A stretch of 62,769 nucleotides of DNA. Source: an uncultured Enterobacteriaceae bacterium (lineage in GTDB: Bacteria; Myxococcota_A; UBA9042). Numbering within the stretch: the stretch's first letter is position 1; the number at the start of each line of letters is the position of its first letter. The notes under the pieces were generated by a model that did no database searches, had not been told where the DNA came from, and was given only the letters and a program-made list of their open reading frames with translations. The stretch is from assembly GCA_964356325.1 (NCBI GenBank), contig CAYHHL010000009.1:1-62769 (forward strand). Reading direction: 5' to 3'. A program made the translations under genes and the position numbers. Of the stretch, positions 1 through 62,769 are shown one piece after another.

Positions 1-285
1 GTACGTGAAAGTGATGGTATTGGTCTTGCCGATGAACACGGTCTTGGTCGTGCGCAACTCGCTCTGGTGCTTGCTGACGTAGGCCATGCCGATTTCGCGT
101 TCCATGCGACCCAAGGCGACCCGCGCGGTGTGGTAGTAGTCCTGCATCTGCTTGGTGTCGCGAATCGCACCAAGAATCGAGGACATGGCCGTGCTGATGA
201 TGACGCCGAGCATGGCCAGCAGCGAAACTGCGATCATGAGCTCGACCATGGTAAAACCCGTGGATCCACGGCGTTCCTTCCTCAT
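1..285 (-). CDS. gspJ: T2SS minor pseudopilin GspJ-like (3' truncated by window edge)
   Basis: Manual translation from ATG 285: MRKERRGSTG|FTMVELMIAVSLLAMLGVII (class III signal), then RVALGRMEREIGMAY. The ATG overlaps the gspI stop (TGATG). Not in the ORF track because it runs off the window. The J assignment rests on gene order. Confidence 0.8.
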   Translation of the reverse strand, partial: MRKERRGSTGFTMVELMIAVSLLAMLGVIISTAMSSILGAIRDTKQMQDYYHTARVALGRMEREIGMAYVSKHQSELRTTKTVFIGKTNTITFTY

Positions 286-1145
286 CACCCACCGCCGGGA
301 GGCTGAGGCATCGCCCCCTGGATCGCGCCTTCCACCTTCTCCATCTGCTTCATCTGCTGGATAGCCTGGGCTTCCTCCTCGCTCACCGCGGTCGTGAACG
401 TCTCGATGTCCAGCGCGCGCTTCTCGCCCTCCTCGTCCTTCCAGGTCAGGTGCAGCACGACCTTGCGCGTCCGGTCCGAGGCCCGTTTCAGGATGCGCGG
501 CAGCAGCTCCGCCACCATGATGCCCATCGACATCTGCAGCACCGAGATGTTGATGTCGCACAAGTTCAGCAGGTTCACACCTTGGTCGCCCGACATCAGG
601 ATGACGCCGAGCAGCGACATCATATCGCCGCCCTTGCTCAAGGCGCCGAGGTCCAGCCCCGCGTCCGTCGCGCCCTTGGCCGCGCCCGCCAGATCCTGCA
701 TCTTCTTGGCCGGATCGCCCGCCGCGCCGTCGCCCGAGTTCAGCTTGTCCAGCGCGCCGGTCTTGGCCAGGCCGTCTTGCGCGTCGGCCAGCACCTTTTG
801 CGCCTGGGTCGACATGTCGCCGATCGCCGCGTCGTCCAGGTTCAGGCCGATCAGGTCGTACTTGCACTTGAATTGCCGGGCGTAGGCCTTGGGCAACTCG
901 CAGTCCTTGCCGGTCACGTCGTTGGTCGGGAAGCCGTCCTTGCGGTACTTTTCCTCGACGTCGAGCATGGTTCCACGCAACAGCAGCGCCGCGACGGTCG
1001 ACCGGTAGATGCGTTTGGAGTACAGCGCCGACGACGACGTGCCCGCCGTGATGATGGTCAGCGCGAACGCCAGCACCGCCATCGCGATGAGCACTTCGAG
1101 CAGGGTAAAACCCCTTTGTTGCCGTCGGTTGCGCGCCACCAGCAC
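285..1145 (-). CDS. gspI: T2SS minor pseudopilin GspI-like, unusually long (286 aa)
   Basis: RG|FTLLEVLIAMAVLAF prepilin motif; GTG start with AAGGAG upstream; lies between gspH and gspJ. Confidence 0.75.
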   Translation of the reverse strand: MLVARNRRQQRGFTLLEVLIAMAVLAFALTIITAGTSSSALYSKRIYRSTVAALLLRGTMLDVEEKYRKDGFPTNDVTGKDCELPKAYARQFKCKYDLIGLNLDDAAIGDMSTQAQKVLADAQDGLAKTGALDKLNSGDGAAGDPAKKMQDLAGAAKGATDAGLDLGALSKGGDMMSLLGVILMSGDQGVNLLNLCDINISVLQMSMGIMVAELLPRILKRASDRTRKVVLHLTWKDEEGEKRALDIETFTTAVSEEEAQAIQQMKQMEKVEGAIQGAMPQPPGGG

Positions 1146-1148
1146 GAA

Positions 1149-1799
1149 TCAGCTCTCCTTGCCGAGCTTGTCGGCGTCGACCTTGTCCTTGTGTACTTTC
1201 GCGGTTCCTTCCAGCGCCTTGACCTCCACCGTCATCACGTCGTCGTCGTCGGCCTGCACGTAGATGAACGCGTTCTCGGTGGTACCATTGGGGAAGAAGT
1301 ACACGTAAGCCATGCCCTTTTCCGTTGGGTTCTGCTGGTGCGAGGTCATCACGGTGCCGAACTTCAGGCCCTTGTCCAGCGTGTACTTCGCTAGCAGGCG
1401 CGATTCGATCGGCGTGAACCCGGAAGTCTGGCTCTTGTCCGGCTCGGCCTGATTCTTGCCTTTTTTCAAAGGCTTCTTCTTGACCGCGTCGTCTTCCTCC
1501 TCGCCCTCGCCCGGCAGCAGGAAGGTCTCGCACGGATCCGAACTGGTCTGCGATTCCGCCCAGTAGGACTGCGTGTCCAGATCGATGACCAACCGGTGGT
1601 TCTTGCCCGAAAGCACTGACAGGTTGTAGAGATAGCGCACGGCGACCGCGAGCTTGCCCGACTCCGACTGCACCGAGGCGCCGCGGATGTTGCTGACTCC
1701 CGCCGCCACCGCGACCGTGACGATGCCGATGACCGCCACGACGACGACCAGCTCGATCAGGGTAAACCCGCGAGAACTACGTGGTTCAGTGCTTGTCAT
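1149..1799 (-). CDS. gspH: T2SS minor pseudopilin GspH-like
   Basis: RG|FTLIELVVVVAVIG motif; C-terminal VYFFPNGTTE typical of GspH/FimT; start revised to ATG 1799 (1808 also possible). Confidence 0.8.
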   Translation of the reverse strand: MTSTEPRSSRGFTLIELVVVVAVIGIVTVAVAAGVSNIRGASVQSESGKLAVAVRYLYNLSVLSGKNHRLVIDLDTQSYWAESQTSSDPCETFLLPGEGEEEDDAVKKKPLKKGKNQAEPDKSQTSGFTPIESRLLAKYTLDKGLKFGTVMTSHQQNPTEKGMAYVYFFPNGTTENAFIYVQADDDDVMTVEVKALEGTAKVHKDKVDADKLGKES

Positions 1800-2271
1800 T
1801 GCCGCCATAGCAGATGTCGTCGTCGCCGCCGTTCTTCTTGTCCGGACCGTTGGAGCACAGCGTGAACGCATCGCCCTGGGCGCTGTAGTTCAGGTCCTGC
1901 TTCCAGGGATCCTTGAGGTTGGCCTGCTTGAGCCGGGCGCGCTTGCCTTCAGTCAGGCTGGCCAGCGAGTCCGGGAACTCGCCCTGGCGCGCCTCGACCG
2001 CCTCGATCACGCCGCCGACCGTGGCGATTTGCGCCTTGGCCGCGTCGATCTTGGCATCGCCGAGCATGCCGAACACGCCGACCGCGAGCGCGCTGCCGAG
2101 CACGCCGATGATCACGATCACCACCATGATTTCAATCAAAGTCATGCCCAGCGAAGCGTGGGGCATGACTTTGATTGTAGTTGCCGCGCGGCGCCGCGCG
2201 ACTCCGTGATGCGCCTGGGTACAGGCTTCGAGTTGCTGCCAAAGATGCAGTTTCAAGACGTTCAGGTTCAT
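1786..2271 (-). CDS. gspG: T2SS major pseudopilin GspG
   Basis: G|MTLIEIMVVIVIIGVL, LKDPW and SNGPD motifs of GspG; AAGGAGG 9 nt upstream of ATG 2271. Confidence 0.85.
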   Translation of the reverse strand: MNLNVLKLHLWQQLEACTQAHHGVARRRAATTIKVMPHASLGMTLIEIMVVIVIIGVLGSALAVGVFGMLGDAKIDAAKAQIATVGGVIEAVEARQGEFPDSLASLTEGKRARLKQANLKDPWKQDLNYSAQGDAFTLCSNGPDKKNGGDDDICYGGNDKH

Positions 2272-2301
2272 CGGTAGCGCCCTCCTTCGGCGCGGAAACT
2301 C

Positions 2302-3561
2302 TCAGCCTCTCATGGACTTCGCAAGTTGCATCATCGGCAGCAGGATCGCCGCCACCAGGAAGCCGACCATCACGCCCATGCCGACGATCATGATCGGCTC
2401 CAGCAGCGAGGTCAGCGCATTCACCCGCGTATCCACCTGATTCTCATAGCTTTCACTCACGTTGCGCAGCATGTTCTCGAGTTCGCCCGAGCGCTCGCCG
2501 ATCGCCACCATGTGCACGACCATCGGCGGAAACTGCTGGCTGCGCTTCAACGGCCCGGCGATGCTGTCACCTTCCCGAATCGCCGCGCGGGCTTCGGCGA
2601 TCACCTTGGCGAGCACGCGATTGGCCACCACGTTCTCGACGATTTCCATCGCGGTCAGCAGCGGCACGCCCGAGGACAACAGCGTCGACAGGGTCCGAGA
2701 AAAGCGTGAGATCGCGATCTTGCGGATGAGGTCGCCCAGCACTGGCACCCGCAGCAGGAACGCGTCCCACGAGTCGGCGCCCTTGTCGGTGGCCAGCCAG
2801 CGCCGAAAGCCTACGGTTGCGCCGACCGCGAGCAGGATGCCCAACCACCAGAAGCTCGAGAACAGGCTCGAGATGAAGATCAAGGCCTTGGTGATCAACG
2901 GCATCTCGGTGCCAAGATCGGTGAACATCCCGGTAATCGTTGGCACCACGAAGATCATCATCGCCGAGACGATGAGGGTGGCGATGCACAACATGATGAC
3001 CGGATAGGTCATGGCGCCGATGATCTTGTTGCGCAGGCGCACTTGCGATTCGGTGAAGTCGGCCAACCGCAGCAGCACGACGTCCATGTTGCCCGAGCTC
3101 TCACCCGCGCGGACCATGTTGAAGTACGTGACGCCAAAGACTTTCGGGTGCGCGCCCAACGCCCGCCAGAACGGCGCGCCCTCGTTCACGTCGGTGCGCA
3201 CCTGGGCAAGGACGCGCTTGAGCTTGGGGTTTTCGATCTGCTCGACCGTGGCGCCCAGCGCATCGACCAACGGCACGCCGGCCTTGAGCAAGGTCGCCAT
3301 CTGCCTGGTCATTTCCGAGACGTCGTTGGGCGAGATGCGCGTGAGCAGTTCTTCGAGGTCGAAGTCGCGCGAGCCGGCCTTCTGCACCGCACCGGCGCGG
3401 ATCTTGGCCTTGCCGCCCTTGACCGAAGTCTCGTGGTACTCGGTGAGGAAAACCTTGTCGCGGCGCAACGCGGACTTGAGCGAACGCACGCTCTCGACAT
3501 CAAGGACTCCCTTGATGGTGCGGCCACTTGAATCCTTGCCTATGTATTCAAAGACCGGCAT
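2302..3561 (-). CDS. gspF: T2SS inner-membrane platform protein GspF
   Basis: Two T2SSF domains (RQMATLLKAGVPL, GESSGNMDVVL, MTYP, GERSGELENML, LLEP). Confidence 0.95.
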   Translation of the reverse strand: MPVFEYIGKDSSGRTIKGVLDVESVRSLKSALRRDKVFLTEYHETSVKGGKAKIRAGAVQKAGSRDFDLEELLTRISPNDVSEMTRQMATLLKAGVPLVDALGATVEQIENPKLKRVLAQVRTDVNEGAPFWRALGAHPKVFGVTYFNMVRAGESSGNMDVVLLRLADFTESQVRLRNKIIGAMTYPVIMLCIATLIVSAMMIFVVPTITGMFTDLGTEMPLITKALIFISSLFSSFWWLGILLAVGATVGFRRWLATDKGADSWDAFLLRVPVLGDLIRKIAISRFSRTLSTLLSSGVPLLTAMEIVENVVANRVLAKVIAEARAAIREGDSIAGPLKRSQQFPPMVVHMVAIGERSGELENMLRNVSESYENQVDTRVNALTSLLEPIMIVGMGVMVGFLVAAILLPMMQLAKSMRG

Positions 3562-3658
3562 GGAGGTTCCTGATGAGCACTGCTTCTAATTCTGGGCGTT
3601 CAATTCCAGTCGCTCGGCGACCCATTGTGATGCGTGATTGCGATGGCACTGCAGAGAC

Positions 3659-5467
3659 CTAATCTTCTTGGTCTTGATTGGCGATGCGCATCACCTCTTC
3701 CACGGTTGTAGAGCCGCGCAGCACCTTGTAGGCGCCGTCGTTCAGCAGCGTTTGCATGCCGCTCGCCACCGCCGCGCGCTTGATCGTCCCCGCGTCGTTC
3801 TTGGCCACGATCAGCCGCTTGATTTCCTCATTGGGAATGAGCAGTTCGTGTAGACCCATCCGACCTGCGTAGCCCGTCATGCCGCACTGCGGACAGCCCT
3901 TCGCCGAGTAGATGGTCGCCGTCGCCAGCCGCGGATCGGTGCGCGCGATGCCCAGTTGCTCCAGTTCCAGATCGGTCGGGATGTGCGGCTGCCGGCAGTC
4001 CCGGCACAGCACGCGACACAGCCGTTGCGCCAGGATGCCGATGATCGACGACGACAAAAGGAATGGTTCCACGCCCATGTCGACCATACGGGTATAGGTC
4101 GAGGCCGCGTCGTTGGTGTGCACCGTCGAAAGCACCAGGTGGCCGGTCAGCGCCGCTTGCACCGCGATTTCAGCGGTTTCCAGGTCGCGGATTTCACCCA
4201 CCAGCACCACGTCCGGATCCTGACGCAGCGTAGCGCGCAGACCGCGGGCAAAGGTGAAGTCGATCTTGGGGTTGACCTGCATCTGGCCGATGCCTTCCAA
4301 CTGGTATTCGACCGGATCCTCGATGGTCAAGATGTTGATATCCGGGTTGTTGATCGACATCAGCGCCGAGTACAGCGTGGTCGTCTTGCCTGAACCGGTC
4401 GGCCCCGTGCACAGCAAGATGCCGTTCGGACGGTGCACCAGCTGGTTGATCGCCTCCACGACGTCTTCGCGCATGCCCAGCGTCTTCAAATCCAGCGTAG
4501 TCGAGCCCTTGTCGAGCAGACGCATCACGATCCGCTCGCCGTGCGCAGTCGGGATCGTGCTCAAGCGCAAGTCGATGTCGCGGCCCGCCACCTTGATGCG
4601 GATGCGGCCGTCTTGGGGCAGGCGCTTCTCGGCGATGTTCAGGTTGCCCATGATCTTGACGCGGCTGGTGATGGAAGCCTGGAACTTCTTGGAGGTCCGC
4701 ACCACCTCGCGCAGCACGCCGTCCTTGCGGAAGCGCACCAGCACGTACTTCTCCATCGGCTCGATGTGCACGTCCGAGACGCGTTCCTTGGCCGCCTGGT
4801 TCAGCACCGAATTCACCAGCCGGATGATCGGCGCTTCGTCGTCCTCGTCGAGGATGTCCTTGGCCGCGTCCTCCAGTTCCATCGCGATGTCGGCGACGCC
4901 GGAGTCGGTTTTCTCCATGTCGTCGAGCACTTGATCGGCACGCGCGCGGCGGTCGAAAGCGAAGTTGATGGCGTGGTTCAGCACGTCGGGAGTCACCAAC
5001 ACCGGTTCGACCTGGACGCCGCCGAACAGCACGCGCAAGTCGTCCAGCGCCGAGGTCGCCATCGGATTGCTGGTCGCCACCGTCAACACGCCGTTCAGCT
5101 TGTGAATCGGCAGAAGTTCCGACTCCTTGGCCCAGCCCATCGCCAACGGCGCCACCAGCGACACGTCGATGTTCGCCTCGTCGATACTGTCCTGTACGGT
5201 CATGCCCAGCTGCGAACCGAGCGCCTGCATCAGCTGAAGTCGTGTGATCGCCAGGTGTTGGATGAGCAGCTCGCCGATCAGCCCGCCGCGCTCGCCCTGC
5301 ACCTTCAGCGCGCTCTCGACCGCCTCGACCGTGCACCAGCCGCGTCCGACCAGGATCTCACCCAGCGCGCGCGGATCGATCTGTGGCGCCACGGCCGGAC
5401 GCTGTGTCGGCGCCGGACTCTGCGGCGGCAGTGGAATCGACATCATCGTGGTGGCTTCGAGCGTCAC
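3659..5467 (-). CDS. gspE: T2SS ATPase GspE with N-terminal MshEN-like domain
   Basis: Walker A GPTGSGKT, TIEDPVEY, Walker B LVGEIRD, His box STVHTND, CRDC...CPQC zinc module; GTG start overlaps the gspD stop. Confidence 0.95.
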   Translation of the reverse strand: MTLEATTMMSIPLPPQSPAPTQRPAVAPQIDPRALGEILVGRGWCTVEAVESALKVQGERGGLIGELLIQHLAITRLQLMQALGSQLGMTVQDSIDEANIDVSLVAPLAMGWAKESELLPIHKLNGVLTVATSNPMATSALDDLRVLFGGVQVEPVLVTPDVLNHAINFAFDRRARADQVLDDMEKTDSGVADIAMELEDAAKDILDEDDEAPIIRLVNSVLNQAAKERVSDVHIEPMEKYVLVRFRKDGVLREVVRTSKKFQASITSRVKIMGNLNIAEKRLPQDGRIRIKVAGRDIDLRLSTIPTAHGERIVMRLLDKGSTTLDLKTLGMREDVVEAINQLVHRPNGILLCTGPTGSGKTTTLYSALMSINNPDINILTIEDPVEYQLEGIGQMQVNPKIDFTFARGLRATLRQDPDVVLVGEIRDLETAEIAVQAALTGHLVLSTVHTNDAASTYTRMVDMGVEPFLLSSSIIGILAQRLCRVLCRDCRQPHIPTDLELEQLGIARTDPRLATATIYSAKGCPQCGMTGYAGRMGLHELLIPNEEIKRLIVAKNDAGTIKRAAVASGMQTLLNDGAYKVLRGSTTVEEVMRIANQDQED

Positions 5468-8400
5468 GGCTTGGGCTCCGGCGTCTTCGGGGCGCTGTCT
5501 TCTTTCGCGGGCGCGCTGTCCGGGCCAGCCTTCTTGCCCTTGGCCTTGGGCGCAGTCTTGCCCTTGACTGGCACGGTCTTCGCCTTGGGCGCAGAGGTTG
5601 CCGCGGGCGCAGCGGATTCCCTGCCTGGCTTCTCGCCGTCCAAGCGATCGCTCGCGTCGTCGTCCTTGGCCTTGCCAGAAGCCTTGCCACCGCCTGGCTT
5701 TTCCGCTTCCGGCAGGTCGATCACTTCGGGCACGGTGCCGTCGTCGCTCTCGTCGTCCAGCCTGCCCTCGGCGTCCGGCTTGCCTTGGTTCTTCCTGTCC
5801 TGCGCATCCTTTTGTTTTTGCGCCTTGAACGGGTCGAAGTTCAGGTCGTGGCGCTCCGGCGGTCCGACCAGATCCACGTCCGCGTTGTCGAAGTACGCTT
5901 TTTCCTGAAGTTTGCGCTCCTCGGACGCCTTCTCGACCGTCTGGAACACCGCCTCGAGGAATCCGCGCTTCTTGCGGTAGTCGACCTTGCCCTCGTACTC
6001 CTTCTGCTTGGTCGCCAGCTCTTCGGCAAACTCGCGAATCTGCTGCATCTTGTTCTCGTGCATCCGCTCCAGATCGCTCGGGTCCTTGATGATGTGCGGC
6101 ACGATGATGAGCAGCAGGTTCTTCTTCTCGAGCAGCTTGGTGGTCTTGCGGAAGAACATGCCCAGCAGGGGCAGGTCGCCCAGGATCGGAATCTTGGAAA
6201 CGCCCGTGGTCTCGCGATCGGTAATCAAACCACCGATGACCACGGGCTGCTGATCGCGTACCACCACGGTGTTGGTGATCTTGCGCTTCGAAGTCGTCGG
6301 CCCCAGATCCGGGCTGATGCCTTCGACCTCGTCGAGTTGCTGGTCGATCTTGAGCTTGATGAAGTCCGACTCGTTGATCTGCGGCGTGATCTTGAGCGTC
6401 AGGTCGACCTCGAGGTGCTGCACCGTGCCGCCGAGCGCGCCGCCGAGCAGGCCGCCCAGCCCGCCGAGACCGCCCAACGACGACGCCGCGCCGCCCAAGC
6501 CGGAGAGGCCGCCGAGACCGCCCAAGGCACTGCCGCCCATGCTCTGGGAACGATAGGGGATCTTGCGTCCGACTGTGATCTCCGCGTCCTCGTTGTTGAG
6601 CGTGAGGATGTGCGGGGTGGACAACACGTTGACGTCGGAATTCTCCTGGATCGCCTGAATCAGGAAGCCGAACGCGGGGATGGACAGGGTGGCGCCGGCC
6701 GGGACAGCGCCTGTGTTGCCGGCGTCGACCTGCAGCAGGGGCCCCTGCAAGCCCGCCGCGAAGCCGCCCGCGTTGAGTTGCTGCAAGCTGACGCCGCCCA
6801 TGCCCAGACCGCCCAAGCCGATCAGGAAGGGCACATCCTTGTACTGGCCGATGTCGAACTTGACGCCCGTCGAGCCGGCGAGTTGGGTCTTGCGGTTCTT
6901 GGAGGTCGAGATCTCCATGATCACGGCTTCGACGTAGACTTGCTTGCGCCGCCGATCGAGCTCGGCGATGACCTTCTGCAAAGACAGGTAATCCTTGAGC
7001 GAAGACTCGATCACCAAGGCGTTGGTGGCCTTGTGCGCGGTGATCTTCACGTCGCCTTCGAACAGCGTGGCCGTCCCGCCGCCCTTGGCCCCACCGGCCT
7101 TGGCGCCGCCGGTCTTGCCCCTCGCCGCGCCGGCCTTGGCCCCGCCGCCGCCGCCCGCGAGCGAGGACAAGGTGCTGGCCACGTCCTCGGCGTCGGCGTT
7201 CTCCAAATGGTGGATGTGGATGGCGCCCTCGCCCGGAATCGGCACGTCGAGCTTGCGGATCAGCGCGTCGATCTTGAGGTAGTTGCTCCTCGTCGCGATG
7301 AGGATGAGCTGGTTGGAGCGGTCGTCAGCAATCGCCTTGGAAAGCGTGACCTTGTTGCCCGCCGGACCGCCGGCGGCTCCGGGAGGCGAACCGGGCGTGG
7401 TCGCTCCACCCTTGCCGCCCGCGCCTTCGAACACCGCGGTGATCTTCTCGACCAGTTCCGAGGCGTCCATGTGCTGCACCGGGCGGATCCAGATCTTCTC
7501 GGCGCCCAGCGGCAAGTCGACGTCGTTGAGCAACTTCATGATGCTGTGGATGTTGGTGCCGGTGTCGGTGACGATGAGCGAGTTGTTCGGCGGATACACG
7601 AAGATATCGCCGGCCTTGCTCTTGAACTTGGTGACCAGGGGCTCGACCTCCTTGGCGTCGAGGTTCTTCAACCGGATGATGCGCGTGACCATGTTGTCAT
7701 CGTTGGGCACCGCGCTCGTGGGCCCGACGACCGTGGCGCCCGAGGTGCGCGCGTCCGCCGTGTCGACGATGTGGTAGAATGCGCCCTTCTTGGTGACGGA
7801 CATGCCGTTGACCATCAGGCTCGACAGGAAGGCGCGGTAGGCCTCGTACACGCTGACCGGCTGCGGCGAAATGATGGTGATCTTGCCGCCGCGCTTCTGG
7901 GTCGCGAGGATGAAGTTGCGCGTGGTCCAACACGAAACGAGCTTCATCACCGCTTCGATCGGCGCGTCCTGGAAGTCCAGTGTCACCTTGGCGTTGGCCG
8001 GCAGCTTCTTGCACTTGATATCGCTGATGTTGTTCTTGATCGCGACGACGTCATCGCCCATCTTCTTGAGGTCGTCGTCACCGATCGCGCCCTTGGCCGC
8101 GCCTGCCTGATCGTCCTTGCCAGCGCGACCGCCACCGGCAGGCGTGGGCACCACCGGATCGCTCGGGCCCCCGTCCACGCCCAGCTTCTTGGACGTTTGC
8201 GCGGGATCGTAGTCCGGATCGAGGGACTGCTTGCCGCCGCCGCGCTTGAACACGCCGCTGCCGGTCGCCTTCAAGTCCTTGGTTTTGCCCTTCTTGTTCA
8301 GCGTGCCGGCGCCGGTCTTGACGGGAATGGTCTTGTCGCCCGGCGGGGCAGCGGCTTGCTGGGCATGCGCCATGCCTGGCAGCAGAAGCGCGCAGATCAG

Positions 8401-8499
8401 CACCAAAACGCCAGTCTTGTCGCAGGCACGCCGCAGGGACGGCGGCGGCTGGCTTGGCTTGCCCGGCTTGTCAGCCAGCGTGGGTCGGAACGGACGCAA
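5464..8499 (-). CDS. gspD: T2SS secretin GspD
   Basis: N0 (VTLDFQDAPI), repeated N domains, KQVYVEAVIMEI, NVLSTPHILTLNNEDAEITVG, LKITPQIN, KIPILGDLPLLGMFFR. Likely start is TTG 8499 after GGAGAG (ORF track starts at 8553). Confidence 0.95.
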   Translation of the reverse strand: MRPFRPTLADKPGKPSQPPPSLRRACDKTGVLVLICALLLPGMAHAQQAAAPPGDKTIPVKTGAGTLNKKGKTKDLKATGSGVFKRGGGKQSLDPDYDPAQTSKKLGVDGGPSDPVVPTPAGGGRAGKDDQAGAAKGAIGDDDLKKMGDDVVAIKNNISDIKCKKLPANAKVTLDFQDAPIEAVMKLVSCWTTRNFILATQKRGGKITIISPQPVSVYEAYRAFLSSLMVNGMSVTKKGAFYHIVDTADARTSGATVVGPTSAVPNDDNMVTRIIRLKNLDAKEVEPLVTKFKSKAGDIFVYPPNNSLIVTDTGTNIHSIMKLLNDVDLPLGAEKIWIRPVQHMDASELVEKITAVFEGAGGKGGATTPGSPPGAAGGPAGNKVTLSKAIADDRSNQLILIATRSNYLKIDALIRKLDVPIPGEGAIHIHHLENADAEDVASTLSSLAGGGGGAKAGAARGKTGGAKAGGAKGGGTATLFEGDVKITAHKATNALVIESSLKDYLSLQKVIAELDRRRKQVYVEAVIMEISTSKNRKTQLAGSTGVKFDIGQYKDVPFLIGLGGLGMGGVSLQQLNAGGFAAGLQGPLLQVDAGNTGAVPAGATLSIPAFGFLIQAIQENSDVNVLSTPHILTLNNEDAEITVGRKIPYRSQSMGGSALGGLGGLSGLGGAASSLGGLGGLGGLLGGALGGTVQHLEVDLTLKITPQINESDFIKLKIDQQLDEVEGISPDLGPTTSKRKITNTVVVRDQQPVVIGGLITDRETTGVSKIPILGDLPLLGMFFRKTTKLLEKKNLLLIIVPHIIKDPSDLERMHENKMQQIREFAEELATKQKEYEGKVDYRKKRGFLEAVFQTVEKASEERKLQEKAYFDNADVDLVGPPERHDLNFDPFKAQKQKDAQDRKNQGKPDAEGRLDDESDDGTVPEVIDLPEAEKPGGGKASGKAKDDDASDRLDGEKPGRESAAPAATSAPKAKTVPVKGKTAPKAKGKKAGPDSAPAKEDSAPKTPEPKP

Positions 8500-8572
8500 A
8501 GGGCACTCTCCGATGCGGACGTTGGTCCGCTGGTGGTGGCACGAAAAGCCCATCCCACCCAGATGGTTCGAT

Positions 8573-9598
8573 CTACTGGACCGTATACCGCAGCGTTTTC
8601 GCGACGCCGCCGCGCTCGATCAGCACGGTCAGGCGCGCCTTGTTCTTCAAGGCTTCGTACAGGGACAAGGCTTTGTTCGGACTGTCCAGGGGCTCACCGT
8701 TCACCGCGAGCAGGATGTCCCCGTTCGTGAAGCCGATTTCGCCAAACAGGCTGTCGCCCTGCATGCCGATCATGCGCACACCGGCGTACTTGCCGTTCTT
8801 GTAGTTCGGCACGATGCGGACCTGCTGGCCCAGCGCCGCCAGATCCTTCAGCTTGTCATTGATATGCTTGCGATCCAGCTGGTAGCTCGTGTCGGACAGC
8901 TTCTTCACGCCCTCGACCTGCGGCTCCGTGCTCTTCCTGGTATCGACAGCGGAACTGCGCTTGGGCTCAGGCGATCGGCCGGGCATCGGCTGGCCAGGCT
9001 GCCCGTCCATGCCTGGCTGCACCGGCACCCCCATGGCCGCGGAATCCTTGCCGAACAGCGGCGCGATCGTCAGCTTGTCGGCTTCCCTCAACACCACGTA
9101 ATTGCGCCGGATAGCCAGGATGGTCGCCTTGCCGTCGAGGATTTCCGTGCCGACGCCGACGACCTTCTGGTCCTTCTTGTCCATCTCCATGCTGGCCTGG
9201 GAAAACTCGGCGGGCATCACGACCATCGTGCCCAGCAGCTTGACCGGCAGCGTCGTCGGTTCGTAGGTCGGCTCCGGGGGCGCCAGTTCGGCTCCGCTGT
9301 CGACGACGTTTTCATCTGTATTCTCGAGAGGCTCTTCGACCTTGGGCGTTTCGATCAGGAAGATGCTGCGACCGGCGATGACTGCGCCTGCCTGCTCGTT
9401 CAAGCGACCGTTCAACAGCCGCAGGCCAATCGCGGTGTCCCCTGCCGTCGCGGCGATATTGGGCTTTTCGTCACCGCGACCCATCACGGCCAGGCGCATG
9501 CCGATGAAGGCATTGATCGACCCGGCCGAAAGCCACGCGATGACCGCGAGGCCGACCAGGGTGATGACCCAGAAATGACGCTTGAGCAGAACTTCCAT
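8573..9598 (-). CDS. gspC: T2SS protein GspC with C-terminal PDZ domain
   Basis: N-terminal TM helix, HR domain (KLLGTMV, IRRNYVVL), RIVPNYKNGKYAGVR and PDZ (GFTNGDILLAVNG); first gene of the operon. Confidence 0.9.
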   Translation of the reverse strand: MEVLLKRHFWVITLVGLAVIAWLSAGSINAFIGMRLAVMGRGDEKPNIAATAGDTAIGLRLLNGRLNEQAGAVIAGRSIFLIETPKVEEPLENTDENVVDSGAELAPPEPTYEPTTLPVKLLGTMVVMPAEFSQASMEMDKKDQKVVGVGTEILDGKATILAIRRNYVVLREADKLTIAPLFGKDSAAMGVPVQPGMDGQPGQPMPGRSPEPKRSSAVDTRKSTEPQVEGVKKLSDTSYQLDRKHINDKLKDLAALGQQVRIVPNYKNGKYAGVRMIGMQGDSLFGEIGFTNGDILLAVNGEPLDSPNKALSLYEALKNKARLTVLIERGGVAKTLRYTVQ

Positions 9599-9678
9599 GC
9601 TCGCCTGTTCTCGCACGTCAGCTAGGTTGCCGACTCGCCCTTGGTGGCCCTGGCTACACCAGCACTAGTCCGATTAGA

Positions 9679-9694
9679 AGCAAGGGTCGTGCCA
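9679..9694 (-). promoter_or_regulatory. sigma-54 promoter of the T2SS operon
   Basis: Minus strand reads TGGCACG-ACCC-TTGCT, an exact match to the -24/-12 consensus with GG-N10-GC spacing, about 80 nt upstream of gspC. Confidence 0.85.
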
Positions 9695-9796
9695 TCTGGC
9701 CCGCCAAGGAAACGCAGGGAATCGCGTCGGTTGCCCGTCGGCACGGCCTGTGGGTCGCGACGCCTTGGCATCTCCATGCCCCGCGCGGTCTGAACC

Positions 9797-9813
9797 GTGT
9801 GCCAAATTGGCAA
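9797..9813. promoter_or_regulatory. Palindromic candidate bEBP enhancer site (copy 1)
   Basis: GTGTGCCAAATTGGCAA, core TGCCAA-A-TTGGCA at 9800-9812; core starts 106 bp from the -24 T at 9694; near-identical copy at 13851-13867. Confidence 0.65.
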
Positions 9814-9958
9814 CAGCGCGATCCGCAAGCCCTGCCATCGCGGGAGAAGACGGGGCCGAGGCCGGCTTTCTGGCGCGGGCGACCTGGCCCCGCTATGCTG
9901 AGGCGCGCATCCGGGCTCCAGTGCACGGCCATGCCCACTGCGAAAGAGGCCGCTCCCC

Positions 9959-11035
9959 ATGACAAGTCGATGCTGTATCTGGGTTTGCTGCCTCTGGTTT
10001 GGCGTCTTGGGCTTCGGTTGCTCCGACGGCGAGACAGCCGCCAAGGCCAAGGCCGACGCCGCGATCGCCGACACGCTCGACACCGAGGACTCGGTGACGC
10101 CCCCTGACGCCGGCAGCGAGATCGTCGACAGCGCGACACCCGGGACCGATGCCAGCGCACCCGTCGACGAAGACGCCGGTCTGGACGCGACCTTGCGCAC
10201 CACGCCTGACGGTTGCGTCGCGAACTGCGCGCAAAGCGACGGCACGCCCAAGGTCTGCGGCGGCAACGGCTGCGGCTCGGTGTGCGGCTTCTGCAAGACC
10301 GGGTACTTGTGCAAGCCCGACGGCAGCGAGTGCATCGAACTGTGCAAGCCGAAATGCGACGGCAAGAAGTGCGGCGACAACGGCTGCGGCGGCAACTGCG
10401 GCACGTGCCAGGATAAGTTCCACTGCGGCATCGACTTCCTGTGCCACGAGGACGCCTGCGTCGGCTCGTGCGCGAGCAAGCAGTGCGGCGACGACGGCTG
10501 CGGCATCAGTTGCGGCGACTGCCCGCAAGGCGACCTGTGCGAGAGCACGGGACAGTGCAAACCTGGACCGTGCAAGGGTATTCCCAACGAGGGCAGTTGC
10601 GCGGGCGACATCCTCAAGACCTGTGTGGGCAGCGGCGCCTCGGCCACCAAGCTCAACACCGATTGCGGCGCGACCGCGGGCAAGACCTGCGGTTGGGATC
10701 CCCTCAAGAATGTGAATGCTTGCATCGAGAAGCCGCCGTGTGTGCCGAACTGCAAGACCCTCGACGGCAAGACCACCAAGGTTTGCGGCGACAACGGCTG
10801 CGGCAAACCGTGCGGCACCTGCACAAGCGGCTGGACCTGCAAGATCACCACTTGCGAACCGACGGTAGGCGCGGAATGCGGCTCGAGCTGGCCACCCGCG
10901 GGCAAGTGCTCGGGCAATACGCTGCAATACTGTTCGACCGGCTCGCCGCCCAAGATCGTCGAGTTGGACTGCAGCGAAGTGCCCGGTTGGAAATGCCAGT
11001 ACACCGGCAGCAAGTACGACTGCGTCTCGCCCTGA
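9959..11035 (+). CDS. Cys-rich repeat lipoprotein
   Basis: Lipobox-like GFGC, acidic D/A/T linker, four CxxxC..CGxxGCGxxCGxC repeats and two GxCxG(D/N)xLxxC modules; AAGAGG before the ATG. Confidence 0.8.
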   Translation: MTSRCCIWVCCLWFGVLGFGCSDGETAAKAKADAAIADTLDTEDSVTPPDAGSEIVDSATPGTDASAPVDEDAGLDATLRTTPDGCVANCAQSDGTPKVCGGNGCGSVCGFCKTGYLCKPDGSECIELCKPKCDGKKCGDNGCGGNCGTCQDKFHCGIDFLCHEDACVGSCASKQCGDDGCGISCGDCPQGDLCESTGQCKPGPCKGIPNEGSCAGDILKTCVGSGASATKLNTDCGATAGKTCGWDPLKNVNACIEKPPCVPNCKTLDGKTTKVCGDNGCGKPCGTCTSGWTCKITTCEPTVGAECGSSWPPAGKCSGNTLQYCSTGSPPKIVELDCSEVPGWKCQYTGSKYDCVSP

Positions 11036-11040
11036 CCTGG

Positions 11041-11877
11041 TTACATGCCTCGGGCTGCTTGCATGTTCACCAGCAAGTCCTTGTAGTTGACGCCTTGCCT
11101 GGCCCCTGCCGGACCGTAGAACACCTCGTCCAGCGTCAAACCGTGCGCGGGCGCCGTCTGCCCGGCGCGGCTGCGATCGCCGCCCAGCAGGATCTGCGGC
11201 ACTGTGAGTGCGTTGAGCCGGCCGCGACCTATGTCGACCAACGTGCCGGTGATGATGCGCACCATGTTGAGCAGGAAGGCGTTTCCATCCACGGTGACCG
11301 TCACGACACCCGGTTCCGGCTCGGCCACCTCCACGCTGCGCAGGTGACGGATCGTCGAGGCCGCGGTACAGCCGACCGCTCGAAACGCCGCGAAATCATG
11401 GATGCCTGCGAAATACACCGCGGCTGCTTGCATGGCCTCGACGTCCAAGGGCCCGCGCACTTGCCAGGCATTTCGCCGGCGCAGGGGCTGGCGCGCTTCC
11501 CCGACCGTCAACCCGTATACGTAGCGCTTGCCCACCGCGTCGGCGCGCACGTCGAACTCCGCGGGCACGTCATCCGCCGCCTGGATCGCCATGTCTTCGG
11601 GTAGATGTGCGTTCAGCCCGAGCATCAGGCCGCGCGCCGGCACCGTCTTGTCGGTTCGCACCAGCACCGGCATGCGGCGGGCGTGCACTCCGGCGTCGGT
11701 GCGGCTGGAACTGCGCGCAATCACAGGCTCGCCGAGCATCCGCAGCCAGGCCGCCTCGAGCGTGCCCGCCACCGTGCGCGTGCCTTCAGCCTGGCGTTGG
11801 AAGCCCGAGAAGTCGGTGCCGTCGAACTGCACCCACAGCAGCACGTGACGCGAGCGCTCGCGGTCCGCGGGCCTCAC
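11041..11877 (-). CDS. truA: tRNA pseudouridine(38-40) synthase TruA
   Basis: QFDGTDFSGFQRQ, SRTDAGVHA (catalytic Asp), FLLNMVRIITG, TAPAHGL. True start is GTG 11877, overlapping the upstream stop (GTGA); the 549-aa ORF-track call is over-extended. Confidence 0.95.
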   Translation of the reverse strand: MRPADRERSRHVLLWVQFDGTDFSGFQRQAEGTRTVAGTLEAAWLRMLGEPVIARSSSRTDAGVHARRMPVLVRTDKTVPARGLMLGLNAHLPEDMAIQAADDVPAEFDVRADAVGKRYVYGLTVGEARQPLRRRNAWQVRGPLDVEAMQAAAVYFAGIHDFAAFRAVGCTAASTIRHLRSVEVAEPEPGVVTVTVDGNAFLLNMVRIITGTLVDIGRGRLNALTVPQILLGGDRSRAGQTAPAHGLTLDEVFYGPAGARQGVNYKDLLVNMQAARGM

Positions 11878-13649
11878 AGATCGAACGCAATCCCGAAGGT
11901 CAGCATGTCGTCCGACAGGTCGATCGACTTGGGGTTGCCGAAATCCGTGAGCGAGAGCTTCTTGTATTCCGCGAACAAGTAGCTGTGGTTGACGCCCATT
12001 TCGATGTCGAAGCTGCGGGCGGACTGCGGCTCGAACACGTCCAACAGCAAGCGCATGCCCAACGTCCCGTAGAAACCGCCAGTGCCGCCGCGGCCGACGT
12101 ATTCCTTGCCGCCGATCGTAGTGCGCGACAAGTTGCCCAGGCCGTTCTCCATCCACCACAGCGCGTAGACGATACCGCCGCGAACATAGGGAATCAGCGG
12201 GAAGTCGTAGCGTTCGGCCAGCACGTCGAAGCGGTACACGGCGTCGAACGAGATCGGCACGATCGACAGCGTGGTGGTGTCGCCGGTCGTGGCACCGCCC
12301 TTCGAGAGGCTGTTGCCCTCCTTGGTCCAGCGCGCGGCGCCCATGCCCATCGAGAAATCCCCGAAACCGTTCCAGATTCGCCAATCTATCGTTGCGCCGA
12401 CTTCCCAGGCGCTGTCCTTCATGATCTTGGCGTAGGGCGTGAAGCCATTGGTGCCGACGAATTCGCGATCGATTTGCGGGGTGTAGCTGCCAAAGCGGAT
12501 GTCCAGGCTCGAGGTCAGGGGCGAGACAGCCTCGCTGCGGGCGGGCAGGGCGCAAAGGCCGAGCGCAACCAGGACAATCGGCAAGGCGCGCACCGACTTG
12601 CGCCGCCGGACCACTAGCCACGCCAGCCCCGCGAGCATCAGCAGGGCGATGAGCCCCGAGGGCGAGCGACCGACCGGAGCCGCACTGCACGCGGCGTAGT
12701 CGCCTTCTTCGGCCCCGCCCTTGTCCTTGTAGTACTCCCAGAGGTCTCGGACCTCGATGGGGGTGGCGGTCTTGATTGCCGATGGGGCGCTCTCGTTGTC
12801 GTGCGCATCGACGGCGACGACGGTGACGTTGTAGGGGATGTCATTGGTCAAGTTCGGGATCTTGTAGGAGGTGCCCGGCAACTTGTCCGACCTCGTTGAT
12901 TCAGGCAGGGCATTGAGATCCAGCGGCCCGGCCGACCAATACACCCGCGCGAAGTTGTCTTTCGCGTCGACGTAGCTCCAAGTGACGTTGAGGTTGTTGC
13001 CGCCTGGAGTCAGGCCGGTGATGGTCGGCGTGCCCGGGCCGGCCAGGTCGAGCTTGATGTCGAGCGTGATGCCGCTGGTCGTGGCGGCGGCGCCGGCCGT
13101 TGCGACCTGACCGCCGATGAGAAAGGCGATTTTGGCAGTGGGTTCGGTGCCGGCCGTGCACAGCGTGTCGCCGAGCAGGTCGCGCAGGTCGACTTCCACC
13201 GTCTCGCCCAGCGCGTTGGCCTTGAACTTCTCGTCGATGAGCAAGACCTTGCACTTGCCCGACGGGTCGGCGGTCGAGGACATCTCGGTGAGGCTGCAAC
13301 TCGCGCCCGGCGCGGCGACCTTGATGCCGTACGTGTTCGACGCTACGCCCGCCAGCGGCCGATCGAGCCAACTCCACTTGATCCGCACCTTGGGCAGCGC
13401 ATTCTTGCGGATCAGGTTGCAGTCCGCGATGTTGATGACGTGCTCGACGTTGATGTCGACGGCGCTGGCGGGAGACTTGAACAAGCGCTCATTGGGCGTG
13501 TAGGTCAGGCCCGAGATTGCGGCGATGCTGTCGATCTGAATGGTGATGGCCCAGGCCGACGCGCTAGTCAGAAGGAGCATCGTCACCGATACTGCCAGAG
13601 TCAGCACTTTCTTTGTCTGGCCAAGGGCCTGCCGCGCACTCCACACCAT
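11874..13649 (-). CDS. Secreted FN3-like protein with internal MYXO-CTERM-like segment fused in frame to an outer-membrane beta-barrel (MXAN_2561/MXAN_2562-like)
   Basis: Signal peptide (SAWA|I); FN3-like domain (PGTPTITGL...LNVTWS...YNVTVVAVD); CSAAPVGRSPSG + TM helix + RRRK; a second signal-like stretch (ARSEA|V); alternating-hydrophobic barrel ending GIAFDL. GGAGG before ATG 13649. Family names from memory of myxobacterial families. Confidence 0.8.
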   Translation of the reverse strand: MVWSARQALGQTKKVLTLAVSVTMLLLTSASAWAITIQIDSIAAISGLTYTPNERLFKSPASAVDINVEHVINIADCNLIRKNALPKVRIKWSWLDRPLAGVASNTYGIKVAAPGASCSLTEMSSTADPSGKCKVLLIDEKFKANALGETVEVDLRDLLGDTLCTAGTEPTAKIAFLIGGQVATAGAAATTSGITLDIKLDLAGPGTPTITGLTPGGNNLNVTWSYVDAKDNFARVYWSAGPLDLNALPESTRSDKLPGTSYKIPNLTNDIPYNVTVVAVDAHDNESAPSAIKTATPIEVRDLWEYYKDKGGAEEGDYAACSAAPVGRSPSGLIALLMLAGLAWLVVRRRKSVRALPIVLVALGLCALPARSEAVSPLTSSLDIRFGSYTPQIDREFVGTNGFTPYAKIMKDSAWEVGATIDWRIWNGFGDFSMGMGAARWTKEGNSLSKGGATTGDTTTLSIVPISFDAVYRFDVLAERYDFPLIPYVRGGIVYALWWMENGLGNLSRTTIGGKEYVGRGGTGGFYGTLGMRLLLDVFEPQSARSFDIEMGVNHSYLFAEYKKLSLTDFGNPKSIDLSDDMLTFGIAFDL

Positions 13650-13732
13650 CGCCTGCCTCCGCGCCCATTCTCGCGACTGGCCGGACCGACTGGACCGTGC
13701 CACCGTTGCGAACTCTCACGCTGCTTCCATGA

Positions 13733-13748
13733 TGCACGCCCCGTGCCA
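13733..13748 (-). promoter_or_regulatory. sigma-54 promoter of the fusion gene-truA unit
   Basis: Minus strand reads TGGCACG-GGGC-GTGCA: exact -24 box, GG-N10-GC spacing, one mismatch in -12; about 85 nt upstream of ATG 13649. Confidence 0.7.
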
Positions 13749-13850
13749 AAGCCGCTCGCCCGGAACATCTGACGAAACAGGCGGATGCGCCCCGATCGCA
13801 GCTACAGCGCCTGCCGTCCCGTCACGGTCTCGAGTCTACCGCGCCCCCCG

Positions 13851-13867
13851 GTGTGCCAAACTGGCAA
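13851..13867. promoter_or_regulatory. Palindromic candidate bEBP enhancer site (copy 2)
   Basis: GTGTGCCAAACTGGCAA, 16/17 identical to 9797-9813; core starts at 13854, 106 bp from the -24 T at 13748. Confidence 0.65.
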
Positions 13868-13888
13868 AGGCGCGCGAACTCACCGCCG

Positions 13889-14953
13889 TCAGTTGGCGAT
13901 CGTGCCCGCGCGCGGCGGTCGCACCAATGCGCCGTGTACCAGGCCGCGCTTCACCGCCAACTGCGCGATCTGCACCGCATTGGTTGCCGCGCCCTTGCGC
14001 AGGTTGTCCGCCACCACCCATAGCGCCAGCCCATGCGGCACCGACGGGTCGTTGCGAATCCGCCCCACGAACACGGCGTCCTTCTCGGCGACGTCGATCG
14101 GCATCGGGTAGCGCTTCTGACTGGGGTCGTCCACCACCACGATACCTGGCGCTTTTTCGAGGATGTTGCGCGCGTCGTCGGCCGTGAGCTCGTAGGTGAA
14201 CTCGACTGCGATCGATTCGCTATGGCCGGCGAACACCGGCACGCGCACCGCCGTCGGACACACCTTTATCTCGGGATCGTTGAGGATCTTGCGCGTCTCG
14301 TGGATGAGCTTGGTCTCCTCCTCGGTGTAGCCGTCGGCCTCGAACGCGCCGATGTGCGGCACCACGTTGAAGGCGATCTGCGCGTGGTGGATCTTGACGT
14401 CGAACGGCTTCTGGTTGAACAGCGCGATCGCCTGCGCCGAAAGTTCGTCCATGCCCTGCTTGCCGGCGCCACTGACCGATTGGTAGGTCGAGACCACGAT
14501 GCGCTTGATCCGCGCGGCGTCGTGCAGGGGCTTGAGCGCCACGACCATCTGGATGGTCGAGCAGTTCGGGTTCGACACGATGCCGTGGTGATCGTCCAGC
14601 GCCTCGGCATTGACCTCGGGCACCAGCAGCGGCACGTCCGGATCCATCCGGAACGCGCTGGAGTTGTCGATGCAGAAGCAGCCTCGACGGGCGGCCTCGG
14701 GCAGCAACAGCTTGGAGATCGCCGAACCCGCTGAAGCCAGGACGATGTCCACGCCGTCGAACGCCTCGGGCTCGGCCGCGCGCACGATCAGCTTGCGCTT
14801 GCCGAAATCGACCTCCTCACCGACTGAGCGCGGGGAAGCCAGGGCAATGACTTCGGAAAACGGGAAGCGCATCTCGTCGAGCACGGCCAACATCTCGCGG
14901 CCGACGGCACCGGTGGCTCCCAGGACGGCGACCTTGTAACGGGGCAGATTCAC
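13889..14953 (-). CDS. asd: Aspartate-semialdehyde dehydrogenase
   Basis: VLGATGAVG, DNSSAFRM, NPNCST (catalytic Cys), QSVSGAG, DNLRKGAATNAVQIA; GTG 14953 after AAGGAG. Confidence 0.95.
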   Translation of the reverse strand: MNLPRYKVAVLGATGAVGREMLAVLDEMRFPFSEVIALASPRSVGEEVDFGKRKLIVRAAEPEAFDGVDIVLASAGSAISKLLLPEAARRGCFCIDNSSAFRMDPDVPLLVPEVNAEALDDHHGIVSNPNCSTIQMVVALKPLHDAARIKRIVVSTYQSVSGAGKQGMDELSAQAIALFNQKPFDVKIHHAQIAFNVVPHIGAFEADGYTEEETKLIHETRKILNDPEIKVCPTAVRVPVFAGHSESIAVEFTYELTADDARNILEKAPGIVVVDDPSQKRYPMPIDVAEKDAVFVGRIRNDPSVPHGLALWVVADNLRKGAATNAVQIAQLAVKRGLVHGALVRPPRAGTIAN

Positions 14954-15124
14954 GGGACTCCTTTGCACCGGCCGAAAGCGGAGGCGATCTGGCTGGCTAG
15001 GGTGTGGGAAGGTCTACAGGCCAAAGCGACGGTTCGCATCGACCGGGCGCCGCAGCCGACGTGCAACCCGCGCCAGGATCGGCGTATGCCCGTCGTGGTG
15101 CAGGCGCGCATGCGACCGGACTGG

Positions 15125-16099
15125 CTACGAAACCGGCGCGGGTCCCGGGGGCGGCGGCGGAATGCCGGGTCCCGGCTCCGCTTGCCCCAGTCCCGGCGGC
15201 GGCGGCGGCACGCGCTGGGGCCGTGCGAGCAACGGTCGGTCGTGCATGCGCACCACCAGCGTGGTGATATTGTCGTGGCCGCCGCGCTCCTTGGCGACTT
15301 CGGTCAGCATGTGACACGCCGCTTCGGCCGAGGGCGCATCGTGCAGCACGCGGCCGATTTCCTCGTCGCGCACCAGATCGGTCAGCCCGTCGGTACACAG
15401 CAGGATCTGGTCGCCGGCGCGGATGCTCGCCACGTAGATGTCCACCACCACGCTCTCTTGCAAGCCCAGCGCGCGCACGATCACGTTCTTGTACGGGAAG
15501 TTCTCGATCTCGTCAGGCTGCAGCAGGTTCATCTTGATGTATTCGTTCAGCAGCGAGTGGTCCTCGGTCAACTGCTCGAGCTTGTTCTTGCGCATCCGGT
15601 AGACGCGGCTGTCGCCGACGTTGGCGACATACACGCGCGAACCGACGAATGCCGTCGCCACCACGGTCGTGCCCATGTCGCGCAACTGCTCGTGCTGCTG
15701 GGCCAGGCGGAACACCGAGATGTTGGCGCTTTCCACGGCCTTGCGCAGACGCAGCGCGTGGTGGCTCACGTCGCGCGCACCTGGCTCATCGGCGCGAATC
15801 GCTCGACGGTGGGCGGACTTGACGCGACGCGTGAGGTCGCGCGAATGGTAGAAGGCCTTGACCGCTTCGATGGTGAACGCCGAAGCGACCTCGCCGCACG
15901 CGTGGCCACCCATGCCGTCCGCGACGACGTACAGGGCCTGATCTTCCATGATCAGCAAGGCGTCTTCGTTGCCTTCGCGCACGAGCCCGACGTCAGTGAG
16001 CCCGAAGACTTCGCGGAACAGGCCCCTGCGGACGGCCGTGCTCGAACCGGAGACTACGGTCTTGGCGGAGGTCTTGGATTCGACGGTCGTTTGGCCCAT
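15125..16099 (-). CDS. PP2C-family Ser/Thr protein phosphatase with Pro-rich tail
   Basis: TDVGLVREGNED, VADGMGG, NVGDSR, LCTDGL, GGHDNIT motifs; start revised to ATG 16099. Confidence 0.92.
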   Translation of the reverse strand: MGQTTVESKTSAKTVVSGSSTAVRRGLFREVFGLTDVGLVREGNEDALLIMEDQALYVVADGMGGHACGEVASAFTIEAVKAFYHSRDLTRRVKSAHRRAIRADEPGARDVSHHALRLRKAVESANISVFRLAQQHEQLRDMGTTVVATAFVGSRVYVANVGDSRVYRMRKNKLEQLTEDHSLLNEYIKMNLLQPDEIENFPYKNVIVRALGLQESVVVDIYVASIRAGDQILLCTDGLTDLVRDEEIGRVLHDAPSAEAACHMLTEVAKERGGHDNITTLVVRMHDRPLLARPQRVPPPPPGLGQAEPGPGIPPPPPGPAPVS

Positions 16100-16194
16100 G
16101 CGCGGAACATCCCCTTGGTTCCGTTCCGTCGCACACAACTGCGCGTCATACAACGGTTGTCTTGCCCCGCACCGGGCGGATTCGCAGCCAGGGG

Positions 16195-16223
16195 AAGCTA
16201 GCCTGCCGCACGGCTCGTGTCAA
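16195..16223 (-). promoter_or_regulatory. sigma-70-type promoter upstream of the PP2C gene
   Basis: Minus strand TTGACA-17 nt-TAGCTT. Confidence 0.6.
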
Positions 16224-16280
16224 ACACCATCGCGCTGGCCGCAACGCGCGCAGAAAACTTCGCGAAATTCCTGGACAAGT

Positions 16281-17651
16281 CTACGGCCGCAAGCGGTCCA
16301 TCAACCGGGCGAACGGAATCGTCTCGCGCACGTGCGGGAGTCCGCAGACCCACGCGACCGTGCGTTCCAGACCCAGACCGAAACCGGCGTGCGGCACCGA
16401 TCCGTACTTGCGCAGATCCAGGTACCAATCGAAGGACTCCATCGGCAGCCCATGCTTCTCGATGGCGGCGCGCAGGGTCTCGTAGTCGTCCTCGCGCTGC
16501 CCGCCACCGATGATCTCGCCGTAGCCTTCGGGCGCCAGCATGTCCACCGAAAGGCTGCGCACTGGATCGGTCGGGTCGCGCTTCATGTAGAATGCTTTGA
16601 CTTCCGCGGGATAGCGATTCACCAGGATCGGCCGATCGTACAACTGCGTCAGCTTGGTCTCGTCGTCCGCGCCCATGTCGTCGCCAAAGGGCATGTCCGA
16701 ACCGAGCTCGTGCAGCTTCTCCACCGCGTCGCCGTAGTCCACCCGCGGAAACGGCTTCTGGATCAACGCCAGCGCTTCCCGTCGCGGCTTGAGCTGGCGA
16801 TCGTTCTCGGCCTCGGTGCGGATGCTGTCGATGGTGTCCAGCTCAGGTCCGCAATGTTCCAGGACTTTCTGGCAGATCGTGACGATCAGGTCCTCGGCGA
16901 GATCCATCGTCCCGTCCAGGTCCATGTACGCGGCTTCCGGCTCGACCATCCAGAACTCGGTCAAGTGTCGGCGTGTCTTGCTCTTTTCCGCGCGAAACGT
17001 CGGCCCGAAAGTGTAGACCTTGCCGAACGCCATCGCCGTCGCTTCGCTGTACAACTGCCCGGACTGGCTCAGGTAGGCCTTCTCACCGTGGTACTCGGTC
17101 TCGAACAGCGTCGAGGTACCTTCGCAGGCATTGGGCGTGAAGATCGGCGTGTCCATCAGCAGGAAGCCGCGATCGTCGAAGAAGTCCCGGATCGTCTTCA
17201 CGATGCGCGCCCGCACCCGCATGATGGCGTGCTGGCGCCGCGATCGCAGCCACAAGTGCCGGTGATCCATCAGGAACGCGACGCCGTGCTCCTTGGGCGA
17301 GATCGGGTAGTCGGCGTGCGCCTCAGTCACGATCGTCAGGCCGTCGCACGCCAACTCGTAGCCGATCGCCGATCGCTCGTCCTTGCGCACCGTCCCCGTG
17401 ACGATGAGCGAGGTCTCCTGGGTCAGGTGGTCGGCCTTCTCGAAGGTCACCTCGTCGACATCGCCTTTGAACATCACCGCTTGGATGATGCCCGAGCCGT
17501 CGCGGACCTGCAGGAAGTGCAGCTTGCCCTTGCTGCGGCGCCCATACAGCCAGCCGCGCACTTGCACGCGTTGGCCCTCGAACTGCGCGATTTCGCTGAT
17601 CGTGGCGACGGGCAGACCCGGCAGGATGAGGGGAAGTGCTGGGCTGGTCAT
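16281..17651 (-). CDS. asnS: Asparagine--tRNA ligase
   Basis: OB-fold ([11 protein letters not shown]), [53 protein letters not shown]; start revised to ATG 17651. Confidence 0.93.
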
Positions 17652-17944
17652 GGAAATCCTCGTCGAGACCGGGCGGCGCCTCCACTGGACGCCATCGCGG
17701 CTTCGAACTGGCGCGAAACGACACAACGCGCGGTCGCCACCCGGAGGGCCGCATCCATGGCGGTCTTCAACGAGGTGGCAACCCGCGCGCGGTGTCTACT
17801 CTGAACCCGCACACCAGCTGCGTGCAGGTCTGGTGCGTGAAGGTCTTGTGCTGACCATCGACCTGGGCAGCCGCTTCTCGACGGCATGCCACGGCTGGCG
17901 CAAGGCAGGCAGAACCCCACCGTCTTACGCCAGAAGCTGTCGAA

Positions 17945-18232
17945 TTACTTGGAGTTGCCCTTGTCGACGCGGTTCTTCAGCTCGAGGCCGACCTTGAAGA
18001 ACGGCATGCGCTTCGGGCCCACGGCGACCGGATTGCCGGTCTTGGGGTTGCGGCCGGTGTACGCCGGGTACTTCCGCACGGTGAAGTTGCCGAAGTTACG
18101 GATTTCGATCCGCTCACCGCGCTTCATCGCATCGACCATCAGGTCGAAGATGGAGTTGACGACGATGCTGGCCTTGTCCTTGGTCAGGGTGGCCTTCTGG
18201 GCGACGTTCTCGATCAGGTCAGACTTAGTCAT
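17945..18232 (-). CDS. ihfB: Integration host factor beta / HU-family DNA-binding protein
   Basis: MTKSDLI, ERIEIRNFGNF, GRNPKTG, PFFKVGLELKNRVD. Confidence 0.85.
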   Translation of the reverse strand: MTKSDLIENVAQKATLTKDKASIVVNSIFDLMVDAMKRGERIEIRNFGNFTVRKYPAYTGRNPKTGNPVAVGPKRMPFFKVGLELKNRVDKGNSK

Positions 18233-18466
18233 GGGTTGGCTTCCTTGTCGTGGCTAATGGGTTGGATCCAGCGGCGCTTGTTTTCAGGCGGTCAATCTTT
18301 GGTGCCCAGGCGGTCAGTCGGAGCATTGCGCGCATGGATACCGCGGATTGCACCGTCCAGTCAAGGGCCTGCGAAACACCTTCCCGCAGATTTCGTCAAA
18401 GTCCCTCCGCCGTAGCCCTGGACCGTGGTCCTCGCGGTAGTGAAACAGGCGGACGGAGCGCCACGG

Positions 18467-20719
18467 CTACTTCGGGCAGGCGAAATTCGTGGCGGTGTAA
18501 TCGAATTTGTACTTGTGAACCAGCAGGTTGCCCGAGGCGTCGGCCCCTGCGCAGGGTTCGAGCTTGTTCGGGTTCCACGCCACGCGCTGCGCACACCAGA
18601 AGTCGCCGGTCACCATCGCCGGGCCGATCTTGTCGAACACCGGCACAGGCTGATTGTCCAGGTAGATGCGCACGCGTGGCGTCGAACTGCCGAAACCATT
18701 GTCATTCCAATCATGTACGCCGACGAAATACAGCGCCCCGGGTTCCGGCACGTGGATGTTGGTGTTTTCCGGGCCCCAACCGTCCTTGTCGTCCAGGTCC
18801 AAGCGCGGATCATCGTCGGTCGAACTGTCGCCCCACGGCGGCTTGGCGTTGAGCAGGTAGCAGTCCCAGCACGGCGTAAACCATGGATCTAGCGGACCAT
18901 TGGTGAATTTCGCTGGCTTGGTCACGGTCATCGCATTCGGGTGGGCGAAGTGCAGATCGAAATCCGAGCCGATGAACTTGCCGTCCTTCTTGCCCGAGTC
19001 CTTGTCGCCTACATCAGTGGGATCCTTATCGTTTGGCGTGTCCCAGGTCAGCTCGATGTGCAGCTTGTCGTCCGGCACCACCGTCACGTCCAGCAGCACC
19101 GGCGCGCATGCCGGCGTGCCCGCGTCGTCGGTCACGTCCATGCGGATTTTGTAGGTCCCCGCGGCATTCAGCGCGATCGCCGCCACCGCTACAGGACCCG
19201 CGGCCGGTTTGGTCAACTGCGCGGCGGGCGAGAAGACCGCATAGGATCCAGAAGGTTGCTTCAGCATCGTATACTTGAAGGTCTTCAGCACGTGGCCAGT
19301 CGGCGCGGTCGAGCAGTTGCCGTCCAGCAGCAAGGTCGTCTGCGGAATCACCGGATCGCCCTGCTTGTACGTCGTGATAGGCACCCCTTTGGGATCGTTG
19401 GCCTTCACCTTGACGCACGCCACCGGGCAACTCGCCTGCGTGCCCGAGCCGTGCAAGGCGATCTTCTTGGAGCCGCCGTTGCTCTCGATCGCCAGCGTCG
19501 CCTTGGCGTCGGCGGTCACCTGCGGCGGATTGTAGGTCACGAACAGGGAACACTTCGGATTGACGTCCAAATCCAATGTCAAAGGCGCTGCCGGCGCCGG
19601 AGCCTTGCAACTGCCGGAGAAATCCAGGGCAAAACCTGCATCACCACCAGCCTCTAGCGCGATCGTCGCCAGGTTCAAGGTCTCCGTGCCGCAATTGATC
19701 AGCTGTACTTCCTTGGACACCGGCACGCCCACTGGCGAGGCTCCGAAATCCATGGGGTTCGAAGCCGGCTCGATCAGCAGGCACGGCCCGGTCGTGTTGA
19801 CGCGGAACTGCACGTCGGTCACCGGCAGCGCCGGGTCGTTGCTGTGCAAGCGCAGCGTCGCGCTCATCTTCGTGGTCGCCGTCAGCTTGGCCAGTTGCGC
19901 AAACAGAAGGAGCGTCTCGCCTTTCTCGATCGACACCCCTGGCGTGCCCTGGTAGGCCAGCCCCGGCTTGGCGATCTGGCCGCCCAGCGTCACGGTCAGC
20001 GGCATCCCGGATTCCGTCAGCACTTCGGCCTCGTCGATGTAAAGCGTGTCCGTGCCGACGTTGCTGCATGACACAGTCGCGCTGGCGTCTTGACCCAGCG
20101 GTACCTGCAGGAAATCATGCAAGGTCTTGGAGCACTTCAGGCTCGGCACGCCCTGCTCGGTCAAGATGACGAGGTCGCGCGTCGCCGTCGCGTAGAGCGG
20201 ATCTCCCGACACCGCCAGAGAAATCTTCACCCGCCGCTTCACCGCCGTCGCCGGTTGCGTGAACCGCACGGTGAAGCTCGTCGCCTGCGTGTTGCCGGCA
20301 CCGCCGCAGCTCTTGTCCAGACCGGCCGGCACGATCGGCGGCCACGTACTCTCCGCGCAAGGCTTGCCGTCGGGGCCCAGGCAGGTGAACACCGGCGCTG
20401 CCACCGCCTTGCCTTCCAGGTCCGTCTCCTGCAATTGCACGGACTTGACCAGCAGCGCCCTGGCCGTCGTCAAATTCGCGGTGTTGCCGATCTGGAACTT
20501 GTAGTCTTTCTTCCCGCCAGCCTGAAAATTCGAAACATCGAGCGAATACTGATCCTTGGCAGTCGCGCCCGTCTCATCGCGCAGGTCCAAGGTCGCCTTC
20601 AGGTCCAGGTGGGCCGGATCCGGGCAGTTGGCCGACGTCGAGCCCGGCCCGCTAGGATCGCTCGAACATCCGGCCAGGGCCATCAGCGCCACGACGTATA
20701 ACAGCATGAAATAACGCAT
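18467..20719 (-). CDS. Lipoprotein with Ig/ASH-like (choice-of-anchor D) repeats, PKD-like domain and YfaP/DUF2135-like C-terminal domain (paralog A)
   Basis: Lipobox LAGC; repeats such as DFLQVPLG..ATVSCSNVG and MDFGASPVG..VQLINCG; tip LHIELTWDTP..DFDLHFAHP..LDLDDKDGWGPEN..YFVGVH. Confidence 0.8.
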   Translation of the reverse strand: MRYFMLLYVVALMALAGCSSDPSGPGSTSANCPDPAHLDLKATLDLRDETGATAKDQYSLDVSNFQAGGKKDYKFQIGNTANLTTARALLVKSVQLQETDLEGKAVAAPVFTCLGPDGKPCAESTWPPIVPAGLDKSCGGAGNTQATSFTVRFTQPATAVKRRVKISLAVSGDPLYATATRDLVILTEQGVPSLKCSKTLHDFLQVPLGQDASATVSCSNVGTDTLYIDEAEVLTESGMPLTVTLGGQIAKPGLAYQGTPGVSIEKGETLLLFAQLAKLTATTKMSATLRLHSNDPALPVTDVQFRVNTTGPCLLIEPASNPMDFGASPVGVPVSKEVQLINCGTETLNLATIALEAGGDAGFALDFSGSCKAPAPAAPLTLDLDVNPKCSLFVTYNPPQVTADAKATLAIESNGGSKKIALHGSGTQASCPVACVKVKANDPKGVPITTYKQGDPVIPQTTLLLDGNCSTAPTGHVLKTFKYTMLKQPSGSYAVFSPAAQLTKPAAGPVAVAAIALNAAGTYKIRMDVTDDAGTPACAPVLLDVTVVPDDKLHIELTWDTPNDKDPTDVGDKDSGKKDGKFIGSDFDLHFAHPNAMTVTKPAKFTNGPLDPWFTPCWDCYLLNAKPPWGDSSTDDDPRLDLDDKDGWGPENTNIHVPEPGALYFVGVHDWNDNGFGSSTPRVRIYLDNQPVPVFDKIGPAMVTGDFWCAQRVAWNPNKLEPCAGADASGNLLVHKYKFDYTATNFACPK

Positions 20720-20808
20720 GGTTTGTCACCGCATCTCGAGCCGCGAGGGCCGCAGCCGGGCCGGGGGGTACTGACGACAGGGCGAGGCGAACCGGCGCAG
20801 AAGCGTCA

Positions 20809-23262
20809 CTACTTCGCGAGCTTGCAGCGGCCGTTGAGCGACGTGGCGAGCTTGCTGCCGTACTTGGGCGTGATCTTGCCGCTGGAACCGTTCTTGAGGT
20901 TGGCGCCGGGCACGTCGAGCAGGTCGCCGCTCGGCCAGTCGATTTGCGAAACCCACCACATGTCGCACTCGTGCATCAGTTGCATGACCGAGGCCTTTTG
21001 CATGCCCAGGATGTAGATGTTCACCGTCGCGGTCGAGTCGCCGTAGTTGTGCGCGTCCCAATAGTGCACGCCGACAGAGTATTTCGTGCTGTTCTCGGGC
21101 GTGGCCAGATTCAGGTTCTCCGGGCCGGCGCCGTCGGTGTCGTCCAGATCCAGGCCCGGATCGTCGGCGTTCAGCGTCAGGCTGCCCCACTTCGGGTTGG
21201 CGTTGAACCAGTAGCAGTCAAACGTCGCCTCGAACCACGGGTCGCCCGCGCCGTCCAAATCGAGGTCCGGCTGGCACGCGCACGGCTTGCCATTCGGACA
21301 CAACTCAGCGGGAGTCTTGCAGGTCTTGCCCGCCGTCGCGCTCGGGTGGGTGAAGTGCAGGTCCAGATCCGAGCCGGCGTCGTTGCCGCTGTCTTTCTTG
21401 TCGGTGTCCAGCGGCGTGTCCCACAGCAATTCGATGTGGATGCCGGTGTCCGGCACGACGTTGATGGTCACGGTCGCGGAGTTGCACGATGGGTTGTTGG
21501 CGTCGTCCCACACGCTCAGCTTGAACGTATATTCGCCGGCGACGTTGGCCTGCACGTACAGCTTGCTGTCGGCCTTGTGGTAGGTCGGGATGCCGAACAC
21601 GACGTCCGCGGCCTTGGCCTCGGGCGCCAGCGTCGGGCAGGTGCCGTCGGACTTGCAGGGGGCCACCGCGTACGTCTGCGGATAGAACAGGTAGCCGTCC
21701 GTGCCCGCCGGCTGCTTCAGGACCTCCCACTTCCACTTGGTGACCGCGTACGGCTCCAGCGCCACGCTACCGCTGCCTTTCAGCATGATCTGGCCCTGCG
21801 GCACGATTTCCTCGCTCTCGGTGCCGATGATCGCGGTCGGGCACGCGACGTTGGTGCCCTGGCACAGCAACGCCACGGTCTTGGCCGGGTCGATGGTGTT
21901 GTCCGCCACCGCAATCTGCGCTGTGTAGGGCTGCGCCTTGCCCGCCGGGTCCTTGTTCTCGCTGACCGGCGTGCAGGTCACCAGCACGTCCACCGTGTCG
22001 TTCTTGCCGATCTTCAGCGGGTTATCCTTGCCGATCGGCTTGCCGCCCAGTGCCGTGATCGCGCCCACCTTGAAGACATCGCCGGTGTCCTTCAGCAGAT
22101 CCAGCCCCGTCACTTCGACTTCTTCGGTGCCGCAACTGCTCAAGGCCAGCTTCTTCTTGTTGGCGCCGCCCAGCACGACGTTGCCGAAGTTCAGCGTCGG
22201 GTAGGGCTGCACCTTCAAGCACGGCACGTTCTTGTTCGCCAGCAATTGCACGGTAGTCGGCGAATTCGCATCGTTGGAGAAGATCTTCATCGTGGTCGCG
22301 TGCACCGCGCCGTCCAAGGCGGTGAACTTGACCTTCAGGGCCTGGCCCGCGCTCTTGGCCAACGTCAGCGGTGGCTCGAACTTGGCGATCGTGCCGCCCT
22401 TCCACGTATTCTCGCCGACTTGCAGTTCAAAGGCCTTGCTGTCGTTCGGCGCGAAGTCGATCTGGGTGATCAGCAGAGGCGCGTCGCCCACGTTCAGCGC
22501 GGTGACTTTGTCCGGTGCGGAAGCTCCGAGCTTGACCGTGCCGAAGTCCAACTGCTGAGGCGACACCGTGATCTTGGGCTGGCCGACGCCGGTCGCCAAG
22601 AACAACGTCGTGCTGCCCGCGGTCTTGGCGTCGTCCAGCAGGTAGTCGATCCGCAGGGTTGCGGCGCGCGCCACGTTGTCCGCCGGCTTGTTGAAGCGCA
22701 CGAAGATCTCGGTCTGCGTGTGCGCCTTGTCCCCGGCCTTGGCGCATTCGTAGTCGGGCGGCACCACCAGGCCGAAGTCGTAGCCGGCGCAGGACGCCCG
22801 CTTGTCGCCGCCCAAGCCCACCAGGCACTCGAACCCGGGCTTGTCGCCGTCCTGCGCGGGCAAGGCGGGCACCGTGTACTTGACTTCGACTTTGGTAATG
22901 CGCAGTTCGCTCGCGGTGGCCGGCGAAGCATTGTTGGTGACGATGAAGCGGGTGTCCTGGAATTGGCCGGTACTCAAGGAGCTGACCGAAATCTTGACGA
23001 CTTCGTTGTTCTCGACCGGGCTGCCCGATTCGTTCAGCACGCCGACCACGGCTTTGTAGTCGAGACCCTTGACCTTTTCGTGGCCACAGCTCAGCGCGCT
23101 GGGCGTGCCGGTGCTGGTGTCGCCGCCCGTCGAACCCGCGTCCTTGCCGTCGTCGGCTGGCGTGCTGCACGCGATCGCCGCGATCGTGGCCAGACCGAGC
23201 GCGCCGCGGAGCACCAGGCCTCTGACGAAAGTGCGCGTCTGCTTGAAGGAAACTCGGTCCAC
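20809..23262 (-). CDS. Ig/ASH-repeat lipoprotein with DUF2135-like tip (paralog B)
   Basis: GTG 23262 after GGAGG; lipobox AIAC; LDFGTV..TALNVG and LNFGNV..LSSCG repeats; tip IHIELLWDTP..DLDLHFTHP..LDLDDTDGAGPEN..YSVGVHYW. Confidence 0.8.
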   Translation of the reverse strand: MDRVSFKQTRTFVRGLVLRGALGLATIAAIACSTPADDGKDAGSTGGDTSTGTPSALSCGHEKVKGLDYKAVVGVLNESGSPVENNEVVKISVSSLSTGQFQDTRFIVTNNASPATASELRITKVEVKYTVPALPAQDGDKPGFECLVGLGGDKRASCAGYDFGLVVPPDYECAKAGDKAHTQTEIFVRFNKPADNVARAATLRIDYLLDDAKTAGSTTLFLATGVGQPKITVSPQQLDFGTVKLGASAPDKVTALNVGDAPLLITQIDFAPNDSKAFELQVGENTWKGGTIAKFEPPLTLAKSAGQALKVKFTALDGAVHATTMKIFSNDANSPTTVQLLANKNVPCLKVQPYPTLNFGNVVLGGANKKKLALSSCGTEEVEVTGLDLLKDTGDVFKVGAITALGGKPIGKDNPLKIGKNDTVDVLVTCTPVSENKDPAGKAQPYTAQIAVADNTIDPAKTVALLCQGTNVACPTAIIGTESEEIVPQGQIMLKGSGSVALEPYAVTKWKWEVLKQPAGTDGYLFYPQTYAVAPCKSDGTCPTLAPEAKAADVVFGIPTYHKADSKLYVQANVAGEYTFKLSVWDDANNPSCNSATVTINVVPDTGIHIELLWDTPLDTDKKDSGNDAGSDLDLHFTHPSATAGKTCKTPAELCPNGKPCACQPDLDLDGAGDPWFEATFDCYWFNANPKWGSLTLNADDPGLDLDDTDGAGPENLNLATPENSTKYSVGVHYWDAHNYGDSTATVNIYILGMQKASVMQLMHECDMWWVSQIDWPSGDLLDVPGANLKNGSSGKITPKYGSKLATSLNGRCKLAK

Positions 23263-23383
23263 AATTGCCTCCAGGCCAACTTCCGCGACCGTCCGAAGTG
23301 CCCGGCCGGTGCAAGGACCAGCGGCCGACATCGGTAGGGCACGTGGTCGGCAAGGCCGGCGGCTCTTCAGAACCTCTCGCGCA

Positions 23384-25759
23384 CTACTTCTTCTTGCAAC
23401 TGCCGATCTGCGCCGCGCCGCCCGCAGCCGCGATGAACAGCTCGTTCACGTAGCACTTGGTGATGCACCAGTCGCCGACCGGCTTCCACATCTTGCCGGC
23501 CTTCGGGTTGTTCGGGTCCGACAGGCCGAGGCAGGCGTCGCCGCTCTGGTAGCACATCGAGATCGGCGGCAGCGGTCCGCTGGTCAACTGGTTGGGCCAG
23601 TTGATCTTGCCGACGTACCACATGTCCAGCGGGTCCATCTTGATCTTGTCGACCTTCAGCGTGACCACGCCCTGCAAGAATACCGTCACCGTGGCGTACG
23701 ACGGGCCGAAACCGTGGTCGTTCCAGTAATGTACGCCCACCGAGTAGGCGTTCGGGTCCTTGGCGTTGCCCTCGGGCGAGGCGAGGTTCAAGTTCTCCGG
23801 GCCGGCGCCGTCGGTGTCGTCCAGGTCCAGGCTGGGATCGTCGCCCGCGCCCGCGTCCGCGCTGCCCCAACCCGGGTTGGAGTTGAACCAGAAGCAGTCG
23901 AACGGATTGGAGAACCACGGGTCGCCATTGCCGTCGCAGTCGATGTCCGGTCCGGACGCCAGGGCATGCGCGAAGTGGAGGTCCATGTCGGCGCCGGCCA
24001 TCGGTCCCGTGTCGTTCTGGTCCGGGTCGCCCGGGGTGTCCCAGAGCAATTCCACGTGGATGGCGTTGTTCGGCACCACGTTGACCTTCACGCACGCCGG
24101 ATCGCAGGACTTCACGTCGTTGCCGTCCCACACTTCCAGGCAGAACTCGTACTCGCCCGCGGCGTCAGCGGTCAACGTCGGATTCGGGAAGGAGAAGTTC
24201 GGCGACAAAGGCTTGTTCGAGCCCGGCGGCTGCTTGACCGTCCACTTGTACTTCTTGATCGTGCCGTTCGGCGCCACCGAGCCGTCGCCCTTGAGGTGAA
24301 GCGGCGTCTGCGGCACGACTTCCTCGCCTTCCTTGACCGAAACCTTGGCCTGCGGGCACGTCTGGTTCACGCCGATGCCTTCGACGATCACGGTCTTGGC
24401 GTTGAACGCGTTGGACGTGAACTTGATGACGCCGACATCGGGCTTGGGCGCCTTGGTCACGGGGTCTTCGGGCGTGATGTCCGACGGCGAGTACTTCACC
24501 GTCACGGGCACCGAGGCATTCTTGGGGATGATCAGGTACTTGACCTTGGACGGCCCCAGCGGATCCAAATTGGAGTTCTTGGCGTCGAGCTTGCCGCCTT
24601 CCTTGATGGTCTTGGTGTAATCGAACGAGAACTCGTCGGACGTGGTGCCCTCGACGAATTCGATCGAGTAGATTTCGAGATCCGCCGTGCCGCAGTTCTT
24701 GGCGATGAGGTCCTTGGTCGAAAACGCGCCGGCCAGCACGCCGCCGAACGGCAGCTTGATGGCGGGCAGCAACTCGAGGCACGGCACCGCCGAATTCGCT
24801 TGCAGTGGCACAGCGATGCTCGCGGCTGACTTGTCGTTGGACCACACGGTGATGGTGCCCTGCTTGGGCTTGTCGTCCTTGGGCGCGAACGTCACGGTGA
24901 TCTTCTTCTGGCCGCCCGCTTCGATGTCCAGGGTAGGTTCGAACTTCACCATCGCGCCGCCCTTGTGGACGATCGCATCCGGATCGCCGTCGACGACCAG
25001 CGAGAAGACGTCGCCCGCGAAGTCGAACTTGCTGATACTCAGCGTAGCGTTGCCGACGTTGGAGATGGTCAGGGACCGGGGCTCGGTCTTGCCGGCCTGC
25101 ACCAGCGGCCATTCCAGCTTGCCGGGCTGGATGTTGGCCTTGGGCTGGCCCTGCACGGTCGTGAAGTTGACGACGAATTCGGCGACTTGGGCGTTGCGCA
25201 CCTTGATGTGCAGCTTGGCGGTCCGGTTGATGCTGTCGAAGCGGGTGTAGCGGATCCGCAAGTTCACCGCGGAAGTGCGCTTCTGCGCGGGGTTCTCCAG
25301 ACCGCCTGGGACGATCTTCATCCAGGATGCCGCCGGGATGTCAGAGCACTTGGTGGTGCCGTCGTCGGCGTAGCATTGGAACGCGACGTTGCCGGTGTCC
25401 TTGTCTTCTTCGGGCGAAGCGACGTCGTAGTCGAGTTGGACGCCCTCGATGATCAGGTCGGCCGCGGCCAGCATGTTGGCGGTGTTGTTGATCGTGAAGA
25501 TCGTATCCGACGAGCCGCCCTGGGCGATGGTGCCCACCTGGATCGGCACCGATGCGTTGCTGGTGATCGGCGAAGTGCCGTCGCGGATGACTTCGATCTT
25601 GGCCTTGCAGTCGATCTGGTTGCCGGCCTGGATGCAAGTGGCTGATCCTCCGCCGGTCCCGGTCGGAACGGTCCCGCCGGGTCCGTTCGGGTCGGTGGAA
25701 CAGCCCGCAATGGCGACGAGGCCTGCGAGAACGAAGGCGAATGGGGCGAAACGAGACAT
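23384..25759 (-). CDS. Ig/ASH-repeat lipoprotein with DUF2135-like tip (paralog C)
   Basis: Lipobox IAGC; repeats with ISNVG and AKNCG; tip IHVELLWDTP..DMDLHFAH..LDLDDTDGAGPEN..YSVGVHYW. Confidence 0.8.
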   Translation of the reverse strand: MSRFAPFAFVLAGLVAIAGCSTDPNGPGGTVPTGTGGGSATCIQAGNQIDCKAKIEVIRDGTSPITSNASVPIQVGTIAQGGSSDTIFTINNTANMLAAADLIIEGVQLDYDVASPEEDKDTGNVAFQCYADDGTTKCSDIPAASWMKIVPGGLENPAQKRTSAVNLRIRYTRFDSINRTAKLHIKVRNAQVAEFVVNFTTVQGQPKANIQPGKLEWPLVQAGKTEPRSLTISNVGNATLSISKFDFAGDVFSLVVDGDPDAIVHKGGAMVKFEPTLDIEAGGQKKITVTFAPKDDKPKQGTITVWSNDKSAASIAVPLQANSAVPCLELLPAIKLPFGGVLAGAFSTKDLIAKNCGTADLEIYSIEFVEGTTSDEFSFDYTKTIKEGGKLDAKNSNLDPLGPSKVKYLIIPKNASVPVTVKYSPSDITPEDPVTKAPKPDVGVIKFTSNAFNAKTVIVEGIGVNQTCPQAKVSVKEGEEVVPQTPLHLKGDGSVAPNGTIKKYKWTVKQPPGSNKPLSPNFSFPNPTLTADAAGEYEFCLEVWDGNDVKSCDPACVKVNVVPNNAIHVELLWDTPGDPDQNDTGPMAGADMDLHFAHALASGPDIDCDGNGDPWFSNPFDCFWFNSNPGWGSADAGAGDDPSLDLDDTDGAGPENLNLASPEGNAKDPNAYSVGVHYWNDHGFGPSYATVTVFLQGVVTLKVDKIKMDPLDMWYVGKINWPNQLTSGPLPPISMCYQSGDACLGLSDPNNPKAGKMWKPVGDWCITKCYVNELFIAAAGGAAQIGSCKKK

Positions 25760-26103
25760 GGCGATTCGTCCTTGGCTGAAATGAACTGACCGTCCCGCGC
25801 GACAACTACCGGCCCAGGCGGGCGATGCTCATCGGACGGAAGCGATGAACTGTAGAGTCCGCCGCCGATAGCGTCAACCGCGACTTGATGCCAGCCTCCG
25901 GCAAGCGGGTCGCGCGGGACCAGCGCACCCCAATCCGTCGACGGCGCCCTTGACTTGCTGGGACAGGGGCGGAAACATTCTGCCCCTTCCGAGTTGCGCG
26001 TGGGCGCTGGCACGGAGACCTCAGTTCAGGCAATCGGCCGCGAAAGCCTGCTCCCCGGCGCCTTCTTCTCCCTGGTTTTCCCCGTCGTTCCAAGAGGATA
26101 GTC

Positions 26104-27972
26104 ATGCTACATCAGCGCAGAGTGTTGTGGACGCCAACGGCCTTGATCGGGAGCACCCTCGGTCTGACCTGGCTCCTGACCGGCGGCCTGGTGTCGTGCG
26201 ATTCGACCGCGAAATTCAGTTTGCCGGACACGAAGTTCTTTCAGGTCCAGGTGGTCACGGCATTTCCGGCCCACATTTCGGACGACAACAAGACGGTGAC
26301 GCGCGTTTGTGGCGCCCCACTTCCGGAGTTAGACGGCGCGGAGCCCGAAATCGTGCCGGAAGCGAATGGCTTCGAATTGACCGTCAACCTCGCCTCGACC
26401 GGGCTGTCCAAGCCAGGATGCGAAGGAGAGAAGGACCTCGCGATCAAGGAAGGCGATCTGATCGAGCTGACCGAGGTGACCTCGCTGGCGCCCGGCGCGA
26501 CGATCGGCCCGCAGAACTTCACGATGAACATCGATTGCATGGACGAACGCGTTTCGGGGTCCGCTGACTGCAAGACGTCGCTGAACGGTCCGTTGGTCGC
26601 GAGCGCGCTACACTACAAGGCGCTGAGCAACCGCTGCGACAAGAAGAATCCCGATACGTTCGTCAACGTTGCACTGATCATCGATCACAGCGGCTCGACC
26701 AGTGGCCTGGTGGACGCCAACACCAAGCTCGAAGATTCACCGAGCACCGTCGTGTCGGGCAGCACCAAGGAGACGACTTCGGACTTCTACAATGCGCGGG
26801 TTTTTGCAGCCGGGAACTTCATCGACAGTCTGAACAGCTACGATCGCGCGATCGGCTACTTCTTCGACGAGTTGATCGGTGTTGGCGTGGCGGCGTCGAA
26901 CGCGTTCATCTGCAGCGGTACTGAAAAGAAATGCAATGGCGTGAACGACACTAGCACGTGTGGCGCGGGCAGCCAGTGTGCGCCCGACCCGACCGGGGCC
27001 ACGGACGATTACAACACGTTGCCCATCGACGAACAGCAGATCAAGGCGTTCGGGCCGATGCGTACGGACAAGCAGTACCGCCGCGAACTCGAGCTCGGCA
27101 TCTTACAAAAGGCCAAGCTCCAGGGCCTAGGGCGCGCGCCGATCTGGCAGGCCATCGACACGGCCGTGTCGTTCCTGTCCGACCCCGCGCGCAACATCGT
27201 CAAGAACAACAAGCACGTCGTCATCGTCGTCGACGGTCCCGACACCTGCACCGAAAGCGAGAACTACTTCAACTACAAGGACCTCTCGGGGATCAAGAGC
27301 ATCTGCCGCAAGCCTTGCCCGCTGGCGACCATCCAATACGTCGCCCTGCTCAAGAAGTTGCGCGAACTGGATGCCGCCAACAACCACGTCACCGTGGACG
27401 TCGTGCAATTCCAATCCGTGGCCAAGGAGTACAACCAGCCGGATCCGCGCTTGATGGAGATCGCCTGCCGCACCGGCGGTACCTACCAGTTCATCAACAC
27501 CTCGGATTTCAACCGCTCGGACCCGTCGCCGTGGACCAAGTCGCTGAGCCAAGCCTTGGTGCGCGTGCGCAATTCGCTGGCCGGCAGTTGGCGTCCGGCG
27601 TTCCGGCACGGCTCGATGTCCAACGGCGACGTCCCCGTCGGCAAGATGCAGGCCATCAAGGGCTCGCTCGCGTTCCAGAACGGCAGGTTCCCGAGCCTCG
27701 CCTCGACCTACGAGAACTCGGACACGTGGCGCTTCGGTTACAGCGCCGGCGCCACCGAGGATCGCCGCTTGCTGTTCCGCAAAGCCTGCGTCAAGTCAGC
27801 GGATTGCGGCGGCAACGACCTTTGCGGCGCGAAGCATTGCACCGCGGCGGGCATGTGCGAGGACGGCCCGACGCGCGACGGCCTGCCGTGCGGTGACGGC
27901 GGCAGCAACAGCAAGCGATGCTGTGCCGGCGTCTGCGCGCAGGGCGAATGCGCGGCGGCGTGCAAGCTATAA
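26104..27972 (+). CDS. CglB-like von Willebrand A domain lipoprotein (candidate gliding adhesin)
   Basis: Lipobox LVSC; IIDHSGS (DxSxS), VVDG, VDVVQF; Cys-rich inserts and tail; directly upstream of glt-like barrels. Orthology with CglB is not proven. Confidence 0.65.
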   Translation: MLHQRRVLWTPTALIGSTLGLTWLLTGGLVSCDSTAKFSLPDTKFFQVQVVTAFPAHISDDNKTVTRVCGAPLPELDGAEPEIVPEANGFELTVNLASTGLSKPGCEGEKDLAIKEGDLIELTEVTSLAPGATIGPQNFTMNIDCMDERVSGSADCKTSLNGPLVASALHYKALSNRCDKKNPDTFVNVALIIDHSGSTSGLVDANTKLEDSPSTVVSGSTKETTSDFYNARVFAAGNFIDSLNSYDRAIGYFFDELIGVGVAASNAFICSGTEKKCNGVNDTSTCGAGSQCAPDPTGATDDYNTLPIDEQQIKAFGPMRTDKQYRRELELGILQKAKLQGLGRAPIWQAIDTAVSFLSDPARNIVKNNKHVVIVVDGPDTCTESENYFNYKDLSGIKSICRKPCPLATIQYVALLKKLRELDAANNHVTVDVVQFQSVAKEYNQPDPRLMEIACRTGGTYQFINTSDFNRSDPSPWTKSLSQALVRVRNSLAGSWRPAFRHGSMSNGDVPVGKMQAIKGSLAFQNGRFPSLASTYENSDTWRFGYSAGATEDRRLLFRKACVKSADCGGNDLCGAKHCTAAGMCEDGPTRDGLPCGDGGSNSKRCCAGVCAQGECAAACKL

Positions 27973-28031
27973 CGCCTGGAATGAACATCACAATGCCAAG
28001 TGCGACGATCGAGAACCTACTCGGAGGAATC

Positions 28032-28799
28032 ATGACCTGTGCACGCAACCCGGCCGGCCCTGGATCATGGGGCACTCGCAAGGCAAGCGCCCTGGCGCTG
28101 GTTGCCCTGGCGCTGGCCCTGGGGACGAGCCTGGCGGCGACTCCGGCCCACGCCGACGAGTTGATCGACAAGGAACTCGCGAAGTATTGGAATGTCGAGC
28201 AGGCTGTGCCATCGCTGCAAAATCCGTTGTACGAACGCAAGGGTGGCTTCGAGGGCTCGGTGCACTTCGGCGTGGTGCCCAACGATTCGTTTTACCTGCC
28301 GTACCCGATCGGCGGGCGGTTGGCCTATTTCATGACCGACACGCTGTCGCTGGAAGCTGGCTTCTCGTACCTGCTCGGCGGCAAGAGCGCCCTGGAAACA
28401 TTTCTGGAATGCGCCGGCAAGTCCGGAGACAAGTGCGCCAACCTGACGGACAACACGATCAAGCCGCCGCGCATGACCATGCTGACCTCGTTGGACGTGG
28501 CGTGGGTGCCGCTGCACGGCAAGGTCGGCATCTTCACCTCCAAGCTGAGCAACTTCGACCTGGGCATCGCCGGCGGATTCGGCATGGTGCAAGCGGACAT
28601 CGACACCTCGACCGGGCGCCCGTACGGCAAGGTCGAATCGCAGTTCAAGCCGGCAGGCCATTGGGGCGCGGGATTTCGCGTCTACCTGTCGCGGATGATC
28701 AACTTGCGTGTCGATTACAAGCAGTTCGCCTACAAGCCGGGCAATGCCTGGCTGGCTCCGGTCGAGTTCACCCTCGGCCTGGCCTTCCTGACGAAGTGA
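28032..28799 (+). CDS. gltB: Outer-membrane beta-barrel, GltB/GltA-like (first copy)
   Basis: ATG 28032 after GGAGG; signal peptide (PAHA|D); LQNPLYERKG, GVVPNDSF, LHGKVGIF; ends FTLGLAFL. Symbol assigned by the order gltB-gltA-gltC only. Confidence 0.65.
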   Translation: MTCARNPAGPGSWGTRKASALALVALALALGTSLAATPAHADELIDKELAKYWNVEQAVPSLQNPLYERKGGFEGSVHFGVVPNDSFYLPYPIGGRLAYFMTDTLSLEAGFSYLLGGKSALETFLECAGKSGDKCANLTDNTIKPPRMTMLTSLDVAWVPLHGKVGIFTSKLSNFDLGIAGGFGMVQADIDTSTGRPYGKVESQFKPAGHWGAGFRVYLSRMINLRVDYKQFAYKPGNAWLAPVEFTLGLAFLTK

Positions 28800-28868
28800 T
28801 CCCCTTGTGCCTGGCCGCGCGCTGCCCCCGGCCGGCACTCGCGGTGCCATCGTGAACGAATCGAGGAC

Positions 28869-29786
28869 GTGAGCGACATGAAGACGACAATCGCCTTGTT
28901 TCCCAGCCTGCGCGCCATCGCCGCCGCCGGTTTGCTGTTGGCGCCGGCAGCCTTGCTCTCGGCCCCGGCCGCGGTGCTGGCCCAGCCGGCGCCCGAGCCG
29001 CCTGCCGCGACCGCGCCTGCCGCCGAACCGCCGGCGGAAGTGAAGCCGGAAGCGCCCAAAGCGGAAGCGAAGCCCGAGGCGCCGGCCGCCGAAGCCGAGA
29101 AACTGCCCGATGTCGTCGGTCCAGGCCCGGCCGAAGATGCCTATGGCAATACGGACGAATCCGTGCCGCTGGGCGGTCGCCTCGAGTGGGCGCGCCGGCG
29201 GGAAATCCGCGTCATCCAGAAGCGCGACGTGCTCAAGGAAGGCCGCCACGCCTTCACGATCCAGTCGGGCGTGGTGCCCAACGACGACTTCTTCGTGTAT
29301 CCGCTGGTCGGCGCCGGCTACCAGTACTTCTTCTCCGAGGACCTTGCCCTGGACGTCCACGGCGTCTACGCCTTCGAAAACAGCACGGGCCTCAAGGACT
29401 CGCTTGAAATCGCACGGCAATCGGGCGGTCCTGGCCTGGAAGTCCGCCTGCCGCAGGTACTCAAGGCGTACGCGTCAGCCGGCGTCGACTGGTACCTGCT
29501 GCACGGCAAGTTCGGCTTCTTCGGCACGCACTTGACCGAGTTCGACCTGTCGCTCAACTTCGGCGTCGGCGCGGTGCAGACCAAGATCACGCCGGTCAGC
29601 GGTGACCCGACGACCAAGTTCGACCCGGCGGGCGAAGTCGGCGCCGACCTCATGTTCTATCTGGCGCGCAACTGGGCCTTGCGCCTGGGCTATCGGCAGA
29701 ATTTCTATGGTGCGTCCGGCGGTGGCGTATCGTTCCCGATCTCGACCACCGTCGCGGTGACGTACTTCACGGCTGCTCCTCAATAG
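28869..29786 (+). CDS. gltA: Outer-membrane beta-barrel, GltA/GltB-like (second copy)
   Basis: Signal peptide, Pro/Ala/Glu linker, IRVIQKRDVLKEGR, GVVPNDDF, LHGKFGFF; ends VAVTYF. Paralog of the preceding gene; symbol by order only. Confidence 0.65.
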   Translation: MSDMKTTIALFPSLRAIAAAGLLLAPAALLSAPAAVLAQPAPEPPAATAPAAEPPAEVKPEAPKAEAKPEAPAAEAEKLPDVVGPGPAEDAYGNTDESVPLGGRLEWARRREIRVIQKRDVLKEGRHAFTIQSGVVPNDDFFVYPLVGAGYQYFFSEDLALDVHGVYAFENSTGLKDSLEIARQSGGPGLEVRLPQVLKAYASAGVDWYLLHGKFGFFGTHLTEFDLSLNFGVGAVQTKITPVSGDPTTKFDPAGEVGADLMFYLARNWALRLGYRQNFYGASGGGVSFPISTTVAVTYFTAAPQ

Positions 29787-29824
29787 CCGACCTGATCCGA
29801 TCCAAGTCTTTTGGAGGCCGTACC

Positions 29825-31771
29825 GTGTTGCAGTTGCAGAGCTTTCGTCGTCTCCTGTCCTCGCCGCGCCTCGCCGCCCTTGCGCTCGCCGCCGGTCTGG
29901 CGCTGGGTCCGGTCACCGAGGCGGTCGCGCTGACGGTCCAGGACGTCATCACGCTGACCGGTCTGGAAGTCCCCGACGACCAGATCATCAAGAAGATCCA
30001 GAAGGACGGCACCGTCTTCAAGCTGGCGCCGAGTGAGATCCTCGAACTGAAGAAGAAGGGCGTGTCCGACAAGGTCATTCGCTTCATGCTGCAGACCGGG
30101 CAAACGACCGGCGGCACGCCCGCTGGGCCGGCCAAGATCAAGACCGACGACAAAGCCAAGCGCGAGTTGTCGGCGGCCGAGCAGAAGGCCGAAGAGGCCA
30201 AGATCCAAGAGGAAGCCCTGCGCCTGGCCGACGAGGACCGCAAGCGCCAGGCCGCCCAGAAGAAGGCCTTTGCCAACAAGGTGATGGCCTCGGGCCTGCA
30301 GTTCGCGGAGGATGGCGACTGGCGCAAGGCCATCCAGCTGTTCAACAAGTTCGTGGACGAAGGTTCCGACGGCGTGCCCTATGCCCCGGATTCCGACGAG
30401 GTCTACAACGCCAACTATGGCATCGCCAAGGCCTTGGTGAACGCGGGGTTGTGGCAGTCCGGCGCGTCCAAGCTGCTCGATGTCGTGCGCGCGGGCCCGG
30501 ACAAGCCGTGGTTTCAGCAGGCGTTCCTGAAGCTGCGCGAACTGCGACGCAAGATCAACTACCGGCCGCCCGAGCTCGAGGACCTGACGCGCTTTTCGAT
30601 CGTCAACCAGCCCGCGGAGTTCCAGGACGCATACAACTACTTCGTCGGCGAGTTCCTGCACGACTTTGGCCTGTCCGCCGAGGCCAAGCCGTTTCTCGAC
30701 AAGGTCCACGCCGGCGCCGAGGACTATGCGCGCACTCAGTATCTCGTCGGCCTCATTCCGATTTCGCAGTCGCCCGAGGAAAAGGAGAAGCTCAACGCCG
30801 AACAGGTGACCGAGGCGAGCCAGGGCTTCCAGAAGGCGGTGCTCGCGGCCGAGAAGCAAGGCGTGGCCGGGCAGCCGGTGGTCGATCTGGCGTACTTGAG
30901 CCTGGCGCGCTTGGCCTATGACATCGGCCAGTTCGACGCGGCGATCTACTACTACAAGAAGATCAGCAAGAACTCGCCCAAGCTCGCCACGGCGTTCTAC
31001 GAGTCCGGCTGGACGTACTTCCTCAAGAATGACACGAGCCGCGCCCTGGGCACGTTCCATGCGCTACACAGCCCGTACTTCGCGCACCACTTCTATCCGG
31101 AACTGTGGATTCTCGAAGCGACGATGTACGTCAACATGTGCCAGATCGACTCCGCGCGCAAAGCCATGGAGATGTTCGAGAGCCACGTGATGTCGCTGAG
31201 CCCGCCGTTGCGCGACTTCATCAAGAAGAACCGCAAGCCAGAGGATTACTACATTTCCTTCATCGACTCGGTGAACAAGAAGGGCACCAACGGCCTGCCG
31301 CGCGTGTTGCAGTCGCCGGTGATGGAAAACGTCGAGTTCTACAACCTGTACCAGACCATCAAGCAGATCGAGAAGGAGGAGGCGACGCTGAAGGCCAACC
31401 TCAACCAGCTCGGGCCGTTCGGCCAGGATCTGCTCGGGCGCCTGGGCCAACTGCGCCAGGAGCGTATCAGCGAAGGCGGCGTGATCATTCAGAAGACTTT
31501 GCGCGTCGTGCAAAAGGATCTGGACAACTACTTCGACAAGCTGGACCAGCTCAAGATCGACCTCATCGAGGCCGAGCAGAACCGCATCGACGAAGCCATC
31601 GCCGGCAAGAAGGACGACGACGCGACCAAGGGGGCGGCCAAGCAGGGCTCCGTGGCGATCGCCGGCTCGGACTCGATGGTCTGGCCGTTCGAAGGCGAGT
31701 TCTGGAAGGACGAGATCGGCGCCTACCGCTCGTTTCTGCCCAACAAATGTCAGGTGGAAGCAGTGAAGTAG
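29825..31771 (+). CDS. gltC: GltC-like periplasmic TPR protein
   Basis: Signal peptide, TPRs (LAYLSLARLAYDIGQF, FYESGWTYF), LGTFHALHSPYF..FYPE and C-terminal WPFEGEFWKDEIGAYR typical of GltC; follows the two barrels. Confidence 0.75.
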   Translation: MLQLQSFRRLLSSPRLAALALAAGLALGPVTEAVALTVQDVITLTGLEVPDDQIIKKIQKDGTVFKLAPSEILELKKKGVSDKVIRFMLQTGQTTGGTPAGPAKIKTDDKAKRELSAAEQKAEEAKIQEEALRLADEDRKRQAAQKKAFANKVMASGLQFAEDGDWRKAIQLFNKFVDEGSDGVPYAPDSDEVYNANYGIAKALVNAGLWQSGASKLLDVVRAGPDKPWFQQAFLKLRELRRKINYRPPELEDLTRFSIVNQPAEFQDAYNYFVGEFLHDFGLSAEAKPFLDKVHAGAEDYARTQYLVGLIPISQSPEEKEKLNAEQVTEASQGFQKAVLAAEKQGVAGQPVVDLAYLSLARLAYDIGQFDAAIYYYKKISKNSPKLATAFYESGWTYFLKNDTSRALGTFHALHSPYFAHHFYPELWILEATMYVNMCQIDSARKAMEMFESHVMSLSPPLRDFIKKNRKPEDYYISFIDSVNKKGTNGLPRVLQSPVMENVEFYNLYQTIKQIEKEEATLKANLNQLGPFGQDLLGRLGQLRQERISEGGVIIQKTLRVVQKDLDNYFDKLDQLKIDLIEAEQNRIDEAIAGKKDDDATKGAAKQGSVAIAGSDSMVWPFEGEFWKDEIGAYRSFLPNKCQVEAVK

Positions 31772-31930
31772 GCCTGTCCAGGCAGACGACCGCCCCGAGA
31801 CCCATGAACGAAGCCGGCCCCTGATAAGCCGGTGTGATCGATGGTTGGCGACCCCGACCCGCGCACGTCAGCTCCAGTTGGCGACCCGGACCGAGTGCAG
31901 CGGACCACGAACGAGCGAAAGCACGAGAGG

Positions 31931-34900
31931 ATGGCGATGCGAGAGAAGTTTGACACCGGCAATCTGATGATCCGCAATCTGCTGATCCGCAAGTGGATTC
32001 GCCGGATGACGTCAGTGACGCTCTTGGCCGGCGTGCTGAGCGGCCTGCCGGTCTACGCTCAAGTCGTCGAAGACGTCGATGCCGGCGCGGGGACCAAGAA
32101 GGTCGACAAGAAAGCCTCGCTGATCGAGGACGTGAAGCCGGTCGAGCCGGCGCGCAAGAAGGTCGATGACGACAAGCTGAAGAAGGGCGGCTTCGACTAC
32201 GACCGTCTGGAAACGCTGGGCTTCTCGAAAAAGGAGCAGGAGCTCCAGTTCAAGAAGTCGCAGTTGCGCAAGGAGATCATCAAGACCACGGAACGGTTGC
32301 TGGACCGCACGACGGACAACAGCATCAAGCCCGACCTGATCTTTCGCCTGGCCGAGAACTGGTGGGAGGAGACCCACTACCAGTGGCTGCTCGAAGGCGC
32401 TGAATACATGAAGCAATTGGACGCGTGGGACAAGCTGCCGGAGACGCGCCGCGGGCCCAAGCCGACGCAGCCGGTCGAGAACTACCAGAAGTCCATCGAA
32501 TACTACGAGAAGATCCTGCAGCAGTACCCGAGCTACCCGCGCTTGGACGAAGTGCTGTACCGCTTGGGCAACGCCGCGCTGCAGCAGGGCAAGGCCTTGG
32601 GCGACAAGGTGCTTTCCAACAAGGGCGTGCAGTACCTGAACCAGCTGGTGCAGAAGTACCCGACCTCGAAGTACATCGCCAAGGCGCACCTCGATCTGGC
32701 CGAGCATTTCTTCGAGGCCAACAACCTGACCCTGGCCAAGATGAACTACGAGCGCATCACGCAGAACTTCAAGAACGCGCCGATGTTCAACTACGCGCTC
32801 TACAAGCTGGGCTGGGTCTACTACAACTTGCGCGAATTCCGCCGCACGATCGACACCTTCAAGCAAGTCGTCGAGACCATCAGCAAGGAGAAGGAGCAGG
32901 GCAAGATCGAGTTCCGCCTGCAGGCGCTCAAGGACCTGGTTCAGGCTTTCGCGGAATTGGACCATGGCTGGCCCGAGGCGAAGGACTACTTCAGCAAGAT
33001 CGAGGGTGACGCGGCCATGTGGACACGCCTCGAGAAGATGGCGGAAATCTACGTCGCGATCGACAAGGACGACAACGCCATCGAACTGTTCACCCTGTTC
33101 GTCGAGAGCCATCCGGCCGACGTTCGCTGCGTCGATTGGCACGAGTCGATCGTCGACGTGCGCAAGAAGATCGGCAACTTCCCCGACGTCGAAAAGGCGA
33201 TGCGCAGCTTCTTGGCCTTCACCGACGACCGGACCAGTGCGTGGGTCGCGGCGGTCAAGCGCCAGGGCGAGAAGGGCGGCGAGGCGTTGGACAAGGCCGG
33301 CAAGATGGGCGAGGCCTACTTGCTGTTCATTTCCAACAACTACCACCAGACCGCGCAGAAGACGCAGGACGAACAGAAGGACTTGGAGAAGGCCAAGCCG
33401 TTCTATGCCAAGGCCGCCAGCGACTACAAGGAGTTCGTCCGTCGCTATCCGAATAGCAAGAAGGCGTACGTCGTCAACTTCTACTACGCGGAAATCCTTT
33501 ATGATCAGCTGCAGGACTACCGCGGCGCGCTCGACGGCTACAAGGCGTGCATCGTCCGCGACCCGTCGGGCGAATTCGTCGAGGACGCGGCGTTGGGCGT
33601 GCTGTATTCGACCGAGAAGCTGATGGCCAAGACCCATGCGAAGTGGGACGCGGTCAAGAATGCCTGGGTGGACGATCCGACGGCGCCGGCGCTCATGGCC
33701 GAGATGGGCGAAGAGACGACGACCAAGAAGTTCAAGAAGGAGAAGAACTCCGAACTGACCGAGGAGCAGATCAAGTCCGCGCAAGTGCCGAAGAAGCGCC
33801 AGGAACTGCACCCGTTGGAGAAGGACTATGTCGACGCGGCGGACAAGTACGTCGAGATCATGTTCCGCTTGAAGGACGAGTGCGAGAAGGGCAACAAGCG
33901 CTCGTGCAACAAGGGCAAGAAGGTCCCGGAAATCATGTACGTGGCGGCGACGACCTACTACGATCGCGGCCAGTACGACAAGGCCGTGGAACGCTTGGAG
34001 AAGGTCTACACCTACCAGCCCGAGAACAAGGTCGCGGAAATCGCGGTCAAGACCATGATCGACGTGTTCGCGCGCCACAAGGAGTGGGTCAAGATCGAGG
34101 ACTGGGCGCGCAAGATGCTGGTGCGCAAGAACCGGATCGTGTTGGAGACCAAGGACCTGCGCAAGTACATCGTCGTGGCCGTGGCCGAGCAGGCGTTCGA
34201 ACTGGTCGAGCGCAAGGACTGGGACGGCGCGCACAAGAAGTTCGACACCATCCTGGCCGAGTTCCGCAAGGACGAACCGGAGTTGGCGGCGACCGCGCTC
34301 TACAACAAGGCGATCCTGTACGAGAAGCAGAAGGAGGACGTCAAGGCGATCACGACGTATGAGCGTGTCGTCAAGGAGTTTCCCAAGGCCAAGGTCGGTC
34401 CCGAGGCGATGTTCCAGATCGGCGTGATCTACGAATCGATGACCCAATTCAAGGACGCCGCCGACGCGTTCCTGAACATGGCGAAGTTGCGGGACAATGC
34501 CGACGCGGCCCAGGCGCTCATCAACGCGGGCCAGATCCTGACCGCGCTGCAGAGCTACAAGGAAGCGGGTGCGGCCTACGACAAGTTCCAGACGGTGGCG
34601 GGCGCACTCAAGGGCGAGGACGAGAACACCAAGCGTCTCAAGGGTTTGATTCCCGATGCCGAGATGGAGAAGGGCCACGTGTTCGAGAAGCTGGGCACCG
34701 AGGGCGCGGCGAAGGCAGCGGGCATCTACGCGTCCATCGTGACGAAGTTCAGCAACCGTCCGGACTTGCAAGTGGAAGCGCTGGGCCGCCGCACCGAGAC
34801 GTTGCGCACGAGCGACCCGGTCAAGAACCGCAAGGAGGTCGTGAAGGCGGCCGATGCAGCGGTGGCGGCGTTCGCCAAGCCCGAGGCGCAGAAGGGGCGC

Positions 34901-35593
34901 GCGGCCTACCACGTGGCGCAGGCGCAGTTCTACAAGTCCGAGTATGACTTCGATGACTTCGACGTGGTGACGCTGAAGACGGTGAAGAAGATGTCGGCGT
35001 TGGGGCCGGCTCTGCAGAAGAAGGCAGAACTGCTGAAGAAGGCTGAGAAGGGCTACTTCACGGTCATCGATGCCACGGCGGCTGGCGCGGGTCGGGCGTT
35101 CGCCGCGGCATCGGCGTTCAAGATCGGCGTGCTGTACTTCAAGTTCAAGGAAGACTTGTTCAATGCACCGGTGCCGCCGCAAGTGGCGCAGAATCCGGAG
35201 CTCGAGCAGGCCTACCGGGCGATCATCGAGAAGTTGGCGGTGCCGATCGAAGAGCAGTCCCTGTCGGCGTTGCGCAATGCCATCAACATGGCGCACAACC
35301 TCGGCGTCTACAACAAATGGTCCAAGGAAGCCGGCGAGTACGCGGCGCGGGTCAGTCCCGAGGAATACCCGACGGTCGAGAAGGACCCGAACCTGCCCAA
35401 GGCGACCACGGCGGTCAGCGCGAACAAGGCGACCGACGCGGCGACTTCGGCGGCGTTCATCACGAGCGTTCGGCGCGGCAAGTTCACCGTGTCGTTCAAG
35501 CCGGGCGACGACAAGCCCGTGGAACCCAAGACCAAGGGCAAGTCTTCGGGCGCGGTCGAGGGTGGCAAGCCCTCAGCTCCTGCGCCGCAGTAG
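31931..35593 (+). CDS. gltD: GltD (AgmU)-like large TPR protein
   Basis: About 1220 aa secreted TPR protein (YPSYPRLDEVLYRLG, ALYKLGWVYYN, FYYAEILY, C-terminal LGVYNKWS); start revised to ATG 31931; sits upstream of gltE/gltF-like genes. Confidence 0.7.
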   Translation: MAMREKFDTGNLMIRNLLIRKWIRRMTSVTLLAGVLSGLPVYAQVVEDVDAGAGTKKVDKKASLIEDVKPVEPARKKVDDDKLKKGGFDYDRLETLGFSKKEQELQFKKSQLRKEIIKTTERLLDRTTDNSIKPDLIFRLAENWWEETHYQWLLEGAEYMKQLDAWDKLPETRRGPKPTQPVENYQKSIEYYEKILQQYPSYPRLDEVLYRLGNAALQQGKALGDKVLSNKGVQYLNQLVQKYPTSKYIAKAHLDLAEHFFEANNLTLAKMNYERITQNFKNAPMFNYALYKLGWVYYNLREFRRTIDTFKQVVETISKEKEQGKIEFRLQALKDLVQAFAELDHGWPEAKDYFSKIEGDAAMWTRLEKMAEIYVAIDKDDNAIELFTLFVESHPADVRCVDWHESIVDVRKKIGNFPDVEKAMRSFLAFTDDRTSAWVAAVKRQGEKGGEALDKAGKMGEAYLLFISNNYHQTAQKTQDEQKDLEKAKPFYAKAASDYKEFVRRYPNSKKAYVVNFYYAEILYDQLQDYRGALDGYKACIVRDPSGEFVEDAALGVLYSTEKLMAKTHAKWDAVKNAWVDDPTAPALMAEMGEETTTKKFKKEKNSELTEEQIKSAQVPKKRQELHPLEKDYVDAADKYVEIMFRLKDECEKGNKRSCNKGKKVPEIMYVAATTYYDRGQYDKAVERLEKVYTYQPENKVAEIAVKTMIDVFARHKEWVKIEDWARKMLVRKNRIVLETKDLRKYIVVAVAEQAFELVERKDWDGAHKKFDTILAEFRKDEPELAATALYNKAILYEKQKEDVKAITTYERVVKEFPKAKVGPEAMFQIGVIYESMTQFKDAADAFLNMAKLRDNADAAQALINAGQILTALQSYKEAGAAYDKFQTVAGALKGEDENTKRLKGLIPDAEMEKGHVFEKLGTEGAAKAAGIYASIVTKFSNRPDLQVEALGRRTETLRTSDPVKNRKEVVKAADAAVAAFAKPEAQKGRAAYHVAQAQFYKSEYDFDDFDVVTLKTVKKMSALGPALQKKAELLKKAEKGYFTVIDATAAGAGRAFAAASAFKIGVLYFKFKEDLFNAPVPPQVAQNPELEQAYRAIIEKLAVPIEEQSLSALRNAINMAHNLGVYNKWSKEAGEYAARVSPEEYPTVEKDPNLPKATTAVSANKATDAATSAAFITSVRRGKFTVSFKPGDDKPVEPKTKGKSSGAVEGGKPSAPAPQ

Positions 35594-35698
35594 TTCCGCG
35601 AAATCTTTGCAGTGAACGAGCTGGGGACAGACACCCGGCGACAGAATCGAGAGCAGCGGGCATTCGCCAAAGCGAACCGCGGGCAAGGACGAACAGAC

Positions 35699-37837
35699 AT
35701 GCAGCAGCGGATCGCCATGACTCGTAGTATCCAGAAGCTTCGCAACGTATTGGCAGTCGCAGGCTTGCTGTGCCTGACCATGCCGGTGGCGGCCTGGGCC
35801 CAGCAAGGCGCGTACCTCGAGGGCGTGAGCGAGAAGGCTCAGGACGCCATGCGCGAAGGTCTCGGCGCCGCGCTGCGCAAGCTGCCGAAGTGCAACCAGT
35901 TCCAGATGCGTGAGGACGGCGAGTGCTGCGCGCCCGGCTTCATCTCGCTGGGCAAGTCATGCGTGCGTATTGCCCCGCCGACTTGCGCCGCGGTGGCCAT
36001 CGACGCGCCGGAGTCCTGCAACATCACGCGCTGCGCCAAGTACTCGCGGTCCAAAGAAGTCGAGGTCGACGCGATCGGCGACGACGGCAAGCCCACGGGC
36101 CAAAAAGAGAAGAAGACGATCGAGGAGCCTTGCGAGCCCTGGGTCGGCGGCAAGCGCGACCTGACCTGCGAACTGGACACTTACGACTGCAAGAAAGAGG
36201 AGATGGCCTCCGGACCCGTGCGTTGGTGCGGCGACTGGGTCAAGGAAGTGCCGATCGTCGCCGCGGCGGACGCGCCCAAGCCGGTCGGTCCTTCGGTCGA
36301 GTTCGTGCGCTGCAAGGCTGGCACCGAGGGCTGCAACCTGGACGTGCGCGAGTGCATGGGCCCCGAATTGCTGGGCAACAAGTCCGAGGGCGCAATCTGC
36401 AAGATTGGCGAGTACATGGACCCCGCCAGCGGCAAGTGCAGCACCTACCAGTGCCCGCAGGTGTGCCGCACGTCCGATGGGCGCTGCAGCAAGTGCGGCC
36501 CTGACTACCAGGGCGCGGCCGACAGCTTCCGCAAGGCGATCGATGCCGACAAGCGCTTCTACGAGGCGTACTTCAACCTCGGCATGGCGCTGGAACGGCA
36601 GGGCAAGTACGCCGACGCGCAGCAGACCTACGACGCGGCCAAGAGCATCGAACCTAAGGACGAGCGCGAGAAAGTGCTGCAACTCTCAGCCCAAGGCTAC
36701 ATCGCCCGGGGCTGGCTGGCACAAGCCCACCGTCTGGACGAAGCCGGCGAGCCCGACAAGGCCCGATCGTTGCGCGAGCAGGCCAAGGGCGTGTGCGAAG
36801 GCATCCGCGGCCAGGATCCGGACAACTCGATGGCGAACGTGGCGTTGGCGCTGTATTACCTGGAGGGCGAGACCACCAACCTGGAACTCGCCGAGCAGTT
36901 CGTGCGCCAAGCCCTGCGCAACAACCGCGAGGACACCATCGCGCTGAACATCCGCGGCGTGATCAACCTGCGCCAGAACAAGAACGAGATTGCCCGCTGG
37001 ATTCTCGAGGAAAAAGTGCTGGGTCTGGATCCGGCCAATGCCGAAGCGCTGGCGAACCTGGGTCTCGCGTACGTGCGCCTGGGCGATTTGCCCAAAGCGG
37101 TGGCGGCGCTCGAACGGGCGGTGAAGCTGAACCCGAACTCGATCGCGGCGCGCATGGACCTGGGTGCCATCTACCTGGAGTACTTGAACTATCGCGATGC
37201 GGATCGGCAGTACGCGGCGGCGCTTCGACTCGAACCGGAGAACTTGGAAGCGTTGACCGGGCGCGCGCTGACCTTGGAAGGCAAGCGCCAGCCGAAGGAA
37301 GCCGCGGAGATCTATGAGAAGGTGCTGGTCAAGGATGCCTCTCGTTCGGCGATCGTGGTGCGGCTGGCGCTCATCTACAACAAGGCTCCGTTCAACGACG
37401 GCAACAAGTCGATCACCTATTGGCAGCGGTACTTGGAGGCGATTGGCGTGCAACCGGCGCAGCGCGTGCAGGTCGTCGCGGACCTCAAAGCCGCTCTGGA
37501 TGCGACGCGGACCGCGATCAAGGGCTACGAGAAGGCGCCGCGCAAGGCCCCTGCGGACTGGGCCAAGCAGAAGGCCGAACTGGTGGGCAAGGAGCAGACG
37601 CAGGCAACTCGCTGGAAGAACGTCGCGGCGATCAACAGCTTCATCGACTCCATCGAGCAGGGCATGATCCTGGAGAAGCAGGCCAAGGACCCGGCCCCGA
37701 AGGCTCCGGACGCCGCGCCCGTCCCGACTCCGGGGCCGGCGCCGGCGCCGCCGCTGGCGCCCGAGGCCAAGGGGGCTGCTACAGCGCCGCGAGCCGCGGA
37801 AGAGCCGAAGACCGCGGCGCCCGCTGCCAAGCCGTAG
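35699..37837 (+). CDS. gltE: GltE (AglT)-like TPR protein with an N-terminal 20-Cys domain
   Basis: Signal peptide (AAWA|Q), Cys-rich block, then TPRs (EAYFNLGMALERQG, ALANLGL, ARMDLGAIYLEYLNY) and a Pro/Ala tail; position between gltD and gltF. Confidence 0.6.
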   Translation: MQQRIAMTRSIQKLRNVLAVAGLLCLTMPVAAWAQQGAYLEGVSEKAQDAMREGLGAALRKLPKCNQFQMREDGECCAPGFISLGKSCVRIAPPTCAAVAIDAPESCNITRCAKYSRSKEVEVDAIGDDGKPTGQKEKKTIEEPCEPWVGGKRDLTCELDTYDCKKEEMASGPVRWCGDWVKEVPIVAAADAPKPVGPSVEFVRCKAGTEGCNLDVRECMGPELLGNKSEGAICKIGEYMDPASGKCSTYQCPQVCRTSDGRCSKCGPDYQGAADSFRKAIDADKRFYEAYFNLGMALERQGKYADAQQTYDAAKSIEPKDEREKVLQLSAQGYIARGWLAQAHRLDEAGEPDKARSLREQAKGVCEGIRGQDPDNSMANVALALYYLEGETTNLELAEQFVRQALRNNREDTIALNIRGVINLRQNKNEIARWILEEKVLGLDPANAEALANLGLAYVRLGDLPKAVAALERAVKLNPNSIAARMDLGAIYLEYLNYRDADRQYAAALRLEPENLEALTGRALTLEGKRQPKEAAEIYEKVLVKDASRSAIVVRLALIYNKAPFNDGNKSITYWQRYLEAIGVQPAQRVQVVADLKAALDATRTAIKGYEKAPRKAPADWAKQKAELVGKEQTQATRWKNVAAINSFIDSIEQGMILEKQAKDPAPKAPDAAPVPTPGPAPAPPLAPEAKGAATAPRAAEEPKTAAPAAKP

Positions 37838-37905
37838 CAGGACGATGCGAAGGTTGCGCGCAGAATCCTGCGCTAGTTCGCAAGCCTGGCGGGGACAATA
37901 CCTGC

Positions 37906-37933
37906 TTGACGAAACGGACGGCTAGAGTACTTT
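37906..37933 (+). promoter_or_regulatory. Possible sigma-70 promoter just upstream of gltF
   Basis: TTGACG-16 nt-TACTTT in the gltE-gltF gap. Confidence 0.4.
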
Positions 37934-37969
37934 GGAACGCTGCTGTACGCCGAACCCATGGAGTCCGAG

Positions 37970-38233
37970 ATGTCGCGCACCCTTCGCCTGTTGCTCCTGA
38001 GCCTTTTCGTCGTGACGCCGGTACTCGGCACCGCGGGCGTCGCGCTGGCCGCCGATACCGACAAGGCCAAGTTCTACGACTTCAGCGACCAATTGATCGA
38101 CGGCGAAGTGAAGAAGCCGACCGTGCTGCTGAACGAAGGCCGCCAGCGTGCCAAGTTCGAGAAGCTGCTGAAGCTGAAGAAGTCGTTCCGGCCGGCGATG
38201 ATCGAGACCAGCAAGGAACGGATCCTGAAGTAA
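37970..38233 (+). CDS. gltF: GltF (CglF)-like small secreted protein
   Basis: Signal peptide (ALA|AD), then YDFSDQLIDGEVKKP..FEKLLKLKKSFRPAM, matching the CglF pattern (DF.D..I.GE..KP..F..L...R..F); GGAG before ATG 37970. Confidence 0.75.
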   Translation: MSRTLRLLLLSLFVVTPVLGTAGVALAADTDKAKFYDFSDQLIDGEVKKPTVLLNEGRQRAKFEKLLKLKKSFRPAMIETSKERILK

Positions 38234-38274
38234 CTGACGGGTGGCACTCGAAGAGTGCCGGACCCCGTCAGTTA
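38231..38274 (+). terminator. Long hairpin starting at the gltF stop codon
   Basis: TAACTGACGGG/CCCGTCAGTTA outer stem (11 bp) plus GGCACTC/GAGTGCC inner stem (7 bp); no U-tract, so it may be a stabiliser or processing site. Confidence 0.5.
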
Positions 38275-38411
38275 CCCTGAGCGCGAGCAGTAGATCCACC
38301 CGGTGTTCCGATCGAGACTCAGCGTCGATCGAATCCCGCGCGAAGGGTCTCCCAGGCAAGCCCAAGACGCGCCCGACCTCCACTGCAGCCTCGGCGACCC
38401 ACCCGCGCGCC

Positions 38412-38461
38412 ATCGCCGGCTCAACCGCGCGCAATCGCCGGCCCAACCGGGCGCAATCGCC
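38412..38461. repeat. 22-bp tandem direct repeat in the intergenic region
   Basis: ATCGCCGGCTCAACCGCGCGCA / ATCGCCGGCCCAACCGGGCGCA / ATCGCC, with a partial unit at 38401-38411. Confidence 0.75.
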
Positions 38462-38604
38462 TCACCGACATCGGATGGCGCTTGCGGGATCGTGCGCGCT
38501 TTCGTTACATTCAGCGGTTCGTCCGCCGAGCGGGGCCTCACTCGCCCTTTCTCGCCCGACCCTGACATGTTCGCAGCGCCCGAATGCGGCGCACTGAGGA
38601 CCTG

Positions 38605-40791
38605 ATGCGCCGGATTGCTTTGAGCCTTTGCCTCCTGACCGGTCTCGCGACTGCCTGCTCGGACGCGCCCGGCGACACCGGCACTGGCATCCCCAACAAC
38701 GGCGTCAAGACCGACCCCGACGCGGGCGCCACCGATCCCGGACTCACCTGCGCCAAGGGCAACCTCGCGTTGGAGTGCCAGCCGCAGATGCTGGTCGTGA
38801 ACGAAAACGGCACTATCGACAACAATGGCTCGGTGCCGATCTCGGCGGGTGACCTCTCACCCGGTCAGATCCACACCGAGAACTTCTCGATCAACAACGC
38901 CGGCAAGGCCGCACTGGGTATCGCGTCGATTACCCTCACCTACGAAGCGAAATCGCCCGACGAGGCGACCGACCCCGCGTTCACGTGCATCGCAGACGAC
39001 AAGGTGAGCGCCTGCAACGGTTTCAAGTTCCCCGGCGTCGCGCCCGGCGGTCCGGCGGTCAACTTCACCATCAAGTTCAAGAAGTTCCCGGACGACGTGA
39101 CGCGCACGGCCAAGGTCGTCATCAGCACCAACGACGTCAAGACCAAGGTCTTCACCATCCATCTGGCGACGTCGGCTGGTCAGGCGCGGATCCAGCTGCA
39201 ACCGCCGATCATCGACTTTGATTTCGTGCAGATCGGCACCAGCCCGAGCCGGAACGCCAAGGTTCTGAGCGTCGGCAACTCGCCCCTGCACGTCGAATCG
39301 ATCGACCGCAGCGCGCTGGACCCGAGCATTTTCAACATCTTGCTGACCGATGACCACAACAAGGCCATCGCCGCGCCGCCTTTCGACATCGCGCCGGGCA
39401 CCAACATCCAGGTCACCGTGGTCTACACCGCCAAGGACGATAAGCCGCACGTCGGTGACATCATCTTCAAGACCAACGATCCCAGCCTGACCCAGGACGG
39501 CGGCGTGGGCTGGAGGCGCTTGAAGGTCAAGGTGAATTCTTCGGGGCCGTGCCTCAAGGTCTCGCCCACCGACGTCGTGTTCGGTGCCACTGCCGTCGGC
39601 GCCGCGCCGGAACGCCCCATCACGCTCGAGAGCTGCGGCGATCAGCAGGTTTGCGTCACCGACATGAGCTTCGACACGCCGCCGGGCCCTGGCTCCTTCA
39701 CGCTAGTCTGGAAAGGCGTCAACGGCGGCGTGGCACCCACCAAGGCGGCGCCGCTGTGCATTCCGATCAACGGCAAAGCGCTGCTCAAGGCCGTCTACAT
39801 GCCGACGCAGTTGAGCAAGAAGGATGGCAGCGGCCAGCCGATTCCGGACAAAGCCTCGGTCACGGTGCATTCGGACAGCGGCAGCGGCGACGCCAAGGTC
39901 ACGCTGCAGGGCGTCGGCGCCAACGGCGACTGCCCGACCGGCATCATCACGGTGGCCGAGGGCGACACGGTCACGCCGCAGACGGTGCTTCATCTCGATG
40001 GCAAGCAGAGTTACAGCACCTCGGGCGGCGCGATCGCGACCTACAAGTGGACGGTCAAGCAGCCCGAGGGCTCGGTGTCGACGTTCCTGCCGGCCGCCAA
40101 CAAGTCCTCGGTCACGTTCCAGCCCAACGTCGCCGGCGACTACAAGTTCCAACTCGCGGTGACGGATTCCTCGGGCAAGCCGAGTTGCTTCCCGGCTGAA
40201 AAGGTCGTGAAGGTGTTGCCGGACCAAGCATTGCACGTGGAACTCTTGTGGAATACGCCCGGTGACAAGGACCAGACCAACGAAGGCCCGGACGCCGGCG
40301 CCGACATGGACCTGCACTTTGCCCATGACTTCGCGGCCATGCCCGACTACGACAAAGACGGCAAGGCCGACCCGTGGTTTTCGGACGCCTATGACTGCTT
40401 CTGGTTCAACTGCGCGACTTCGGGCGGCAAGGCTCTGGAGTGGGGCAGCTACGACCCGAACATCGACGACAACCCGCACCTGGATCGCGATGATACCGAC
40501 GGCGGCGGTCCCGAGAACTTGAACCTGACCTTGCCCGAGGACGGCAAGACCTACGCGGTAGGCGTGCATTACTACAAGGATCATGGCTTCGGTGCCTCGA
40601 TCGCGACGGTGCGTGTCTACGTGTACGGCGACCTGACTTTCGAGAAGACCTCGGCGGCGATGAACCAGAACGATATGTGGTACGCGGCGAGGATTACCTG
40701 GCCCGACGGCGCTGTCTCCGCCATGAAGAATCCCAAGGATGCCTCGCTGCCCTTCTTCATCACGGCGAAGTACCCCGCTCCTGCGCTGTAG
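38605..40791 (+). CDS. Ig/ASH-repeat lipoprotein with DUF2135-like tip (paralog D)
   Basis: ATG 38605 after GAGG; lipobox ATAC; same architecture as paralogs A-C; tip LHVELLWNTP..DMDLHFAH..LDRDDTDGGGPEN..YAVGVHYY. Confidence 0.8.
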   Translation: MRRIALSLCLLTGLATACSDAPGDTGTGIPNNGVKTDPDAGATDPGLTCAKGNLALECQPQMLVVNENGTIDNNGSVPISAGDLSPGQIHTENFSINNAGKAALGIASITLTYEAKSPDEATDPAFTCIADDKVSACNGFKFPGVAPGGPAVNFTIKFKKFPDDVTRTAKVVISTNDVKTKVFTIHLATSAGQARIQLQPPIIDFDFVQIGTSPSRNAKVLSVGNSPLHVESIDRSALDPSIFNILLTDDHNKAIAAPPFDIAPGTNIQVTVVYTAKDDKPHVGDIIFKTNDPSLTQDGGVGWRRLKVKVNSSGPCLKVSPTDVVFGATAVGAAPERPITLESCGDQQVCVTDMSFDTPPGPGSFTLVWKGVNGGVAPTKAAPLCIPINGKALLKAVYMPTQLSKKDGSGQPIPDKASVTVHSDSGSGDAKVTLQGVGANGDCPTGIITVAEGDTVTPQTVLHLDGKQSYSTSGGAIATYKWTVKQPEGSVSTFLPAANKSSVTFQPNVAGDYKFQLAVTDSSGKPSCFPAEKVVKVLPDQALHVELLWNTPGDKDQTNEGPDAGADMDLHFAHDFAAMPDYDKDGKADPWFSDAYDCFWFNCATSGGKALEWGSYDPNIDDNPHLDRDDTDGGGPENLNLTLPEDGKTYAVGVHYYKDHGFGASIATVRVYVYGDLTFEKTSAAMNQNDMWYAARITWPDGAVSAMKNPKDASLPFFITAKYPAPAL

Positions 40792-40852
40792 TCTTCCGGT
40801 TCGAGACTCTACCCTTTGTATCAAGAAGCCACGTTCATTCGAGAGGTTGTCC

Positions 40853-43800
40853 ATGTTGCGGATTCGCGCTGCGGTCTGGGCCCTTGTGATGGCGGGTGGC
40901 GCTGCCGCGACCAGTTGCTCTGACACGAACGACGGCAACAACGGGGGAAAACCGGGCACTTCCGGCTGTACTGGCACGTTTTGCGTCGAAGCGGACCAGC
41001 GGCCATCGACGATTCCGGACAAGCTCGTATTCACCGACCTGGCCGCGGGCGAGGAACAGACGCTCGAGCTCAAGGTGGCCAACATCGGCAGTCGCGGCAC
41101 GCTGCAACTGACGGGCGTGTCGTTCTCGCCCCCGACCGACGAGTTCAAAGTCACGGACTTCGTGCTCAAGAACCTCACGCCCGGCCAGTCCGCGGTCCTG
41201 CACGTGACCTACACGCCCAAGGTGACGGGGGCGCGCAACCTGAACCTGATCCTCGACAACAACGCGGTGAATCTGACCCAGCAGCACTTCCCGGTGCCGG
41301 TCGTGGTCATCGCGGGCGGGTCGTCGCTGCTCATCCAGCCCTCGCCGGTGGATTTCGGCAACATCGCCGGCAAGACGGGCATGGATAAGACCGTCAACAT
41401 CTTGAACATCGGCGATCAGCCCATGCAGTTGGCGACGGTGCAGCTTTCGCCCACCGGAAGTGCGGACTTCACCCTGCCAGTGGCCGTCGACGTGAAGACG
41501 CCGATCGAAGCCGGCATGTCGCGGCCAGTCGTCATTCATTACGTGCCCTTGGACGGCGACCAGGACACGAGCAAGCTGCTAGTGGAACTGGCCGATGGAC
41601 GCAAGGATTCGGCGCTGGTGCTCGGCGGCGAGATTGCCCCAGACATCGTTGCGATTCCGCCCAAGCGCGACTATGGCTCGGTGACTTCGGGCAGCGATGC
41701 GGTGACCACGATCAAGCTGCTCAACCAGGGCCAGGCGCCGCTGCACATCGAGAAGATCGAGGTGGTTTCGCCGGCGCTGAAGAATTCGACCTTCGAGCTG
41801 AGCAACTTGGGGCCGATCGACCTGGCCGGCAAGGCGGACGTGCTGCTGACCGTGACGATGCACTGCAAGGAGGCGCTGCCCAACAACGGCTCGCCGCTCG
41901 CGAATCTCGAAGTGCATTCGAACGATCCGGGCACGCCGGTGCTGAAAGTGCCACTGTTCGGCCACACCGACGCGGGCAGCCTGAAGGTGACGCCGAGCGA
42001 CGTGGTGGACTACGGTTTCGTGGGCAAGGGCGTGAAATCCAAGAAGAAGGTCGAGCTGTTCAACCAGGGCACCGCGCCGATCGACGTCAACCAGCTGACC
42101 ATAAGCGATGATGCCGGCAAGGAGTTCACCATCGTGCCGAGTGCGTTCAAGCCGGCGAGCCCGACGCCGGGGACGCAGGCGCTGGACGCCGGCAAGTACG
42201 ACGCTTTCGAGGTCCAGTTCGAGGCGAAGGGAGCGCCGGAAGCGGCTGCGACTGCCAAGCTGCACATCCTTTCGACCGATCCGCAGAAGCCCGACTACAT
42301 CCTGGAATTGAAGGCGATGCGCAAGAGCCTCGCGGAATGCAGCGTGACCCTGGTGCCGGTGCCTCTGAACTTCGGTCTGCTGGCGTATGGCACGTCCAAA
42401 ATCCTCAAGCTTTCCGTGCAGAACAACGGCTCGGGCTACTGCAGTTTCGACTCGGCCAAGCTGACCGACTGCAAGGCTCCGGTCTCGCTGCCCGGCTTGC
42501 CGCCCTCGGGACCGATCACCTGTGTCAGCGGCGGCTCGACCAAGTTCAAGACCTTCGCGCCGAGTACCAAGCTGTTCGACCTGGGCCCAGGCGATGTCGG
42601 TTCCATCCAGGTCGAGTTCGACGCGCCAGAGACGTTGGAAGGCTTCCTCGGTCTGCCGGGCGGCAAGCCCAACGAAGTGACGCCCATGCAGGGGCTGATC
42701 GTGCTGCAGTTCAAGGACACGTTGTCGGGTGCGATCAAGCACTTCCCGGCGGTCGACATGGCCAGCCCGGCGCAGTTGGCCAAGGCCGCGCCCAACCTGA
42801 TCGCCCAGGTCGGCAAGGCGGACGTGCAGGTTCTGCCTGATCACCTGGAGTTCGGCATCGTCACAGTCGGCTGCAAAGCGGCACCGCAGGAAGTCTCGGT
42901 CTACAACACCGGCTCCACGGAAGCCGCGGTGACCAAGGTCGAAATGCAAGGCTGCGGCCCGGAAATGGATGCGGTGGCCTGGCCGGCGATCCCGAAAGGC
43001 ACGGGCCTGCCCATCACGACCGCGACGCCCGCGCACTTCAAGGTCCAGTACGCGCCACAGAATGTGGGCAAGGATCAATGTTCGTTGGCGATTACCACGG
43101 ACTTGTTCGGCGTGTGCGCGGACAAGAACGGCCAGCAGACCGGCGTCAGCTGCGGTGGCGCCCCGTCCAACGTCTGCAAGAACGCAGGCGAGTGGTGCAT
43201 GGGCCAGCAGTTTACCGTGCCGCTCATCGGCGAGGGCACGCTGGACACTGAGTTCACGGATGTTTTTGACCAGGGCACCGGCAAGAAGGTGGACGTCCTG
43301 TTCGTGATCGACAACTCCGGCTCGATGTCGAACAAGCAAAACGAACTGGCCAAGAACTTCAAGGAGTTCGTCAAGATCGCCACACTGTGGAACAACGACT
43401 ACCACATCGGCGTGGTGACCACGGACGTCGGCGACCCTGGCCAGAGCGGCAAGTTGATGCAGACCGGCGGCGTGCGCATCGTGACCAAGGGGGACCCGGA
43501 TCCGACTGGCAAGCTGCTCAACCTCGCGAATCAAGGCGCCAATGGTTCCGGCGACGAGCAGGGCCTGGAGGCGGCGTACCTGGCGTTGAAGCTGCCCCTG
43601 ACTGCGGACACGATGAAGCCTTGCACGGCCGACAAGGACTGCGGCGGCGGCGGCGCGGAATGTGTGCTCAATCCCGACGACGGCAAGAAGGCGTGCGGTG
43701 GCCACAACCGGGCGTTCCTGCGCAAGAACGCCGCGCTGGAGATCGTGGTGTTGTCCGACGAGGAGGACAGCTCGCCCAGCAAGCCGGACTTCTACGCCAA

Positions 43801-44227
43801 CTATTTCTATTCGATCCACGGCACTGGCAACAAGTCGCTGTTCCACTTCCACGCCATCGCCGGCGACCCCAACTCGGGCTGCAAGAGCAACGGCGGCGCG
43901 GACGCGGGCAATCGCTACTATGACATCGTGCAGAAGACCGGCGGCAAGTTCGGCAGCATCTGCGCCCCGGATTACGCGCAGTTCCTCAAGGACATCGGCA
44001 ACGCGGCCTTCGGCTTGACCGAGCAGTACTTCCTGACCCGCACGCCCGAGCCTTCGACCATCGACGTGAAGATCAACGGCGTGCCGTGCGCGTTGGCCGG
44101 CGACTCGTGGTCCTATGACGGCGCGTCGAATTCTGTAAGCTTCGTGCCGGCTGCCAAGGGCGGCAAGTGCATGCCGCAGAAGGGCGACAAGATCGCGATT
44201 CACTACAAGATGCTGTGTTTCCCTTGA
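40853..44227 (+). CDS. Multi-Ig/ASH-repeat lipoprotein with C-terminal VWA-like domain
   Basis: ATG 40853 after GAGAGG; lipobox ATSC; about six repeats of the type DFG.I....K...I.N.G; tip VDVLFVIDNSGSM..YHIGVVTTD..GDEQGLEAA..IVVLSDEED. Confidence 0.8.
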   Translation: MLRIRAAVWALVMAGGAAATSCSDTNDGNNGGKPGTSGCTGTFCVEADQRPSTIPDKLVFTDLAAGEEQTLELKVANIGSRGTLQLTGVSFSPPTDEFKVTDFVLKNLTPGQSAVLHVTYTPKVTGARNLNLILDNNAVNLTQQHFPVPVVVIAGGSSLLIQPSPVDFGNIAGKTGMDKTVNILNIGDQPMQLATVQLSPTGSADFTLPVAVDVKTPIEAGMSRPVVIHYVPLDGDQDTSKLLVELADGRKDSALVLGGEIAPDIVAIPPKRDYGSVTSGSDAVTTIKLLNQGQAPLHIEKIEVVSPALKNSTFELSNLGPIDLAGKADVLLTVTMHCKEALPNNGSPLANLEVHSNDPGTPVLKVPLFGHTDAGSLKVTPSDVVDYGFVGKGVKSKKKVELFNQGTAPIDVNQLTISDDAGKEFTIVPSAFKPASPTPGTQALDAGKYDAFEVQFEAKGAPEAAATAKLHILSTDPQKPDYILELKAMRKSLAECSVTLVPVPLNFGLLAYGTSKILKLSVQNNGSGYCSFDSAKLTDCKAPVSLPGLPPSGPITCVSGGSTKFKTFAPSTKLFDLGPGDVGSIQVEFDAPETLEGFLGLPGGKPNEVTPMQGLIVLQFKDTLSGAIKHFPAVDMASPAQLAKAAPNLIAQVGKADVQVLPDHLEFGIVTVGCKAAPQEVSVYNTGSTEAAVTKVEMQGCGPEMDAVAWPAIPKGTGLPITTATPAHFKVQYAPQNVGKDQCSLAITTDLFGVCADKNGQQTGVSCGGAPSNVCKNAGEWCMGQQFTVPLIGEGTLDTEFTDVFDQGTGKKVDVLFVIDNSGSMSNKQNELAKNFKEFVKIATLWNNDYHIGVVTTDVGDPGQSGKLMQTGGVRIVTKGDPDPTGKLLNLANQGANGSGDEQGLEAAYLALKLPLTADTMKPCTADKDCGGGGAECVLNPDDGKKACGGHNRAFLRKNAALEIVVLSDEEDSSPSKPDFYANYFYSIHGTGNKSLFHFHAIAGDPNSGCKSNGGADAGNRYYDIVQKTGGKFGSICAPDYAQFLKDIGNAAFGLTEQYFLTRTPEPSTIDVKINGVPCALAGDSWSYDGASNSVSFVPAAKGGKCMPQKGDKIAIHYKMLCFP

Positions 44228-44329
44228 TGTTCGCCGTGTTTCTCGTTGAGTTTCGCTTTGAGATTCAGCGGCTTCCCTGAAGGGAGGCGAACGGGGCGAC
44301 ACAGACAGGGGCAAGTTCCAGGAGGCAGG

Positions 44330-46324
44330 ATGGCTCGGCGAATCACTCTGGCAACGGCGTGGCTGGCACTGGGAGCGCTGAGCGTTCCCGTGGTTGCATG
44401 CAGCAATACCGACCAGTTCGAAGTGTCCTATCCGCCGACGCTGGAAGTGCGCCTGGACGACAGCGTTGCGCCGTTGAAGACCACGCCCACCGACAAGGAC
44501 TGTTTCAAGTTCGATCAGTCGGATACCGGCGAGACCGTGACCTTCACCAAGGTCGTGAAGATCAGGAACAACGGTCACGCGCCACCGGAAAAGCTGCTCT
44601 GCGTCAAGCAGACCTGGGCGACGTCCACGCCGCAGACCCAGCTCAAGATGGCGGTGGTCGGCAGCAAGACCGTCGACGAGAAGATCTGTCCGGGCGGCTT
44701 CGTATTGGCGCCGAACGCGACGCTGGTGCTGAACGTGACCTACACGCCCAAGCCCGACGAACTCGCCGAGGGTACCGGCACGTTGACGCTCACCCACAAC
44801 GGCAACAAGCAGCTGACGCCCGCGCGTTTCTGCTTTGGCGTCAATAGCCTGGCTGCGCAGGTCAAGCTGTCGCAGGCCGAGGACAAGTTCATCAACGCCA
44901 GTACGTCCAACCCGCCGGAGCACTGCTACCAGATCTACAACACCGGCAATGCCCCGCTGATCTTCAAGAAAGCGCGTTTCGGTACGGCCAACAGCCAGTA
45001 CACGATTACCAAGACGCCGAACGAAGGCGACCAGATCCCCGGCAAGGGGTCGCCGGACAACCTCGACGGCCAAGCCAAGCTCGAAGTGTGCGTGCGCTAC
45101 GATCCGAACAAGACGCCGGATGACGAGGACGTGACGCTGGAAATCCTGACCAACGACCTGACCAACGCGACGGCGCCGATCAAGATCACCGCGACCACCG
45201 AGGCGGGCGGCTACACCTTGTCGTGCAGTGCCAACAATCTCACGGGCTTCGATTTCACCGGCAGCAACGTGGCCAAGCCGCAGACCTGCATCGTGACGGT
45301 CGAAGGCCAGGCGCCGTTCAAGTTCTCCAGCGAAGAGGTCGTGGCCGAGGATCCGAACCAGGACGCGGCGGCCAAGGCGGCGTACTCGTGCGTGAAAGAG
45401 TATCCGCAGGGCAGTGAGGTGGCGGGCGTGCTGGCCGTGCCGCCGGGCAAGTCGGGCTACATCGTGTGCAAGTACAAGCCGGCCCTGGATGGCAGCGCGC
45501 CGCCCGCGGCCCACCTGCTGGTCTCCTATACCCAAGCCAACGTGCCGAACTCGTTCTCGCTGCCGATCGTAGCGGGGACTTGTGACATTCCTTCGCTTTC
45601 GATGGCGCCGGACGCTTCGCTGCAGCTGTGGTTCCTGGCCTCGGTGGGCAAGTCCGCGACCAACATCGCGATCGTGGCCAACCAGAGCTGTGGCGCCCTG
45701 CAACTGGTCCAGGCCTGCGTGACCACCGCCAACATCTCGAGCGAGAACGCGTGCGACAACCCGGCGTTGGCGTCGACAGACTACTCGGTGGCGCTGCTGA
45801 CCGGCGGCAAGCCTGGGCCGTTCAGTCTGGTGAGCGTGCCGCCGTGGGGCTTGCAGCAGTTGCAGATCACCTTCAAGCCGTTGACCCTGAAGCAGAACAA
45901 CTTGGCGCTGATGCACCTGCGCTACTGCTCTGGCAAGTGGGACGCCGCGGCCAAGCAGTGCGTCGGCGGTCAACTCGTGACGCAAAAGCTGACCCTGGCG
46001 GGGGCGCAGGACGCGGCGTTGAAGGCGCCGGTCTTCAAGCTCGACTCGCCTGGCGACGTGACGGTGGGCAAGCCCGCGGTGATCACCGGCAAGGTCACGG
46101 AGAACGCTTGGGATGCCAAGAACTTCGTGTGGTTGGTGAGCGAGCGCCCGGCCGGTTCCGCGGCTTGGCTGTACGGGGTGACGACGGACAAGCCCGCGTT
46201 GACGTTCGTGCCGGACAAGGCGGGCCACTACACGTTGGTCGGCATGGCCCAGACGTACGACGACGCTGATCCGAGCAAGATGGCGTGGAGCGCACAGGCG
46301 ACCGTCAGCTTCGACGTGAAATAG
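44330..46324 (+). CDS. Ig/ASH-repeat lipoprotein ending in a PKD-like domain
   Basis: ATG 44330 after GGAGG; lipobox VVAC; repeats with KIRNNG, QIYNTG and IVANQSC; terminal W.VSERPAGS..LTFVPDKAGHYTL like the PKD-like domain of paralogs A-D, but with no tip domain. Confidence 0.7.
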   Translation: MARRITLATAWLALGALSVPVVACSNTDQFEVSYPPTLEVRLDDSVAPLKTTPTDKDCFKFDQSDTGETVTFTKVVKIRNNGHAPPEKLLCVKQTWATSTPQTQLKMAVVGSKTVDEKICPGGFVLAPNATLVLNVTYTPKPDELAEGTGTLTLTHNGNKQLTPARFCFGVNSLAAQVKLSQAEDKFINASTSNPPEHCYQIYNTGNAPLIFKKARFGTANSQYTITKTPNEGDQIPGKGSPDNLDGQAKLEVCVRYDPNKTPDDEDVTLEILTNDLTNATAPIKITATTEAGGYTLSCSANNLTGFDFTGSNVAKPQTCIVTVEGQAPFKFSSEEVVAEDPNQDAAAKAAYSCVKEYPQGSEVAGVLAVPPGKSGYIVCKYKPALDGSAPPAAHLLVSYTQANVPNSFSLPIVAGTCDIPSLSMAPDASLQLWFLASVGKSATNIAIVANQSCGALQLVQACVTTANISSENACDNPALASTDYSVALLTGGKPGPFSLVSVPPWGLQQLQITFKPLTLKQNNLALMHLRYCSGKWDAAAKQCVGGQLVTQKLTLAGAQDAALKAPVFKLDSPGDVTVGKPAVITGKVTENAWDAKNFVWLVSERPAGSAAWLYGVTTDKPALTFVPDKAGHYTLVGMAQTYDDADPSKMAWSAQATVSFDVK

Positions 46325-46405
46325 CGGCCGGAATCCGCAGCCCGCTCCGTTCCTCGCCACAAGCCCACCTCTCCGCTATGCTTCAGGCATTCGGCGAGGT
46401 CATCC

Positions 46406-47734
46406 ATGCACGACGACGGCCCGGCGCAGGTCGGCTTGTGGAACGAGACGGCAACCCTGCGCGGATGCATCACTTGCGCGCCAGGCACCGAGTTCGACCG
46501 CATGGCGCCGCGTCACATCGAATCGGTCGGTGTCGACGCCCGGGGCCAATTCGCAGCCAATCCGGACTACCTGCTCTTCGACGATCTGGTGCTGCTGCCG
46601 CTGCTGCAGTCCGAGCACACCCAACTAGTCGAAGTCATTCGCGCCGTCACCGGTCCACAGCACAGCCACGACTTGCGCACGATGCTGCAGCAGGTGGTCG
46701 CCGATCACCGCGTCGCCGGTCGCGTCGTGGACGAAGTACTGGAGCTCGAGCGCCAGTGGGGCCGGCTGCCCCGCGTGGTCGAGAACGCCCGCCAACGCCT
46801 GCGCGATCTGCCCCCGGCTGAATTGGTGCATGCGCTGATGTCCGGCGCCGACCCGCACACCGATGCCGATCTGCTGTCCTGGCCGATGCCCAACTGGATG
46901 TTCGCGCGCGATGTCTGGGCGGCCGTGGGCGACGCGATCGTGGTCGGCTACCCACGGCCAAGGGCGCGAAAACGGGACGGTGTGCTGGCCCGGGCGCTGC
47001 TGGACCACCACCCGCTGCTGCGCGACGTGGTCAAGCTCGACCTGCGCGCCGACCAACCGGGCCTGGCTTCGGACGAGGATCGCGACCTTCGCTGCGTCGA
47101 GGGCGGCGATGTGCTGGTGGCGGCACCGGATATCGTGCTGGTCGGCATCGGCGTGCGCACCACGGCCTCGGCGGCCCTGGCGCTCGCGGGTCTGCTGCAC
47201 GAACGGGGCGTGCGCACTGTGCTGGGCGTGCACCTGCCGCAGCGGCGCGCGACGATGCATCTGGACACGGTCTTCACCATGGTCGATCGCGACGCCTGCC
47301 TCCTGCACGGCGAAGCCTTCGATCCTGCGTCGGATCCCTTGGATCGGGTGCGCATCGTCGACCTGCGCGAGCCCGAGCGCGACCTCGGTTGCGATCTGCC
47401 GGCGTTGCTGACTGAACTGGGCATGCCGCTTCAGGTCATCCGCTGCGGCGACGGCGAGCCGAGGGCGGCGGCGCGCGAGCAATGGTCCGACGGTGCCAAC
47501 GCCTTCTGCCTGGGGCCGGGACGCATCCTGCTCTATGCGCGCAATTCCCAGACCTTGCGTGCGCTGAACCGTGCGGGCTTCGAAGTGATGACGCCGGCGC
47601 ACTTCATCGCCAACGCCGACTTGTGGATGACCGGGCAGCGGCGCCTGGCGGTGGCGTTGACGGGCGCCGAACTGTCGCGCGGTCGGGGCGGTCCGCGCTG
47701 CCTGACCTTGCCGATCGCGCGCGCGCCGACTTGA
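46406..47734 (+). CDS. arcA: Arginine deiminase family enzyme
   Basis: MFARD, VEGGDV, MHLDTVFTMVD, EQWSDGAN, ELSRGRGGPRCLT (catalytic Cys, His and acidic residues present). Confidence 0.85.
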   Translation: MHDDGPAQVGLWNETATLRGCITCAPGTEFDRMAPRHIESVGVDARGQFAANPDYLLFDDLVLLPLLQSEHTQLVEVIRAVTGPQHSHDLRTMLQQVVADHRVAGRVVDEVLELERQWGRLPRVVENARQRLRDLPPAELVHALMSGADPHTDADLLSWPMPNWMFARDVWAAVGDAIVVGYPRPRARKRDGVLARALLDHHPLLRDVVKLDLRADQPGLASDEDRDLRCVEGGDVLVAAPDIVLVGIGVRTTASAALALAGLLHERGVRTVLGVHLPQRRATMHLDTVFTMVDRDACLLHGEAFDPASDPLDRVRIVDLREPERDLGCDLPALLTELGMPLQVIRCGDGEPRAAAREQWSDGANAFCLGPGRILLYARNSQTLRALNRAGFEVMTPAHFIANADLWMTGQRRLAVALTGAELSRGRGGPRCLTLPIARAPT

Positions 47735-47746
47735 TCGCCGCTTCGC

Positions 47747-48709
47747 CTACGGCAGGCTCGGTGTCGCGTCCCTCGGCAGATTCTCCATGGCCTGACAATG
47801 GGTTTGCGCGCACCACTGCCGCCACGCCGCCGCGTCCGTGTAGGTCAGGCCAGTCAACTGCTGCAGCGCCGTCATGGCGTGCTCCGAGATGGAACGCACG
47901 GTATCTCCTGACAGATCGGTCAGCGCCGGCTCGTAGCCATGCACCGGTCGCGCCGCCATCGCCCGCGCCGCCTGCCGCCTGGTCGTGAAGCCGGGATGCC
48001 GGGCCAACAGCGGCAAAACCGTTCGACAATCCGGGGCTTCCTCGCGCATGCACAGCTCGGCCGCCCAGGTCAGCGCCGGCCCCGCCATCTGCTGACCGGA
48101 AAGTACCCGCAGCTGCTGGAGGAACTGCTCGCCCGCGGCCACGTCGCCCCACCGGTGCAGCGCCCACAGTGCGGTCAGGCGGGGCGGCGCGAGCCAGGGC
48201 GTCGTCGCCTCCTTGGCGATATGCTCGAAACGATTGCGCAAATTCTTCGCGTCGAGCAGCCCCAGGCCCCAGATCGCGTAGGCCTTCGCTTCCGGATCGC
48301 GATCCTGCAGCACGTGCACGAGAAACGCTTGGGCCGACGGATCCCGCAACTGCGCGATCGTGCGCACGGTTCGCGTCCGGTAGCTGGCCTGGGGTGGCGC
48401 CTGCTGGAACAACTGCTCGAGGTAGGGGCGCGCCGCCCAGCCGTATTCCACCAACGTCTGCTCGGATTTGCAGCCGGAAATGCCATTGCACTGGAACTTG
48501 TCGCGAAACTGGCGCAAGGCCTCGCGCAGGCCCTCGTCCATGGCGTCGGGATCGCGGCGCAAGGCTTCGTCGTGCGGCGACACGGCGACGGCGGATCGGC
48601 TGCCGGCGTCGACCGGCTGGCTTGTCGGCATGGGGCGCGAACAGCCGAGCGCGCAGGCGATCGCGATCAGGGCCGGCAGATAGACTCGCCTTGAATCAAT
48701 AGGGTGCAT
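47747..48709 (-). CDS. HEAT-repeat lipoprotein
   Basis: ATG 48709 after GGAG; lipobox ALGC; helical repeats (LVHVLQDRDPEAKAYAIWGLG, LLARHPGFTTRRQAARAM). Confidence 0.65.
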   Translation of the reverse strand: MHPIDSRRVYLPALIAIACALGCSRPMPTSQPVDAGSRSAVAVSPHDEALRRDPDAMDEGLREALRQFRDKFQCNGISGCKSEQTLVEYGWAARPYLEQLFQQAPPQASYRTRTVRTIAQLRDPSAQAFLVHVLQDRDPEAKAYAIWGLGLLDAKNLRNRFEHIAKEATTPWLAPPRLTALWALHRWGDVAAGEQFLQQLRVLSGQQMAGPALTWAAELCMREEAPDCRTVLPLLARHPGFTTRRQAARAMAARPVHGYEPALTDLSGDTVRSISEHAMTALQQLTGLTYTDAAAWRQWCAQTHCQAMENLPRDATPSLP

Positions 48710-48908
48710 CGAAACTCCAGGACGGACCGGCGGGGCGGCGCGCGCATTGCAGCGGACGCGGCGGCAGGACGCAAGAGCGGGAATGACGCGCTGGACGCAG
48801 GGGTTGCAGCCGATGCTGAGCGGGGTTACCATGCCGCGCTTGTTCGCTCGCGACCGTCGTATCTGAAGACCGTCCGACTCCCAACCTGCCATAGCTTGAG
48901 GAAATTAG

Positions 48909-50963
48909 ATGAAGAAGGAAAATGCCATCATCGCGATCGTCGCGGTCGGTGTGCTGGCGTTCGTGGGCGGACGCATGGCGACCTCTCCATCGGCGCCGGC
49001 TCCGGCAGCCGTGACCCCCGAGACCGTGAAGGCGGAAGCGCCGGTCGCAGCCCCGGTCGGGTCCAAGACCCCGGCTGAAGGTCCGGCCAACGCCAAGGTC
49101 ACGATCATCGAGATCAGCGACTACCAGTGTCCGTTCTGCAGCCGCGCGTACACGACGCTGGAAGAGGTCAAGAAGCAGTACCCGAAGGACGTGCGCATCC
49201 TCTTCATCAACCAGCCGCTGCCGTTTCACCCGCACGCCAAGCCGGCGGCTGTCGCCTCTCTGGCCGCCCACAAGCAGGGCAAGTTCTGGGAAATGTACGG
49301 CAAGCTGTTCTCCAACCAGCAGCAGCTCGGCGACGAGAACTACCAGAAGTGGGCCAAGGAAATCGGCCTGGACATGGCCAAGTTCAACGCCGACCTCAAG
49401 GACGCCGAAGTCGCCAAGCAGGTCGAGCGCGACATGGCGGTGGCCAAGGGTCTGGGCGTCAACGGAACGCCGGGCTTCTTCATCAACGGCGTGAATGTCT
49501 CGGGCGCGCAGCCGATCGAGAACTTCAAGAAGATCATCGACGAGCAGATCACCAAGGCCAATGACGAGTTGGCCAAGGGCACCAAGGCCGAGGACCTGAA
49601 CGAGAAGCTGACCAAGGCCAACAACCCGGCGCTCGGTGACAACCTGATCAAGTGGGTGTTCAAGGGCGAGAACCCGCCGGCCGATGCCGCGCCGCCCGCC
49701 GCTGCCGGTGGCGACAAGAAGGCCGATCGCCCGGATCCGCTGGCGGACAAGACCGTGTGGAAGGTGCCGCTTTCGGGTCTCGAAGCCGTCAAGGGCAAGG
49801 CCGACGCCGCCGTGACGCTGATTTGGTACACGGACTTCCAGTGCCCCTTCTGCTCGCGCGTCCAGCCGACCATCGAGAAGATCGAGACCGAGTACAAGGA
49901 CAAGGTTCGTATCGTTTTCAAGCATTTGCCGCTCGACTTCCACAAGAACGCGATGGGTGCCGCCGAAGCCGCCGCTTGCGCCAACGAGCAGGGCAAGTTC
50001 TGGGAAATGGAGAAGTACCTGTACGAGAACCAGCAGAAGCTCGAAGCCGCCCAGCTCGGCGAGCATGCCAAGGCTGTTGGTCTGGACACAGGCAAGTGGC
50101 AGAAGTGCATGGACGCCCACAAGTTCAAGGACGCGATCGCCAAGGACATGGCCACGGCCGAGAAGGTCCAGACGACCGGAACGCCGGCATTCTTCGTCAA
50201 CGGCCGCAAGCTCTCGGGCGCGCGTCCGTTCGAAGACTTCAAGAAGATGATCGACGAGGAGTTGGAGAAGGCCGAGAAGATGATCAAGGACGGCACCCCG
50301 GCCAAGGACGTCTACGCGAAGATCATCGCGGACGGCAAGGAGTTCACGCCCCCGGCTGCTTTGGATCCGAAGGTCCGTGACTTCGACTACGCCGGTTCGC
50401 CGCACAACGGTCCCCGGGACGCCAAGGTCAAGATCGTCGAATTCAAGGATTTCCAGTGCCCCTTCTGCGCGCGCATCAACCCGGCGCTCAAGCAGCTCGA
50501 GCAGAAGATGCACGGCAAGGTCGCGATTGTGTACAAGCACTTCCCGCTGTCGAGCCAGTGCAACCCGGGCATGTCGCGCGACATGCACCCGGCGGCGTGC
50601 CTCGCCACCTACTGGTCGATGGCGGCCGAGGAGCAGGGCAAGTTCTGGGAGTTCGAGGAGATCGTTTACAACAACATGTCGACGATGATGCCGACCGAAG
50701 GCGAATTGCCGGCCCGTCTGGCTGCGCAGACCGAGAACCTCAAGAAGTACGCCAAGGAAGCTGGCGTCGATGTCGACAAGGCCGCAGCCTACGTGGGCGC
50801 CAAGAAGTACGAAGCGCGCCTGACCAAGGACATCAAGGAAGCCGGCGCGGCCGAAGTTCGCGGCACGCCTTCGCTGTTCATCAACGGTCGCCAGTACAAC
50901 GCGCCGATGACCCCCGAGAAGATGGGCGAAGTCGTGCAGAAGGTGCTGGACGGCAAGATCTAG
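48909..50963 (+). CDS. Membrane-anchored protein with three tandem DsbA/thioredoxin-4 domains
   Basis: N-terminal TM/signal; three CPFC active sites (DYQCPFC, DFQCPFC, DFQCPFC), each followed by a cis-Pro motif (GTPGFF, GTPAFF, GTPSLF). Confidence 0.92.
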   Translation: MKKENAIIAIVAVGVLAFVGGRMATSPSAPAPAAVTPETVKAEAPVAAPVGSKTPAEGPANAKVTIIEISDYQCPFCSRAYTTLEEVKKQYPKDVRILFINQPLPFHPHAKPAAVASLAAHKQGKFWEMYGKLFSNQQQLGDENYQKWAKEIGLDMAKFNADLKDAEVAKQVERDMAVAKGLGVNGTPGFFINGVNVSGAQPIENFKKIIDEQITKANDELAKGTKAEDLNEKLTKANNPALGDNLIKWVFKGENPPADAAPPAAAGGDKKADRPDPLADKTVWKVPLSGLEAVKGKADAAVTLIWYTDFQCPFCSRVQPTIEKIETEYKDKVRIVFKHLPLDFHKNAMGAAEAAACANEQGKFWEMEKYLYENQQKLEAAQLGEHAKAVGLDTGKWQKCMDAHKFKDAIAKDMATAEKVQTTGTPAFFVNGRKLSGARPFEDFKKMIDEELEKAEKMIKDGTPAKDVYAKIIADGKEFTPPAALDPKVRDFDYAGSPHNGPRDAKVKIVEFKDFQCPFCARINPALKQLEQKMHGKVAIVYKHFPLSSQCNPGMSRDMHPAACLATYWSMAAEEQGKFWEFEEIVYNNMSTMMPTEGELPARLAAQTENLKKYAKEAGVDVDKAAAYVGAKKYEARLTKDIKEAGAAEVRGTPSLFINGRQYNAPMTPEKMGEVVQKVLDGKI

Positions 50964-50982
50964 TCCTTCAGCTCCAGTGCAA

Positions 50983-51026
50983 GACGCGGCCCGGTCCTGC
51001 CTTGAAGGTGGAACCGGGCCGCGGTC
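50983..51026. terminator. GC-rich hairpin between convergent genes
   Basis: GCGGCCCGGT (50986-95) pairs with ACCGGGCCGC (51013-22), followed by GTCGTTT. Confidence 0.5.
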
Positions 51027-51087
51027 GTTTGGGGGACAGGCGTTTGGGGGCCCGGGCGGCGTGTTTCCCCAGAGGTCCTTCGGCAGC

Positions 51088-51158
51088 TTCGAGTGCAAGC
51101 ACTCGAATTGGCTCAGGATGACATCGCCTGCTTCGAGTGCTTAGCACTCGAGGCAGGC
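51088..51158. repeat. Two related palindromes overlapping the end of the matrixin-like gene
   Basis: TTCGAGTGC-AA-GCACTCGAA (51088-51107) and GCCTGCTTCGAGTGC-TTA-GCACTCGAGGCAGGC (51126-51158). Confidence 0.75.
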
Positions 51159-53189
51159 TCGGCGGCGCAGGGCCAGCAGGCTCACGACGGCCAGCAAGGC
51201 CAGCAGGGGCAGCACGCCGCGCGAGGTTCGGCTGGCTTGGCAGGTCGAGTCGTCCGCCAGTTGTACGCCCTTGAACTTGCTCGCGAGGACCACGTCCGGC
51301 AGCGCGAGATCGTTGCGCGCCGAGGGGTTGGCTAGCTTCTTTGCAGCAGGACTCACCGCGAAGCGCAGCGCGGCGTCGGGCGCGCACACGCCGTGCTCGC
51401 TGGCCAAGCCGCCCGTTTCGAAAGGCGCGCACGTCAGCCCCGAAGCGCACGGTTTGCCTTTGGGGTCGCACACCGTGCGGCAGTTCGCGGGCTCGCCGGT
51501 CGCCGCGGCGCAAAATAGGTCCGAGCGGCATGGCTGGCTGGCGCTGCACGAGGCTCCCGGCGCGGCGCCGCCCTGGTCCGCCCGGCACACTCCGCCTGAC
51601 TTGACCCACACGCAGCTGTGCGCCTTGGTGCAGTCGCTGCCGTCACCGTACGGGTCGCAGGTGGGCGAACAGGCGCCGATACCAAGCGCGGGGCCGACGT
51701 CGCAGGCCAGGTTGTTGCCGCACGAGCCGGACAACAGGCACGGACCGCCGACGATGGCCGGGCCTGAGGGGATGCACCACTGGAGGCCGGACACGGTGCT
51801 GCAGCCGGTGCCGGCGGGGCATTCCGCTGCGACGACGCAGGGCTGGCTGCACACGCGCGGGTAGCGGCCGCCAGGCGTCGGCACGCATTCGCCGGTCGCG
51901 CAGTCGCCGTTGCCTTCGCAGGGGAAGCCGATCGGCAGCGGCCCGCCCTTGGCCGAACAAAACTGGTCCGTGCGGCAGGACGAGCTCTTGGGGCAGCTGT
52001 GGTTGCCGACGCAATCCAGGCTGCACGAGCCGCCTTGGACCGAAGAACCGACGCAAGTCGCCGGGTTCAGAGCGCCGGACGAACACTCCGAAGCGATGAG
52101 GCAGGGCTCGCCGGGTTCACGCGTTCCAGAGTAGTGGCACAGCTGGCCGGTGCTCGAGGCCACGCAAAAGCCACCGTGGCATCCGGAGCTGCAGGTCTTG
52201 GTGCACCAGCCGAACTTGGACTCGGTGTTGCAGTAGTAGCCGCCGGGGTCGCCGGCGCTCGGCGCGGGGCAGGCGTTGTCGCTGAAGCACAGGCCGCCAG
52301 GGGCCGCCTGCCCGGACTCGGGGTGGCAATGGCCGTCATTGGGCAGGCAGGCCTTGCCGTCGCCGGTCGCGCCGCAACTGGTGGCCAACGGGCAGTCGCC
52401 GTGATCCTGGCACGAGAGCAGGCAGTGGCGGGAACCATCTGACCAGGCGAAGCATTGCCCTTGGGCACAGTCGGCGTCGGTGCTGCACGCGTCGCACTGG
52501 CTGCCGGGCGCTGGACTCTTGGCGGTGGGCCACAGGAAATGGACGCCGCGGCGATCGTCCTCGGCTAGCACGCGCTGGCCGGCGTCGATGCGGTAGAAGT
52601 ACATGGCCGAGCCACTGTCCCTGCTGTGGCCGAGACCGATCGCATGGCCGAGCTGGTGCGTCAGGGCGCCTTGCAGATCGACGAGTTGGCCGGTCTGGAA
52701 CGGCGCGTTGGGATTCAGGGACCACACGATGGGCGGCGCCGCGTTCAGCGCGATCTCGATCCGGCTGACCTTGCCCGAGGCGTCGTGCAGCCGATCGGCG
52801 CGGCCCGTAACGTCGCCGCTGCTGCCGACGTACTTGGAATCGAAGGTGATATAGATATCGTAAAGTGGCGGCTTGGTGACTTGACCGCCGAAATTCAGCA
52901 CGACCCGCGAGTCCGGCACCGCGTTCCAGGTCGCGATCGCCGCCAGGATCGCCGTCTCGACTTGCGCCGAGGTGAGCTTGCCGACGGCCTGCGGACGCCA
53001 ATACACCGACAGCGGCACCTGCGCCGGCCGGATGATGTGGCCCTGTTCGGTGCGATCGACGTCGAACGCAAGCGCCTTACGCGGCAAGAGCAAAGCGCTC
53101 GCCAGGAGCAGCAGCGCCAGCGTCGGTCGCGCGAGCCACTGGTATCTGGGGAACAGCCGGAGAGGATGCGGTGTAGATAGCAAGGCCAT
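51141..53189 (-). CDS. Matrixin (M10)-like secreted protein with HQxxH motif, Cys-rich repeats and MYXO-CTERM-like tail
   Basis: Signal peptide (ALA|F); AAIATWNAVP; HQLGHAIGLGH plus Met-turn SAMY; about 400 aa of Cys repeats; tail TCQASRTSRGVLPLLALLAVVSLLALRRR. Confidence 0.85.
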   Translation of the reverse strand: MALLSTPHPLRLFPRYQWLARPTLALLLLASALLLPRKALAFDVDRTEQGHIIRPAQVPLSVYWRPQAVGKLTSAQVETAILAAIATWNAVPDSRVVLNFGGQVTKPPLYDIYITFDSKYVGSSGDVTGRADRLHDASGKVSRIEIALNAAPPIVWSLNPNAPFQTGQLVDLQGALTHQLGHAIGLGHSRDSGSAMYFYRIDAGQRVLAEDDRRGVHFLWPTAKSPAPGSQCDACSTDADCAQGQCFAWSDGSRHCLLSCQDHGDCPLATSCGATGDGKACLPNDGHCHPESGQAAPGGLCFSDNACPAPSAGDPGGYYCNTESKFGWCTKTCSSGCHGGFCVASSTGQLCHYSGTREPGEPCLIASECSSGALNPATCVGSSVQGGSCSLDCVGNHSCPKSSSCRTDQFCSAKGGPLPIGFPCEGNGDCATGECVPTPGGRYPRVCSQPCVVAAECPAGTGCSTVSGLQWCIPSGPAIVGGPCLLSGSCGNNLACDVGPALGIGACSPTCDPYGDGSDCTKAHSCVWVKSGGVCRADQGGAAPGASCSASQPCRSDLFCAAATGEPANCRTVCDPKGKPCASGLTCAPFETGGLASEHGVCAPDAALRFAVSPAAKKLANPSARNDLALPDVVLASKFKGVQLADDSTCQASRTSRGVLPLLALLAVVSLLALRRRACLEC

Positions 53190-53343
53190 TTCCGTCCATC
53201 TCGCGCGCAGAACCGGCGCGCGTTTTCGCTGGCAAACCATCGCCCTGACTGTAGGCGTCCGCGGCTGTGGAGTCCACCGCTAGCACAGTGGCTCGCTCGG
53301 CCAAAGGCAGGGGTGCAGAACAATAGGCGAAACATTGAATTGC

Positions 53344-53371
53344 TTGACCTAGGGCTGGACGTGGCTATTCT
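53344..53371 (+). promoter_or_regulatory. Possible sigma-70 promoter of the small Cys protein gene
   Basis: TTGACC-16 nt-TATTCT about 70 nt upstream of ATG 53439. Confidence 0.45.
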
Positions 53372-53438
53372 CCGCGCCCGTTCGGCCCCCTGCGTCCAAA
53401 GCGCGAGTCTGGGCCAAGACCCTGCAGGAGAGGTTTCC

Positions 53439-53726
53439 ATGAGTACCAGCGCACTTCCGCAGATCGCGAACGATGACTCACGCCCCCGCCGCCTGACCGA
53501 TATCTTCCGGTGCAGCCACCGCGGCCGCAACCTGCTGCTCGCCACGTGCCTGGACGACTACATGAACGCCAACGCCTTGCGCGTGAAGTCCATGGTTTGT
53601 TTCGAATGCACGCAGGGGGGCTGCAATCGCGAAGCCTTCGCCGCGGACGCCGATACCGAAGGCCTGCTCGATTCCGAGATCTGGGCGCGGCTGATGGCCG
53701 ACATGAAAGATCCCGACATGCCGTGA
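53439..53726 (+). CDS. Small cytoplasmic protein (95 aa) with a candidate Cys4 metal site
   Basis: GGAGAGG RBS; FRCSHR..TCLDDY..CFECTQGGC; no signal peptide; GC3-rich codon usage. Confidence 0.7.
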   Translation: MSTSALPQIANDDSRPRRLTDIFRCSHRGRNLLLATCLDDYMNANALRVKSMVCFECTQGGCNREAFAADADTEGLLDSEIWARLMADMKDPDMP

Positions 53727-54036
53727 CACGCCTACGCGTGCCGGTGTGCGATTAAAGCCATCTGAAGCCGCACGGTTGCGGGCGAGAAGTCGCGGAGTCG
53801 CTTGTCGCGCAGGCCTCGTCGTGCTAACTTGCCCGCGCCTCGACGTCTGCCAGGTCGCCTCTGGGCACCGAAACGACGCGAGGTTTGAACGACCTACAAG
53901 GTTCGAAGGACAGCGAGGTTTGCACGACCTTGCTGGGGCGGCAGGTGAGACCTGTCCTCGACGCTGATCCAACCCTGGAATATGCCGGCGATACGGGAGC
54001 CCTCGGGCCCGATTCGAGAACCGGCGCGGAGACGAC

Positions 54037-56115
54037 ATGGCGACGGCCAACAGTCAGAGCTTCCCGGTCCAATTCGGGCGCTACTACCTGACGCAGAAGG
54101 TCGCCATGGGCGGCATGGCGGAGATCTTCCGCGGCAAGAGCATCGGCGCGGAAGGCTTCGAGAAGATCGTCGCGATCAAGCGGATCCTGCCGCACTTCTC
54201 GGAGGACGAAGGCTTCGTCACGATGTTCAAGGACGAGGCCCGCGTCGCCGCCCAGCTGACGCATGCCAACGTCGTGCAAGTGTTCGACTTCGATGAAGTG
54301 GACGAACTCTTCTACATCGCGATGGAGTACGTCGAGGGCCACGACCTGAAGCGCGTGCTCGACGTCGGCGCGCGCGATGGCAAGCCGCTGTCGATCGCGC
54401 AAGCCGTTCACATCATGATGGAAGCCTCGCAGGGCCTGCACTACGCCCATACCCGCGTGGTCGACGGCAATCCGCTCAACATCATCCACCGTGACGTATC
54501 TCCGCACAACATCATGGTTTCCTTCAATGGCGAAGTGAAGATCATGGACTTCGGCATCGCCAAGGCGGCCAGCCGATCGACCAAGACGCGCGTGGGCACC
54601 GTGAAGGGCAAGTGCGCGTACATGAGCCCAGAACAGGCGCGTGGCAAGCCGCTGGACGGCCGGTCCGACCTGTTCGCGCTCGGCGTGACGCTGTGGGAGA
54701 TGCTGACCGGCAAGCGCTTGTTCGTGGGCGAGTCGGACTTCGAGACGCTCAACAACGTGCTGAAGGCCGAGGTGCCGCCGCTGAGCGAACTGAACCCGGA
54801 AGTGCCGAAGGAACTCGAAGCGATCGTGCTGAGGTCGCTGGCGCGCGATCGCGATGAACGCCAGGCCGATGTCGGCGTGTTCGTGAGCGAGTTGCGGCGC
54901 TGGTTCTACGGCAACGTGCCCGATCCGGAAGCGGCGAACATCAAGACCTATATGAACGACCTGTTCGCGAGCGACATCGCCAAGTTGCGCAATGACGTCG
55001 CGGCCGAGCAGCAGATGATGGAGGGCGTGCGCAAGGGCGGCACGGCTTCGCAGCGTCGGGCGGCGGGCGGTGGCACTGGATCGTCGCCCTCGGCGCGGGT
55101 GCCGGACGACGAAAAGACCATGGCGTTGGATACTTCTGGCGGCGCCCAGTTGGATGCCGATAGGACCATGGCGCTGCCCGACGCGATGGCCCAGCTCGGT
55201 CTGGCCAACGCGGGCGGACGCACGATGTCCGACATGTCCGCGGTGATCCCCAAGAAATCCAAGGCCGGCATGTTCGTCGGCGTCGGCGTCGTCCTGGCCG
55301 CGGTGGTTGCCATCGGCGGCTACGTTGCGATGACCGGGGACAAGACTGCGGCCAAGCCGCCTTCCGCGCTGGCCGCGGTCGCGCCACCCACCGCCAAGAC
55401 CAAGCTGCACATCAAGGCACCGGGAGCGAACCAGATCTCGGTGGACGACGAACTGCTGTGCACCGAAGCGGAATGCACGACCACGGCGGAAAAGGGCAAG
55501 ACCGTCAAAATCATCGCCAAGAACGGCGAGCGCATGAAGCTCGTGCGCCAGGAACTGACCGAAGACGAAATGACGATCACGCTCGAACTGCCCAAGAGCG
55601 AAGAGAAGAAACCGGAAGCGTTGATCGCGGTGCAGGCCTCGCCGGTCGTGATCGTGCAGGTCATTCCGATCACGGCGGAAGTGACGGTCAACGGCCAGAA
55701 GATCGAACTGACGGGCGGCAACGGCAAGGTCCCGAACGCCAAGCTGGGCGACACGATCAAGGTGGAGGCCAAGGCTGAGGGGCACAAGTCCGAGACCAAG
55801 GACTTCCTGGTCAAGAACGCGCAGTTGGAGACGTTCGAGATTCGCTTGGAGAAGGAACAGAAGGAGAAGCCGGCAGGCGGTTCAGCGACTCAGGCGCCGA
55901 GTGGTCCGGGCAAGCTGGTGGTCAACGCCAAGCCGTGGGCCAAGGTTTCGGAGAAGGGCAGGGACCTCGGCCTGACGCCGGTGAAGGTCGATCTGGCCGC
56001 CGGCAAGCACACCTTGACGCTGACCAAGGGCTCCGTGACCAAGACCATCTCGGTGACGATCAAGCCTGGTCAGACCGCGACGCAAAACGTCGACATGACC
56101 GAGGCAGCGCCGTAA
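54037..56115 (+). CDS. Membrane Ser/Thr protein kinase with extracytoplasmic PEGA-like domains
   Basis: GGMAEIF, VAIKRI, HRDVSPHN, DFGIAK, YMSPEQ, DLFALG; TM helix at GMFVGVGVVLAAVVAIGGYV; C-terminal GKLVVNAKPWAKV..GLTPVKV..GKHTLTL. Confidence 0.93.
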   Translation: MATANSQSFPVQFGRYYLTQKVAMGGMAEIFRGKSIGAEGFEKIVAIKRILPHFSEDEGFVTMFKDEARVAAQLTHANVVQVFDFDEVDELFYIAMEYVEGHDLKRVLDVGARDGKPLSIAQAVHIMMEASQGLHYAHTRVVDGNPLNIIHRDVSPHNIMVSFNGEVKIMDFGIAKAASRSTKTRVGTVKGKCAYMSPEQARGKPLDGRSDLFALGVTLWEMLTGKRLFVGESDFETLNNVLKAEVPPLSELNPEVPKELEAIVLRSLARDRDERQADVGVFVSELRRWFYGNVPDPEAANIKTYMNDLFASDIAKLRNDVAAEQQMMEGVRKGGTASQRRAAGGGTGSSPSARVPDDEKTMALDTSGGAQLDADRTMALPDAMAQLGLANAGGRTMSDMSAVIPKKSKAGMFVGVGVVLAAVVAIGGYVAMTGDKTAAKPPSALAAVAPPTAKTKLHIKAPGANQISVDDELLCTEAECTTTAEKGKTVKIIAKNGERMKLVRQELTEDEMTITLELPKSEEKKPEALIAVQASPVVIVQVIPITAEVTVNGQKIELTGGNGKVPNAKLGDTIKVEAKAEGHKSETKDFLVKNAQLETFEIRLEKEQKEKPAGGSATQAPSGPGKLVVNAKPWAKVSEKGRDLGLTPVKVDLAAGKHTLTLTKGSVTKTISVTIKPGQTATQNVDMTEAAP

Positions 56116-56214
56116 CGGCCGATCCTGGCTGAAAGTCGGTCCCAGGCGCCAACTCGAGCCTTCCTGTCAGACTCCGAAATCAGCGGCCGAGGTCGAAAAT
56201 AGCTGGGCTGAGTG

Positions 56215-56243
56215 TTGACGGCCTACCTGACCTCGGGTACACA
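56215..56243 (+). promoter_or_regulatory. Possible sigma-70 promoter of tRNA-Gly
   Basis: TTGACG-17 nt-TACACA about 55 nt upstream of the tRNA. Confidence 0.45.
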
Positions 56244-56296
56244 TGCACCCGCTTGAAGCGACCCAGCGTGTTGCGGAAAGCGAGAGTAGATACCGT

Positions 56297-56371
<75 letters not shown>

Positions 56372-56436
56372 GGTTCTCGCCTGGTGCGAAAAGTCAGGTG
56401 CCCCTCACCTGGTGCGAAAAAGTCCAGAGACTAGAC

Positions 56437-56472
56437 GGAAAGGGCTCCATCGCGGGCCCTTTTCCTGCTTTT
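56437..56472 (+). terminator. Rho-independent terminator after tRNA-Gly
   Basis: AAAGGGC/GCCCTTT stem followed by TCCTGCTTTT. Confidence 0.6.
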
Positions 56473-56495
56473 ACGCCCGATCGCCCCAGGAAATT

Positions 56496-56603
56496 GCCGG
56501 CGGCTGAAGCCGCGCCTTGATCTGCGAAGTCCGCCTACGCGGACTGGGCCTTCAGCCGGCGCAGGCCGGCTTTGCAATTTGAGGCGCGGCTTCAGCCGCC
56601 GGC
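56496..56603. repeat. REP/REPIN-like nested palindromic element (108 bp)
   Basis: Perfect 22-bp terminal inverted repeats (56496-56517 and 56582-56603), each containing GCGGCT-NN-AGCCGC, plus two internal hairpins (AGTCCGC/GCGGACT and GCCGGC/GCCGGC). Confidence 0.75.
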
Positions 56604-57013
56604 GTCCCTTCGCCGTGCTGGCGAGATCGCGATGCCGGTCGCGGCCAAACGGCCGGCACGACAACACGGCGGACTTGCGCCGGACTGCCTGTTGGCCGCC
56701 GACCCGGTTTATTCCGCATCGGCGCGAACTGGCATTCAGTTCCCCTCGGAAACCCGTTGCAGTCCCGGCGGCGCTTTGCTAGCCTCCGCAGGCGGGAAGG
56801 CCCTCGCCTGCGCAGCGGCGTCCTTCTCAGACCGACCACGCGTTGTTTCCGGGCATGATCCACCTGGCGGCGCGTTTCGGGGCCGAATCTGGATTCGACA
56901 TCGAAGGCATGCGAACGTTGCGATCCCCTAGCAACTCGTTGCACCGTCAAGGTCGAGCCGGTGGAAGAGGATGGAAGACACCCGCCCCGCTCGTACGGCT
57001 CAGGAGGATTGTA

Positions 57014-60000
57014 ATGCGAAGTCAGCGGTCTGCACGCACGCTGCGCGTGGCGCTGTTCGCGGTGGTGTTGGCGTGCGTTTCGGCATGTCAGACTCCGGCC
57101 GCGGATGCGCCCTCTGGACAACTCGCTGACTTTGCGAGTGGTGTCGATGCCGAATTCGGGGTCGAGACCTTCGCGTTGACCACGCCGACGCTCAAGATCA
57201 CGTCGCCGGAGCCGAACAAGCAGTTCGGCACCGACTTCACCGTCGCTGGCGCCTTGAAGGTGCCGGTCTGCCTCTACCCGAGCGATGCCAACGTCGGCCT
57301 CAACGCCGGCCAGAACAAGATCGTCTGCTACTTGGACGGCGGCACGCCCCTGAGCACGGCCAAGCCAGTTCCCGCCAACGATCCGTCTGGTTGCGCGTTC
57401 AATACCTTCTCGGTCACGTTCGCGGCGGTGCCCCAGAAGCTCGGTATGCACGCCATCGAGTGCACCCTGGCCGACGCCAACGGCGCGCCGCTCACCAACG
57501 CAACCGCTCACGACGTCACGCATTTCTTCGTCACCGGCGATCCGCTCAGCGTCGATCCGGCCAACAAGTGCGGCAGTGACGCCGACTGCGACGACGGCAA
57601 CGCCTGCTCGACCACGGACAAGTGCCAGGATTTCCATTGCGTCTACTCGTACGACGCCGCGCTGACCTGCTGCAACAACAGCCTGGACTGCGTCGCGGGC
57701 GAGGCGTGCCTGAATCCGAACACCGTGACCGCCAAGTGTTCTTCGTGTCAGAACGACAGCGAGTGCAACGACAACAAGAAATGCACCACAGACAAGTGCG
57801 ATCTGAGCGGTGTCAAAGGTACTTGCGCCAACTTCAAGTTGGACCCGACCTGCTGCGAGGATGCCACCGACCTGTGCGACGACGGCAAGGCGTGCACCAA
57901 CGACAAGTGCAATGTCGTGACCGGGAAGTGCGAGCACGACCAGCCCAAAGGCGTGTGCTGTCAGGCCCAGGACTGCAACAACAGCGACGAGTGCCTGGTC
58001 GCGAGCTGCGTCGATCTCGAGTGCCGCTACGGCAAGGACATCTTCAAGCCGGACTGCTGCTCGACGATCACCAACGCCCTGTGCGACGACAAGAACCCGT
58101 GCACCATCGACAAGTGCGACCAGAGCCAGGGCGCCACGCCGAACTGGACGAAGTGCTCGCACGTCTCCGATCCGGCCAAGCCCAAGTGCTGCGACATCGT
58201 TGGCGACACCAAGTGCGACGACGGCAACATATGCACCGCGGACGTCTGCGAAGCCTTCGAGTGCAAGAACATCCCCATCGGCGAGTGCTGCGTCAAGGAC
58301 ATCGACTGCGACGACCAGAAGGAGTGCACGCAGGACAGCTGTGACGCCCAGGCCGGCAAGTGCGTGCACGCCAAGGGCGATCCGCTGTGCTGCACCGACA
58401 ATCCGGACTGCGTCGACAACCTGTTTTGCACCGTCGCGAGCTGCGACATCGCGGCCAAGAAGTGCGTGTTCTCCACGCCTGACCCGACTTGCTGTGACGC
58501 TGACGCCAGTTGCGACGATGGCAACATTTGCACCGTCGACGCCTGCGTGAACCACTACTGCGTGCACGGCCCCGACGCCAACATGACGAACTGCTGCAAC
58601 GGCCAGGCCGACTGCAACGACAACGACGTTTGCACCATCGATAGCTGCAACGTCACCTCGCACAAGTGCGAAGTCATCGACAACGGCGATCCGTCCTGCT
58701 GCCAGAACCAGCTCGACTGCGACGACCTGGACTGCTCGACGCTGAACTTCTGCGACGCCAACAACAAGTGCCAGTACAAGCCTTATCCCGAGTTGTGCAC
58801 CAAGGACGTCGAGTGCGAGGACAACGACGCCTGCACCAACGACAGTTGCGACCTCAGCTCCGGATGCGGCCAGTGCAAGCACGAGGCGAGCACGACCTGC
58901 TGCGTGGCCGACTACCAATGCGACGACAGCAAGCCCATCGGCACCACGCCGGCCAATCCCAGCGCCTCGTGTACGACCGACAAGTGCGTCGACGGCGCCT
59001 GCCAGAACAACGCGATCGCCGGCTGCTGCGTCGACGACAAGGACGCGTTGACCGCCTGCGACGACAAGAACGCTTGCACCATCGACTATTGCGTGAACAA
59101 CCAGTGCCGGCACACCGCGCCCAAGAACGGTTGCTGCGCCGCGATCGCGGACTGCAACGACGGCGACAAGTGCACGACCGACGCCTGCAAGAGCATCGAT
59201 CCGGTCACCAAGATCGGCAGTTGCACGAACCTCGCCGTGCCGGATTGCCAATGCACGCAGGCCGGCGCCTTCAACGGCTCGGAATGCAACGACGGCAACG
59301 ATTGCACCACCGACGCCTGCAGTGTCACGACCAGCAAGTGTACGCACTCGGCGATCGAGGGTTGCTGCGTCGACAAGTTCGACTGCAACGACGGCAACGC
59401 CTGCACCGCGGACTTCTGCATCCTGGCTTCGTGCTTTTACTACTCCAGCGTCGGCGGCACTGCGGTGTGCTGCTCGCCCGCCACCCAGGATGTCGATTGC
59501 GCTTACCTGAACACCGAGTGCGCCAAGGGCGTGTGCTCTGATCAGGTCGACGGCAGCAAGAAGTGCACGGCCGAAACGGTGCCGGTCTGTACGGTCAACA
59601 TCGGCTACTGTCAGGACTTTTCCGCCAGCACCAACCTGCAGGCGATGGGCTGGAATCCGGGCGATGTCTCGGGCAACGGCGCCAAGAACTGGGGCCTGGC
59701 CAAGGACGGCGCCTTGGGGCCGGATCAGCACGCGCGCTTCAGCTGGACGCCGACGACCATCAACTACAACACGTGCTTGCAGTCGCCGATCATCCAGGCG
59801 GCCGGTGCCACCACGATCACGATGCAGTTCGACCGCGAGTTCGTGTGGAACCAGGGCGAGACCGACATCACGGTGTACGGCACCTTGGACGGCGCCAACG
59901 CGGACTGGACCAATGCCACGCAAATCGACACCTTGAAGATGACCGCCGACCTCGCCGCGCAGACCGTGGACTTCACGCTGCCGGCGGAACTGTCGGGCTC

Positions 60001-62769
60001 CAACGGCCTGCGCCTGGGCATCTGCGTCCAAGGCACCAGCACGTTCAACCTGACCAGCTTCGCCCTGGACAACATCTGCATCGTCAAGGGCAACAAGCCG
60101 GTGTTCTCGAAGTGCCCGGTCAACCAGGTGGTTCCGCTCGGCGCCAAGAAGTACCTGCCGCTCAAGGCCTACGACCCGGACACCGACGCCATCCTCTCGT
60201 TCTCGCTGGTCAAAGCGCCGTCGTTCATCACCCTGACGAGCGCGCTGTACTACTGGCTCGACACCAGCTGGAACACGACCATGGTCATCGATCCGACCAC
60301 CACCGCGCACGTCGGCACCTGGCCCGTCACGATCAAGGTCAGCGACGGATCGCTCTACAGCACCTGCACTTTCGACGTCATCGTCACTTACAAGGGTGGC
60401 TACCTGGTCTGGCGCCCGAGTGAAGTGCCGGTGGCGGCTGGCGACGCGATCTTCAATTCGATCAAGTCCAAGGGCAAGATCGTCCAGCACATCAGCGACA
60501 TGAGCCTGTACCCGGACCTCGTGGGCTTTGACGGCGTGTTCGTCACCCTGGGCGTCTACCCGAACAACCACGTGCTGACCGACACCGAAGCCGGTCCGCT
60601 GTCGCTGTACCTGGCCCAGGTCGGCCACGTGTACATGGAAGGTGGCGATACTTGGGCATTCGATCCGCCCACGCAGCTGCACGCCCTGTTCAAGGTGCTG
60701 GCCCAACAGGACTCGACGCCAGCGGGGATCACCGGGCCGCTCAATGGCCTGGCGTCGCCGTACATCGACATCTTCCAGGCGCCGATCAAGACCTACAACT
60801 TCGCGTACGACCAGGGTTATGACTGGAACAACCTGAACGACATCATCACCGGCAAGGTGACGATCCACCGCACCAAGAACATCTTGTCGAACACGATGAC
60901 CACGGGCGAGATCGTCCAGGTCGCGCACGATGACGATACAGGCTATCGCTCGGTCGGTTCGACGATCTTGTTCGGCGGCGTGATCGCCGGTCCCGACGAC
61001 ATCAACGGCATGATGGGCCGCGTGCTGGACTTCTTCGACAACGGCTTCGTCGAGTGCAAGGGCGCCACCGACTGCGAAGACAACAACATCTGCACGATCG
61101 ATACTTGCGTCAGCGGCGAGTGCGGCCACAAGAGCACGTGCAGTTGTTCGGCCTCGGCGTCCCTGACCTGCGGCGAAACCTTGACGCTGGTCAGCAACGG
61201 CACCGGCTCGACCAACAGCGTCGTCGATTACGCTTGCGACACCGCGGTCAAGTACACGGGCGCGGAACAGGCCATCAAGTTCGCGACTGCGACTTCCTCG
61301 CCGGTCACCCTCACGGTCACCGGCTTGACCAACCCCGCCGCCAAGGTCTTGGTTCTCAAGGCCAACGACTCGGGCTGCGACCCGGCGGCGTGCATCGCGC
61401 TCGGCGACGCGTCCAAGCCGATCGTGTTCGCGGGCGCGGCGGGCGCTTCGTACTTCGTGGTGCTCGACGTGCCGGCTGGTGGCACCGCGCAGGCCGACGT
61501 GAAGTTCCAGTGCGGCGCTGGCGAAAACTGCTCGAACAAAGTCGACGACAACAGCAATGGCCTGGTCGACTGCGCGGACCTGCTGTCGTGCTGCGGCGAC
61601 GCGGCGTGCGGCGAAGTCTGTGACGGCTTGGACAATAACTGCGACGGCAAGGTCGACGAGGGCTGCGACGACGACGCCGACAAGTTCTGCGACAAGGACA
61701 TGACCGTCGTCAACACGCCGCCCATCTGCCCGCTCGGCGGCCTGGACTGCAACGACACGCAAGCGACCGTAAATCCAGGGACTCCCGAGATCTGCTCCAA
61801 CGGCAAGGACGACAACTGCAACGGCGTGCAGGACGAAGAGAACGCGGTGGGCTGCACCAACTTCTGGGTCGATCTCGACGGCGACGGCTTCGGCGGCGGC
61901 GTGCCCAAGTGCTTGTGCGGACCTTCGGGCGCGTTCTCGGCCAAGAAGGGCAACGACTGCAACGACGCGAACATCAAGGTGAACCCCGCGGCGATCGAGA
62001 TCTGCGGCAACACCATCGACGACGACTGCTCCGGCTCGCAGAACGACTTGAACGCCCAGGGTTGCTCGGACTTCTACACCGACAGCGACGTCGACCAGTG
62101 GGGCGCATTGCCCAAGAAGTGCCTGTGCTTCGGCGCGGGCGTGACCACTGCCACCAAGCCCGGCGACTGCAACGACAGCGACAAGCAGGTGAACCCGGAA
62201 TTGCTCGAGACCTGCAACAACCAGGACGACAACTGCAACAACGTGATCGACGAAGGTTGCGACGATGATCTGGACGGTTATTGCGACATCAACCTGGGTT
62301 ACGTGACCATCGGCGGCTCGGCCAAGCTGTGCGGCCAGGGTGCGATCGGCACCGACCTGACCGTCACCTGCGAAGCCGGCATGACGATCACCAGCGTCGA
62401 CTTCGCCAGCTACGGCACGCCGAGCGGCGGCTGCGGCACCTACCAGACCGGCGTCTGCCACGCGCCGACCTCGGCCCAGGCGGTCAAGAACCTGTGCTTG
62501 GGCAAGGCCAGTTGCACCATCGCGGTGAACAACCCGACGTTCAGCAGCGATCCGTGCCCCGGCTTTGCCAAGATCCTCGACGTTCAGGTCACTTGCACCG
62601 GCAATGGCGGCGTGGCCCCGGACGTGTGCGTCAAGGGCCCGGGCGATACCGACGACCTCGACCCGTTGATCAACCCGAACGGCAAGGAGATCTGCGACGG
62701 CAAGGACAACAACTCGGACCTCAAGGTCGACGAGGGTTGCGATGACGACGGCGACGGCTTCTGCGACGC
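57014..62769 (+). CDS. Giant Cys-rich surface lipoprotein (3' truncated): CTDC-type repeats, beta-sandwich/Ig and GATase-like domains, PPC-like domain, MopE-type repeats and a SUEL lectin domain
   Basis: ATG 57014 after AGGAGG; MRSQRSARTLRVALFAVVLACVSA|C lipobox. No stop found in the segments translated by hand, and the ORF track lists nothing ending in this frame, so it appears open to the window edge (1918 codons). About 18 C(D/N)DxxxCTxDxC repeats; ExCDGxDNxCDGxxDEGC repeats; FASYGTPSGGCG..CLGKASC..DPCPG. Confidence 0.9.
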   Translation, partial: MRSQRSARTLRVALFAVVLACVSACQTPAADAPSGQLADFASGVDAEFGVETFALTTPTLKITSPEPNKQFGTDFTVAGALKVPVCLYPSDANVGLNAGQNKIVCYLDGGTPLSTAKPVPANDPSGCAFNTFSVTFAAVPQKLGMHAIECTLADANGAPLTNATAHDVTHFFVTGDPLSVDPANKCGSDADCDDGNACSTTDKCQDFHCVYSYDAALTCCNNSLDCVAGEACLNPNTVTAKCSSCQNDSECNDNKKCTTDKCDLSGVKGTCANFKLDPTCCEDATDLCDDGKACTNDKCNVVTGKCEHDQPKGVCCQAQDCNNSDECLVASCVDLECRYGKDIFKPDCCSTITNALCDDKNPCTIDKCDQSQGATPNWTKCSHVSDPAKPKCCDIVGDTKCDDGNICTADVCEAFECKNIPIGECCVKDIDCDDQKECTQDSCDAQAGKCVHAKGDPLCCTDNPDCVDNLFCTVASCDIAAKKCVFSTPDPTCCDADASCDDGNICTVDACVNHYCVHGPDANMTNCCNGQADCNDNDVCTIDSCNVTSHKCEVIDNGDPSCCQNQLDCDDLDCSTLNFCDANNKCQYKPYPELCTKDVECEDNDACTNDSCDLSSGCGQCKHEASTTCCVADYQCDDSKPIGTTPANPSASCTTDKCVDGACQNNAIAGCCVDDKDALTACDDKNACTIDYCVNNQCRHTAPKNGCCAAIADCNDGDKCTTDACKSIDPVTKIGSCTNLAVPDCQCTQAGAFNGSECNDGNDCTTDACSVTTSKCTHSAIEGCCVDKFDCNDGNACTADFCILASCFYYSSVGGTAVCCSPATQDVDCAYLNTECAKGVCSDQVDGSKKCTAETVPVCTVNIGYCQDFSASTNLQAMGWNPGDVSGNGAKNWGLAKDGALGPDQHARFSWTPTTINYNTCLQSPIIQAAGATTITMQFDREFVWNQGETDITVYGTLDGANADWTNATQIDTLKMTADLAAQTVDFTLPAELSGSNGLRLGICVQGTSTFNLTSFALDNICIVKGNKPVFSKCPVNQVVPLGAKKYLPLKAYDPDTDAILSFSLVKAPSFITLTSALYYWLDTSWNTTMVIDPTTTAHVGTWPVTIKVSDGSLYSTCTFDVIVTYKGGYLVWRPSEVPVAAGDAIFNSIKSKGKIVQHISDMSLYPDLVGFDGVFVTLGVYPNNHVLTDTEAGPLSLYLAQVGHVYMEGGDTWAFDPPTQLHALFKVLAQQDSTPAGITGPLNGLASPYIDIFQAPIKTYNFAYDQGYDWNNLNDIITGKVTIHRTKNILSNTMTTGEIVQVAHDDDTGYRSVGSTILFGGVIAGPDDINGMMGRVLDFFDNGFVECKGATDCEDNNICTIDTCVSGECGHKSTCSCSASASLTCGETLTLVSNGTGSTNSVVDYACDTAVKYTGAEQAIKFATATSSPVTLTVTGLTNPAAKVLVLKANDSGCDPAACIALGDASKPIVFAGAAGASYFVVLDVPAGGTAQADVKFQCGAGENCSNKVDDNSNGLVDCADLLSCCGDAACGEVCDGLDNNCDGKVDEGCDDDADKFCDKDMTVVNTPPICPLGGLDCNDTQATVNPGTPEICSNGKDDNCNGVQDEENAVGCTNFWVDLDGDGFGGGVPKCLCGPSGAFSAKKGNDCNDANIKVNPAAIEICGNTIDDDCSGSQNDLNAQGCSDFYTDSDVDQWGALPKKCLCFGAGVTTATKPGDCNDSDKQVNPELLETCNNQDDNCNNVIDEGCDDDLDGYCDINLGYVTIGGSAKLCGQGAIGTDLTVTCEAGMTITSVDFASYGTPSGGCGTYQTGVCHAPTSAQAVKNLCLGKASCTIAVNNPTFSSDPCPGFAKILDVQVTCTGNGGVAPDVCVKGPGDTDDLDPLINPNGKEICDGKDNNSDLKVDEGCDDDGDGFCD

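What the first reader, a model, noticed from the sequence alone, without database searches (positions are those of the whole stretch)
1..62769. Whole-window model: an export-fold-display locus for modular surface adhesins
Seen together within 63 kb: a T2SS, two MYXO-CTERM-like proteins, a Glt outer-membrane platform, at least nine predicted lipoproteins (most Cys-rich or Ig-repeat), a triple DsbA and a shared sigma-54 enhancer. Established: the T2SS surfaces MYXO-CTERM proteins, and the Glt platform displays a VWA adhesin in Myxococcus. Inference: this lineage uses the Glt/T2SS core with an expanded, interchangeable adhesin set (DUF2135, VWA, SUEL and pseudoprotease tips) for surface or prey recognition. 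Physical clustering alone does not prove a shared function.
Basis: inference. Interest (0 to 1): 0.7.

Follow-up and report, generated by a model that had tools for sequence, protein, structure and literature searches.

The report
Clustered myxobacterial surface-protein gene modules
This 63-kb stretch from an uncultured freshwater myxobacterium carries several real cell-surface systems side by side (a secretion system, a gliding-type outer-membrane machine with its own adhesins, a triple disulfide-forming enzyme), but only two pairs of them show evidence of working together, so the proposed single "export-fold-display" locus is only partly supported.

Summary
These are a delta-type T2SS, two MYXO-CTERM-like proteins, a Glt-like outer-membrane/periplasmic operon, ten lipoproteins, a triple DsbA, an E-to-Q matrixin, a SUEL lectin and two VWA/MIDAS lipoproteins. 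DUF2135 was not found.

The "shared sigma-54 enhancer" is real and conserved in a distant relative. It serves only two promoters: gspC and the SgmI-like/barrel fusion gene.

Two functional links are supported:
- T2SS with the MYXO-CTERM/barrel fusion, through matching sigma-54 promoters and a shared palindrome.
- A VWA-lipoprotein-headed gltB-A-C-D-E-F-like operon, found in about 80 species-level genomes, with an Ig-stalk lipoprotein triad (IgL4-IgL5vwa-IgL6). The triad stays adjacent through a rearrangement.

The whole 63-kb order is conserved only within one clade, and there the interspersed housekeeping genes are conserved too. In more distant relatives T2SS, fusion gene, DsbA and matrixin are not found within 10 kb of the Glt-like operon (about 20 kb on one side in one genome), and a distant multi-domain DsbA sits in an unrelated context. 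Metatranscriptome contigs show separate transcription units at very different levels.

Verdict: neighbouring modules, not one machine. It is a new variant of known systems, of moderate interest.

The parts
285..9616 (-). T2SS operon, window part: two pseudopilins (285-1145, 1149-1871), gspG (1786-2271), gspF (2302-3561), gspE (3659-5467), gspD (5464-8553), gspC (8573-9616). The remaining gsp genes lie beyond the window start.
   Evidence: Pfam T2SSG/F/E, Secretin and N_methyl. NCBIfam GspC_delta at 220 bits, above the 150 cut-off. Low, patchy RNA contig depth.
9680..9813 (-). Sigma-54 type promoter TGGCACGACCCTTGC (9680-9694) with upstream palindromic site GTGTGCCAAATTGGCAA (9797-9813), in front of gspC.
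   Evidence: The same pair of elements lies upstream of gspC in relative L005.
9959..11035 (+). Tenth lipoprotein: 358 aa, 13.7 % Cys, with four CGxNGCGxxCGxC-type repeats. It is divergent from gspC.
   Evidence: Repeat family D7, translation with lipobox GFGC, Cys count. An orthologue occupies the same position in L005. No Pfam or NCBIfam hit.
11874..13649 (-). SgmI (MXAN_2561)-like FN3 surface protein with an internal MYXO-CTERM, followed in frame by a second signal peptide and an MXAN_2562-like outer-membrane barrel.
   Evidence: NCBIfam NF045522, TIGR03901 and NF040596 all hit one ORF. Nine cluster representatives of 591-613 aa, down to 44 % identity, keep the fusion.
13734..13867 (-). Second sigma-54 type promoter TGGCACGGGGCGTGC (13734-13748) with the same palindrome GTGTGCCAAACTGGCAA (13851-13867).
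   Evidence: Conserved upstream of the fusion gene in L005.
11041..18253 (-). Interspersed housekeeping genes: truA (11041-~11850), asd (13889-14968), PP2C phosphatase (15125-16153), class II aaRS (16281-17726), HU (17945-18253).
   Evidence: Pfam. Same order in relatives. HU has the highest RNA depth in the window.
18467..25759 (-). IgL1 (18467-20719), IgL2 (20809-23331) and IgL3 (23384-25759): paralogous Cys-containing lipoproteins built of Ig/ASH (choice-of-anchor D) and PKD-like domains.
   Evidence: 29-36 % identity over the full length to each other and to IgL4. IgL3 forms a 2.7-kb RNA contig (23103-25831, depth about 20) that fits a sigma-70-like promoter at 25877-25849.
26104..27972 (+). 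First gene of the Glt-like operon: a 622-aa Cys-rich lipoprotein with a VWA domain and intact MIDAS motif (DHSGS at residues 194-198, nt 26683-26697). It is CglB-like in function class.
   Evidence: Lipobox. Alignment of 34 orthologues. AlphaFold2 pLDDT 85.5, pTM 0.88. Foldseek hits to ITIH1, TRAP and integrin CR3 I-domain. The family has only 189 representatives.
28032..29786 (+). Two GltB/GltA-like outer-membrane beta-barrels (about 28032-28799 and 28869-29786).
   Evidence: TIGR04565 OMP_myx_plus at 92 and 76 bits, above the 60 cut-off. More distant relatives have only one barrel.
29825..38233 (+). GltC-like (29825-31771), GltD-like 1250-aa TPR protein (31841-35593), GltE-like TPR protein with a Cys-rich N-terminal extension (35612-37837), and a GltF/CglF-like mini-protein (about 37958-38233).
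   Evidence: NF033756 at 1.6e-57 over its full length, NF033758 at 2.4e-14, NF033764 at 1.6e-7, all below the equivalog cut-offs. TPR Pfam hits. The order is conserved in about 80 loci. The GltD assignment rests on position, size and TPR content only.
38230..38275 (+). Strong hairpin directly after the gltF-like stop codon; probable end of the operon.
   Evidence: -33.2 kcal/mol, z = -5.9. There is no U-tract, so the terminator scan does not call it.
38584..46324 (+). Lipoprotein triad: IgL4 (38584-40791; chain of Ig/ASH domains), IgL5vwa (40853-44227; five choice-of-anchor-D domains plus a C-terminal VWA with MIDAS DNSGS, nt 43310-43324), IgL6 (44330-46324).
   Evidence: MIDAS is invariant in 13 orthologues. 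IgL4 AlphaFold2 pLDDT 83.8, with Foldseek hits to Ig/ASH-repeat proteins. The triad is also adjacent, but divergent, in the 44-47 % clade.
46406..48892 (.). Arginine-deiminase-family gene (46406-47734, +) and HEAT-repeat lipoprotein (47747-48892, -).
   Evidence: Pfam ADI and HEAT_2, lipobox. No RNA contigs in three metatranscriptomes.
48909..50963 (+). Triple DsbA-type oxidoreductase with an N-terminal membrane anchor and CPFC motifs at residues 74, 312 and 517.
   Evidence: Pfam Thioredoxin_4 and DSBA, three domains. NF041057 at 249 bits, above the 190 cut-off. Motifs. High RNA depth of 21-35.
51141..53240 (-). Matrixin-like protein with HQLGHAIGLGH (catalytic Glu replaced by Gln), 54 Cys and a MYXO-CTERM-like tail.
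   Evidence: PF00413, sequence, TIGR03901 at 17.1 bits against a cut-off of 20.
54037..56371 (+). Ser/Thr kinase with a PEGA domain (54037-56115) and tRNA-Gly (56297-56371).
57014..62769 (+). Giant Cys-rich lipoprotein, cut by the window end (3838 aa in a relative), with CTDC-type and MopE-type repeats and a SUEL lectin domain at about 62366-62596.
   Evidence: SUEL PF02140 at 72.5 bits, above the 31.4 cut-off. 3838-aa orthologue. RNA contigs from about 56811-56854 onward at depth 11-22.

Best explanation
The window is a conserved chromosomal neighbourhood of an uncultured freshwater Myxococcota clade. Several separately transcribed cell-envelope modules lie side by side. Two pairs of modules are real functional units; the rest are neighbours.

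Unit 1. A delta-type T2SS operon and a gene for an SgmI-like MYXO-CTERM surface protein fused to its outer-membrane barrel are each driven by a sigma-54 promoter. Both promoters have the same palindromic upstream site at the same spacing. One enhancer-binding protein therefore probably switches on the secretion system together with a substrate or anchor pair (inferred). By analogy with Myxococcus, that protein would be cleaved and lipidated by myxosortase and moved to the surface by the T2SS (inferred).

Unit 2. A seven-gene operon encodes a Cys-rich VWA/MIDAS lipoprotein, two GltB/A-like barrels, GltC-, GltD- and GltE-like periplasmic TPR proteins and a GltF-like mini-protein. By analogy with CglB held in the GltABHK platform, the barrels would hold and expose the VWA lipoprotein, and the TPR proteins would couple it to the periplasm (inferred). 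The Ig-stalk lipoprotein triad IgL4-IgL5vwa-IgL6, and its paralogues IgL1-3, are accessory surface proteins of this machine (shown as conserved adjacency; function inferred).

The triple DsbA, the E-to-Q matrixin and the giant SUEL-bearing lipoprotein are disulfide-rich envelope genes. They sit nearby in this clade only. DsbA probably oxidises all of these proteins as a general periplasmic service, not as a dedicated locus component.
For: The gene content and every motif were verified.

Unit 1:
- Exact sigma-54 consensus plus a 16-base shared palindrome at about 105 bp occurs only before gspC and before the fusion gene.
- Both elements recur before the same two genes in L005, where GspC is 55 % and the fusion 46 % identical.
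- RNA contig depth is low for both in all three metatranscriptomes.
- MYXO-CTERM proteins need the T2SS in M. xanthus (10.1101/2023.06.07.544157).
- sgmI and MXAN_2562 are described as apparently co-transcribed (10.64898/2026.08.28.747804).

Unit 2:
- The order VWA-lipoprotein, barrel(s), GltC, GltD, GltE, F is kept in nearly all of 80 loci with GltC at 34-73 % identity.
- All recovered orthologues of the first gene have lipoboxes and 11-55 Cys (19 or more in all but one).
- MIDAS motif and VWA fold.
- Ig lipoproteins lie upstream in 17 of 20 and downstream in 21 of 22 loci of the window's clade. In the 44-47 % clade they lie upstream and divergent in 16 of 19.
- In L088 the triad IgL4-IgL5vwa-IgL6 is intact.

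Neighbours only:
- Housekeeping genes are conserved between the blocks.
- No T2SS, fusion, DsbA or matrixin hit occurs in any GltC-anchored locus or in L088.
- A distant multi-DsbA sits in an unrelated context.
- RNA depth in run X4: DsbA 21-35, giant 18-22, IgL3 about 20, Glt 2-9, T2SS 0-4, ADI/HEAT 0.
Against: - The whole 63-kb order is kept in every relative of the clade that could be checked, at 60-72 % GltC identity. That is also what a selected super-locus would show.
- In M. xanthus, gspD (MXAN_2514), gltK-B-A-C (MXAN_2538-2541) and sgmI/barrel (MXAN_2561/2562) lie within about 48 locus tags. GspD depletion abolishes gliding there (PMC12475490). A T2SS-Glt connection therefore cannot be excluded.
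- Distant relatives were seen only to +/-10 kb (20 kb on one side once). In the window the T2SS lies 16 kb from the Glt-like operon.
- The expression data are assembler contig depths from three samples. They are not read counts, and DNA carry-over is not excluded.
Confidence: 0.68

Rival explanations
1. The whole window is one functional export-fold-display super-locus: DsbA folds the adhesins, and the T2SS and Glt platform act together as a core that displays an interchangeable set of them.
For: - All component types are present within 63 kb.
- The order is conserved across the clade.
- DsbA and the giant Cys-rich lipoprotein are both highly transcribed.
- M. xanthus also has T2SS, gltKBAC and sgmI within about 48 genes, and GspD is needed for gliding.
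Against: - Housekeeping genes are conserved inside the 'locus'.
- The palindromic UAS is confined to two promoters.
- The blocks are unlinked from the Glt-like operon in more distant relatives, within the range seen.
- A distant multi-DsbA homologue (41 % identity) lies in an unrelated context, and the family has more than 5,000 members.
- Lipoproteins use Lol or surface-lipoprotein routes, while MYXO-CTERM proteins use myxosortase plus T2SS. These are two separate pathways (literature).
- IgL1-4 are full-length paralogues, not tip-swapped proteins.
- RNA depths are unequal.
Confidence: 0.15
2. Pure inherited synteny. Apart from genes within single operons, none of the modules is functionally connected, and the shared palindrome and the Ig-lipoprotein adjacency are incidental.
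For: - Housekeeping genes are as well conserved in position as the surface genes.
- About 14 of 17 loci with GltC below 44 % identity lack Ig-lipoprotein neighbours.
Against: - The palindrome and sigma-54 promoter are conserved before both genes at 46-55 % protein identity, where the intergenic DNA is otherwise unalignable.
- The IgL4-5-6 triad stays next to the operon despite moving from downstream co-directional to upstream divergent.
Confidence: 0.1
3. The Glt-like operon is not a gliding or adhesion device. It is a paralogue with another role, as Nfs is for spore-coat assembly or like the M. xanthus G4/G5 clusters of unknown function. The lipoproteins would then be cargo or structural envelope proteins, not adhesins.
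For: - All Glt model hits are below the equivalog cut-offs.
- No gltG/H/I/J/K or aglRQS in the window or in the annotated neighbours of three relatives.
- Luciano et al. report that the G3-G5 paralogues have non-motility roles (PMC3169522).
Against: - The first gene has an intact MIDAS VWA fold of the kind used by CglB, TRAP and integrins.
- The operon is transcribed in lake water in vegetative-type communities.
- This rival concerns what unit 2 is for, not the linkage verdict.
Confidence: 0.3

Closest known systems
Myxococcus xanthus Agl-Glt gliding (bacterial focal adhesion) machinery with the adhesin CglB (Luciano 2011, PMC3169522; Islam 2023, PMC9946355)
   Same: - OMP_myx_plus barrels.
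- A GltC homologue aligned over its full length.
- Large TPR proteins in the GltD and GltE positions.
- A GltF/CglF-like mini-protein.
- A Cys-rich VWA/MIDAS outer-membrane lipoprotein whose model hits the same integrin CR3 I-domain (1JLM) reported for CglB.
   Different: - Everything is in one operon headed by the VWA lipoprotein. In M. xanthus, gltKBAC, gltD-J and aglRQS form three separate clusters and cglB belongs to none of them.
- No gltK, gltG, gltH, gltI, gltJ or aglRQS in the window.
- All family scores are below the equivalog cut-offs.
- The VWA protein (622 aa) matches no NCBIfam family at E up to 0.1.
- The GltE-like protein has a 20-Cys N-terminal extension.
- An Ig-stalk lipoprotein triad lies alongside.
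Nfs (G3) and G4/G5 Glt paralogue clusters of M. xanthus, and the merged G1+G2 arrangement of Anaeromyxobacter (Luciano 2011)
   Same: - Single-locus order A-B-C-D-E-F, as in nfsA-H.
- The paralogues have non-motility or unknown functions.
- Some of the 80 related loci come from MAGs labelled Anaeromyxobacteraceae.
   Different: - The operon ends after F with a hairpin; there are no G or H genes.
- It is headed by a VWA lipoprotein.
- Orthology to any particular paralogue could not be tested, because no M. xanthus sequences were reachable.
M. xanthus T2SS / MYXO-CTERM / myxosortase pathway and the sgmI (MXAN_2561)-MXAN_2562 pair
   Same: - Delta-type GspC.
- MXAN_2561-family FN3 protein with a MYXO-CTERM, followed by an MXAN_2562-family barrel.
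- T2SS dependence of MYXO-CTERM proteins is established in M. xanthus.
   Different: - Here the two proteins are one in-frame ORF.
- The gene and the T2SS operon carry matching sigma-54 promoters with a shared palindrome.
- They are 4 kb apart instead of about 47 genes.
Bdellovibrio MIDAS-family adhesin Bd0875 (PMC11003981)
   Same: The C-terminal VWA of IgL5vwa matches NCBIfam NF052240 'MIDAS family adhesin' (4e-13). Both are lipobox-bearing MIDAS proteins of predatory-type bacteria.
   Different: - The score is far below the cut-off (49 against 700).
- IgL5vwa carries five choice-of-anchor-D Ig domains.
- It lies next to a Glt-like operon.
Multi-domain DsbA / Rcas_1661-family thioredoxin-like proteins of Myxococcota
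   Same: Three DsbA domains with CPFC motifs. NF041057 scores above its cut-off. There are thousands of relatives with three or four domains.
   Different: Nothing distinctive. Adjacency to Cys-rich surface genes holds only in this clade.

Membership tests
Type II secretion system (delta-proteobacterial type) | GspC, GspD secretin, GspE ATPase, GspF platform and GspG major pseudopilin in one operon | tested here: met
   Pfam hits. GspC_delta equivalog at 220 bits, above the 150 cut-off.
Type II secretion system (delta-proteobacterial type) | Complete set gspH-N | not testable with these tools
   The window ends after two minor pseudopilins.
MYXO-CTERM sorting-signal proteins | TIGR03901 match at or above 20 bits, located at the C-terminus | tested here: inconclusive
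   Fusion ORF: 22.7 bits, but internal (residues 337-368 of 609) and followed by a second signal peptide and a barrel. Matrixin tail: C-terminal, but 17.1 bits, below the cut-off.
MYXO-CTERM sorting-signal proteins | Myxosortase encoded in the genome | not testable with these tools
Agl-Glt gliding machinery (M. xanthus type) | GltA/GltB-type outer-membrane barrels | tested here: met
   TIGR04565 OMP_myx_plus at 92.3 and 76.1 bits, above the 60 cut-off.
Agl-Glt gliding machinery (M. xanthus type) | Equivalog-level GltC, GltE and GltF(CglF) | tested here: not met
   NF033756 at 195.6 bits against 450, NF033758 at 53.1 against 225, NF033764 at 31.2 against 90. They are homologous, but not at equivalog level.
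Agl-Glt gliding machinery (M. xanthus type) | GltD (AgmU) homologue | tested here: inconclusive
   Only generic TPR, YbgF and BamD models hit the 1250-aa protein. The assignment rests on size, TPR content and its conserved position between the GltC- and GltE-like genes.
Agl-Glt gliding machinery (M. xanthus type) | GltG/GltJ TonB-like linkers, GltH, GltI, GltK and the AglRQS motor | tested here: not met
   None is in the window or among the annotated neighbours in relatives.
CglB-type VWA gliding adhesin | Outer-membrane lipoprotein, Cys-rich, with a VWA fold and MIDAS DxSxS...T...D | tested here: met
   Lipobox LVSC, 25 Cys, DHSGS at 194-198 and TDG-type motif, VWA fold hits including 1JLM.
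CglB-type VWA gliding adhesin | Sequence-family membership with M. xanthus CglB | tested here: not met
   No NCBIfam or Pfam family at E up to 5-10. No PDB sequence hit. It works like CglB but cannot be filed as CglB.
Sigma-54 promoter with upstream activator site | -24 GG / -12 GC consensus at correct spacing, a UAS about 100 bp upstream, conserved in relatives | tested here: met
   The enhancer-binding protein itself is not in the window and was not found.
Matrixin (M10) metalloprotease | HExxHxxGxxH with catalytic Glu | tested here: not met
   HQLGHAIGLGH at residue 195. The fold family matches (PF00413, 5e-11), so it is a probable pseudoprotease.
SUEL (Gal/Rha-binding) lectin domain | PF02140 above the gathering score | tested here: met
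   72.5 bits against 31.4, E = 3.9e-20.
DUF2135 | PF09906 match in any of the lipoproteins | tested here: not met
   No hit at E up to 5 in whole proteins or C-terminal slices.
DsbA-type oxidoreductase | Thioredoxin fold with a CxxC active site; here three copies | tested here: met
   Pfam DSBA and Thioredoxin_4, three domains. CPFC at 74, 312 and 517.

The most novel reading that the evidence does not exclude
The regional linkage of T2SS, the SgmI-like MYXO-CTERM/barrel pair and the GltB-A-C platform is ancestral in Myxococcota. The three lie within 30 kb here and within about 48 locus tags in M. xanthus (MXAN_2514, 2538-2541, 2561/2562). On this reading the linkage reflects a real functional coupling: the T2SS, whose secretin is needed for gliding in M. 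xanthus, supplies surface components that the Glt-type outer-membrane platform and its operon-encoded VWA adhesin need. The operon-encoded VWA lipoprotein plus the Ig-stalk triad would be the original adhesin set of Glt-type machines.
Probability: 0.12. Interest if true: 0.72.

Novelty: new variant of a known kind. Interest (0 to 1): 0.45.

Why it matters
Gliding in Myxococcus is the model for bacterial focal adhesions, yet there the adhesin gene cglB belongs to none of the three machine clusters (gltKBAC, gltD-J, aglRQS).

In a large, uncultured and apparently widespread freshwater Myxococcota radiation, a VWA adhesin-like lipoprotein is built into the operon of the outer-membrane and periplasmic parts. 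It keeps a triad of Ig-stalk lipoproteins beside it. This gives concrete candidates for what Glt-type platforms display outside the model organism.

The matched sigma-54 promoter/UAS pairs give a testable case of a T2SS co-regulated with one MYXO-CTERM substrate.

The negative result is equally useful. Conserved 63-kb order inside one clade, with housekeeping genes embedded, should not be read as a functional super-locus.

Tried and rejected
As a result there was no search of the window's own genome for aglRQS, gltG/H/I/J/K, myxosortase or the sigma-54 activator, and no phylogenetic profiling.
- The first genome-contig scan, using the fusion protein alone, found nothing.
- A sigma-54 pattern with one mismatch is no more frequent than chance window-wide (5 found, 6 expected). 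Only the exact site, and the site that shares the palindrome, were accepted.
- The ORF 9622-11013 (-) that passed the GC3 filter was rejected. A plus-strand Cys-repeat lipoprotein gene is there instead.
- No repeat family links the Glt or Ig promoters to the palindrome.
- Pfam, NCBIfam and PDB sequence searches of the 622-aa lipoprotein gave nothing. The fold came only from the orthologue alignment and AlphaFold.
- DUF2135 was never detected.
- The 608-aa gene near asd in L088 looked like a fusion orthologue by size, but it is unrelated.
- GC3 gene calling failed on low-GC loci.
- Pfam on the extra upstream genes of L003 gave nothing.
- The terminator scan did not call the hairpin after gltF, because it has no U-tract.
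- Co-expression proper could not be tested. Only assembler contigs of three metatranscriptomes were available.
- Orthology to the Glt, Nfs, G4 or G5 paralogues could not be tested, because no M. xanthus sequences were reachable.

Full report
ORIGIN AND GENE MAP

The window is a high-GC (62-69 %) metagenome contig. The same DNA occurs in two ENA lake assemblies and in three freshwater metagenome runs. GltC relatives come almost only from uncultured Myxococcota MAGs, many from lakes.

Gene calling by GC3 plus Pfam and NCBIfam gives the following.

Minus strand:
- two pseudopilins, gspG, gspF, gspE, gspD, gspC (285-9616)
- truA
- a 609-aa ORF joining an MXAN_2561 (SgmI)-like FN3 protein with a MYXO-CTERM to an MXAN_2562-like barrel (11874-13703)
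- asd, a PP2C phosphatase, a class II aaRS and HU
- three Ig-repeat lipoproteins, IgL1-3 (18467-25759)

Plus strand:
- a Cys-repeat lipoprotein (9959-11035)
- a 622-aa lipoprotein, two OMP_myx_plus barrels, GltC-like, a 1250-aa TPR protein, a 741-aa TPR protein and a CglF/GltF-like mini-protein (26104-38233)
- IgL4, IgL5vwa and IgL6 (38584-46324)
- an ADI-family gene
- a triple DsbA
- a Ser/Thr kinase, tRNA-Gly and a giant Cys-rich lipoprotein

A HEAT lipoprotein and a matrixin-like gene lie on the minus strand between these.

CHECK OF THE OBSERVATION

Each listed feature is present.
- GspC_delta passes its equivalog cut-off.
- TIGR03901 reaches 22.7 bits inside the fusion ORF and 17.1 bits, just under the cut-off of 20, at the matrixin C-terminus.
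- Nine lipoboxes are present, as implied. A tenth lipoprotein at 9959-11035 came to light through repeat family D7.
- The DsbA has three CPFC motifs.
- The matrixin motif reads HQLGHAIGLGH.
- A SUEL lectin domain scores 72.5 bits in the giant protein.
- DUF2135 was not found in any protein or C-terminal slice.

THE SIGMA-54 ELEMENTS

The exact consensus TGGCAC-N5-TTGC occurs once, at 9680-9694 (-), about 65-85 bp before the candidate gspC start codons. A one-mismatch version lies at 13734-13748 (-), before the fusion gene.

The one-mismatch pattern is at chance frequency window-wide. Both accepted sites, however, have GTGTGCCAAA[T/C]TGGCAA about 105 bp upstream, and no other copy exists in the window even with three mismatches allowed.

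In L005, GspC is 55 % and the fusion 46 % identical. There, TGCCA-N3-TGGCA palindromes again lie about 116 bp upstream of TGGCACGATGCTTGC (before gspC) and TGGCACGGACTGTGC (before the fusion gene).

The regulatory pair is therefore real and conserved. It joins only the T2SS and the MYXO-CTERM/barrel gene.

THE GLT-LIKE OPERON

The 622-aa first gene had no sequence-family or PDB sequence hit.
- A search of 1.84 billion representatives found only 189 relatives.
- An alignment of 34 orthologues taken from related loci shows an invariant lipobox Cys, DxSGS and TDG-type motifs and many invariant Cys.
- The AlphaFold2 model (pLDDT 85.5, pTM 0.88) matches VWA domains: ITIH1, a bacterial VWA protein, Plasmodium TRAP and the integrin CR3 I-domain 1JLM. 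1JLM is the template reported for CglB (PMC9946355).

The operon thus starts with a CglB-like adhesin candidate. It ends at a -33 kcal/mol hairpin just after the gltF-like stop codon. CglF is GltF (10.1101/2023.10.19.562135).

All Glt-specific model scores are below the equivalog cut-offs. No gltG/H/I/J/K or aglRQS is in the window. This is a Glt-family machine, not demonstrably the gliding one. Luciano et al. describe Nfs, G4 and G5 paralogues with other or unknown roles.

THE IG LIPOPROTEINS

- IgL1-4 are 29-36 % identical over their whole length.
- The IgL4 model (pLDDT 83.8) is a chain of Ig/ASH-type beta-sandwiches.
- IgL5vwa has five choice-of-anchor-D domains and a C-terminal VWA. It matches the Bdellovibrio MIDAS adhesin model (4e-13), and its DNSGS, TTD and SDEED motifs are invariant or nearly so in 13 orthologues.
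- IgL6 has a different architecture.

The 'swappable tips' picture does not fit IgL1-4, which share one architecture.

SYNTENY TESTS

Relative at 72 % GltC identity. The gene order of the whole window recurs, housekeeping genes included.

Other members of the clade. The left half recurs in L005 and the right half in a Lake Baikal MAG. GltC and triple-DsbA homologues share contig lengths in at least nine assemblies. Because truA, asd, PP2C, aaRS and HU are equally fixed in position, this conservation cannot tell selection for clustering from slow rearrangement.

80 GltC-anchored loci from species-representative genomes, screened by tblastn with 34 window proteins:
- The core order VWA-lipoprotein, barrel(s), C, D, E, F is present in nearly every locus with enough flank, at GltC identity 34-73 %.
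- Ig lipoproteins lie upstream in 17 of 20 and downstream in 21 of 22 loci of the window's clade.
- In the 44-47 % clade they lie upstream and divergent in 16 of 19, and downstream in 0 of 14.
- Below 44 % they lie upstream in only 3 of 17.

Walking outward in one 44-47 % genome (L088). The triad IgL4-like, IgL5vwa-like and IgL6-like is intact (IgL6: E = 1e-14). It is followed by RNase H, LexA and metabolic genes. A 608-aa gene there is unrelated to the fusion.

Other blocks. No GltC-anchored locus contains a T2SS, fusion, DsbA3 or matrixin homologue. For the window's own clade this is uninformative, because those genes lie more than 10 kb away. A four-domain DsbA homologue from a distant genome sits among unrelated genes.

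EXPRESSION

Three metatranscriptomes from the same samples hold parts of the window. These are assembler contig depths, a crude measure.

| Feature | Depth in X4 / X5 / X6 |
|---|---|
| HU | 121 / 52 / 13 |
| IgL3 | about 20 / 10-14 / 5-12 |
| Triple DsbA | 21-35 / 8-13 / 2-4 |
| Giant lipoprotein | 18-22 / 11-16 / 1-13 |
| gltF-like region | 20 / 9-10 / 2 |
| Rest of the Glt-like operon | 2-9 / 0-5 / 0-3 |
| IgL4-6 | 3-12 / 1-8 / 0-2 |
| T2SS, fusion gene, matrixin | 0-4 / 0-3 / 0 |
| IgL1-2 | 0-3 / 0-3 / 0 (trace) |
| ADI, HEAT | 0 |

DNA depth is a flat 5-8.

IgL3 gives one 2.7-kb contig (23103-25831). Its end fits a sigma-70-like promoter at 25877-25849.

The blocks are therefore separate transcription units with levels differing more than ten-fold. 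Three samples cannot test co-variation.

LITERATURE CONTEXT

- MYXO-CTERM proteins need the T2SS in M. xanthus.
- GspD is essential and required for gliding there (PMC12475490).
- SgmI (MXAN_2561) is a MYXO-CTERM FN3 protein, and the barrel gene MXAN_2562 downstream appears to be co-transcribed with it.
- gspD is MXAN_2514 and gltK-B-A-C are MXAN_2538-2541.

These three modules therefore lie within about 48 locus tags in Myxococcus too. This is the main reason not to dismiss a deeper T2SS-Glt relation. It is carried as the novel case at low probability.

CONCLUSION

Two functional links are supported:
- T2SS with the MYXO-CTERM/barrel fusion, through a shared sigma-54 UAS.
- The VWA-headed Glt-like operon with the Ig-stalk triad.

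The triple DsbA, pseudo-matrixin and giant lectin-bearing lipoprotein are clade-specific neighbours. The DsbA most likely serves them as a general periplasmic oxidase (inference).

Earlier notes of this scan report the VWA-headed operon in other genomes. I reproduced that independently with 80 loci. One note assigns single-barrel forms to the M. xanthus G5 type, which I could not test.

Noticed in passing
window 11874-13703 (-): The in-frame fusion (MYXO-CTERM, then RRRK, then a second signal peptide and a barrel) is not an assembly error. All nine homologous cluster representatives are 591-613 aa, down to 44 % identity, so the polyprotein layout is conserved in this clade.
   Followed up: partly
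window 9959-11035 (+): A 358-aa lipoprotein with 49 Cys (13.7 %) and four CGxNGCGxxCGxC-type repeats. It is divergent from gspC and shares the intergenic region that holds the sigma-54 UAS. It is conserved at this position in L005 and has no family hit.
   Followed up: partly
window 56496-56603: A 51-nt near-perfect inverted repeat downstream of tRNA-Gly. Metagenome DNA depth there jumps to about 100, against 5-8 elsewhere, with many loose ends. This suggests a high-copy REP/MITE-like element or a repeat shared with other organisms.
   Followed up: no
window 23103-25877 (-): After HU, IgL3 is among the most highly transcribed genes of the window in situ. One RNA contig runs from just downstream of a sigma-70-like promoter into the start of IgL2. 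Its paralogues IgL1 and IgL2 are nearly silent.
   Followed up: partly
window 37831-38448: The gltF-like mini-gene region has 3-5 times more RNA contig depth than the upstream gltD/E-like genes. It ends at a very stable hairpin. This could reflect an internal promoter or a protected 3' fragment.
   Followed up: no
window 35612-37837 versus L003 and L004: The Cys-rich N-terminal extension of the GltE-like protein (741 aa, 22 Cys) is specific to the window's clade. Distant orthologues are 465-531 aa.
   Followed up: partly
related loci L003-L085: Two barrels (GltB/A-like) occur in the window's clade, while most more distant relatives have a single barrel. Lipoprotein subtype tracks neighbourhood: 'C-DSTAKF' types keep Ig lipoproteins next door, and 'C-NYRW' types do not.
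   Followed up: partly
window 53439-53726 (+): A 95-aa ORF with Cys motifs lies between the matrixin-like gene and the kinase. A 95-aa gene occupies the same position in two relatives, and an RNA contig covers it. It has no family hit.
   Followed up: no
window 46406-48892: The ADI-family gene and the HEAT-repeat lipoprotein gene yielded no RNA contigs in any of three metatranscriptomes, although their neighbours on both sides are transcribed.
   Followed up: no
L003 3174-6555; L059 3565-4839: In the subfamily without Ig neighbours, two other conserved genes lie directly upstream of the VWA lipoprotein gene: a roughly 422-aa lipoprotein and a roughly 700-aa protein, both without family hits. 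They are possibly alternative partners.
   Followed up: partly

Follow-up and report, generated by a model that had tools for sequence, protein, structure and literature searches.

[quoted passage not shown] Both are preceded by a sigma-54-type promoter and, further upstream, by the same palindrome, which raises the question of whether a secretion machine and its likely cargo are placed under one activator.

Promoters and palindromes of the two operons

The first gene of the gspCDEFG... operon, gspC (8573..9598, minus strand), starts with an ATG at 9598 and encodes a protein of 341 aa, which scores 220 bits with the NCBIfam model GspC_delta (cutoff 150) and whose homologues are all about 341 aa long. 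The rest of the operon in the window (1..8553, minus strand; Pfam Secretin, T2SSE and T2SSF) comprises gspD (5464-8553), gspE (3659-5467) and gspF (2302-3561), all on the minus strand. After gspF come pseudopilin genes, on the same strand, which run off the left end of the window, and the complete order, gspC to gspN, is displayed by a relative (L137). The promoter of the operon (9679..9694, minus strand; TGGCACG-ACCC-TTGCT, weight matrix score 27.3 bits) reads TGGCACGACCCTTGCT from 9694 to 9679, with GG at 9693-9692 and GC at 9681-9680, and is a full match to GG-N10-GC and to TGGCACG-N4-TTGCW. The predicted transcription start site (TSS) lies near 9668-9669, which would give a 5' UTR of about 70 nt.

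The fusion gene (11874..13649, minus strand), a fusion of the SgmI/MXAN_2562 family, has its promoter at 13733..13748 on the minus strand (TGGCACG-GGGC-GTGCA, 24.3 bits). It reads TGGCACGGGGCGTGCA from 13748 to 13733, with GC at 13735-13734, and conforms to the same two patterns with one departure, at -15; its TSS is predicted near 13722, with a 5' UTR of about 73 nt. Between gspC and the fusion gene lie a gene for a Cys-rich secreted protein (9959..11035, plus strand), which is divergent from gspC, is a conserved neighbour and has no sigma-54 box of its own, and truA (11041..11877, minus strand; TIGR00071, 151.8 bits). The GTG start of truA overlaps the stop codon of the fusion gene (GTGA), as it does in the relative L001, so truA is probably co-transcribed with the fusion gene. 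Neither a sigma-70-like promoter nor a terminator was found between 9500 and 14100. Fusion-gene transcripts are present in three metatranscriptomes, in which contigs are sparse and unstranded; one contig (13624-13811) spans the fusion promoter, pointing to some read-through from asd or to DNA in the library.

The palindrome common to both promoters, TGCCA-W3-TGGCA, ends exactly 106 bp upstream of each, as counted from its promoter-proximal A to the T of TGGCAC. At the gspC promoter this site 1 occupies 9800..9812 (plus strand TGCCAAATTGGCA; extended form TTGCCAATTTGGCAC at 9798-9813) and reads TGCCAATTTGGCA in promoter orientation; at the fusion promoter it occupies 13854..13866 (plus strand TGCCAAACTGGCA), starts 23 bp past the asd stop codon and reads TGCCAGTTTGGCA in promoter orientation. 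Both are centred near -138. All four elements were thereby confirmed at the positions and distances given in the initial annotation. At both promoters a second site follows, its start 42 bp closer to the promoter than that of site 1: a weaker one at 9758..9770 for gspC (TGCCAAGGCGTCG in promoter orientation, centre near -96), and one at 13812..13824 for the fusion gene (TGACGGGACGGCA in promoter orientation). The arrangement has the features of an NtrC-type enhancer, namely, a site with dyad symmetry that lies upstream of the -24 box, within the range of 80-150 bp, and keeps its distance to it, and at least two sites phased by whole helical turns. Since the palindrome contains TGGCAC, it was also considered as a tandem sigma-54 promoter, an idea rejected because the window copies have no GC at the -12 position.

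Bending of the intervening DNA by IHF, brought up at the outset, finds no support: with up to two mismatches allowed, no match to the IHF consensus (WATCAANNNNTTR) occurs in either enhancer-promoter spacer, both of which are 30% A+T. The gene initially called ihfB does exist as an IHF-beta-like gene (17945..18232, minus strand), although its NF001222 score falls below the cutoff (103.5 vs 115 bits).

The fusion protein consists of an SgmI-like FN3 surface part, an internal MYXO-CTERM signal, a second signal peptide and an outer-membrane beta-barrel of the MXAN_2562 family, in this order. Its NCBIfam scores exceed the cutoffs for MXAN_2562_fam (190.6 bits, cutoff 100) and MYXO-CTERM (22.7, cutoff 20), whereas that for MXAN_2561_fam (93.7) is under the cutoff of 150. 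MXAN_2561 is SgmI, a MYXO-CTERM protein, and is co-transcribed with MXAN_2562 (10.64898/2026.08.28.747804); the same source, citing Sah et al. 2020, states that MYXO-CTERM proteins require the T2SS. The presumption that the fusion product is a T2SS substrate agrees with this published work.

The enhancer layout is conserved in relatives

As an unbiased test, loci were fetched by GspC protein homology alone. The composite of palindrome (at most two mismatches) and promoter precedes gspC in 11/11 relatives (L001, L003, L004, L006-L011, L013 and L138), down to 41% GspC identity, and precedes the fusion gene in all five loci L001, L004, L008, L009 and L010. Both sigma-54 boxes are present in all relatives having upstream sequence; that of gspC is kept as TGGCA(C/T)G-N4-TTGCT in every relative checked and that of the fusion gene as TGGCAC-N5-(G/A)TGCA. 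The enhancer-promoter spacing ranges from 104 to 108 bp, with diverged spacer DNA, so that the 106 bp of the initial annotation is identical at both window promoters but is not strictly invariant. Furthermore, a pattern scan of GTDB genomes revealed both promoter classes in more than 12 additional MAGs of Myxococcota, in many cases on a single contig with about 4 kb between them. The suggested search of related genomes for the palindrome about 106 bp from a GG-N10-GC box thus recovered it upstream of both gspC and fusion orthologues.

The second site is conserved as well. A weaker site 41-43 bp, that is, four helical turns, promoter-proximal of the first is found in most promoters: among 20 non-redundant gspC promoters, this offset gives the best match to TGCCR-N3-YGGCA, and 16/22 non-redundant fusion promoters have a site with at most two mismatches there, the family consensus at fusion promoters being TGCCG-N3-CGGCA. 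The composite is absent from L136, a lineage further removed, in which the sgmI-like and barrel genes are separate. Three candidates were set aside as uninformative: L141, which has neither palindrome nor sigma-54 box, and P0089 and P0159, both stand-alone GspC-like genes. In L141, a 6.25-Mb genome, dnaK-hsp20-lon is divergent from gspC.

A candidate activator and the alternatives

Given the layout conserved in relatives, one NtrC-type activator probably switches on the T2SS and its likely cargo together. We assign a probability of about 0.8 to the reading that the T2SS operon and the fusion gene are co-regulated through one shared enhancer. The proposal of the initial annotation, that a single enhancer-binding protein acts on both through the palindrome, gains support from the comparative evidence, namely, conservation, a phased second site and an activator gene in sister lineages. 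In this view, each upstream activating sequence has two sites, near -138 and near -96 and separated by four helical turns, the palindrome being the one of higher affinity. Dimers of a single NtrC-family response regulator (REC, AAA+ and Fis-type HTH) would occupy them. Once activated by its signal, the regulator would form oligomers, reach the sigma-54 holoenzyme waiting at the -24/-12 box by looping out the roughly 106 bp in between, and open the promoter at the expense of ATP. Both operons, that of the T2SS machine (gspC-N) and that of the SgmI-like MYXO-CTERM adhesin/beta-barrel fusion with truA, have this enhancer and promoter in front of them and so would be turned on together. Binding, looping, sigma-54 dependence of transcription and the activator's identity and signal are steps that we infer from this layout.

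A candidate for the activator comes from two sister lineages, L139 and L142, in which an orphan REC-AAA+-Fis-HTH activator gene lies directly upstream of gspC. The two regulators (454-470 aa; REC/Sigma54_activat/HTH_8) are 62% identical and have the same HTH helix. In both lineages, two strong palindromes 41 bp apart are located in or at the regulator-gspC spacer, and in L142 one of them overlaps the stop codon of the regulator gene; L142 also has a perfect GTGCCAAATTGGCAC and a GG-N10-GC box upstream of the regulator gene. The enhancer-promoter distance in L139 and L142 differs (65 and 124 bp), and the -12 element of L139 is GG instead of GC. A search of the whole window for activator signatures detected no such gene, no activator gene adjoins gspC in the window's clade, and in a relative gspC-N is followed by metabolic genes with no regulator. 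The most likely activator would be an orthologue of the sister-lineage regulator (P0173 family), encoded in the window's clade elsewhere in the genome than beside gspC. We regard an activator of this P0173/Nla4-position family (named after the regulator of Myxococcus xanthus discussed below) as slightly better than an even bet. Database profiles place the subfamily only generically: searches of PDB and NCBIfam gave NtrC/AtoC/ZraR-like matches below cutoffs, P0173 scores 417.9 with the NtrC equivalog (cutoff 558.6), and the sister-lineage regulators score 415.7 and 453.5 with PrsR, the PEP-CTERM-box response regulator (TIGR02915, equivalog cutoff 502.6).

A lesser but tangible possibility is that the enhancer is read correctly and that it serves a different NtrC-family protein that prefers the same half-site, such as whichever regulator uses the motif in Planctomycetota and Poribacteria to control chaperone genes. 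In these two phyla, dnaK and groESL have the same composite of enhancer and promoter upstream. Moreover, regulators next to sites of this kind share only 36% identity between Desulfobacterales and a planctomycete, so the motif alone cannot identify its regulator, and the lack of an activator gene next to gspC in the window's clade leaves room for such a protein. However, it is the closest lineages outside the clade that have a palindrome-bracketed regulator gene directly preceding gspC, and no motif-bearing chaperone promoter was found among the Myxococcota contigs listed.

Two paralogous activators with the same site preference, one per promoter, would leave the operons without common control. 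Such a division might be read from the weak site 2, which differs by class (TGCCA(G/A)NNCG(G/T)CG at gspC vs TGCCG-N3-CGGCA at the fusion gene), and from the -12 boxes (TTGCT vs GTGCA, respectively), but site 1 is indistinguishable between the classes, the geometry (106 and 42 bp) is identical and a single regulator is the simpler reading, which makes two activators quite improbable. Still less probable is a role unrelated to sigma-54, in which some conventional repressor or activator has the palindrome as its operator, for example, to control the divergent Cys-rich gene or to mark the end of asd. The gspC site does stand 147 bp in front of the divergent gene (9959) and the fusion site closely follows asd, yet the spacing from the -24 box stays at 104-108 bp over deep divergence regardless of neighbours, L006 and L007 lack the Cys-rich and fusion neighbours, and the motif pairs with sigma-54 boxes in other phyla too. 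Nor does it resemble a terminator hairpin: its arms are too short and its centre is too A/T-rich, and none was detected.

Finally, a chance match, or a functionless duplicated or mobile repeat, has nothing in its favour beyond the shortness of the motifs and can be dismissed, being already refuted by conservation in dozens of species. Exact matches to TGCCANNNTGGCA are limited to these two in the window; with one mismatch allowed, TGCCAAAYTGGCA is matched 3 times vs 0.17 expected, a number reached in 0/100 shuffles. With matrices built from relatives only, the two palindromes score 27.0 and 26.8 bits (next best in the window, 5.6), and the next best promoter after the two described above scores 9.5. 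We estimate the chance expectation of one such composite in the window at about 1e-5. Furthermore, gap-free alignment of the approximately 105 bp between palindrome and promoter at the two loci gives background identity, so the pair is neither a duplicated segment nor a mobile repeat.

Relation to known systems and other phyla

The closest formal parallel to the shared enhancer is glnAp2 of enteric bacteria, where NtrC dimers bind at about -140 and -108, 32 bp apart, with the half-site TGCACCA. Both systems place two dyad-symmetric dimer sites on the same face of the helix, upstream of a sigma-54 promoter of the -24/-12 type; the site has a 5-N3-5 core centred on CCA-N3-TGG, and the regulator, here the candidate one, is of the REC, AAA+, Fis-HTH type. 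By contrast, the half-site here is TGCCA, the sites are 42 bp apart, and what would be controlled is secretion machinery along with a surface protein rather than nitrogen assimilation. As in control of pilA by PilR, expression of a member of the type IV filament superfamily would depend on sigma-54 and an NtrC-family response regulator. In pil clusters PilR has PilS as its partner, and its sites are different, whereas here the targets would be a whole T2SS operon and a cargo gene, and the regulator of the sister lineages is an orphan.

The PrsR/PEP-CTERM site, also discovered by comparative genomics alone, likewise combines an NtrC-type activator motif with a sigma-54 box before genes for proteins with a C-terminal sorting signal (Haft et al. 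2006, PMC1569441). It differs in serving PEP-CTERM/exosortase instead of MYXO-CTERM/T2SS; here the secretion machine shares the enhancer, and PrsK/PrsT partners were not seen.

In Myxococcus xanthus, the NtrC-like activator gene nla4 is MXAN_2516 (PMC11980068) and gspD is MXAN_2514 (PMC3222651). By locus tags alone, the regulator-gspC-gspD order of L139 and L142 therefore equals nla4-gspC-gspD, unlike the window's clade, which has no regulator beside gspC. All that is otherwise known of Nla4 comes from its pleiotropic phenotypes in growth, ppGpp and development (PMC7910581, PMC11980068), and the literature searched yielded neither a binding site for it nor a link to the T2SS. Naming a candidate regulator family leads to the testable prediction that M. 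xanthus Nla4 may be the T2SS activator. Protein searches with the barrel domain and the GspC profile returned no named Myxococcus protein among their matches.

Control of T2SS expression is little known outside a few pathogens, and on regulation of MYXO-CTERM surface proteins nothing was found in the literature searched. A concrete conserved cis-element, with its sequence, two-site geometry and spacing, is now in hand, and throughout a large clade of uncultured freshwater myxobacteria it links a secretion machine with what is likely its cargo and its partner in the outer membrane. Beyond this clade, the presence of the motif at sigma-54-type chaperone promoters suggests that Planctomycetota and Poribacteria have a heat-shock activator yet to be characterised. 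It is unlikely, though conceivable, that TGCCA-W3-TGGCA about 100-107 bp upstream of a sigma-54 box represents one ancient cross-phylum enhancer/activator pair, serving dnaK and groESL in Planctomycetota, Phycisphaerae, Kiritimatiellae and Poribacteria, and the T2SS with MYXO-CTERM cargo in the myxobacterial clade; if so, it would define an undescribed sigma-54-dependent protein folding/export regulon under orthologous NtrC-type regulators.

In the literature searched for the motif, and for T2SS or planctomycete chaperones under the control of sigma-54, the enhancer is not described. The sections searched of an in-silico sigma-54 survey (PLoS One 2025, PMC12316311) contain promoter predictions, with no enhancer motif, spacing, activator or SgmI/MXAN_2562 link. 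According to those sections, predicted promoters are enriched at COGs of the T2SS in Myxococcia and of DnaK/GroEL/GroES in Planctomycetota, and both patterns are seen here too.

Composite promoters of gspC and the fusion gene

The window, which has a G+C content of 64% and derives from an uncultured freshwater myxobacterium, contains two predicted sigma-54 promoters on the (-) strand. One, TGGCACGACCCTTGCT (9694..9679), lies ~80 nt upstream of gspC (ATG at 9598, (-); homologues of 341 aa), and the other, TGGCACGGGGCGTGCA (13748..13733), ~85 nt upstream of a 591-codon fusion gene (ATG at 13649, (-)). The initial annotation had placed a palindrome at an identical 106-bp spacing before both promoters, and this was borne out: the distance from the palindrome end to the T of TGGCAC measured 106 bp in both cases. 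The two palindromes (site 1), TGCCAAATTGGCA at 9800-9812 and TGCCAAACTGGCA at 13854-13866, are the only exact matches to TGCCANNNTGGCA in the whole 62.8-kb window, and with weight matrices derived from relatives both sites and both promoters score ~20 bits over all else in it. The DNA between palindrome and promoter is unrelated between gspC and the fusion gene when aligned. Within 9500-14100, neither a sigma-70-like promoter nor an intrinsic terminator was detected.

When 20 gspC and 22 fusion promoters, all non-redundant, were aligned on site 1, its consensus extended to (T/G)TGCCA-W3-TGGCAC and a weaker site 2 emerged, beginning 41-43 bp nearer the promoter and with the form TGCCA(G/A)NNCG(G/T)CG at gspC (9758-9770) and TGCCG-N3-CGGCA at the fusion gene (13812-13824). 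Predicted transcription start sites (TSSs) at ~9668 and ~13722 put one site centre near -138 and the other near -96, a separation of four helical turns, which is the classical layout of NtrC-type enhancers. The mechanism proposed for both promoters is the same as in the textbook enhancer/sigma-54 scheme; conceptually, its nearest precedent is the PrsR site that precedes PEP-CTERM genes (PMC1569441). The suggested assistance of IHF in DNA bending was not supported, as no IHF consensus was found in either enhancer-promoter spacer; the IHF-beta-like gene, earlier called ihfB, is located at 17945-18232.

In the half of the enhancer nearer the promoter, TGGCAC matches a sigma-54 -24 box in letters and orientation (9798-9813 and 13852-13867, and in all related sites), such that the site is a palindrome of -24-like boxes. 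The enhancer was rejected as a second sigma-54 promoter because no -12 GC follows this half.

Conservation and genomic context

Loci of relatives, with GspC identities from 86% down to 41%, were chosen by protein identity or similarity alone, the motif playing no part in selection. Their gene order is IHF-like, asnS, PP2C, asd, fusion, truA, a Cys-rich gene on the opposite strand, and gspC-N. The composite of palindrome and sigma-54 box precedes gspC in every locus with upstream sequence (L001, L003, L004, L006-L009, L011, L013, L138 and L010, the last with two palindrome mismatches) and the fusion gene in all five loci holding it (L001, L004, L008, L009 and L010). L006 and L007 retain the gspC composite, though without the fusion and Cys-rich neighbours. 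Spacings in relatives are 104-108 bp and the spacer DNA has diverged. The expected conservation of the palindrome upstream of orthologs was therefore found at both genes, and by this comparison the composite is a phylogenetic footprint. It is absent from L136, a myxobacterial lineage further removed, in which the genes are unfused.

The fusion gene combines an SgmI-like MYXO-CTERM protein of the MXAN_2561 family with a beta-barrel of the MXAN_2562 family, and the fusion (593-675 aa; 11874-13649 in the window) is retained throughout the clade. SgmI, the FN3 surface protein encoded by MXAN_2561, carries a MYXO-CTERM tag, and its gene is co-transcribed with MXAN_2562 (bioRxiv 10.64898/2026.08.28.747804). 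The same preprint, citing Sah et al. [quoted passage not shown] In more distant lineages, two genes overlapping by 4 bp stand in place of the fusion (L136 8976-10741; the contig of protein P0096), and the order asd, sgmI-like, barrel, truA is conserved even there.

Downstream, truA overlaps the stop codon of the fusion gene (GTGA) and is probably carried along with its transcript. Both gspC and the fusion gene are transcribed in lake metatranscriptomes, in data too sparse to resolve TSSs. One metatranscriptome contig (13624-13811) spans the fusion promoter and predicted TSS, and therefore reflects either read-through from asd into the fusion gene or DNA in the RNA library.

Two neighbours are also conserved. 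A gene for an Stp1-type PP2C Ser/Thr phosphatase (15125-16153, (-)) belongs to the syntenic block upstream of asd. The divergent neighbour of gspC, present down to 41% GspC identity (L138), encodes a 358-aa secreted protein of Cys-rich CGxxGCGxxCGxC-type repeats (9959-11035, (+)), which had no Pfam or NCBIfam matches and could be a T2SS substrate.

A candidate activator family

No AAA+ activator gene was found in the window, nor in 20 kb around the cluster in one relative. In two of the sister lineages reached by a GspC profile search (~30% identity), one represented by L139 (NCBI GCA_020633435.1) and the other by L142 and L143, a gene with Response_reg, Sigma54_activat and HTH_8 domains (454-470 aa) lies directly upstream of gspCDEFG. 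The two gspC-adjacent activators share 62% identity and the helix AAQLLG(I/V)ATRTIYRKLE; neither matched an NCBIfam equivalog, with AtoC, NtrC, ZraR and PrsR all below cutoffs. The 305-bp spacer of L139 contains CGACAATTTGGCA and TGACAATTTGGCA, 41 bp apart, and L142 has TGACGAGCTGGCA and TGACAATTTGGCA at the same distance, the latter overlapping the TGA stop codon of the activator gene, with a GG-N10-GC box 65 bp further on. By this arrangement, L139 and L142 tie the palindrome to one predicted activator family. Moreover, the L142 activator gene is bracketed by palindrome copies and a sigma-54-like box (8283-8297, 8350-8365 and 9813-9825); a perfect GTGCCAAATTGGCAC and the box TGGACCGGCGCTTGCA precede it, suggesting autoregulation.

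Co-activation of the T2SS and the fusion gene by one activator, as initially proposed, thus gains support from the conserved composites, the two-site layout and the activator adjoining gspC in L139 and L142, and the reading of a shared enhancer is well supported by comparison. In Myxococcus xanthus, nla4 is MXAN_2516 (PMC11980068) and gspD is MXAN_2514 (PMC3222651), which by locus tags alone is the same order as activator-gspC-gspD in the sister lineages and makes Nla4 a testable lead as the activator.

The palindrome in other phyla

A scan of GTDB genomes for TGCCANNNTGGCAC-N(100-108)-TGGCAC-N6-TGC matched at least 119 loci, against ~10-15 expected by chance according to our own estimate. Among the 126 matches listed, the downstream gene is gspC in 14, the fusion gene in 18, dnaK in 29, groEL/groES in 31, an MTHFR-like gene in three, a sigma-70-family gene in two and unclassified in 29. 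Within this list, the central triplet is A/T-rich in classified matches. In the unclassified ones it is random and the spacing is flat, as expected of chance matches. The listed gspC and fusion matches are on Myxococcota contigs. Four of these (L026, L043, L074 and L077), from MAGs labelled Enterobacteriaceae or Klebsiella pneumoniae, carry G+C-rich gspC- or fusion-type enhancer/promoter regions closely matching Myxococcota ones, and look mis-binned or mislabelled.

This extension across phyla was unexpected and, because of it, we regard the palindrome as a widespread NtrC-family type of predicted site. Regulators adjoining it in other phyla share only 36% identity, so their common descent is unproven. 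In the listed Desulfobacterales matches, the MTHFR-like gene (289 aa) adjoins a divergent REC-AAA+-HTH_8 activator gene (L055 2399-4181, L057 and L060), with ATGCCAAATTGGCAC 107 bp upstream of its sigma-54 promoter; on this layout, the locus is a separate small putative regulon with the same site type.

Our literature search found no published description of this motif. For Myxococcia, sigma-54 promoters at T2SS genes had been predicted in a survey of 2025, which made the same prediction for chaperone genes of Planctomycetota; in its searched passages and supplements the enhancer, spacing and regulator were not found (PMC12316311).

The listed dnaK matches are from Planctomycetota, Phycisphaerae and Kiritimatiellae, mostly with a gap of exactly 100, and those of groEL/groES from Planctomycetota and Poribacteria. 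In these four taxa, dnaK, groEL and groES are preceded by near-consensus sigma-54 boxes and, 100-107 bp upstream of these, by TGCCA-AAA-TGGCAC (L017, L023, L046, L047, L070, L102, L020, L025, L066 and ~50 other loci), which implies an undescribed enhancer-dependent chaperone regulon. In L141, from a 6.25-Mb genome, dnaK-hsp20-lon is divergent from gspCDEFG, a juxtaposition that is curious given the cross-phylum motif and may be coincidental; the 838-bp spacer between them (L141 7253-10001) contains neither palindrome nor sigma-54 box. Poribacteria groES promoters (e.g. L116) have three palindrome sites.

Follow-up and report, generated by a model that had tools for sequence, protein, structure and literature searches.

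How can one uninterrupted reading frame encode both a surface protein, with a MYXO-CTERM sorting tag that normally stands at the extreme C-terminus, and an outer-membrane beta-barrel with a signal peptide of its own? The question is raised by a gene of an uncultured freshwater myxobacterium, located in a stretch of 62,769 nucleotides that we refer to as the window. ORF scan and translation give an uninterrupted minus-strand frame of 591 codons (591 aa) from ATG 13649 to TGA 11874, inside a stop-free frame that extends over 11874..13703. The GGAGG before ATG 13649 favours this codon, rather than GTG 13703, as the start. In order, the protein has a signal peptide, a tandem FN3-like domain, an internal MYXO-CTERM, a second signal peptide and a small beta-barrel of the MXAN_2562 family. 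A preliminary description of this DNA had reported a single stop-free frame. Its quoted DNA and coordinates proved exact to the base, including the junction, where the Cys321 codon begins at 12689, RRRKS extends to 12594, VRALPIVLVALGLCALPARSEA occupies 12593-12528 and VSP comes next. The features of the gene and its borders are as follows.

13732..13748, minus strand: candidate sigma-54-like -24/-12 element TGGCAC-N5-GTGCA upstream of the gene, a possible promoter only, read from the sequence.
13656..13660, minus strand: Shine-Dalgarno GGAGG, 6 nt 5' of ATG 13649, read from the sequence.
13548..13649, minus strand: N-terminal Sec signal peptide, aa 1-34, ending in KKVLTLAVSVTMLLLTSASAWA before ITIQ; predicted cleavage site AWA by inspection; AF2 helix at aa 6-28.
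12690..13547, minus strand: surface-protein moiety resembling SgmI/MXAN_2561, aa 35-320, with two FN3/Ig-like beta-sandwich domains.
12594..12689, minus strand: internal MYXO-CTERM sorting signal, aa 321-352, consisting of Cys321, TM helix 1 (LIALLMLAGLAWLVV) and RRRK.
12528..12593, minus strand: internal signal peptide, aa 353-374, VRALPIVLVALGLCALPARSEA; signal peptidase I is predicted to act behind Ala374, between SEA and VSP.
11877..12527, minus strand: mature outer-membrane beta-barrel as predicted, aa 375-591, MXAN_2562 family, beginning V-S-P.
11874..11877, minus strand: GTGA overlap, in which the fusion stop TGA 11876-11874 overlaps GTG 11877-11875 of the truA frame.

The fusion, its conservation, its orthology with split loci and the preservation of its processing signals are direct observations. 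We consider it likely that positional orthologues of sgmI/MXAN_2561 and MXAN_2562 became joined in frame, naturally and long ago, and that two cleavages make two products from the resulting fusion; the cleavages, their order and the final locations of the products are what we infer.

The family assignments were made with profile HMMs. The barrel matches NF040596 (MXAN_2562_fam) with 190.6 bits in the whole protein (aa 381-590) and 193.8 bits in the C-terminal half, over profile positions 3-207 of 208 and against a cut-off of 100. It has the barrel fold and the cleavable-type signal peptide of this family, with the AxA site kept, the signal peptide being internal here and its cut predicted. In the stand-alone barrels of the family, the mature chain opens at the same x-S-P after a signal peptide of its own. 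The surface moiety matches NF045522 (MXAN_2561_fam) with 93.8-96 bits (E 1e-26 to 3e-27) over profile positions 73-304 of 304, which is below the cut-off of 150. Judging from the profile match and the gene order, this moiety is a homologue and positional orthologue of SgmI, yet it is not an equivalog by the NCBI threshold. It has the SgmI-type layout of N-terminal signal peptide, FN3/Ig-like domains and a tag that ends the moiety (aa 319-352). Its Pfam fn3 match is weak; the AF2 model has a pLDDT of about 90, and Foldseek matches it to tandem FN3 domains with E 1e-7. Four of its cysteines (C77, C118, C133 and C164) are invariant in the alignment of 53 proteins. The tag narrowly exceeds the cut-offs of TIGR03901 (MYXO-CTERM; 22.8-23.7 bits at aa 319-350, cut-off 20) and TIGR03382 (16.2-17.1 bits, cut-off 15.85). 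Of the families named in the preliminary description, NF040596 and TIGR03901 stood above their cut-offs, and NF045522 was significant but fell short of equivalog level. Annotation pipelines name such fused proteins by one half only.

The two moieties are joined by a hairpin of two hydrophobic segments around a basic loop, for which statistics were taken from an alignment of this protein with 52 homologues (53 sequences). The tag departs from the extreme C-terminal norm of MYXO-CTERM in that 239 residues come after it. Cys321 is invariant (53/53), its GG(Y/F)xxC(S/N)A context is invariant or nearly so, and R348/R349 are kept in at least 90% of the proteins. The first TM segment has 15-28 uncharged residues (median 19), in the loop the medians are 5 R/K and 0 D/E, and the second h-region has 15-26 residues (median 20 uncharged). 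At the predicted cleavage site, position -3 is Ala in 44, Ser in 5 and Val in 2 proteins (A/S/V/G in 52/53), position -1 is Ala in 50 and Ser in 2 (A/S in 52/53), position -6 is Pro in 30, and Ser-Pro occupies +2/+3 in 53/53. The segment has the basic n-region, the h-region and the small -3/-1 residues of a signal peptidase I substrate, and differs in being internal (aa 353-374) rather than N-terminal. As a sequence motif, this predicted signal peptidase I site is a textbook one. Read from the alignment, the processing signals are constrained while the sequence of the hairpin drifts. The full AF2 model is consistent with this layout: it consists of two FN3-like domains, helices at aa 330-349 (TM1) and 355-366 (internal signal peptide), and the barrel, with both predicted cut regions as low-confidence linkers (pLDDT below 50 at 368-376 in the second). 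Two other readings of these segments were rejected. A lipoprotein signal for LspA at the second signal peptide would use the Cys of LGLC, which is preceded by Leu at -1 and is not kept among the homologues, and the match to the 'midcut-by-XrtH' model NF033207 is not significant (E 0.71).

The architecture is shared by 52 other 90%-identity clusters (578-632 aa, 39-75% identity, coverage at least 92%), an extent that, on these comparisons, is far beyond chance. Among the best 150 barrel-family representatives (50% identity clusters), 74 are fused through the TM/basic cluster/signal-peptide hairpin and 52 are stand-alone. This answers the survey of fused and split forms that the preliminary description had called for, and its statement that proteins of MXAN_2561 and MXAN_2562 type are separate neighbours elsewhere agrees with what we found in Corallococcus and Archangium, both cultured Myxococcaceae, and in further relatives. 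Its idea that the Arg cluster doubles as n-region of the barrel's signal peptide was also borne out, as many fused homologues have no other basic segment ahead of their second signal peptide; RRRK-SGLLLVILV and RLRRR-GVIAAVL are examples of the shared arginines.

The fused gene lies in the order asd, fusion gene, truA. The asd gene is upstream in 23/25 fused and 14/16 split loci, and truA is downstream in 25/25 fused loci; in the window, the frame from 11877 encodes a PseudoU_synth_1 protein (Pfam). With this asd/truA synteny in common, the fused gene is by gene order orthologous to the split loci. The two forms differ at the junction. Of the 16 split loci, in which the barrel gene directly follows or overlaps that of the tagged surface protein, 15 join the upstream stop and the barrel start in an ATGA or GTGA, and 15 have a Shine-Dalgarno core inside AGG-rich Arg codons (cggAGGAAGGtgtcATGA), although these counts are inflated by six closely related Corallococcus loci. 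Arg codons are AGR 18 versus CGN 30 in the split loci and AGR 5 versus CGN 109 in 26 fused loci. On the barrel tree there are at least 8 changes between the fused and the split state, which implies that the two forms are functionally interchangeable, and the gene studied here belongs to a 22-member clade of fused genes (SH-aLRT 99). The same locus is also found with a CFI-box-CTERM tag replacing MYXO-CTERM, both fused and split, which suggests that several 'C-terminal' tags work naturally mid-chain; our literature search did not find papers on CFI-box-CTERM.

Further genes of the neighbourhood bear on the fate of the surface moiety. A gspC-D-E-F cluster is located about 2.3 kb from the fusion gene.

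2302..9616, minus strand: type II secretion genes gspC (8573-9616), gspD (5464-8553), gspE (3659-5467) and gspF (2302-3561).

These calls are based on Pfam Secretin, T2SSE and T2SSF, and for gspC on NF041515 (GspC_delta, 220 bits, cut-off 150). A scan for sigma-70 promoters and terminators around the fusion gene found nothing. An RNA contig (13624-13800) crosses the sigma-54-like element, so that read-through from asd is also possible. Elsewhere in the window, a regular expression finds a further Cys-TM-RRR tail in the ORF at 51141-53279; the MYXO-CTERM HMM is not significant for this ORF, which has a weak NCBIfam match to the 'myxosortase-dependent metalloprotease' model.

Does the internal tag still function as a tag? 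Its HMM score is marginal (22.8 bits versus a cut-off of 20), and a crude motif scan of all ORFs in the window found no CPBP-like protease ORF. Both would suit a protein that is cut by signal peptidase I alone and whose Cys/TM/Arg segment survives as a vestigial tag, acting just as a stop-transfer anchor, with the FN3 moiety held in the inner membrane by the hairpin and facing the periplasm. We consider this rather unlikely. The retention of Cys321 and its context across the 53 proteins while the helix sequences drift is unexpected for a mere anchor. The split orthologues at the same locus bear a true C-terminal MYXO-CTERM, fused and split forms have interconverted repeatedly, and T2SS genes are adjacent.

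The junction codons also address a second possibility, that the barrel is made separately as a nested gene from GTG 12593, the read-through fusion protein being a minor or non-functional by-product. Split relatives initiate the barrel at exactly this position, by coupling; the GTG is in frame with Arg as the next codon, and its product, M-RALPIVLVALGLCALPARSEA followed by VSP, would be an acceptable signal peptide. However, the 18 nt before GTG 12593 have no Shine-Dalgarno core, the Arg codons there being CGG CGG CGC. Among the 26 fused loci, a start codon preceded by a Shine-Dalgarno occurs at the junction in only 2, and in 11 the stretch from the Arg cluster to the h-region is free of ATG, GTG and TTG; internal initiation is therefore not the conserved route. 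In several fused loci the only basic residues before the h-region belong to the Arg cluster upstream of any possible start, and the reading frame is kept open over the fused clade despite up to about 60% sequence divergence. An internal start as the source of the barrel, which the preliminary description had named as an outcome that would undo its proposal, is thus decidedly unlikely, although some internal initiation may occur in this particular gene. Metatranscriptome contigs are neutral here: in three of four metatranscriptomes they cover parts of both halves, and none covers the junction, so that one and two transcripts or start sites are indistinguishable from them.

A chain with a passenger followed by a C-terminal barrel also resembles an autotransporter (type V), in which the barrel would export the N-terminal passenger across the outer membrane without T2SS, and Foldseek weakly matches the translocators of AIDA-I and NalP (E 6e-3 to 8e-3). 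The best structural matches of the barrel-only AF2 model (pLDDT 91.4) are instead the poreless 8-stranded Ail, OmpA TM domain, OmpX and NspA (E 1e-6 to 4e-5, TM-target 0.58-0.71). By its modelled fold, the barrel looks like a small Ail/OmpA/OmpX-like barrel, and resembles an anchor, not a pore. Moreover, the two parts are separate genes in relatives, and the TM hairpin and cleavable signal peptide between them would leave no covalent link while the barrel reaches the outer membrane. We therefore rejected this highly improbable explanation on fold and topology: the protein lacks the 12-stranded translocator with a pore linker helix and the continuous passenger of type V.

Finally, since the split and fused forms differ by a one-base shift (3n+1) at the ATGA overlap, a single indel error could mimic a fusion, but the chance that a sequencing or assembly frameshift joined two overlapping genes is virtually nil: Logan contigs from two different samples (X1: 11800-13332; X2: 12396-13750) have 0 differences over the junction, without the stop or frameshift that the preliminary description had proposed to look for, the fusion is also found in 52 other clusters and 21 species-representative loci (one genome per species) in one supported clade, and the junction codons differ systematically between fused and split loci.

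We thus return to a single precursor that is cut twice. As described in PMC11980579, MrtX cuts MYXO-CTERM at the Cys motif, surface display in M. xanthus is T2SS-dependent, and internal MYXO-CTERM tags have been proposed to undergo processing. The same paper reports that TraA was processed by MrtX in E. coli. In the pathway that we propose for the fusion protein, the N-terminal signal peptide would direct the chain to Sec and the FN3 moiety would be exported. The MYXO-CTERM helix would then act as stop-transfer, with RRRK staying in the cytoplasm. The next hydrophobic segment would re-insert N-in/C-out, sharing the Arg cluster as its n-region, and the barrel moiety would then be exported. Signal peptidase I would cut after SEA374 and release a 217-aa barrel that starts with VSP and is inserted in the outer membrane by BAM. 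Cys321 would be lipidated and the chain cut behind it by myxosortase (MrtX); the resulting surface protein, about 287 aa long, would reach the cell surface through the neighbouring T2SS. The leftover would be a 53-aa two-helix hairpin, as waste. In short, the two-helix hairpin probably allows a single precursor to be divided into two proteins by two inner-membrane proteases, both cleavages being predicted. The cell would in this way obtain, from one gene and in a fixed 1:1 ratio, the pair of proteins for which relatives use two genes with coupled translation.

The closest counterpart is the gene pair of M. xanthus, in which MXAN_2562 is downstream of sgmI/MXAN_2561 and apparently co-transcribed with it, and insertions in either gene have similar fitness profiles (bioRxiv 10.64898/2026.08.28.747804). 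A role of SgmI in type IV pilus-dependent (S) motility or adhesion is reported there, for M. xanthus only; this preprint was the only text naming MXAN_2561/2562 that our literature search returned. The pair is like the fusion gene in its families, their order, the tag at the boundary and the signal peptide of the barrel, and the asd...truA neighbourhood is common to the split Myxococcaceae and the other split loci examined. The difference is that the fusion is a single ORF; fused genes have CGN Arg codons and no start signal, whereas the split relatives have an overlap and a Shine-Dalgarno in the Arg codons.

An internal MYXO-CTERM followed by an outer-membrane barrel is already noted for MXAN_5598 of M. 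xanthus, so the idea is not wholly new (PMC11980579, mBio 2025). In the passages of that paper on this protein, the reading frame continues past the internal MYXO-CTERM into an outer-membrane beta-barrel and an OmpA domain, the gene is called a probable gene fusion, and its N-terminal part is proposed to be processed and surface-anchored, with a comparison to the overlapping traA/traB. Its two parts, a large adhesin and a barrel plus OmpA domain, belong to other families than those studied here. The paper calls internal-tag cases rare, whereas the fused arrangement described here is the norm for a whole clade, and its passages on MXAN_5598 do not mention an internal signal peptide, a shared Arg cluster or signal peptidase I. 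The paper also refers, in its ref. 46, to Haloferax volcanii HVO_0405, which is ArtA-dependent and has its tripartite signal away from the C-terminus. HVO_0405 and the NF033207 'midcut-by-XrtH' proteins have a tripartite tag (motif, TM helix, basic cluster) mid-chain, cut or predicted to be cut there, and differ from the fusion gene in the enzyme (archaeosortase or exosortase) and the motif. We know of no outer-membrane barrel or second Sec signal after the mid-chain tag in these proteins.

In viral glycoprotein polyproteins (e.g. the bunyavirus Gn/Gc precursor), internal signal peptides are the sites at which host signal peptidase cleaves. In Gn/Gc, the TM anchor of the first product and the internal signal peptide form a hairpin that is cut on the far side and yields equimolar partners. 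The logic is the same as that proposed for the fusion gene, but the setting is the eukaryotic ER, there is no homology, and a second, tag-specific intramembrane protease is predicted here.

On balance, we lean towards the view that the unit of tag helix, Arg loop and internal signal peptide is a general and repeatedly evolved Myxococcota device that turns a coupled gene pair into an envelope polyprotein. A single Sec substrate would thread the membrane as a hairpin, its one basic cluster would serve both helices, and two unrelated inner-membrane proteases, a CPBP myxosortase and signal peptidase I, would set free the surface protein with its lipid anchor and, in strict 1:1 ratio to it, the outer-membrane barrel on which it docks. 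If cut as predicted, the protein would be a clear case of bacterial polyprotein logic at the inner membrane, based on an internal signal peptide and an internal sorting tag. Myxosortase-type tags would then not be bound to the C-terminus, and one basic cluster would orient two helices. The Arg codons, which serve as Shine-Dalgarno in the split form and encode only an n-region in the fused form, offer a natural experiment on the fusion and separation of overlapping genes. The finding would also argue that SgmI-like proteins and MXAN_2562 barrels are an obligate 1:1 pair, and such a pair leads to a testable hypothesis on how a T2SS-delivered lipoprotein may be docked at the cell surface.

In the ORF scan, a single minus-strand reading frame runs uninterrupted from position 13703 as far as its TGA (11876-11874). 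With a GGAGG 6 nt ahead of it (13660-13656), the ATG at 13649 is the likely start codon, and translation from this ATG gives a product of 591 aa. The DNA and junction sequence quoted in the preliminary description were reproduced exactly on re-reading. The families it named (MYXO-CTERM, MXAN_2561 and MXAN_2562) were all matched by NCBIfam models, the MXAN_2561 match of the N-terminal moiety being significant, yet under the equivalog threshold. The Pfam match to an fn3 domain was weak.

Features of the fusion gene, its product and neighbouring DNA. Parts are from translation, the tag and the segment after it from the sequence; aa denotes residues of the 591-aa product.
aa 1-34 (-), signal peptide, ending SASAWA before ITIQ
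about 285 aa after the first signal peptide (-), beta-rich moiety
12689-12594 (-), MYXO-CTERM tag, C321-SAAPVGRSPSG-LIALLMLAGLAWLVV-RRRKS
12593-12528 (-), segment between RRRKS and VSP, VRALPIVLVALGLCALPARSEA
VSP to protein end (-), barrel moiety
aa 117/134-351, NF045522 MXAN_2561_fam, 94-96 bits, cut-off 150 (NCBIfam)
aa 319-350, TIGR03901 MYXO-CTERM, 22.8-23.7 bits, cut-off 20 (NCBIfam)
aa 321-350, TIGR03382, 16.2-17.1 bits, cut-off 15.85 (NCBIfam)
aa 381-590, NF040596 MXAN_2562_fam, 190.6 bits, cut-off 100 (NCBIfam)
aa 6-28, signal-peptide helix (AF2)
two beta-sandwich domains (AF2)
aa 330-349 and 355-366, helices (AF2)
aa 380-590, barrel (AF2)
11874-11877 (-), GTGA overlap of the fusion gene stop with a GTG in the truA frame
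2302-9616 (-), T2SS cluster gspC, gspD, gspE, gspF, roughly 2.3 kb past the fusion gene, same strand

The window derives from a freshwater metagenome. With regard to an assembly error at the junction, against which the preliminary description had advised a check, Logan contigs from two different samples span the junction with no differences from the window (X1, 11800-13332; X2, 12396-13750). RNA contigs from three metatranscriptomes match perfectly at 12660-12877, 13188-13479, 13395-13545, 13624-13800, 11892-12050 and 12256-12405; they touch parts of both halves and none crosses the junction. The comparative data are a stronger case against an artefact than these contig matches. Searching 5.8 billion proteins recovered 52 further clusters, mostly from Myxococcota MAGs, of 578-632 aa and with 39-75% identity to the query over at least 92% of its length. 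We regard a genuine, conserved fusion as practically certain.

In the alignment of 53 proteins (the window's and the 52), the sequence of the hairpin drifts freely while its features are fixed. Cys321 is invariant, in the context GG(Y/F)xxC(S/N)A. Median values are 19 uncharged residues for the tag helix (TM1), 5 R/K and 0 D/E for the basic loop, and 20 residues for the second hydrophobic segment. At the predicted signal peptidase I site of the 53 proteins, position -6 is Pro in 30, position -3 is Ala in 44, Ser in 5 and Val in 2, position -1 is Ala in 50 and Ser in 2, and Ser-Pro at +2/+3 is invariant. The same x-S-P opens the mature chain of stand-alone barrels, behind an ordinary N-terminal signal peptide. 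The AF2 model of the fusion protein with this alignment (pLDDT 84.9) drops below a confidence of 50 in three stretches only (aa 1-7, 322-329 and 368-376), of which the second and third are the predicted cut regions. In Foldseek, the N-terminal moiety matched tandem FN3 domains (E 1e-7).

Two-protease processing of the fusion precursor is probable from the sequence. The first signal peptide would engage Sec and the FN3 moiety would cross; the tag helix would act as a stop-transfer and leave RRRK in the cytoplasm; the next segment would re-insert N-in/C-out, and the barrel moiety would cross. Signal peptidase I would cut after Ala374 and the 217-aa barrel would pass to BAM; Cys321 would be lipidated, a myxosortase would cut after it, and the moiety of about 287 aa would reach the surface via the T2SS, the 53-aa hairpin being discarded. 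A myxosortase cut of this kind is shown for TraA in PMC11980579. The hairpin of an uncleaved precursor would keep the barrel at the inner membrane and out of the outer membrane, so the signal peptidase I cut, at least, seems indispensable.

The barrel may instead arise by internal initiation at GTG 12593 in the window's own gene. However, among the 26 fused loci compared (window included), only two have a start codon and Shine-Dalgarno core at the junction, and 11 have no ATG, GTG or TTG from the Arg cluster to the fourth h-region codon. The window itself reads CGG CGG CGC at its Arg codons and has no Shine-Dalgarno core before GTG 12593. Since junctions of fused loci mostly lack the combination of start codon and Shine-Dalgarno core, internal initiation is not the conserved route to the barrel. 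An autotransporter reading was rejected because the barrel shape is not that of a secretion pore: the barrel-only AF2 model (pLDDT 91.4) matched the 8-stranded Ail, OmpA TM domain, OmpX and NspA (Foldseek E 1e-6 to 4e-5, TM-target 0.58-0.71), more weakly the 10-stranded OmpT/Pla, and is predicted to be an anchor or platform.

At 15 of the 16 split loci, the barrel ATG or GTG begins one base before the upstream TGA (ATGA or GTGA overlap), and 15/16 also have a Shine-Dalgarno core at -18 to -3 of the barrel start. This core is largely the tag's own Arg/Lys codons, e.g. cggAGGAAGGtgtcATGA and cgcAGGAGGaagtcATGA; AGG AGG AAG is the Shine-Dalgarno in L052, L056, L057, L068, L069, L073, L075, L076, L077 and other loci of the genome scan (ATGA overlap, junction about 2975-3000). 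One DNA stretch is thus both topogenic signal and ribosome-binding site. Arg codons number AGR 18 and CGN 30 at the split loci, against AGR 5 and CGN 109 in the basic loop that follows the tag helix at the 26 fused loci, a comparison in which six split loci are close Corallococcus relatives and codon usage varies between lineages. Arg codons of split genes thus serve additionally as the barrel gene's ribosome-binding site, and Arg residues of fused genes as the n-region of the barrel signal peptide. As far as sequence data go, the earlier reading of the fusion gene is supported.

Mid-chain tags also occur in the 'midcut-by-XrtH' family. An internal MYXO-CTERM ahead of an OM barrel is already known from MXAN_5598, described in PMC11980579 as an adhesin with an internal MYXO-CTERM, followed by an OM barrel that carries an OmpA domain, an order shared with the fusion gene. 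That paper draws a parallel to traA/traB, two overlapping genes, proposes processing of the N-terminal part of MXAN_5598, and cites an archaeosortase mid-chain tag in HVO_0405. Our literature search found no paper on an SgmI-barrel fusion, internal signal peptide or shared Arg cluster, nor on Shine-Dalgarno versus n-region use of Arg codons, and public annotations name fused proteins after one half only.

The genome scan (one genome per GTDB species, barrel-alignment query) gave 378 relatives, the best 80 of which were taken as loci. Among these 80 are 25 in-frame MYXO-CTERM fusions, 16 split MYXO-CTERM pairs (Corallococcus, Archangium, Anaeromyxobacter, Bradymonadales and others) and about 34 CFI-type loci, 4 of them fused. 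Upstream, asd is present at 23/25 fused and 14/16 split-MYXO loci; downstream, truA is present in 25/25, 6/16 and 25/39 of the fused, split-MYXO and remaining loci, respectively. Because the neighbourhood is the same throughout, the window's gene is positionally orthologous to the sgmI/MXAN_2562 pair. The M. xanthus pair is apparently co-transcribed, and insertions in either gene have similar developmental fitness profiles (bioRxiv 10.64898/2026.08.28.747804). Three fused Myxococcota-type loci with asd/truA synteny (L003, L009, L021) come from MAGs titled 'uncultured Enterobacteriaceae bacterium' and fall inside the fused Myxococcota clade; these taxonomic labels look wrong.

In the window, the overlap of the fusion gene stop with a GTG in the truA frame suggests that truA may be translationally coupled to the envelope fusion gene. 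No sigma-70-like site was found in the scanned fusion-gene region; TGGCACggggcGTGCA at 13732-13748 (-) is a sigma-54-like -24/-12 element some 85 nt ahead of the ATG at 13649. Since RNA contig 13624-13800 spans this element, asd read-through or DNA carry-over is possible. The gspC assignment rests on NF041515 (220 bits). A Cys-rich secreted ORF at 9959-11035 (+), between the gsp cluster and the fusion gene, has no Pfam or NCBIfam match. A 712-aa ORF at 51141-53279 (-) has a Cys / TM / RRR tail ending CQASRTSRGVLPLLALLAVVSLLALRRRACLEC and weakly matches the 'myxosortase-dependent metalloprotease MXAN_2677/2678' model (32 bits, cut-off 250).

With the barrel half as query, an exhaustive HMMER search gave 1,214 representatives at E <=0.001, and architecture was scored for the best 150. 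Both forms, whose frequency the preliminary description had left to a survey, are present: among these 150, 74 are C-terminal barrels of long proteins behind a TM / basic cluster / signal-peptide hairpin (Cys immediately ahead of TM1 in 55 of the 74), 52 are stand-alone barrels with their own N-terminal signal peptide, 11 are fragments, and 13 are long and unassigned by the crude pattern. Several Cys-less long forms have an SgmI-like N-terminal moiety, then NF041770 CFI-box-CTERM (80-94 bits, cut-off 40), then the barrel. The tagged FN3 protein plus barrel is thus a module with either of two sorting signals, each both fused and split. CFI-box-CTERM (74-94 bits) replaces MYXO-CTERM at the same locus in L034, L065, L074 and L036, and is found in the proteins P0081, P0097, P0128, P0075, P0062 and P0161; this version of the locus is a fusion in certain genomes and a split pair in about 30 more. 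A literature search on CFI-box-CTERM found no paper. In four barrel-family proteins (P0178, P0180, P0192, P0186), the N-terminus is extended by a long, charged stretch of low complexity and there is no TM hairpin, a third architecture besides fused and stand-alone.

The maximum-likelihood tree, built on 81 barrel sequences, places the window within a 22-member clade of fused genes (SH-aLRT 99), whose deep internal branches indicate one old fusion, kept since. Elsewhere, fused genes stand beside split sisters (L045 by L060, both Bradymonadales; L047 by L053; likewise L071, L048 and the CFI-type L034/L065, L074 and L036). The fused/split state changes at least eight times on the barrel tree, and this repeated interconversion argues that the fused and split forms would yield the same functional products.
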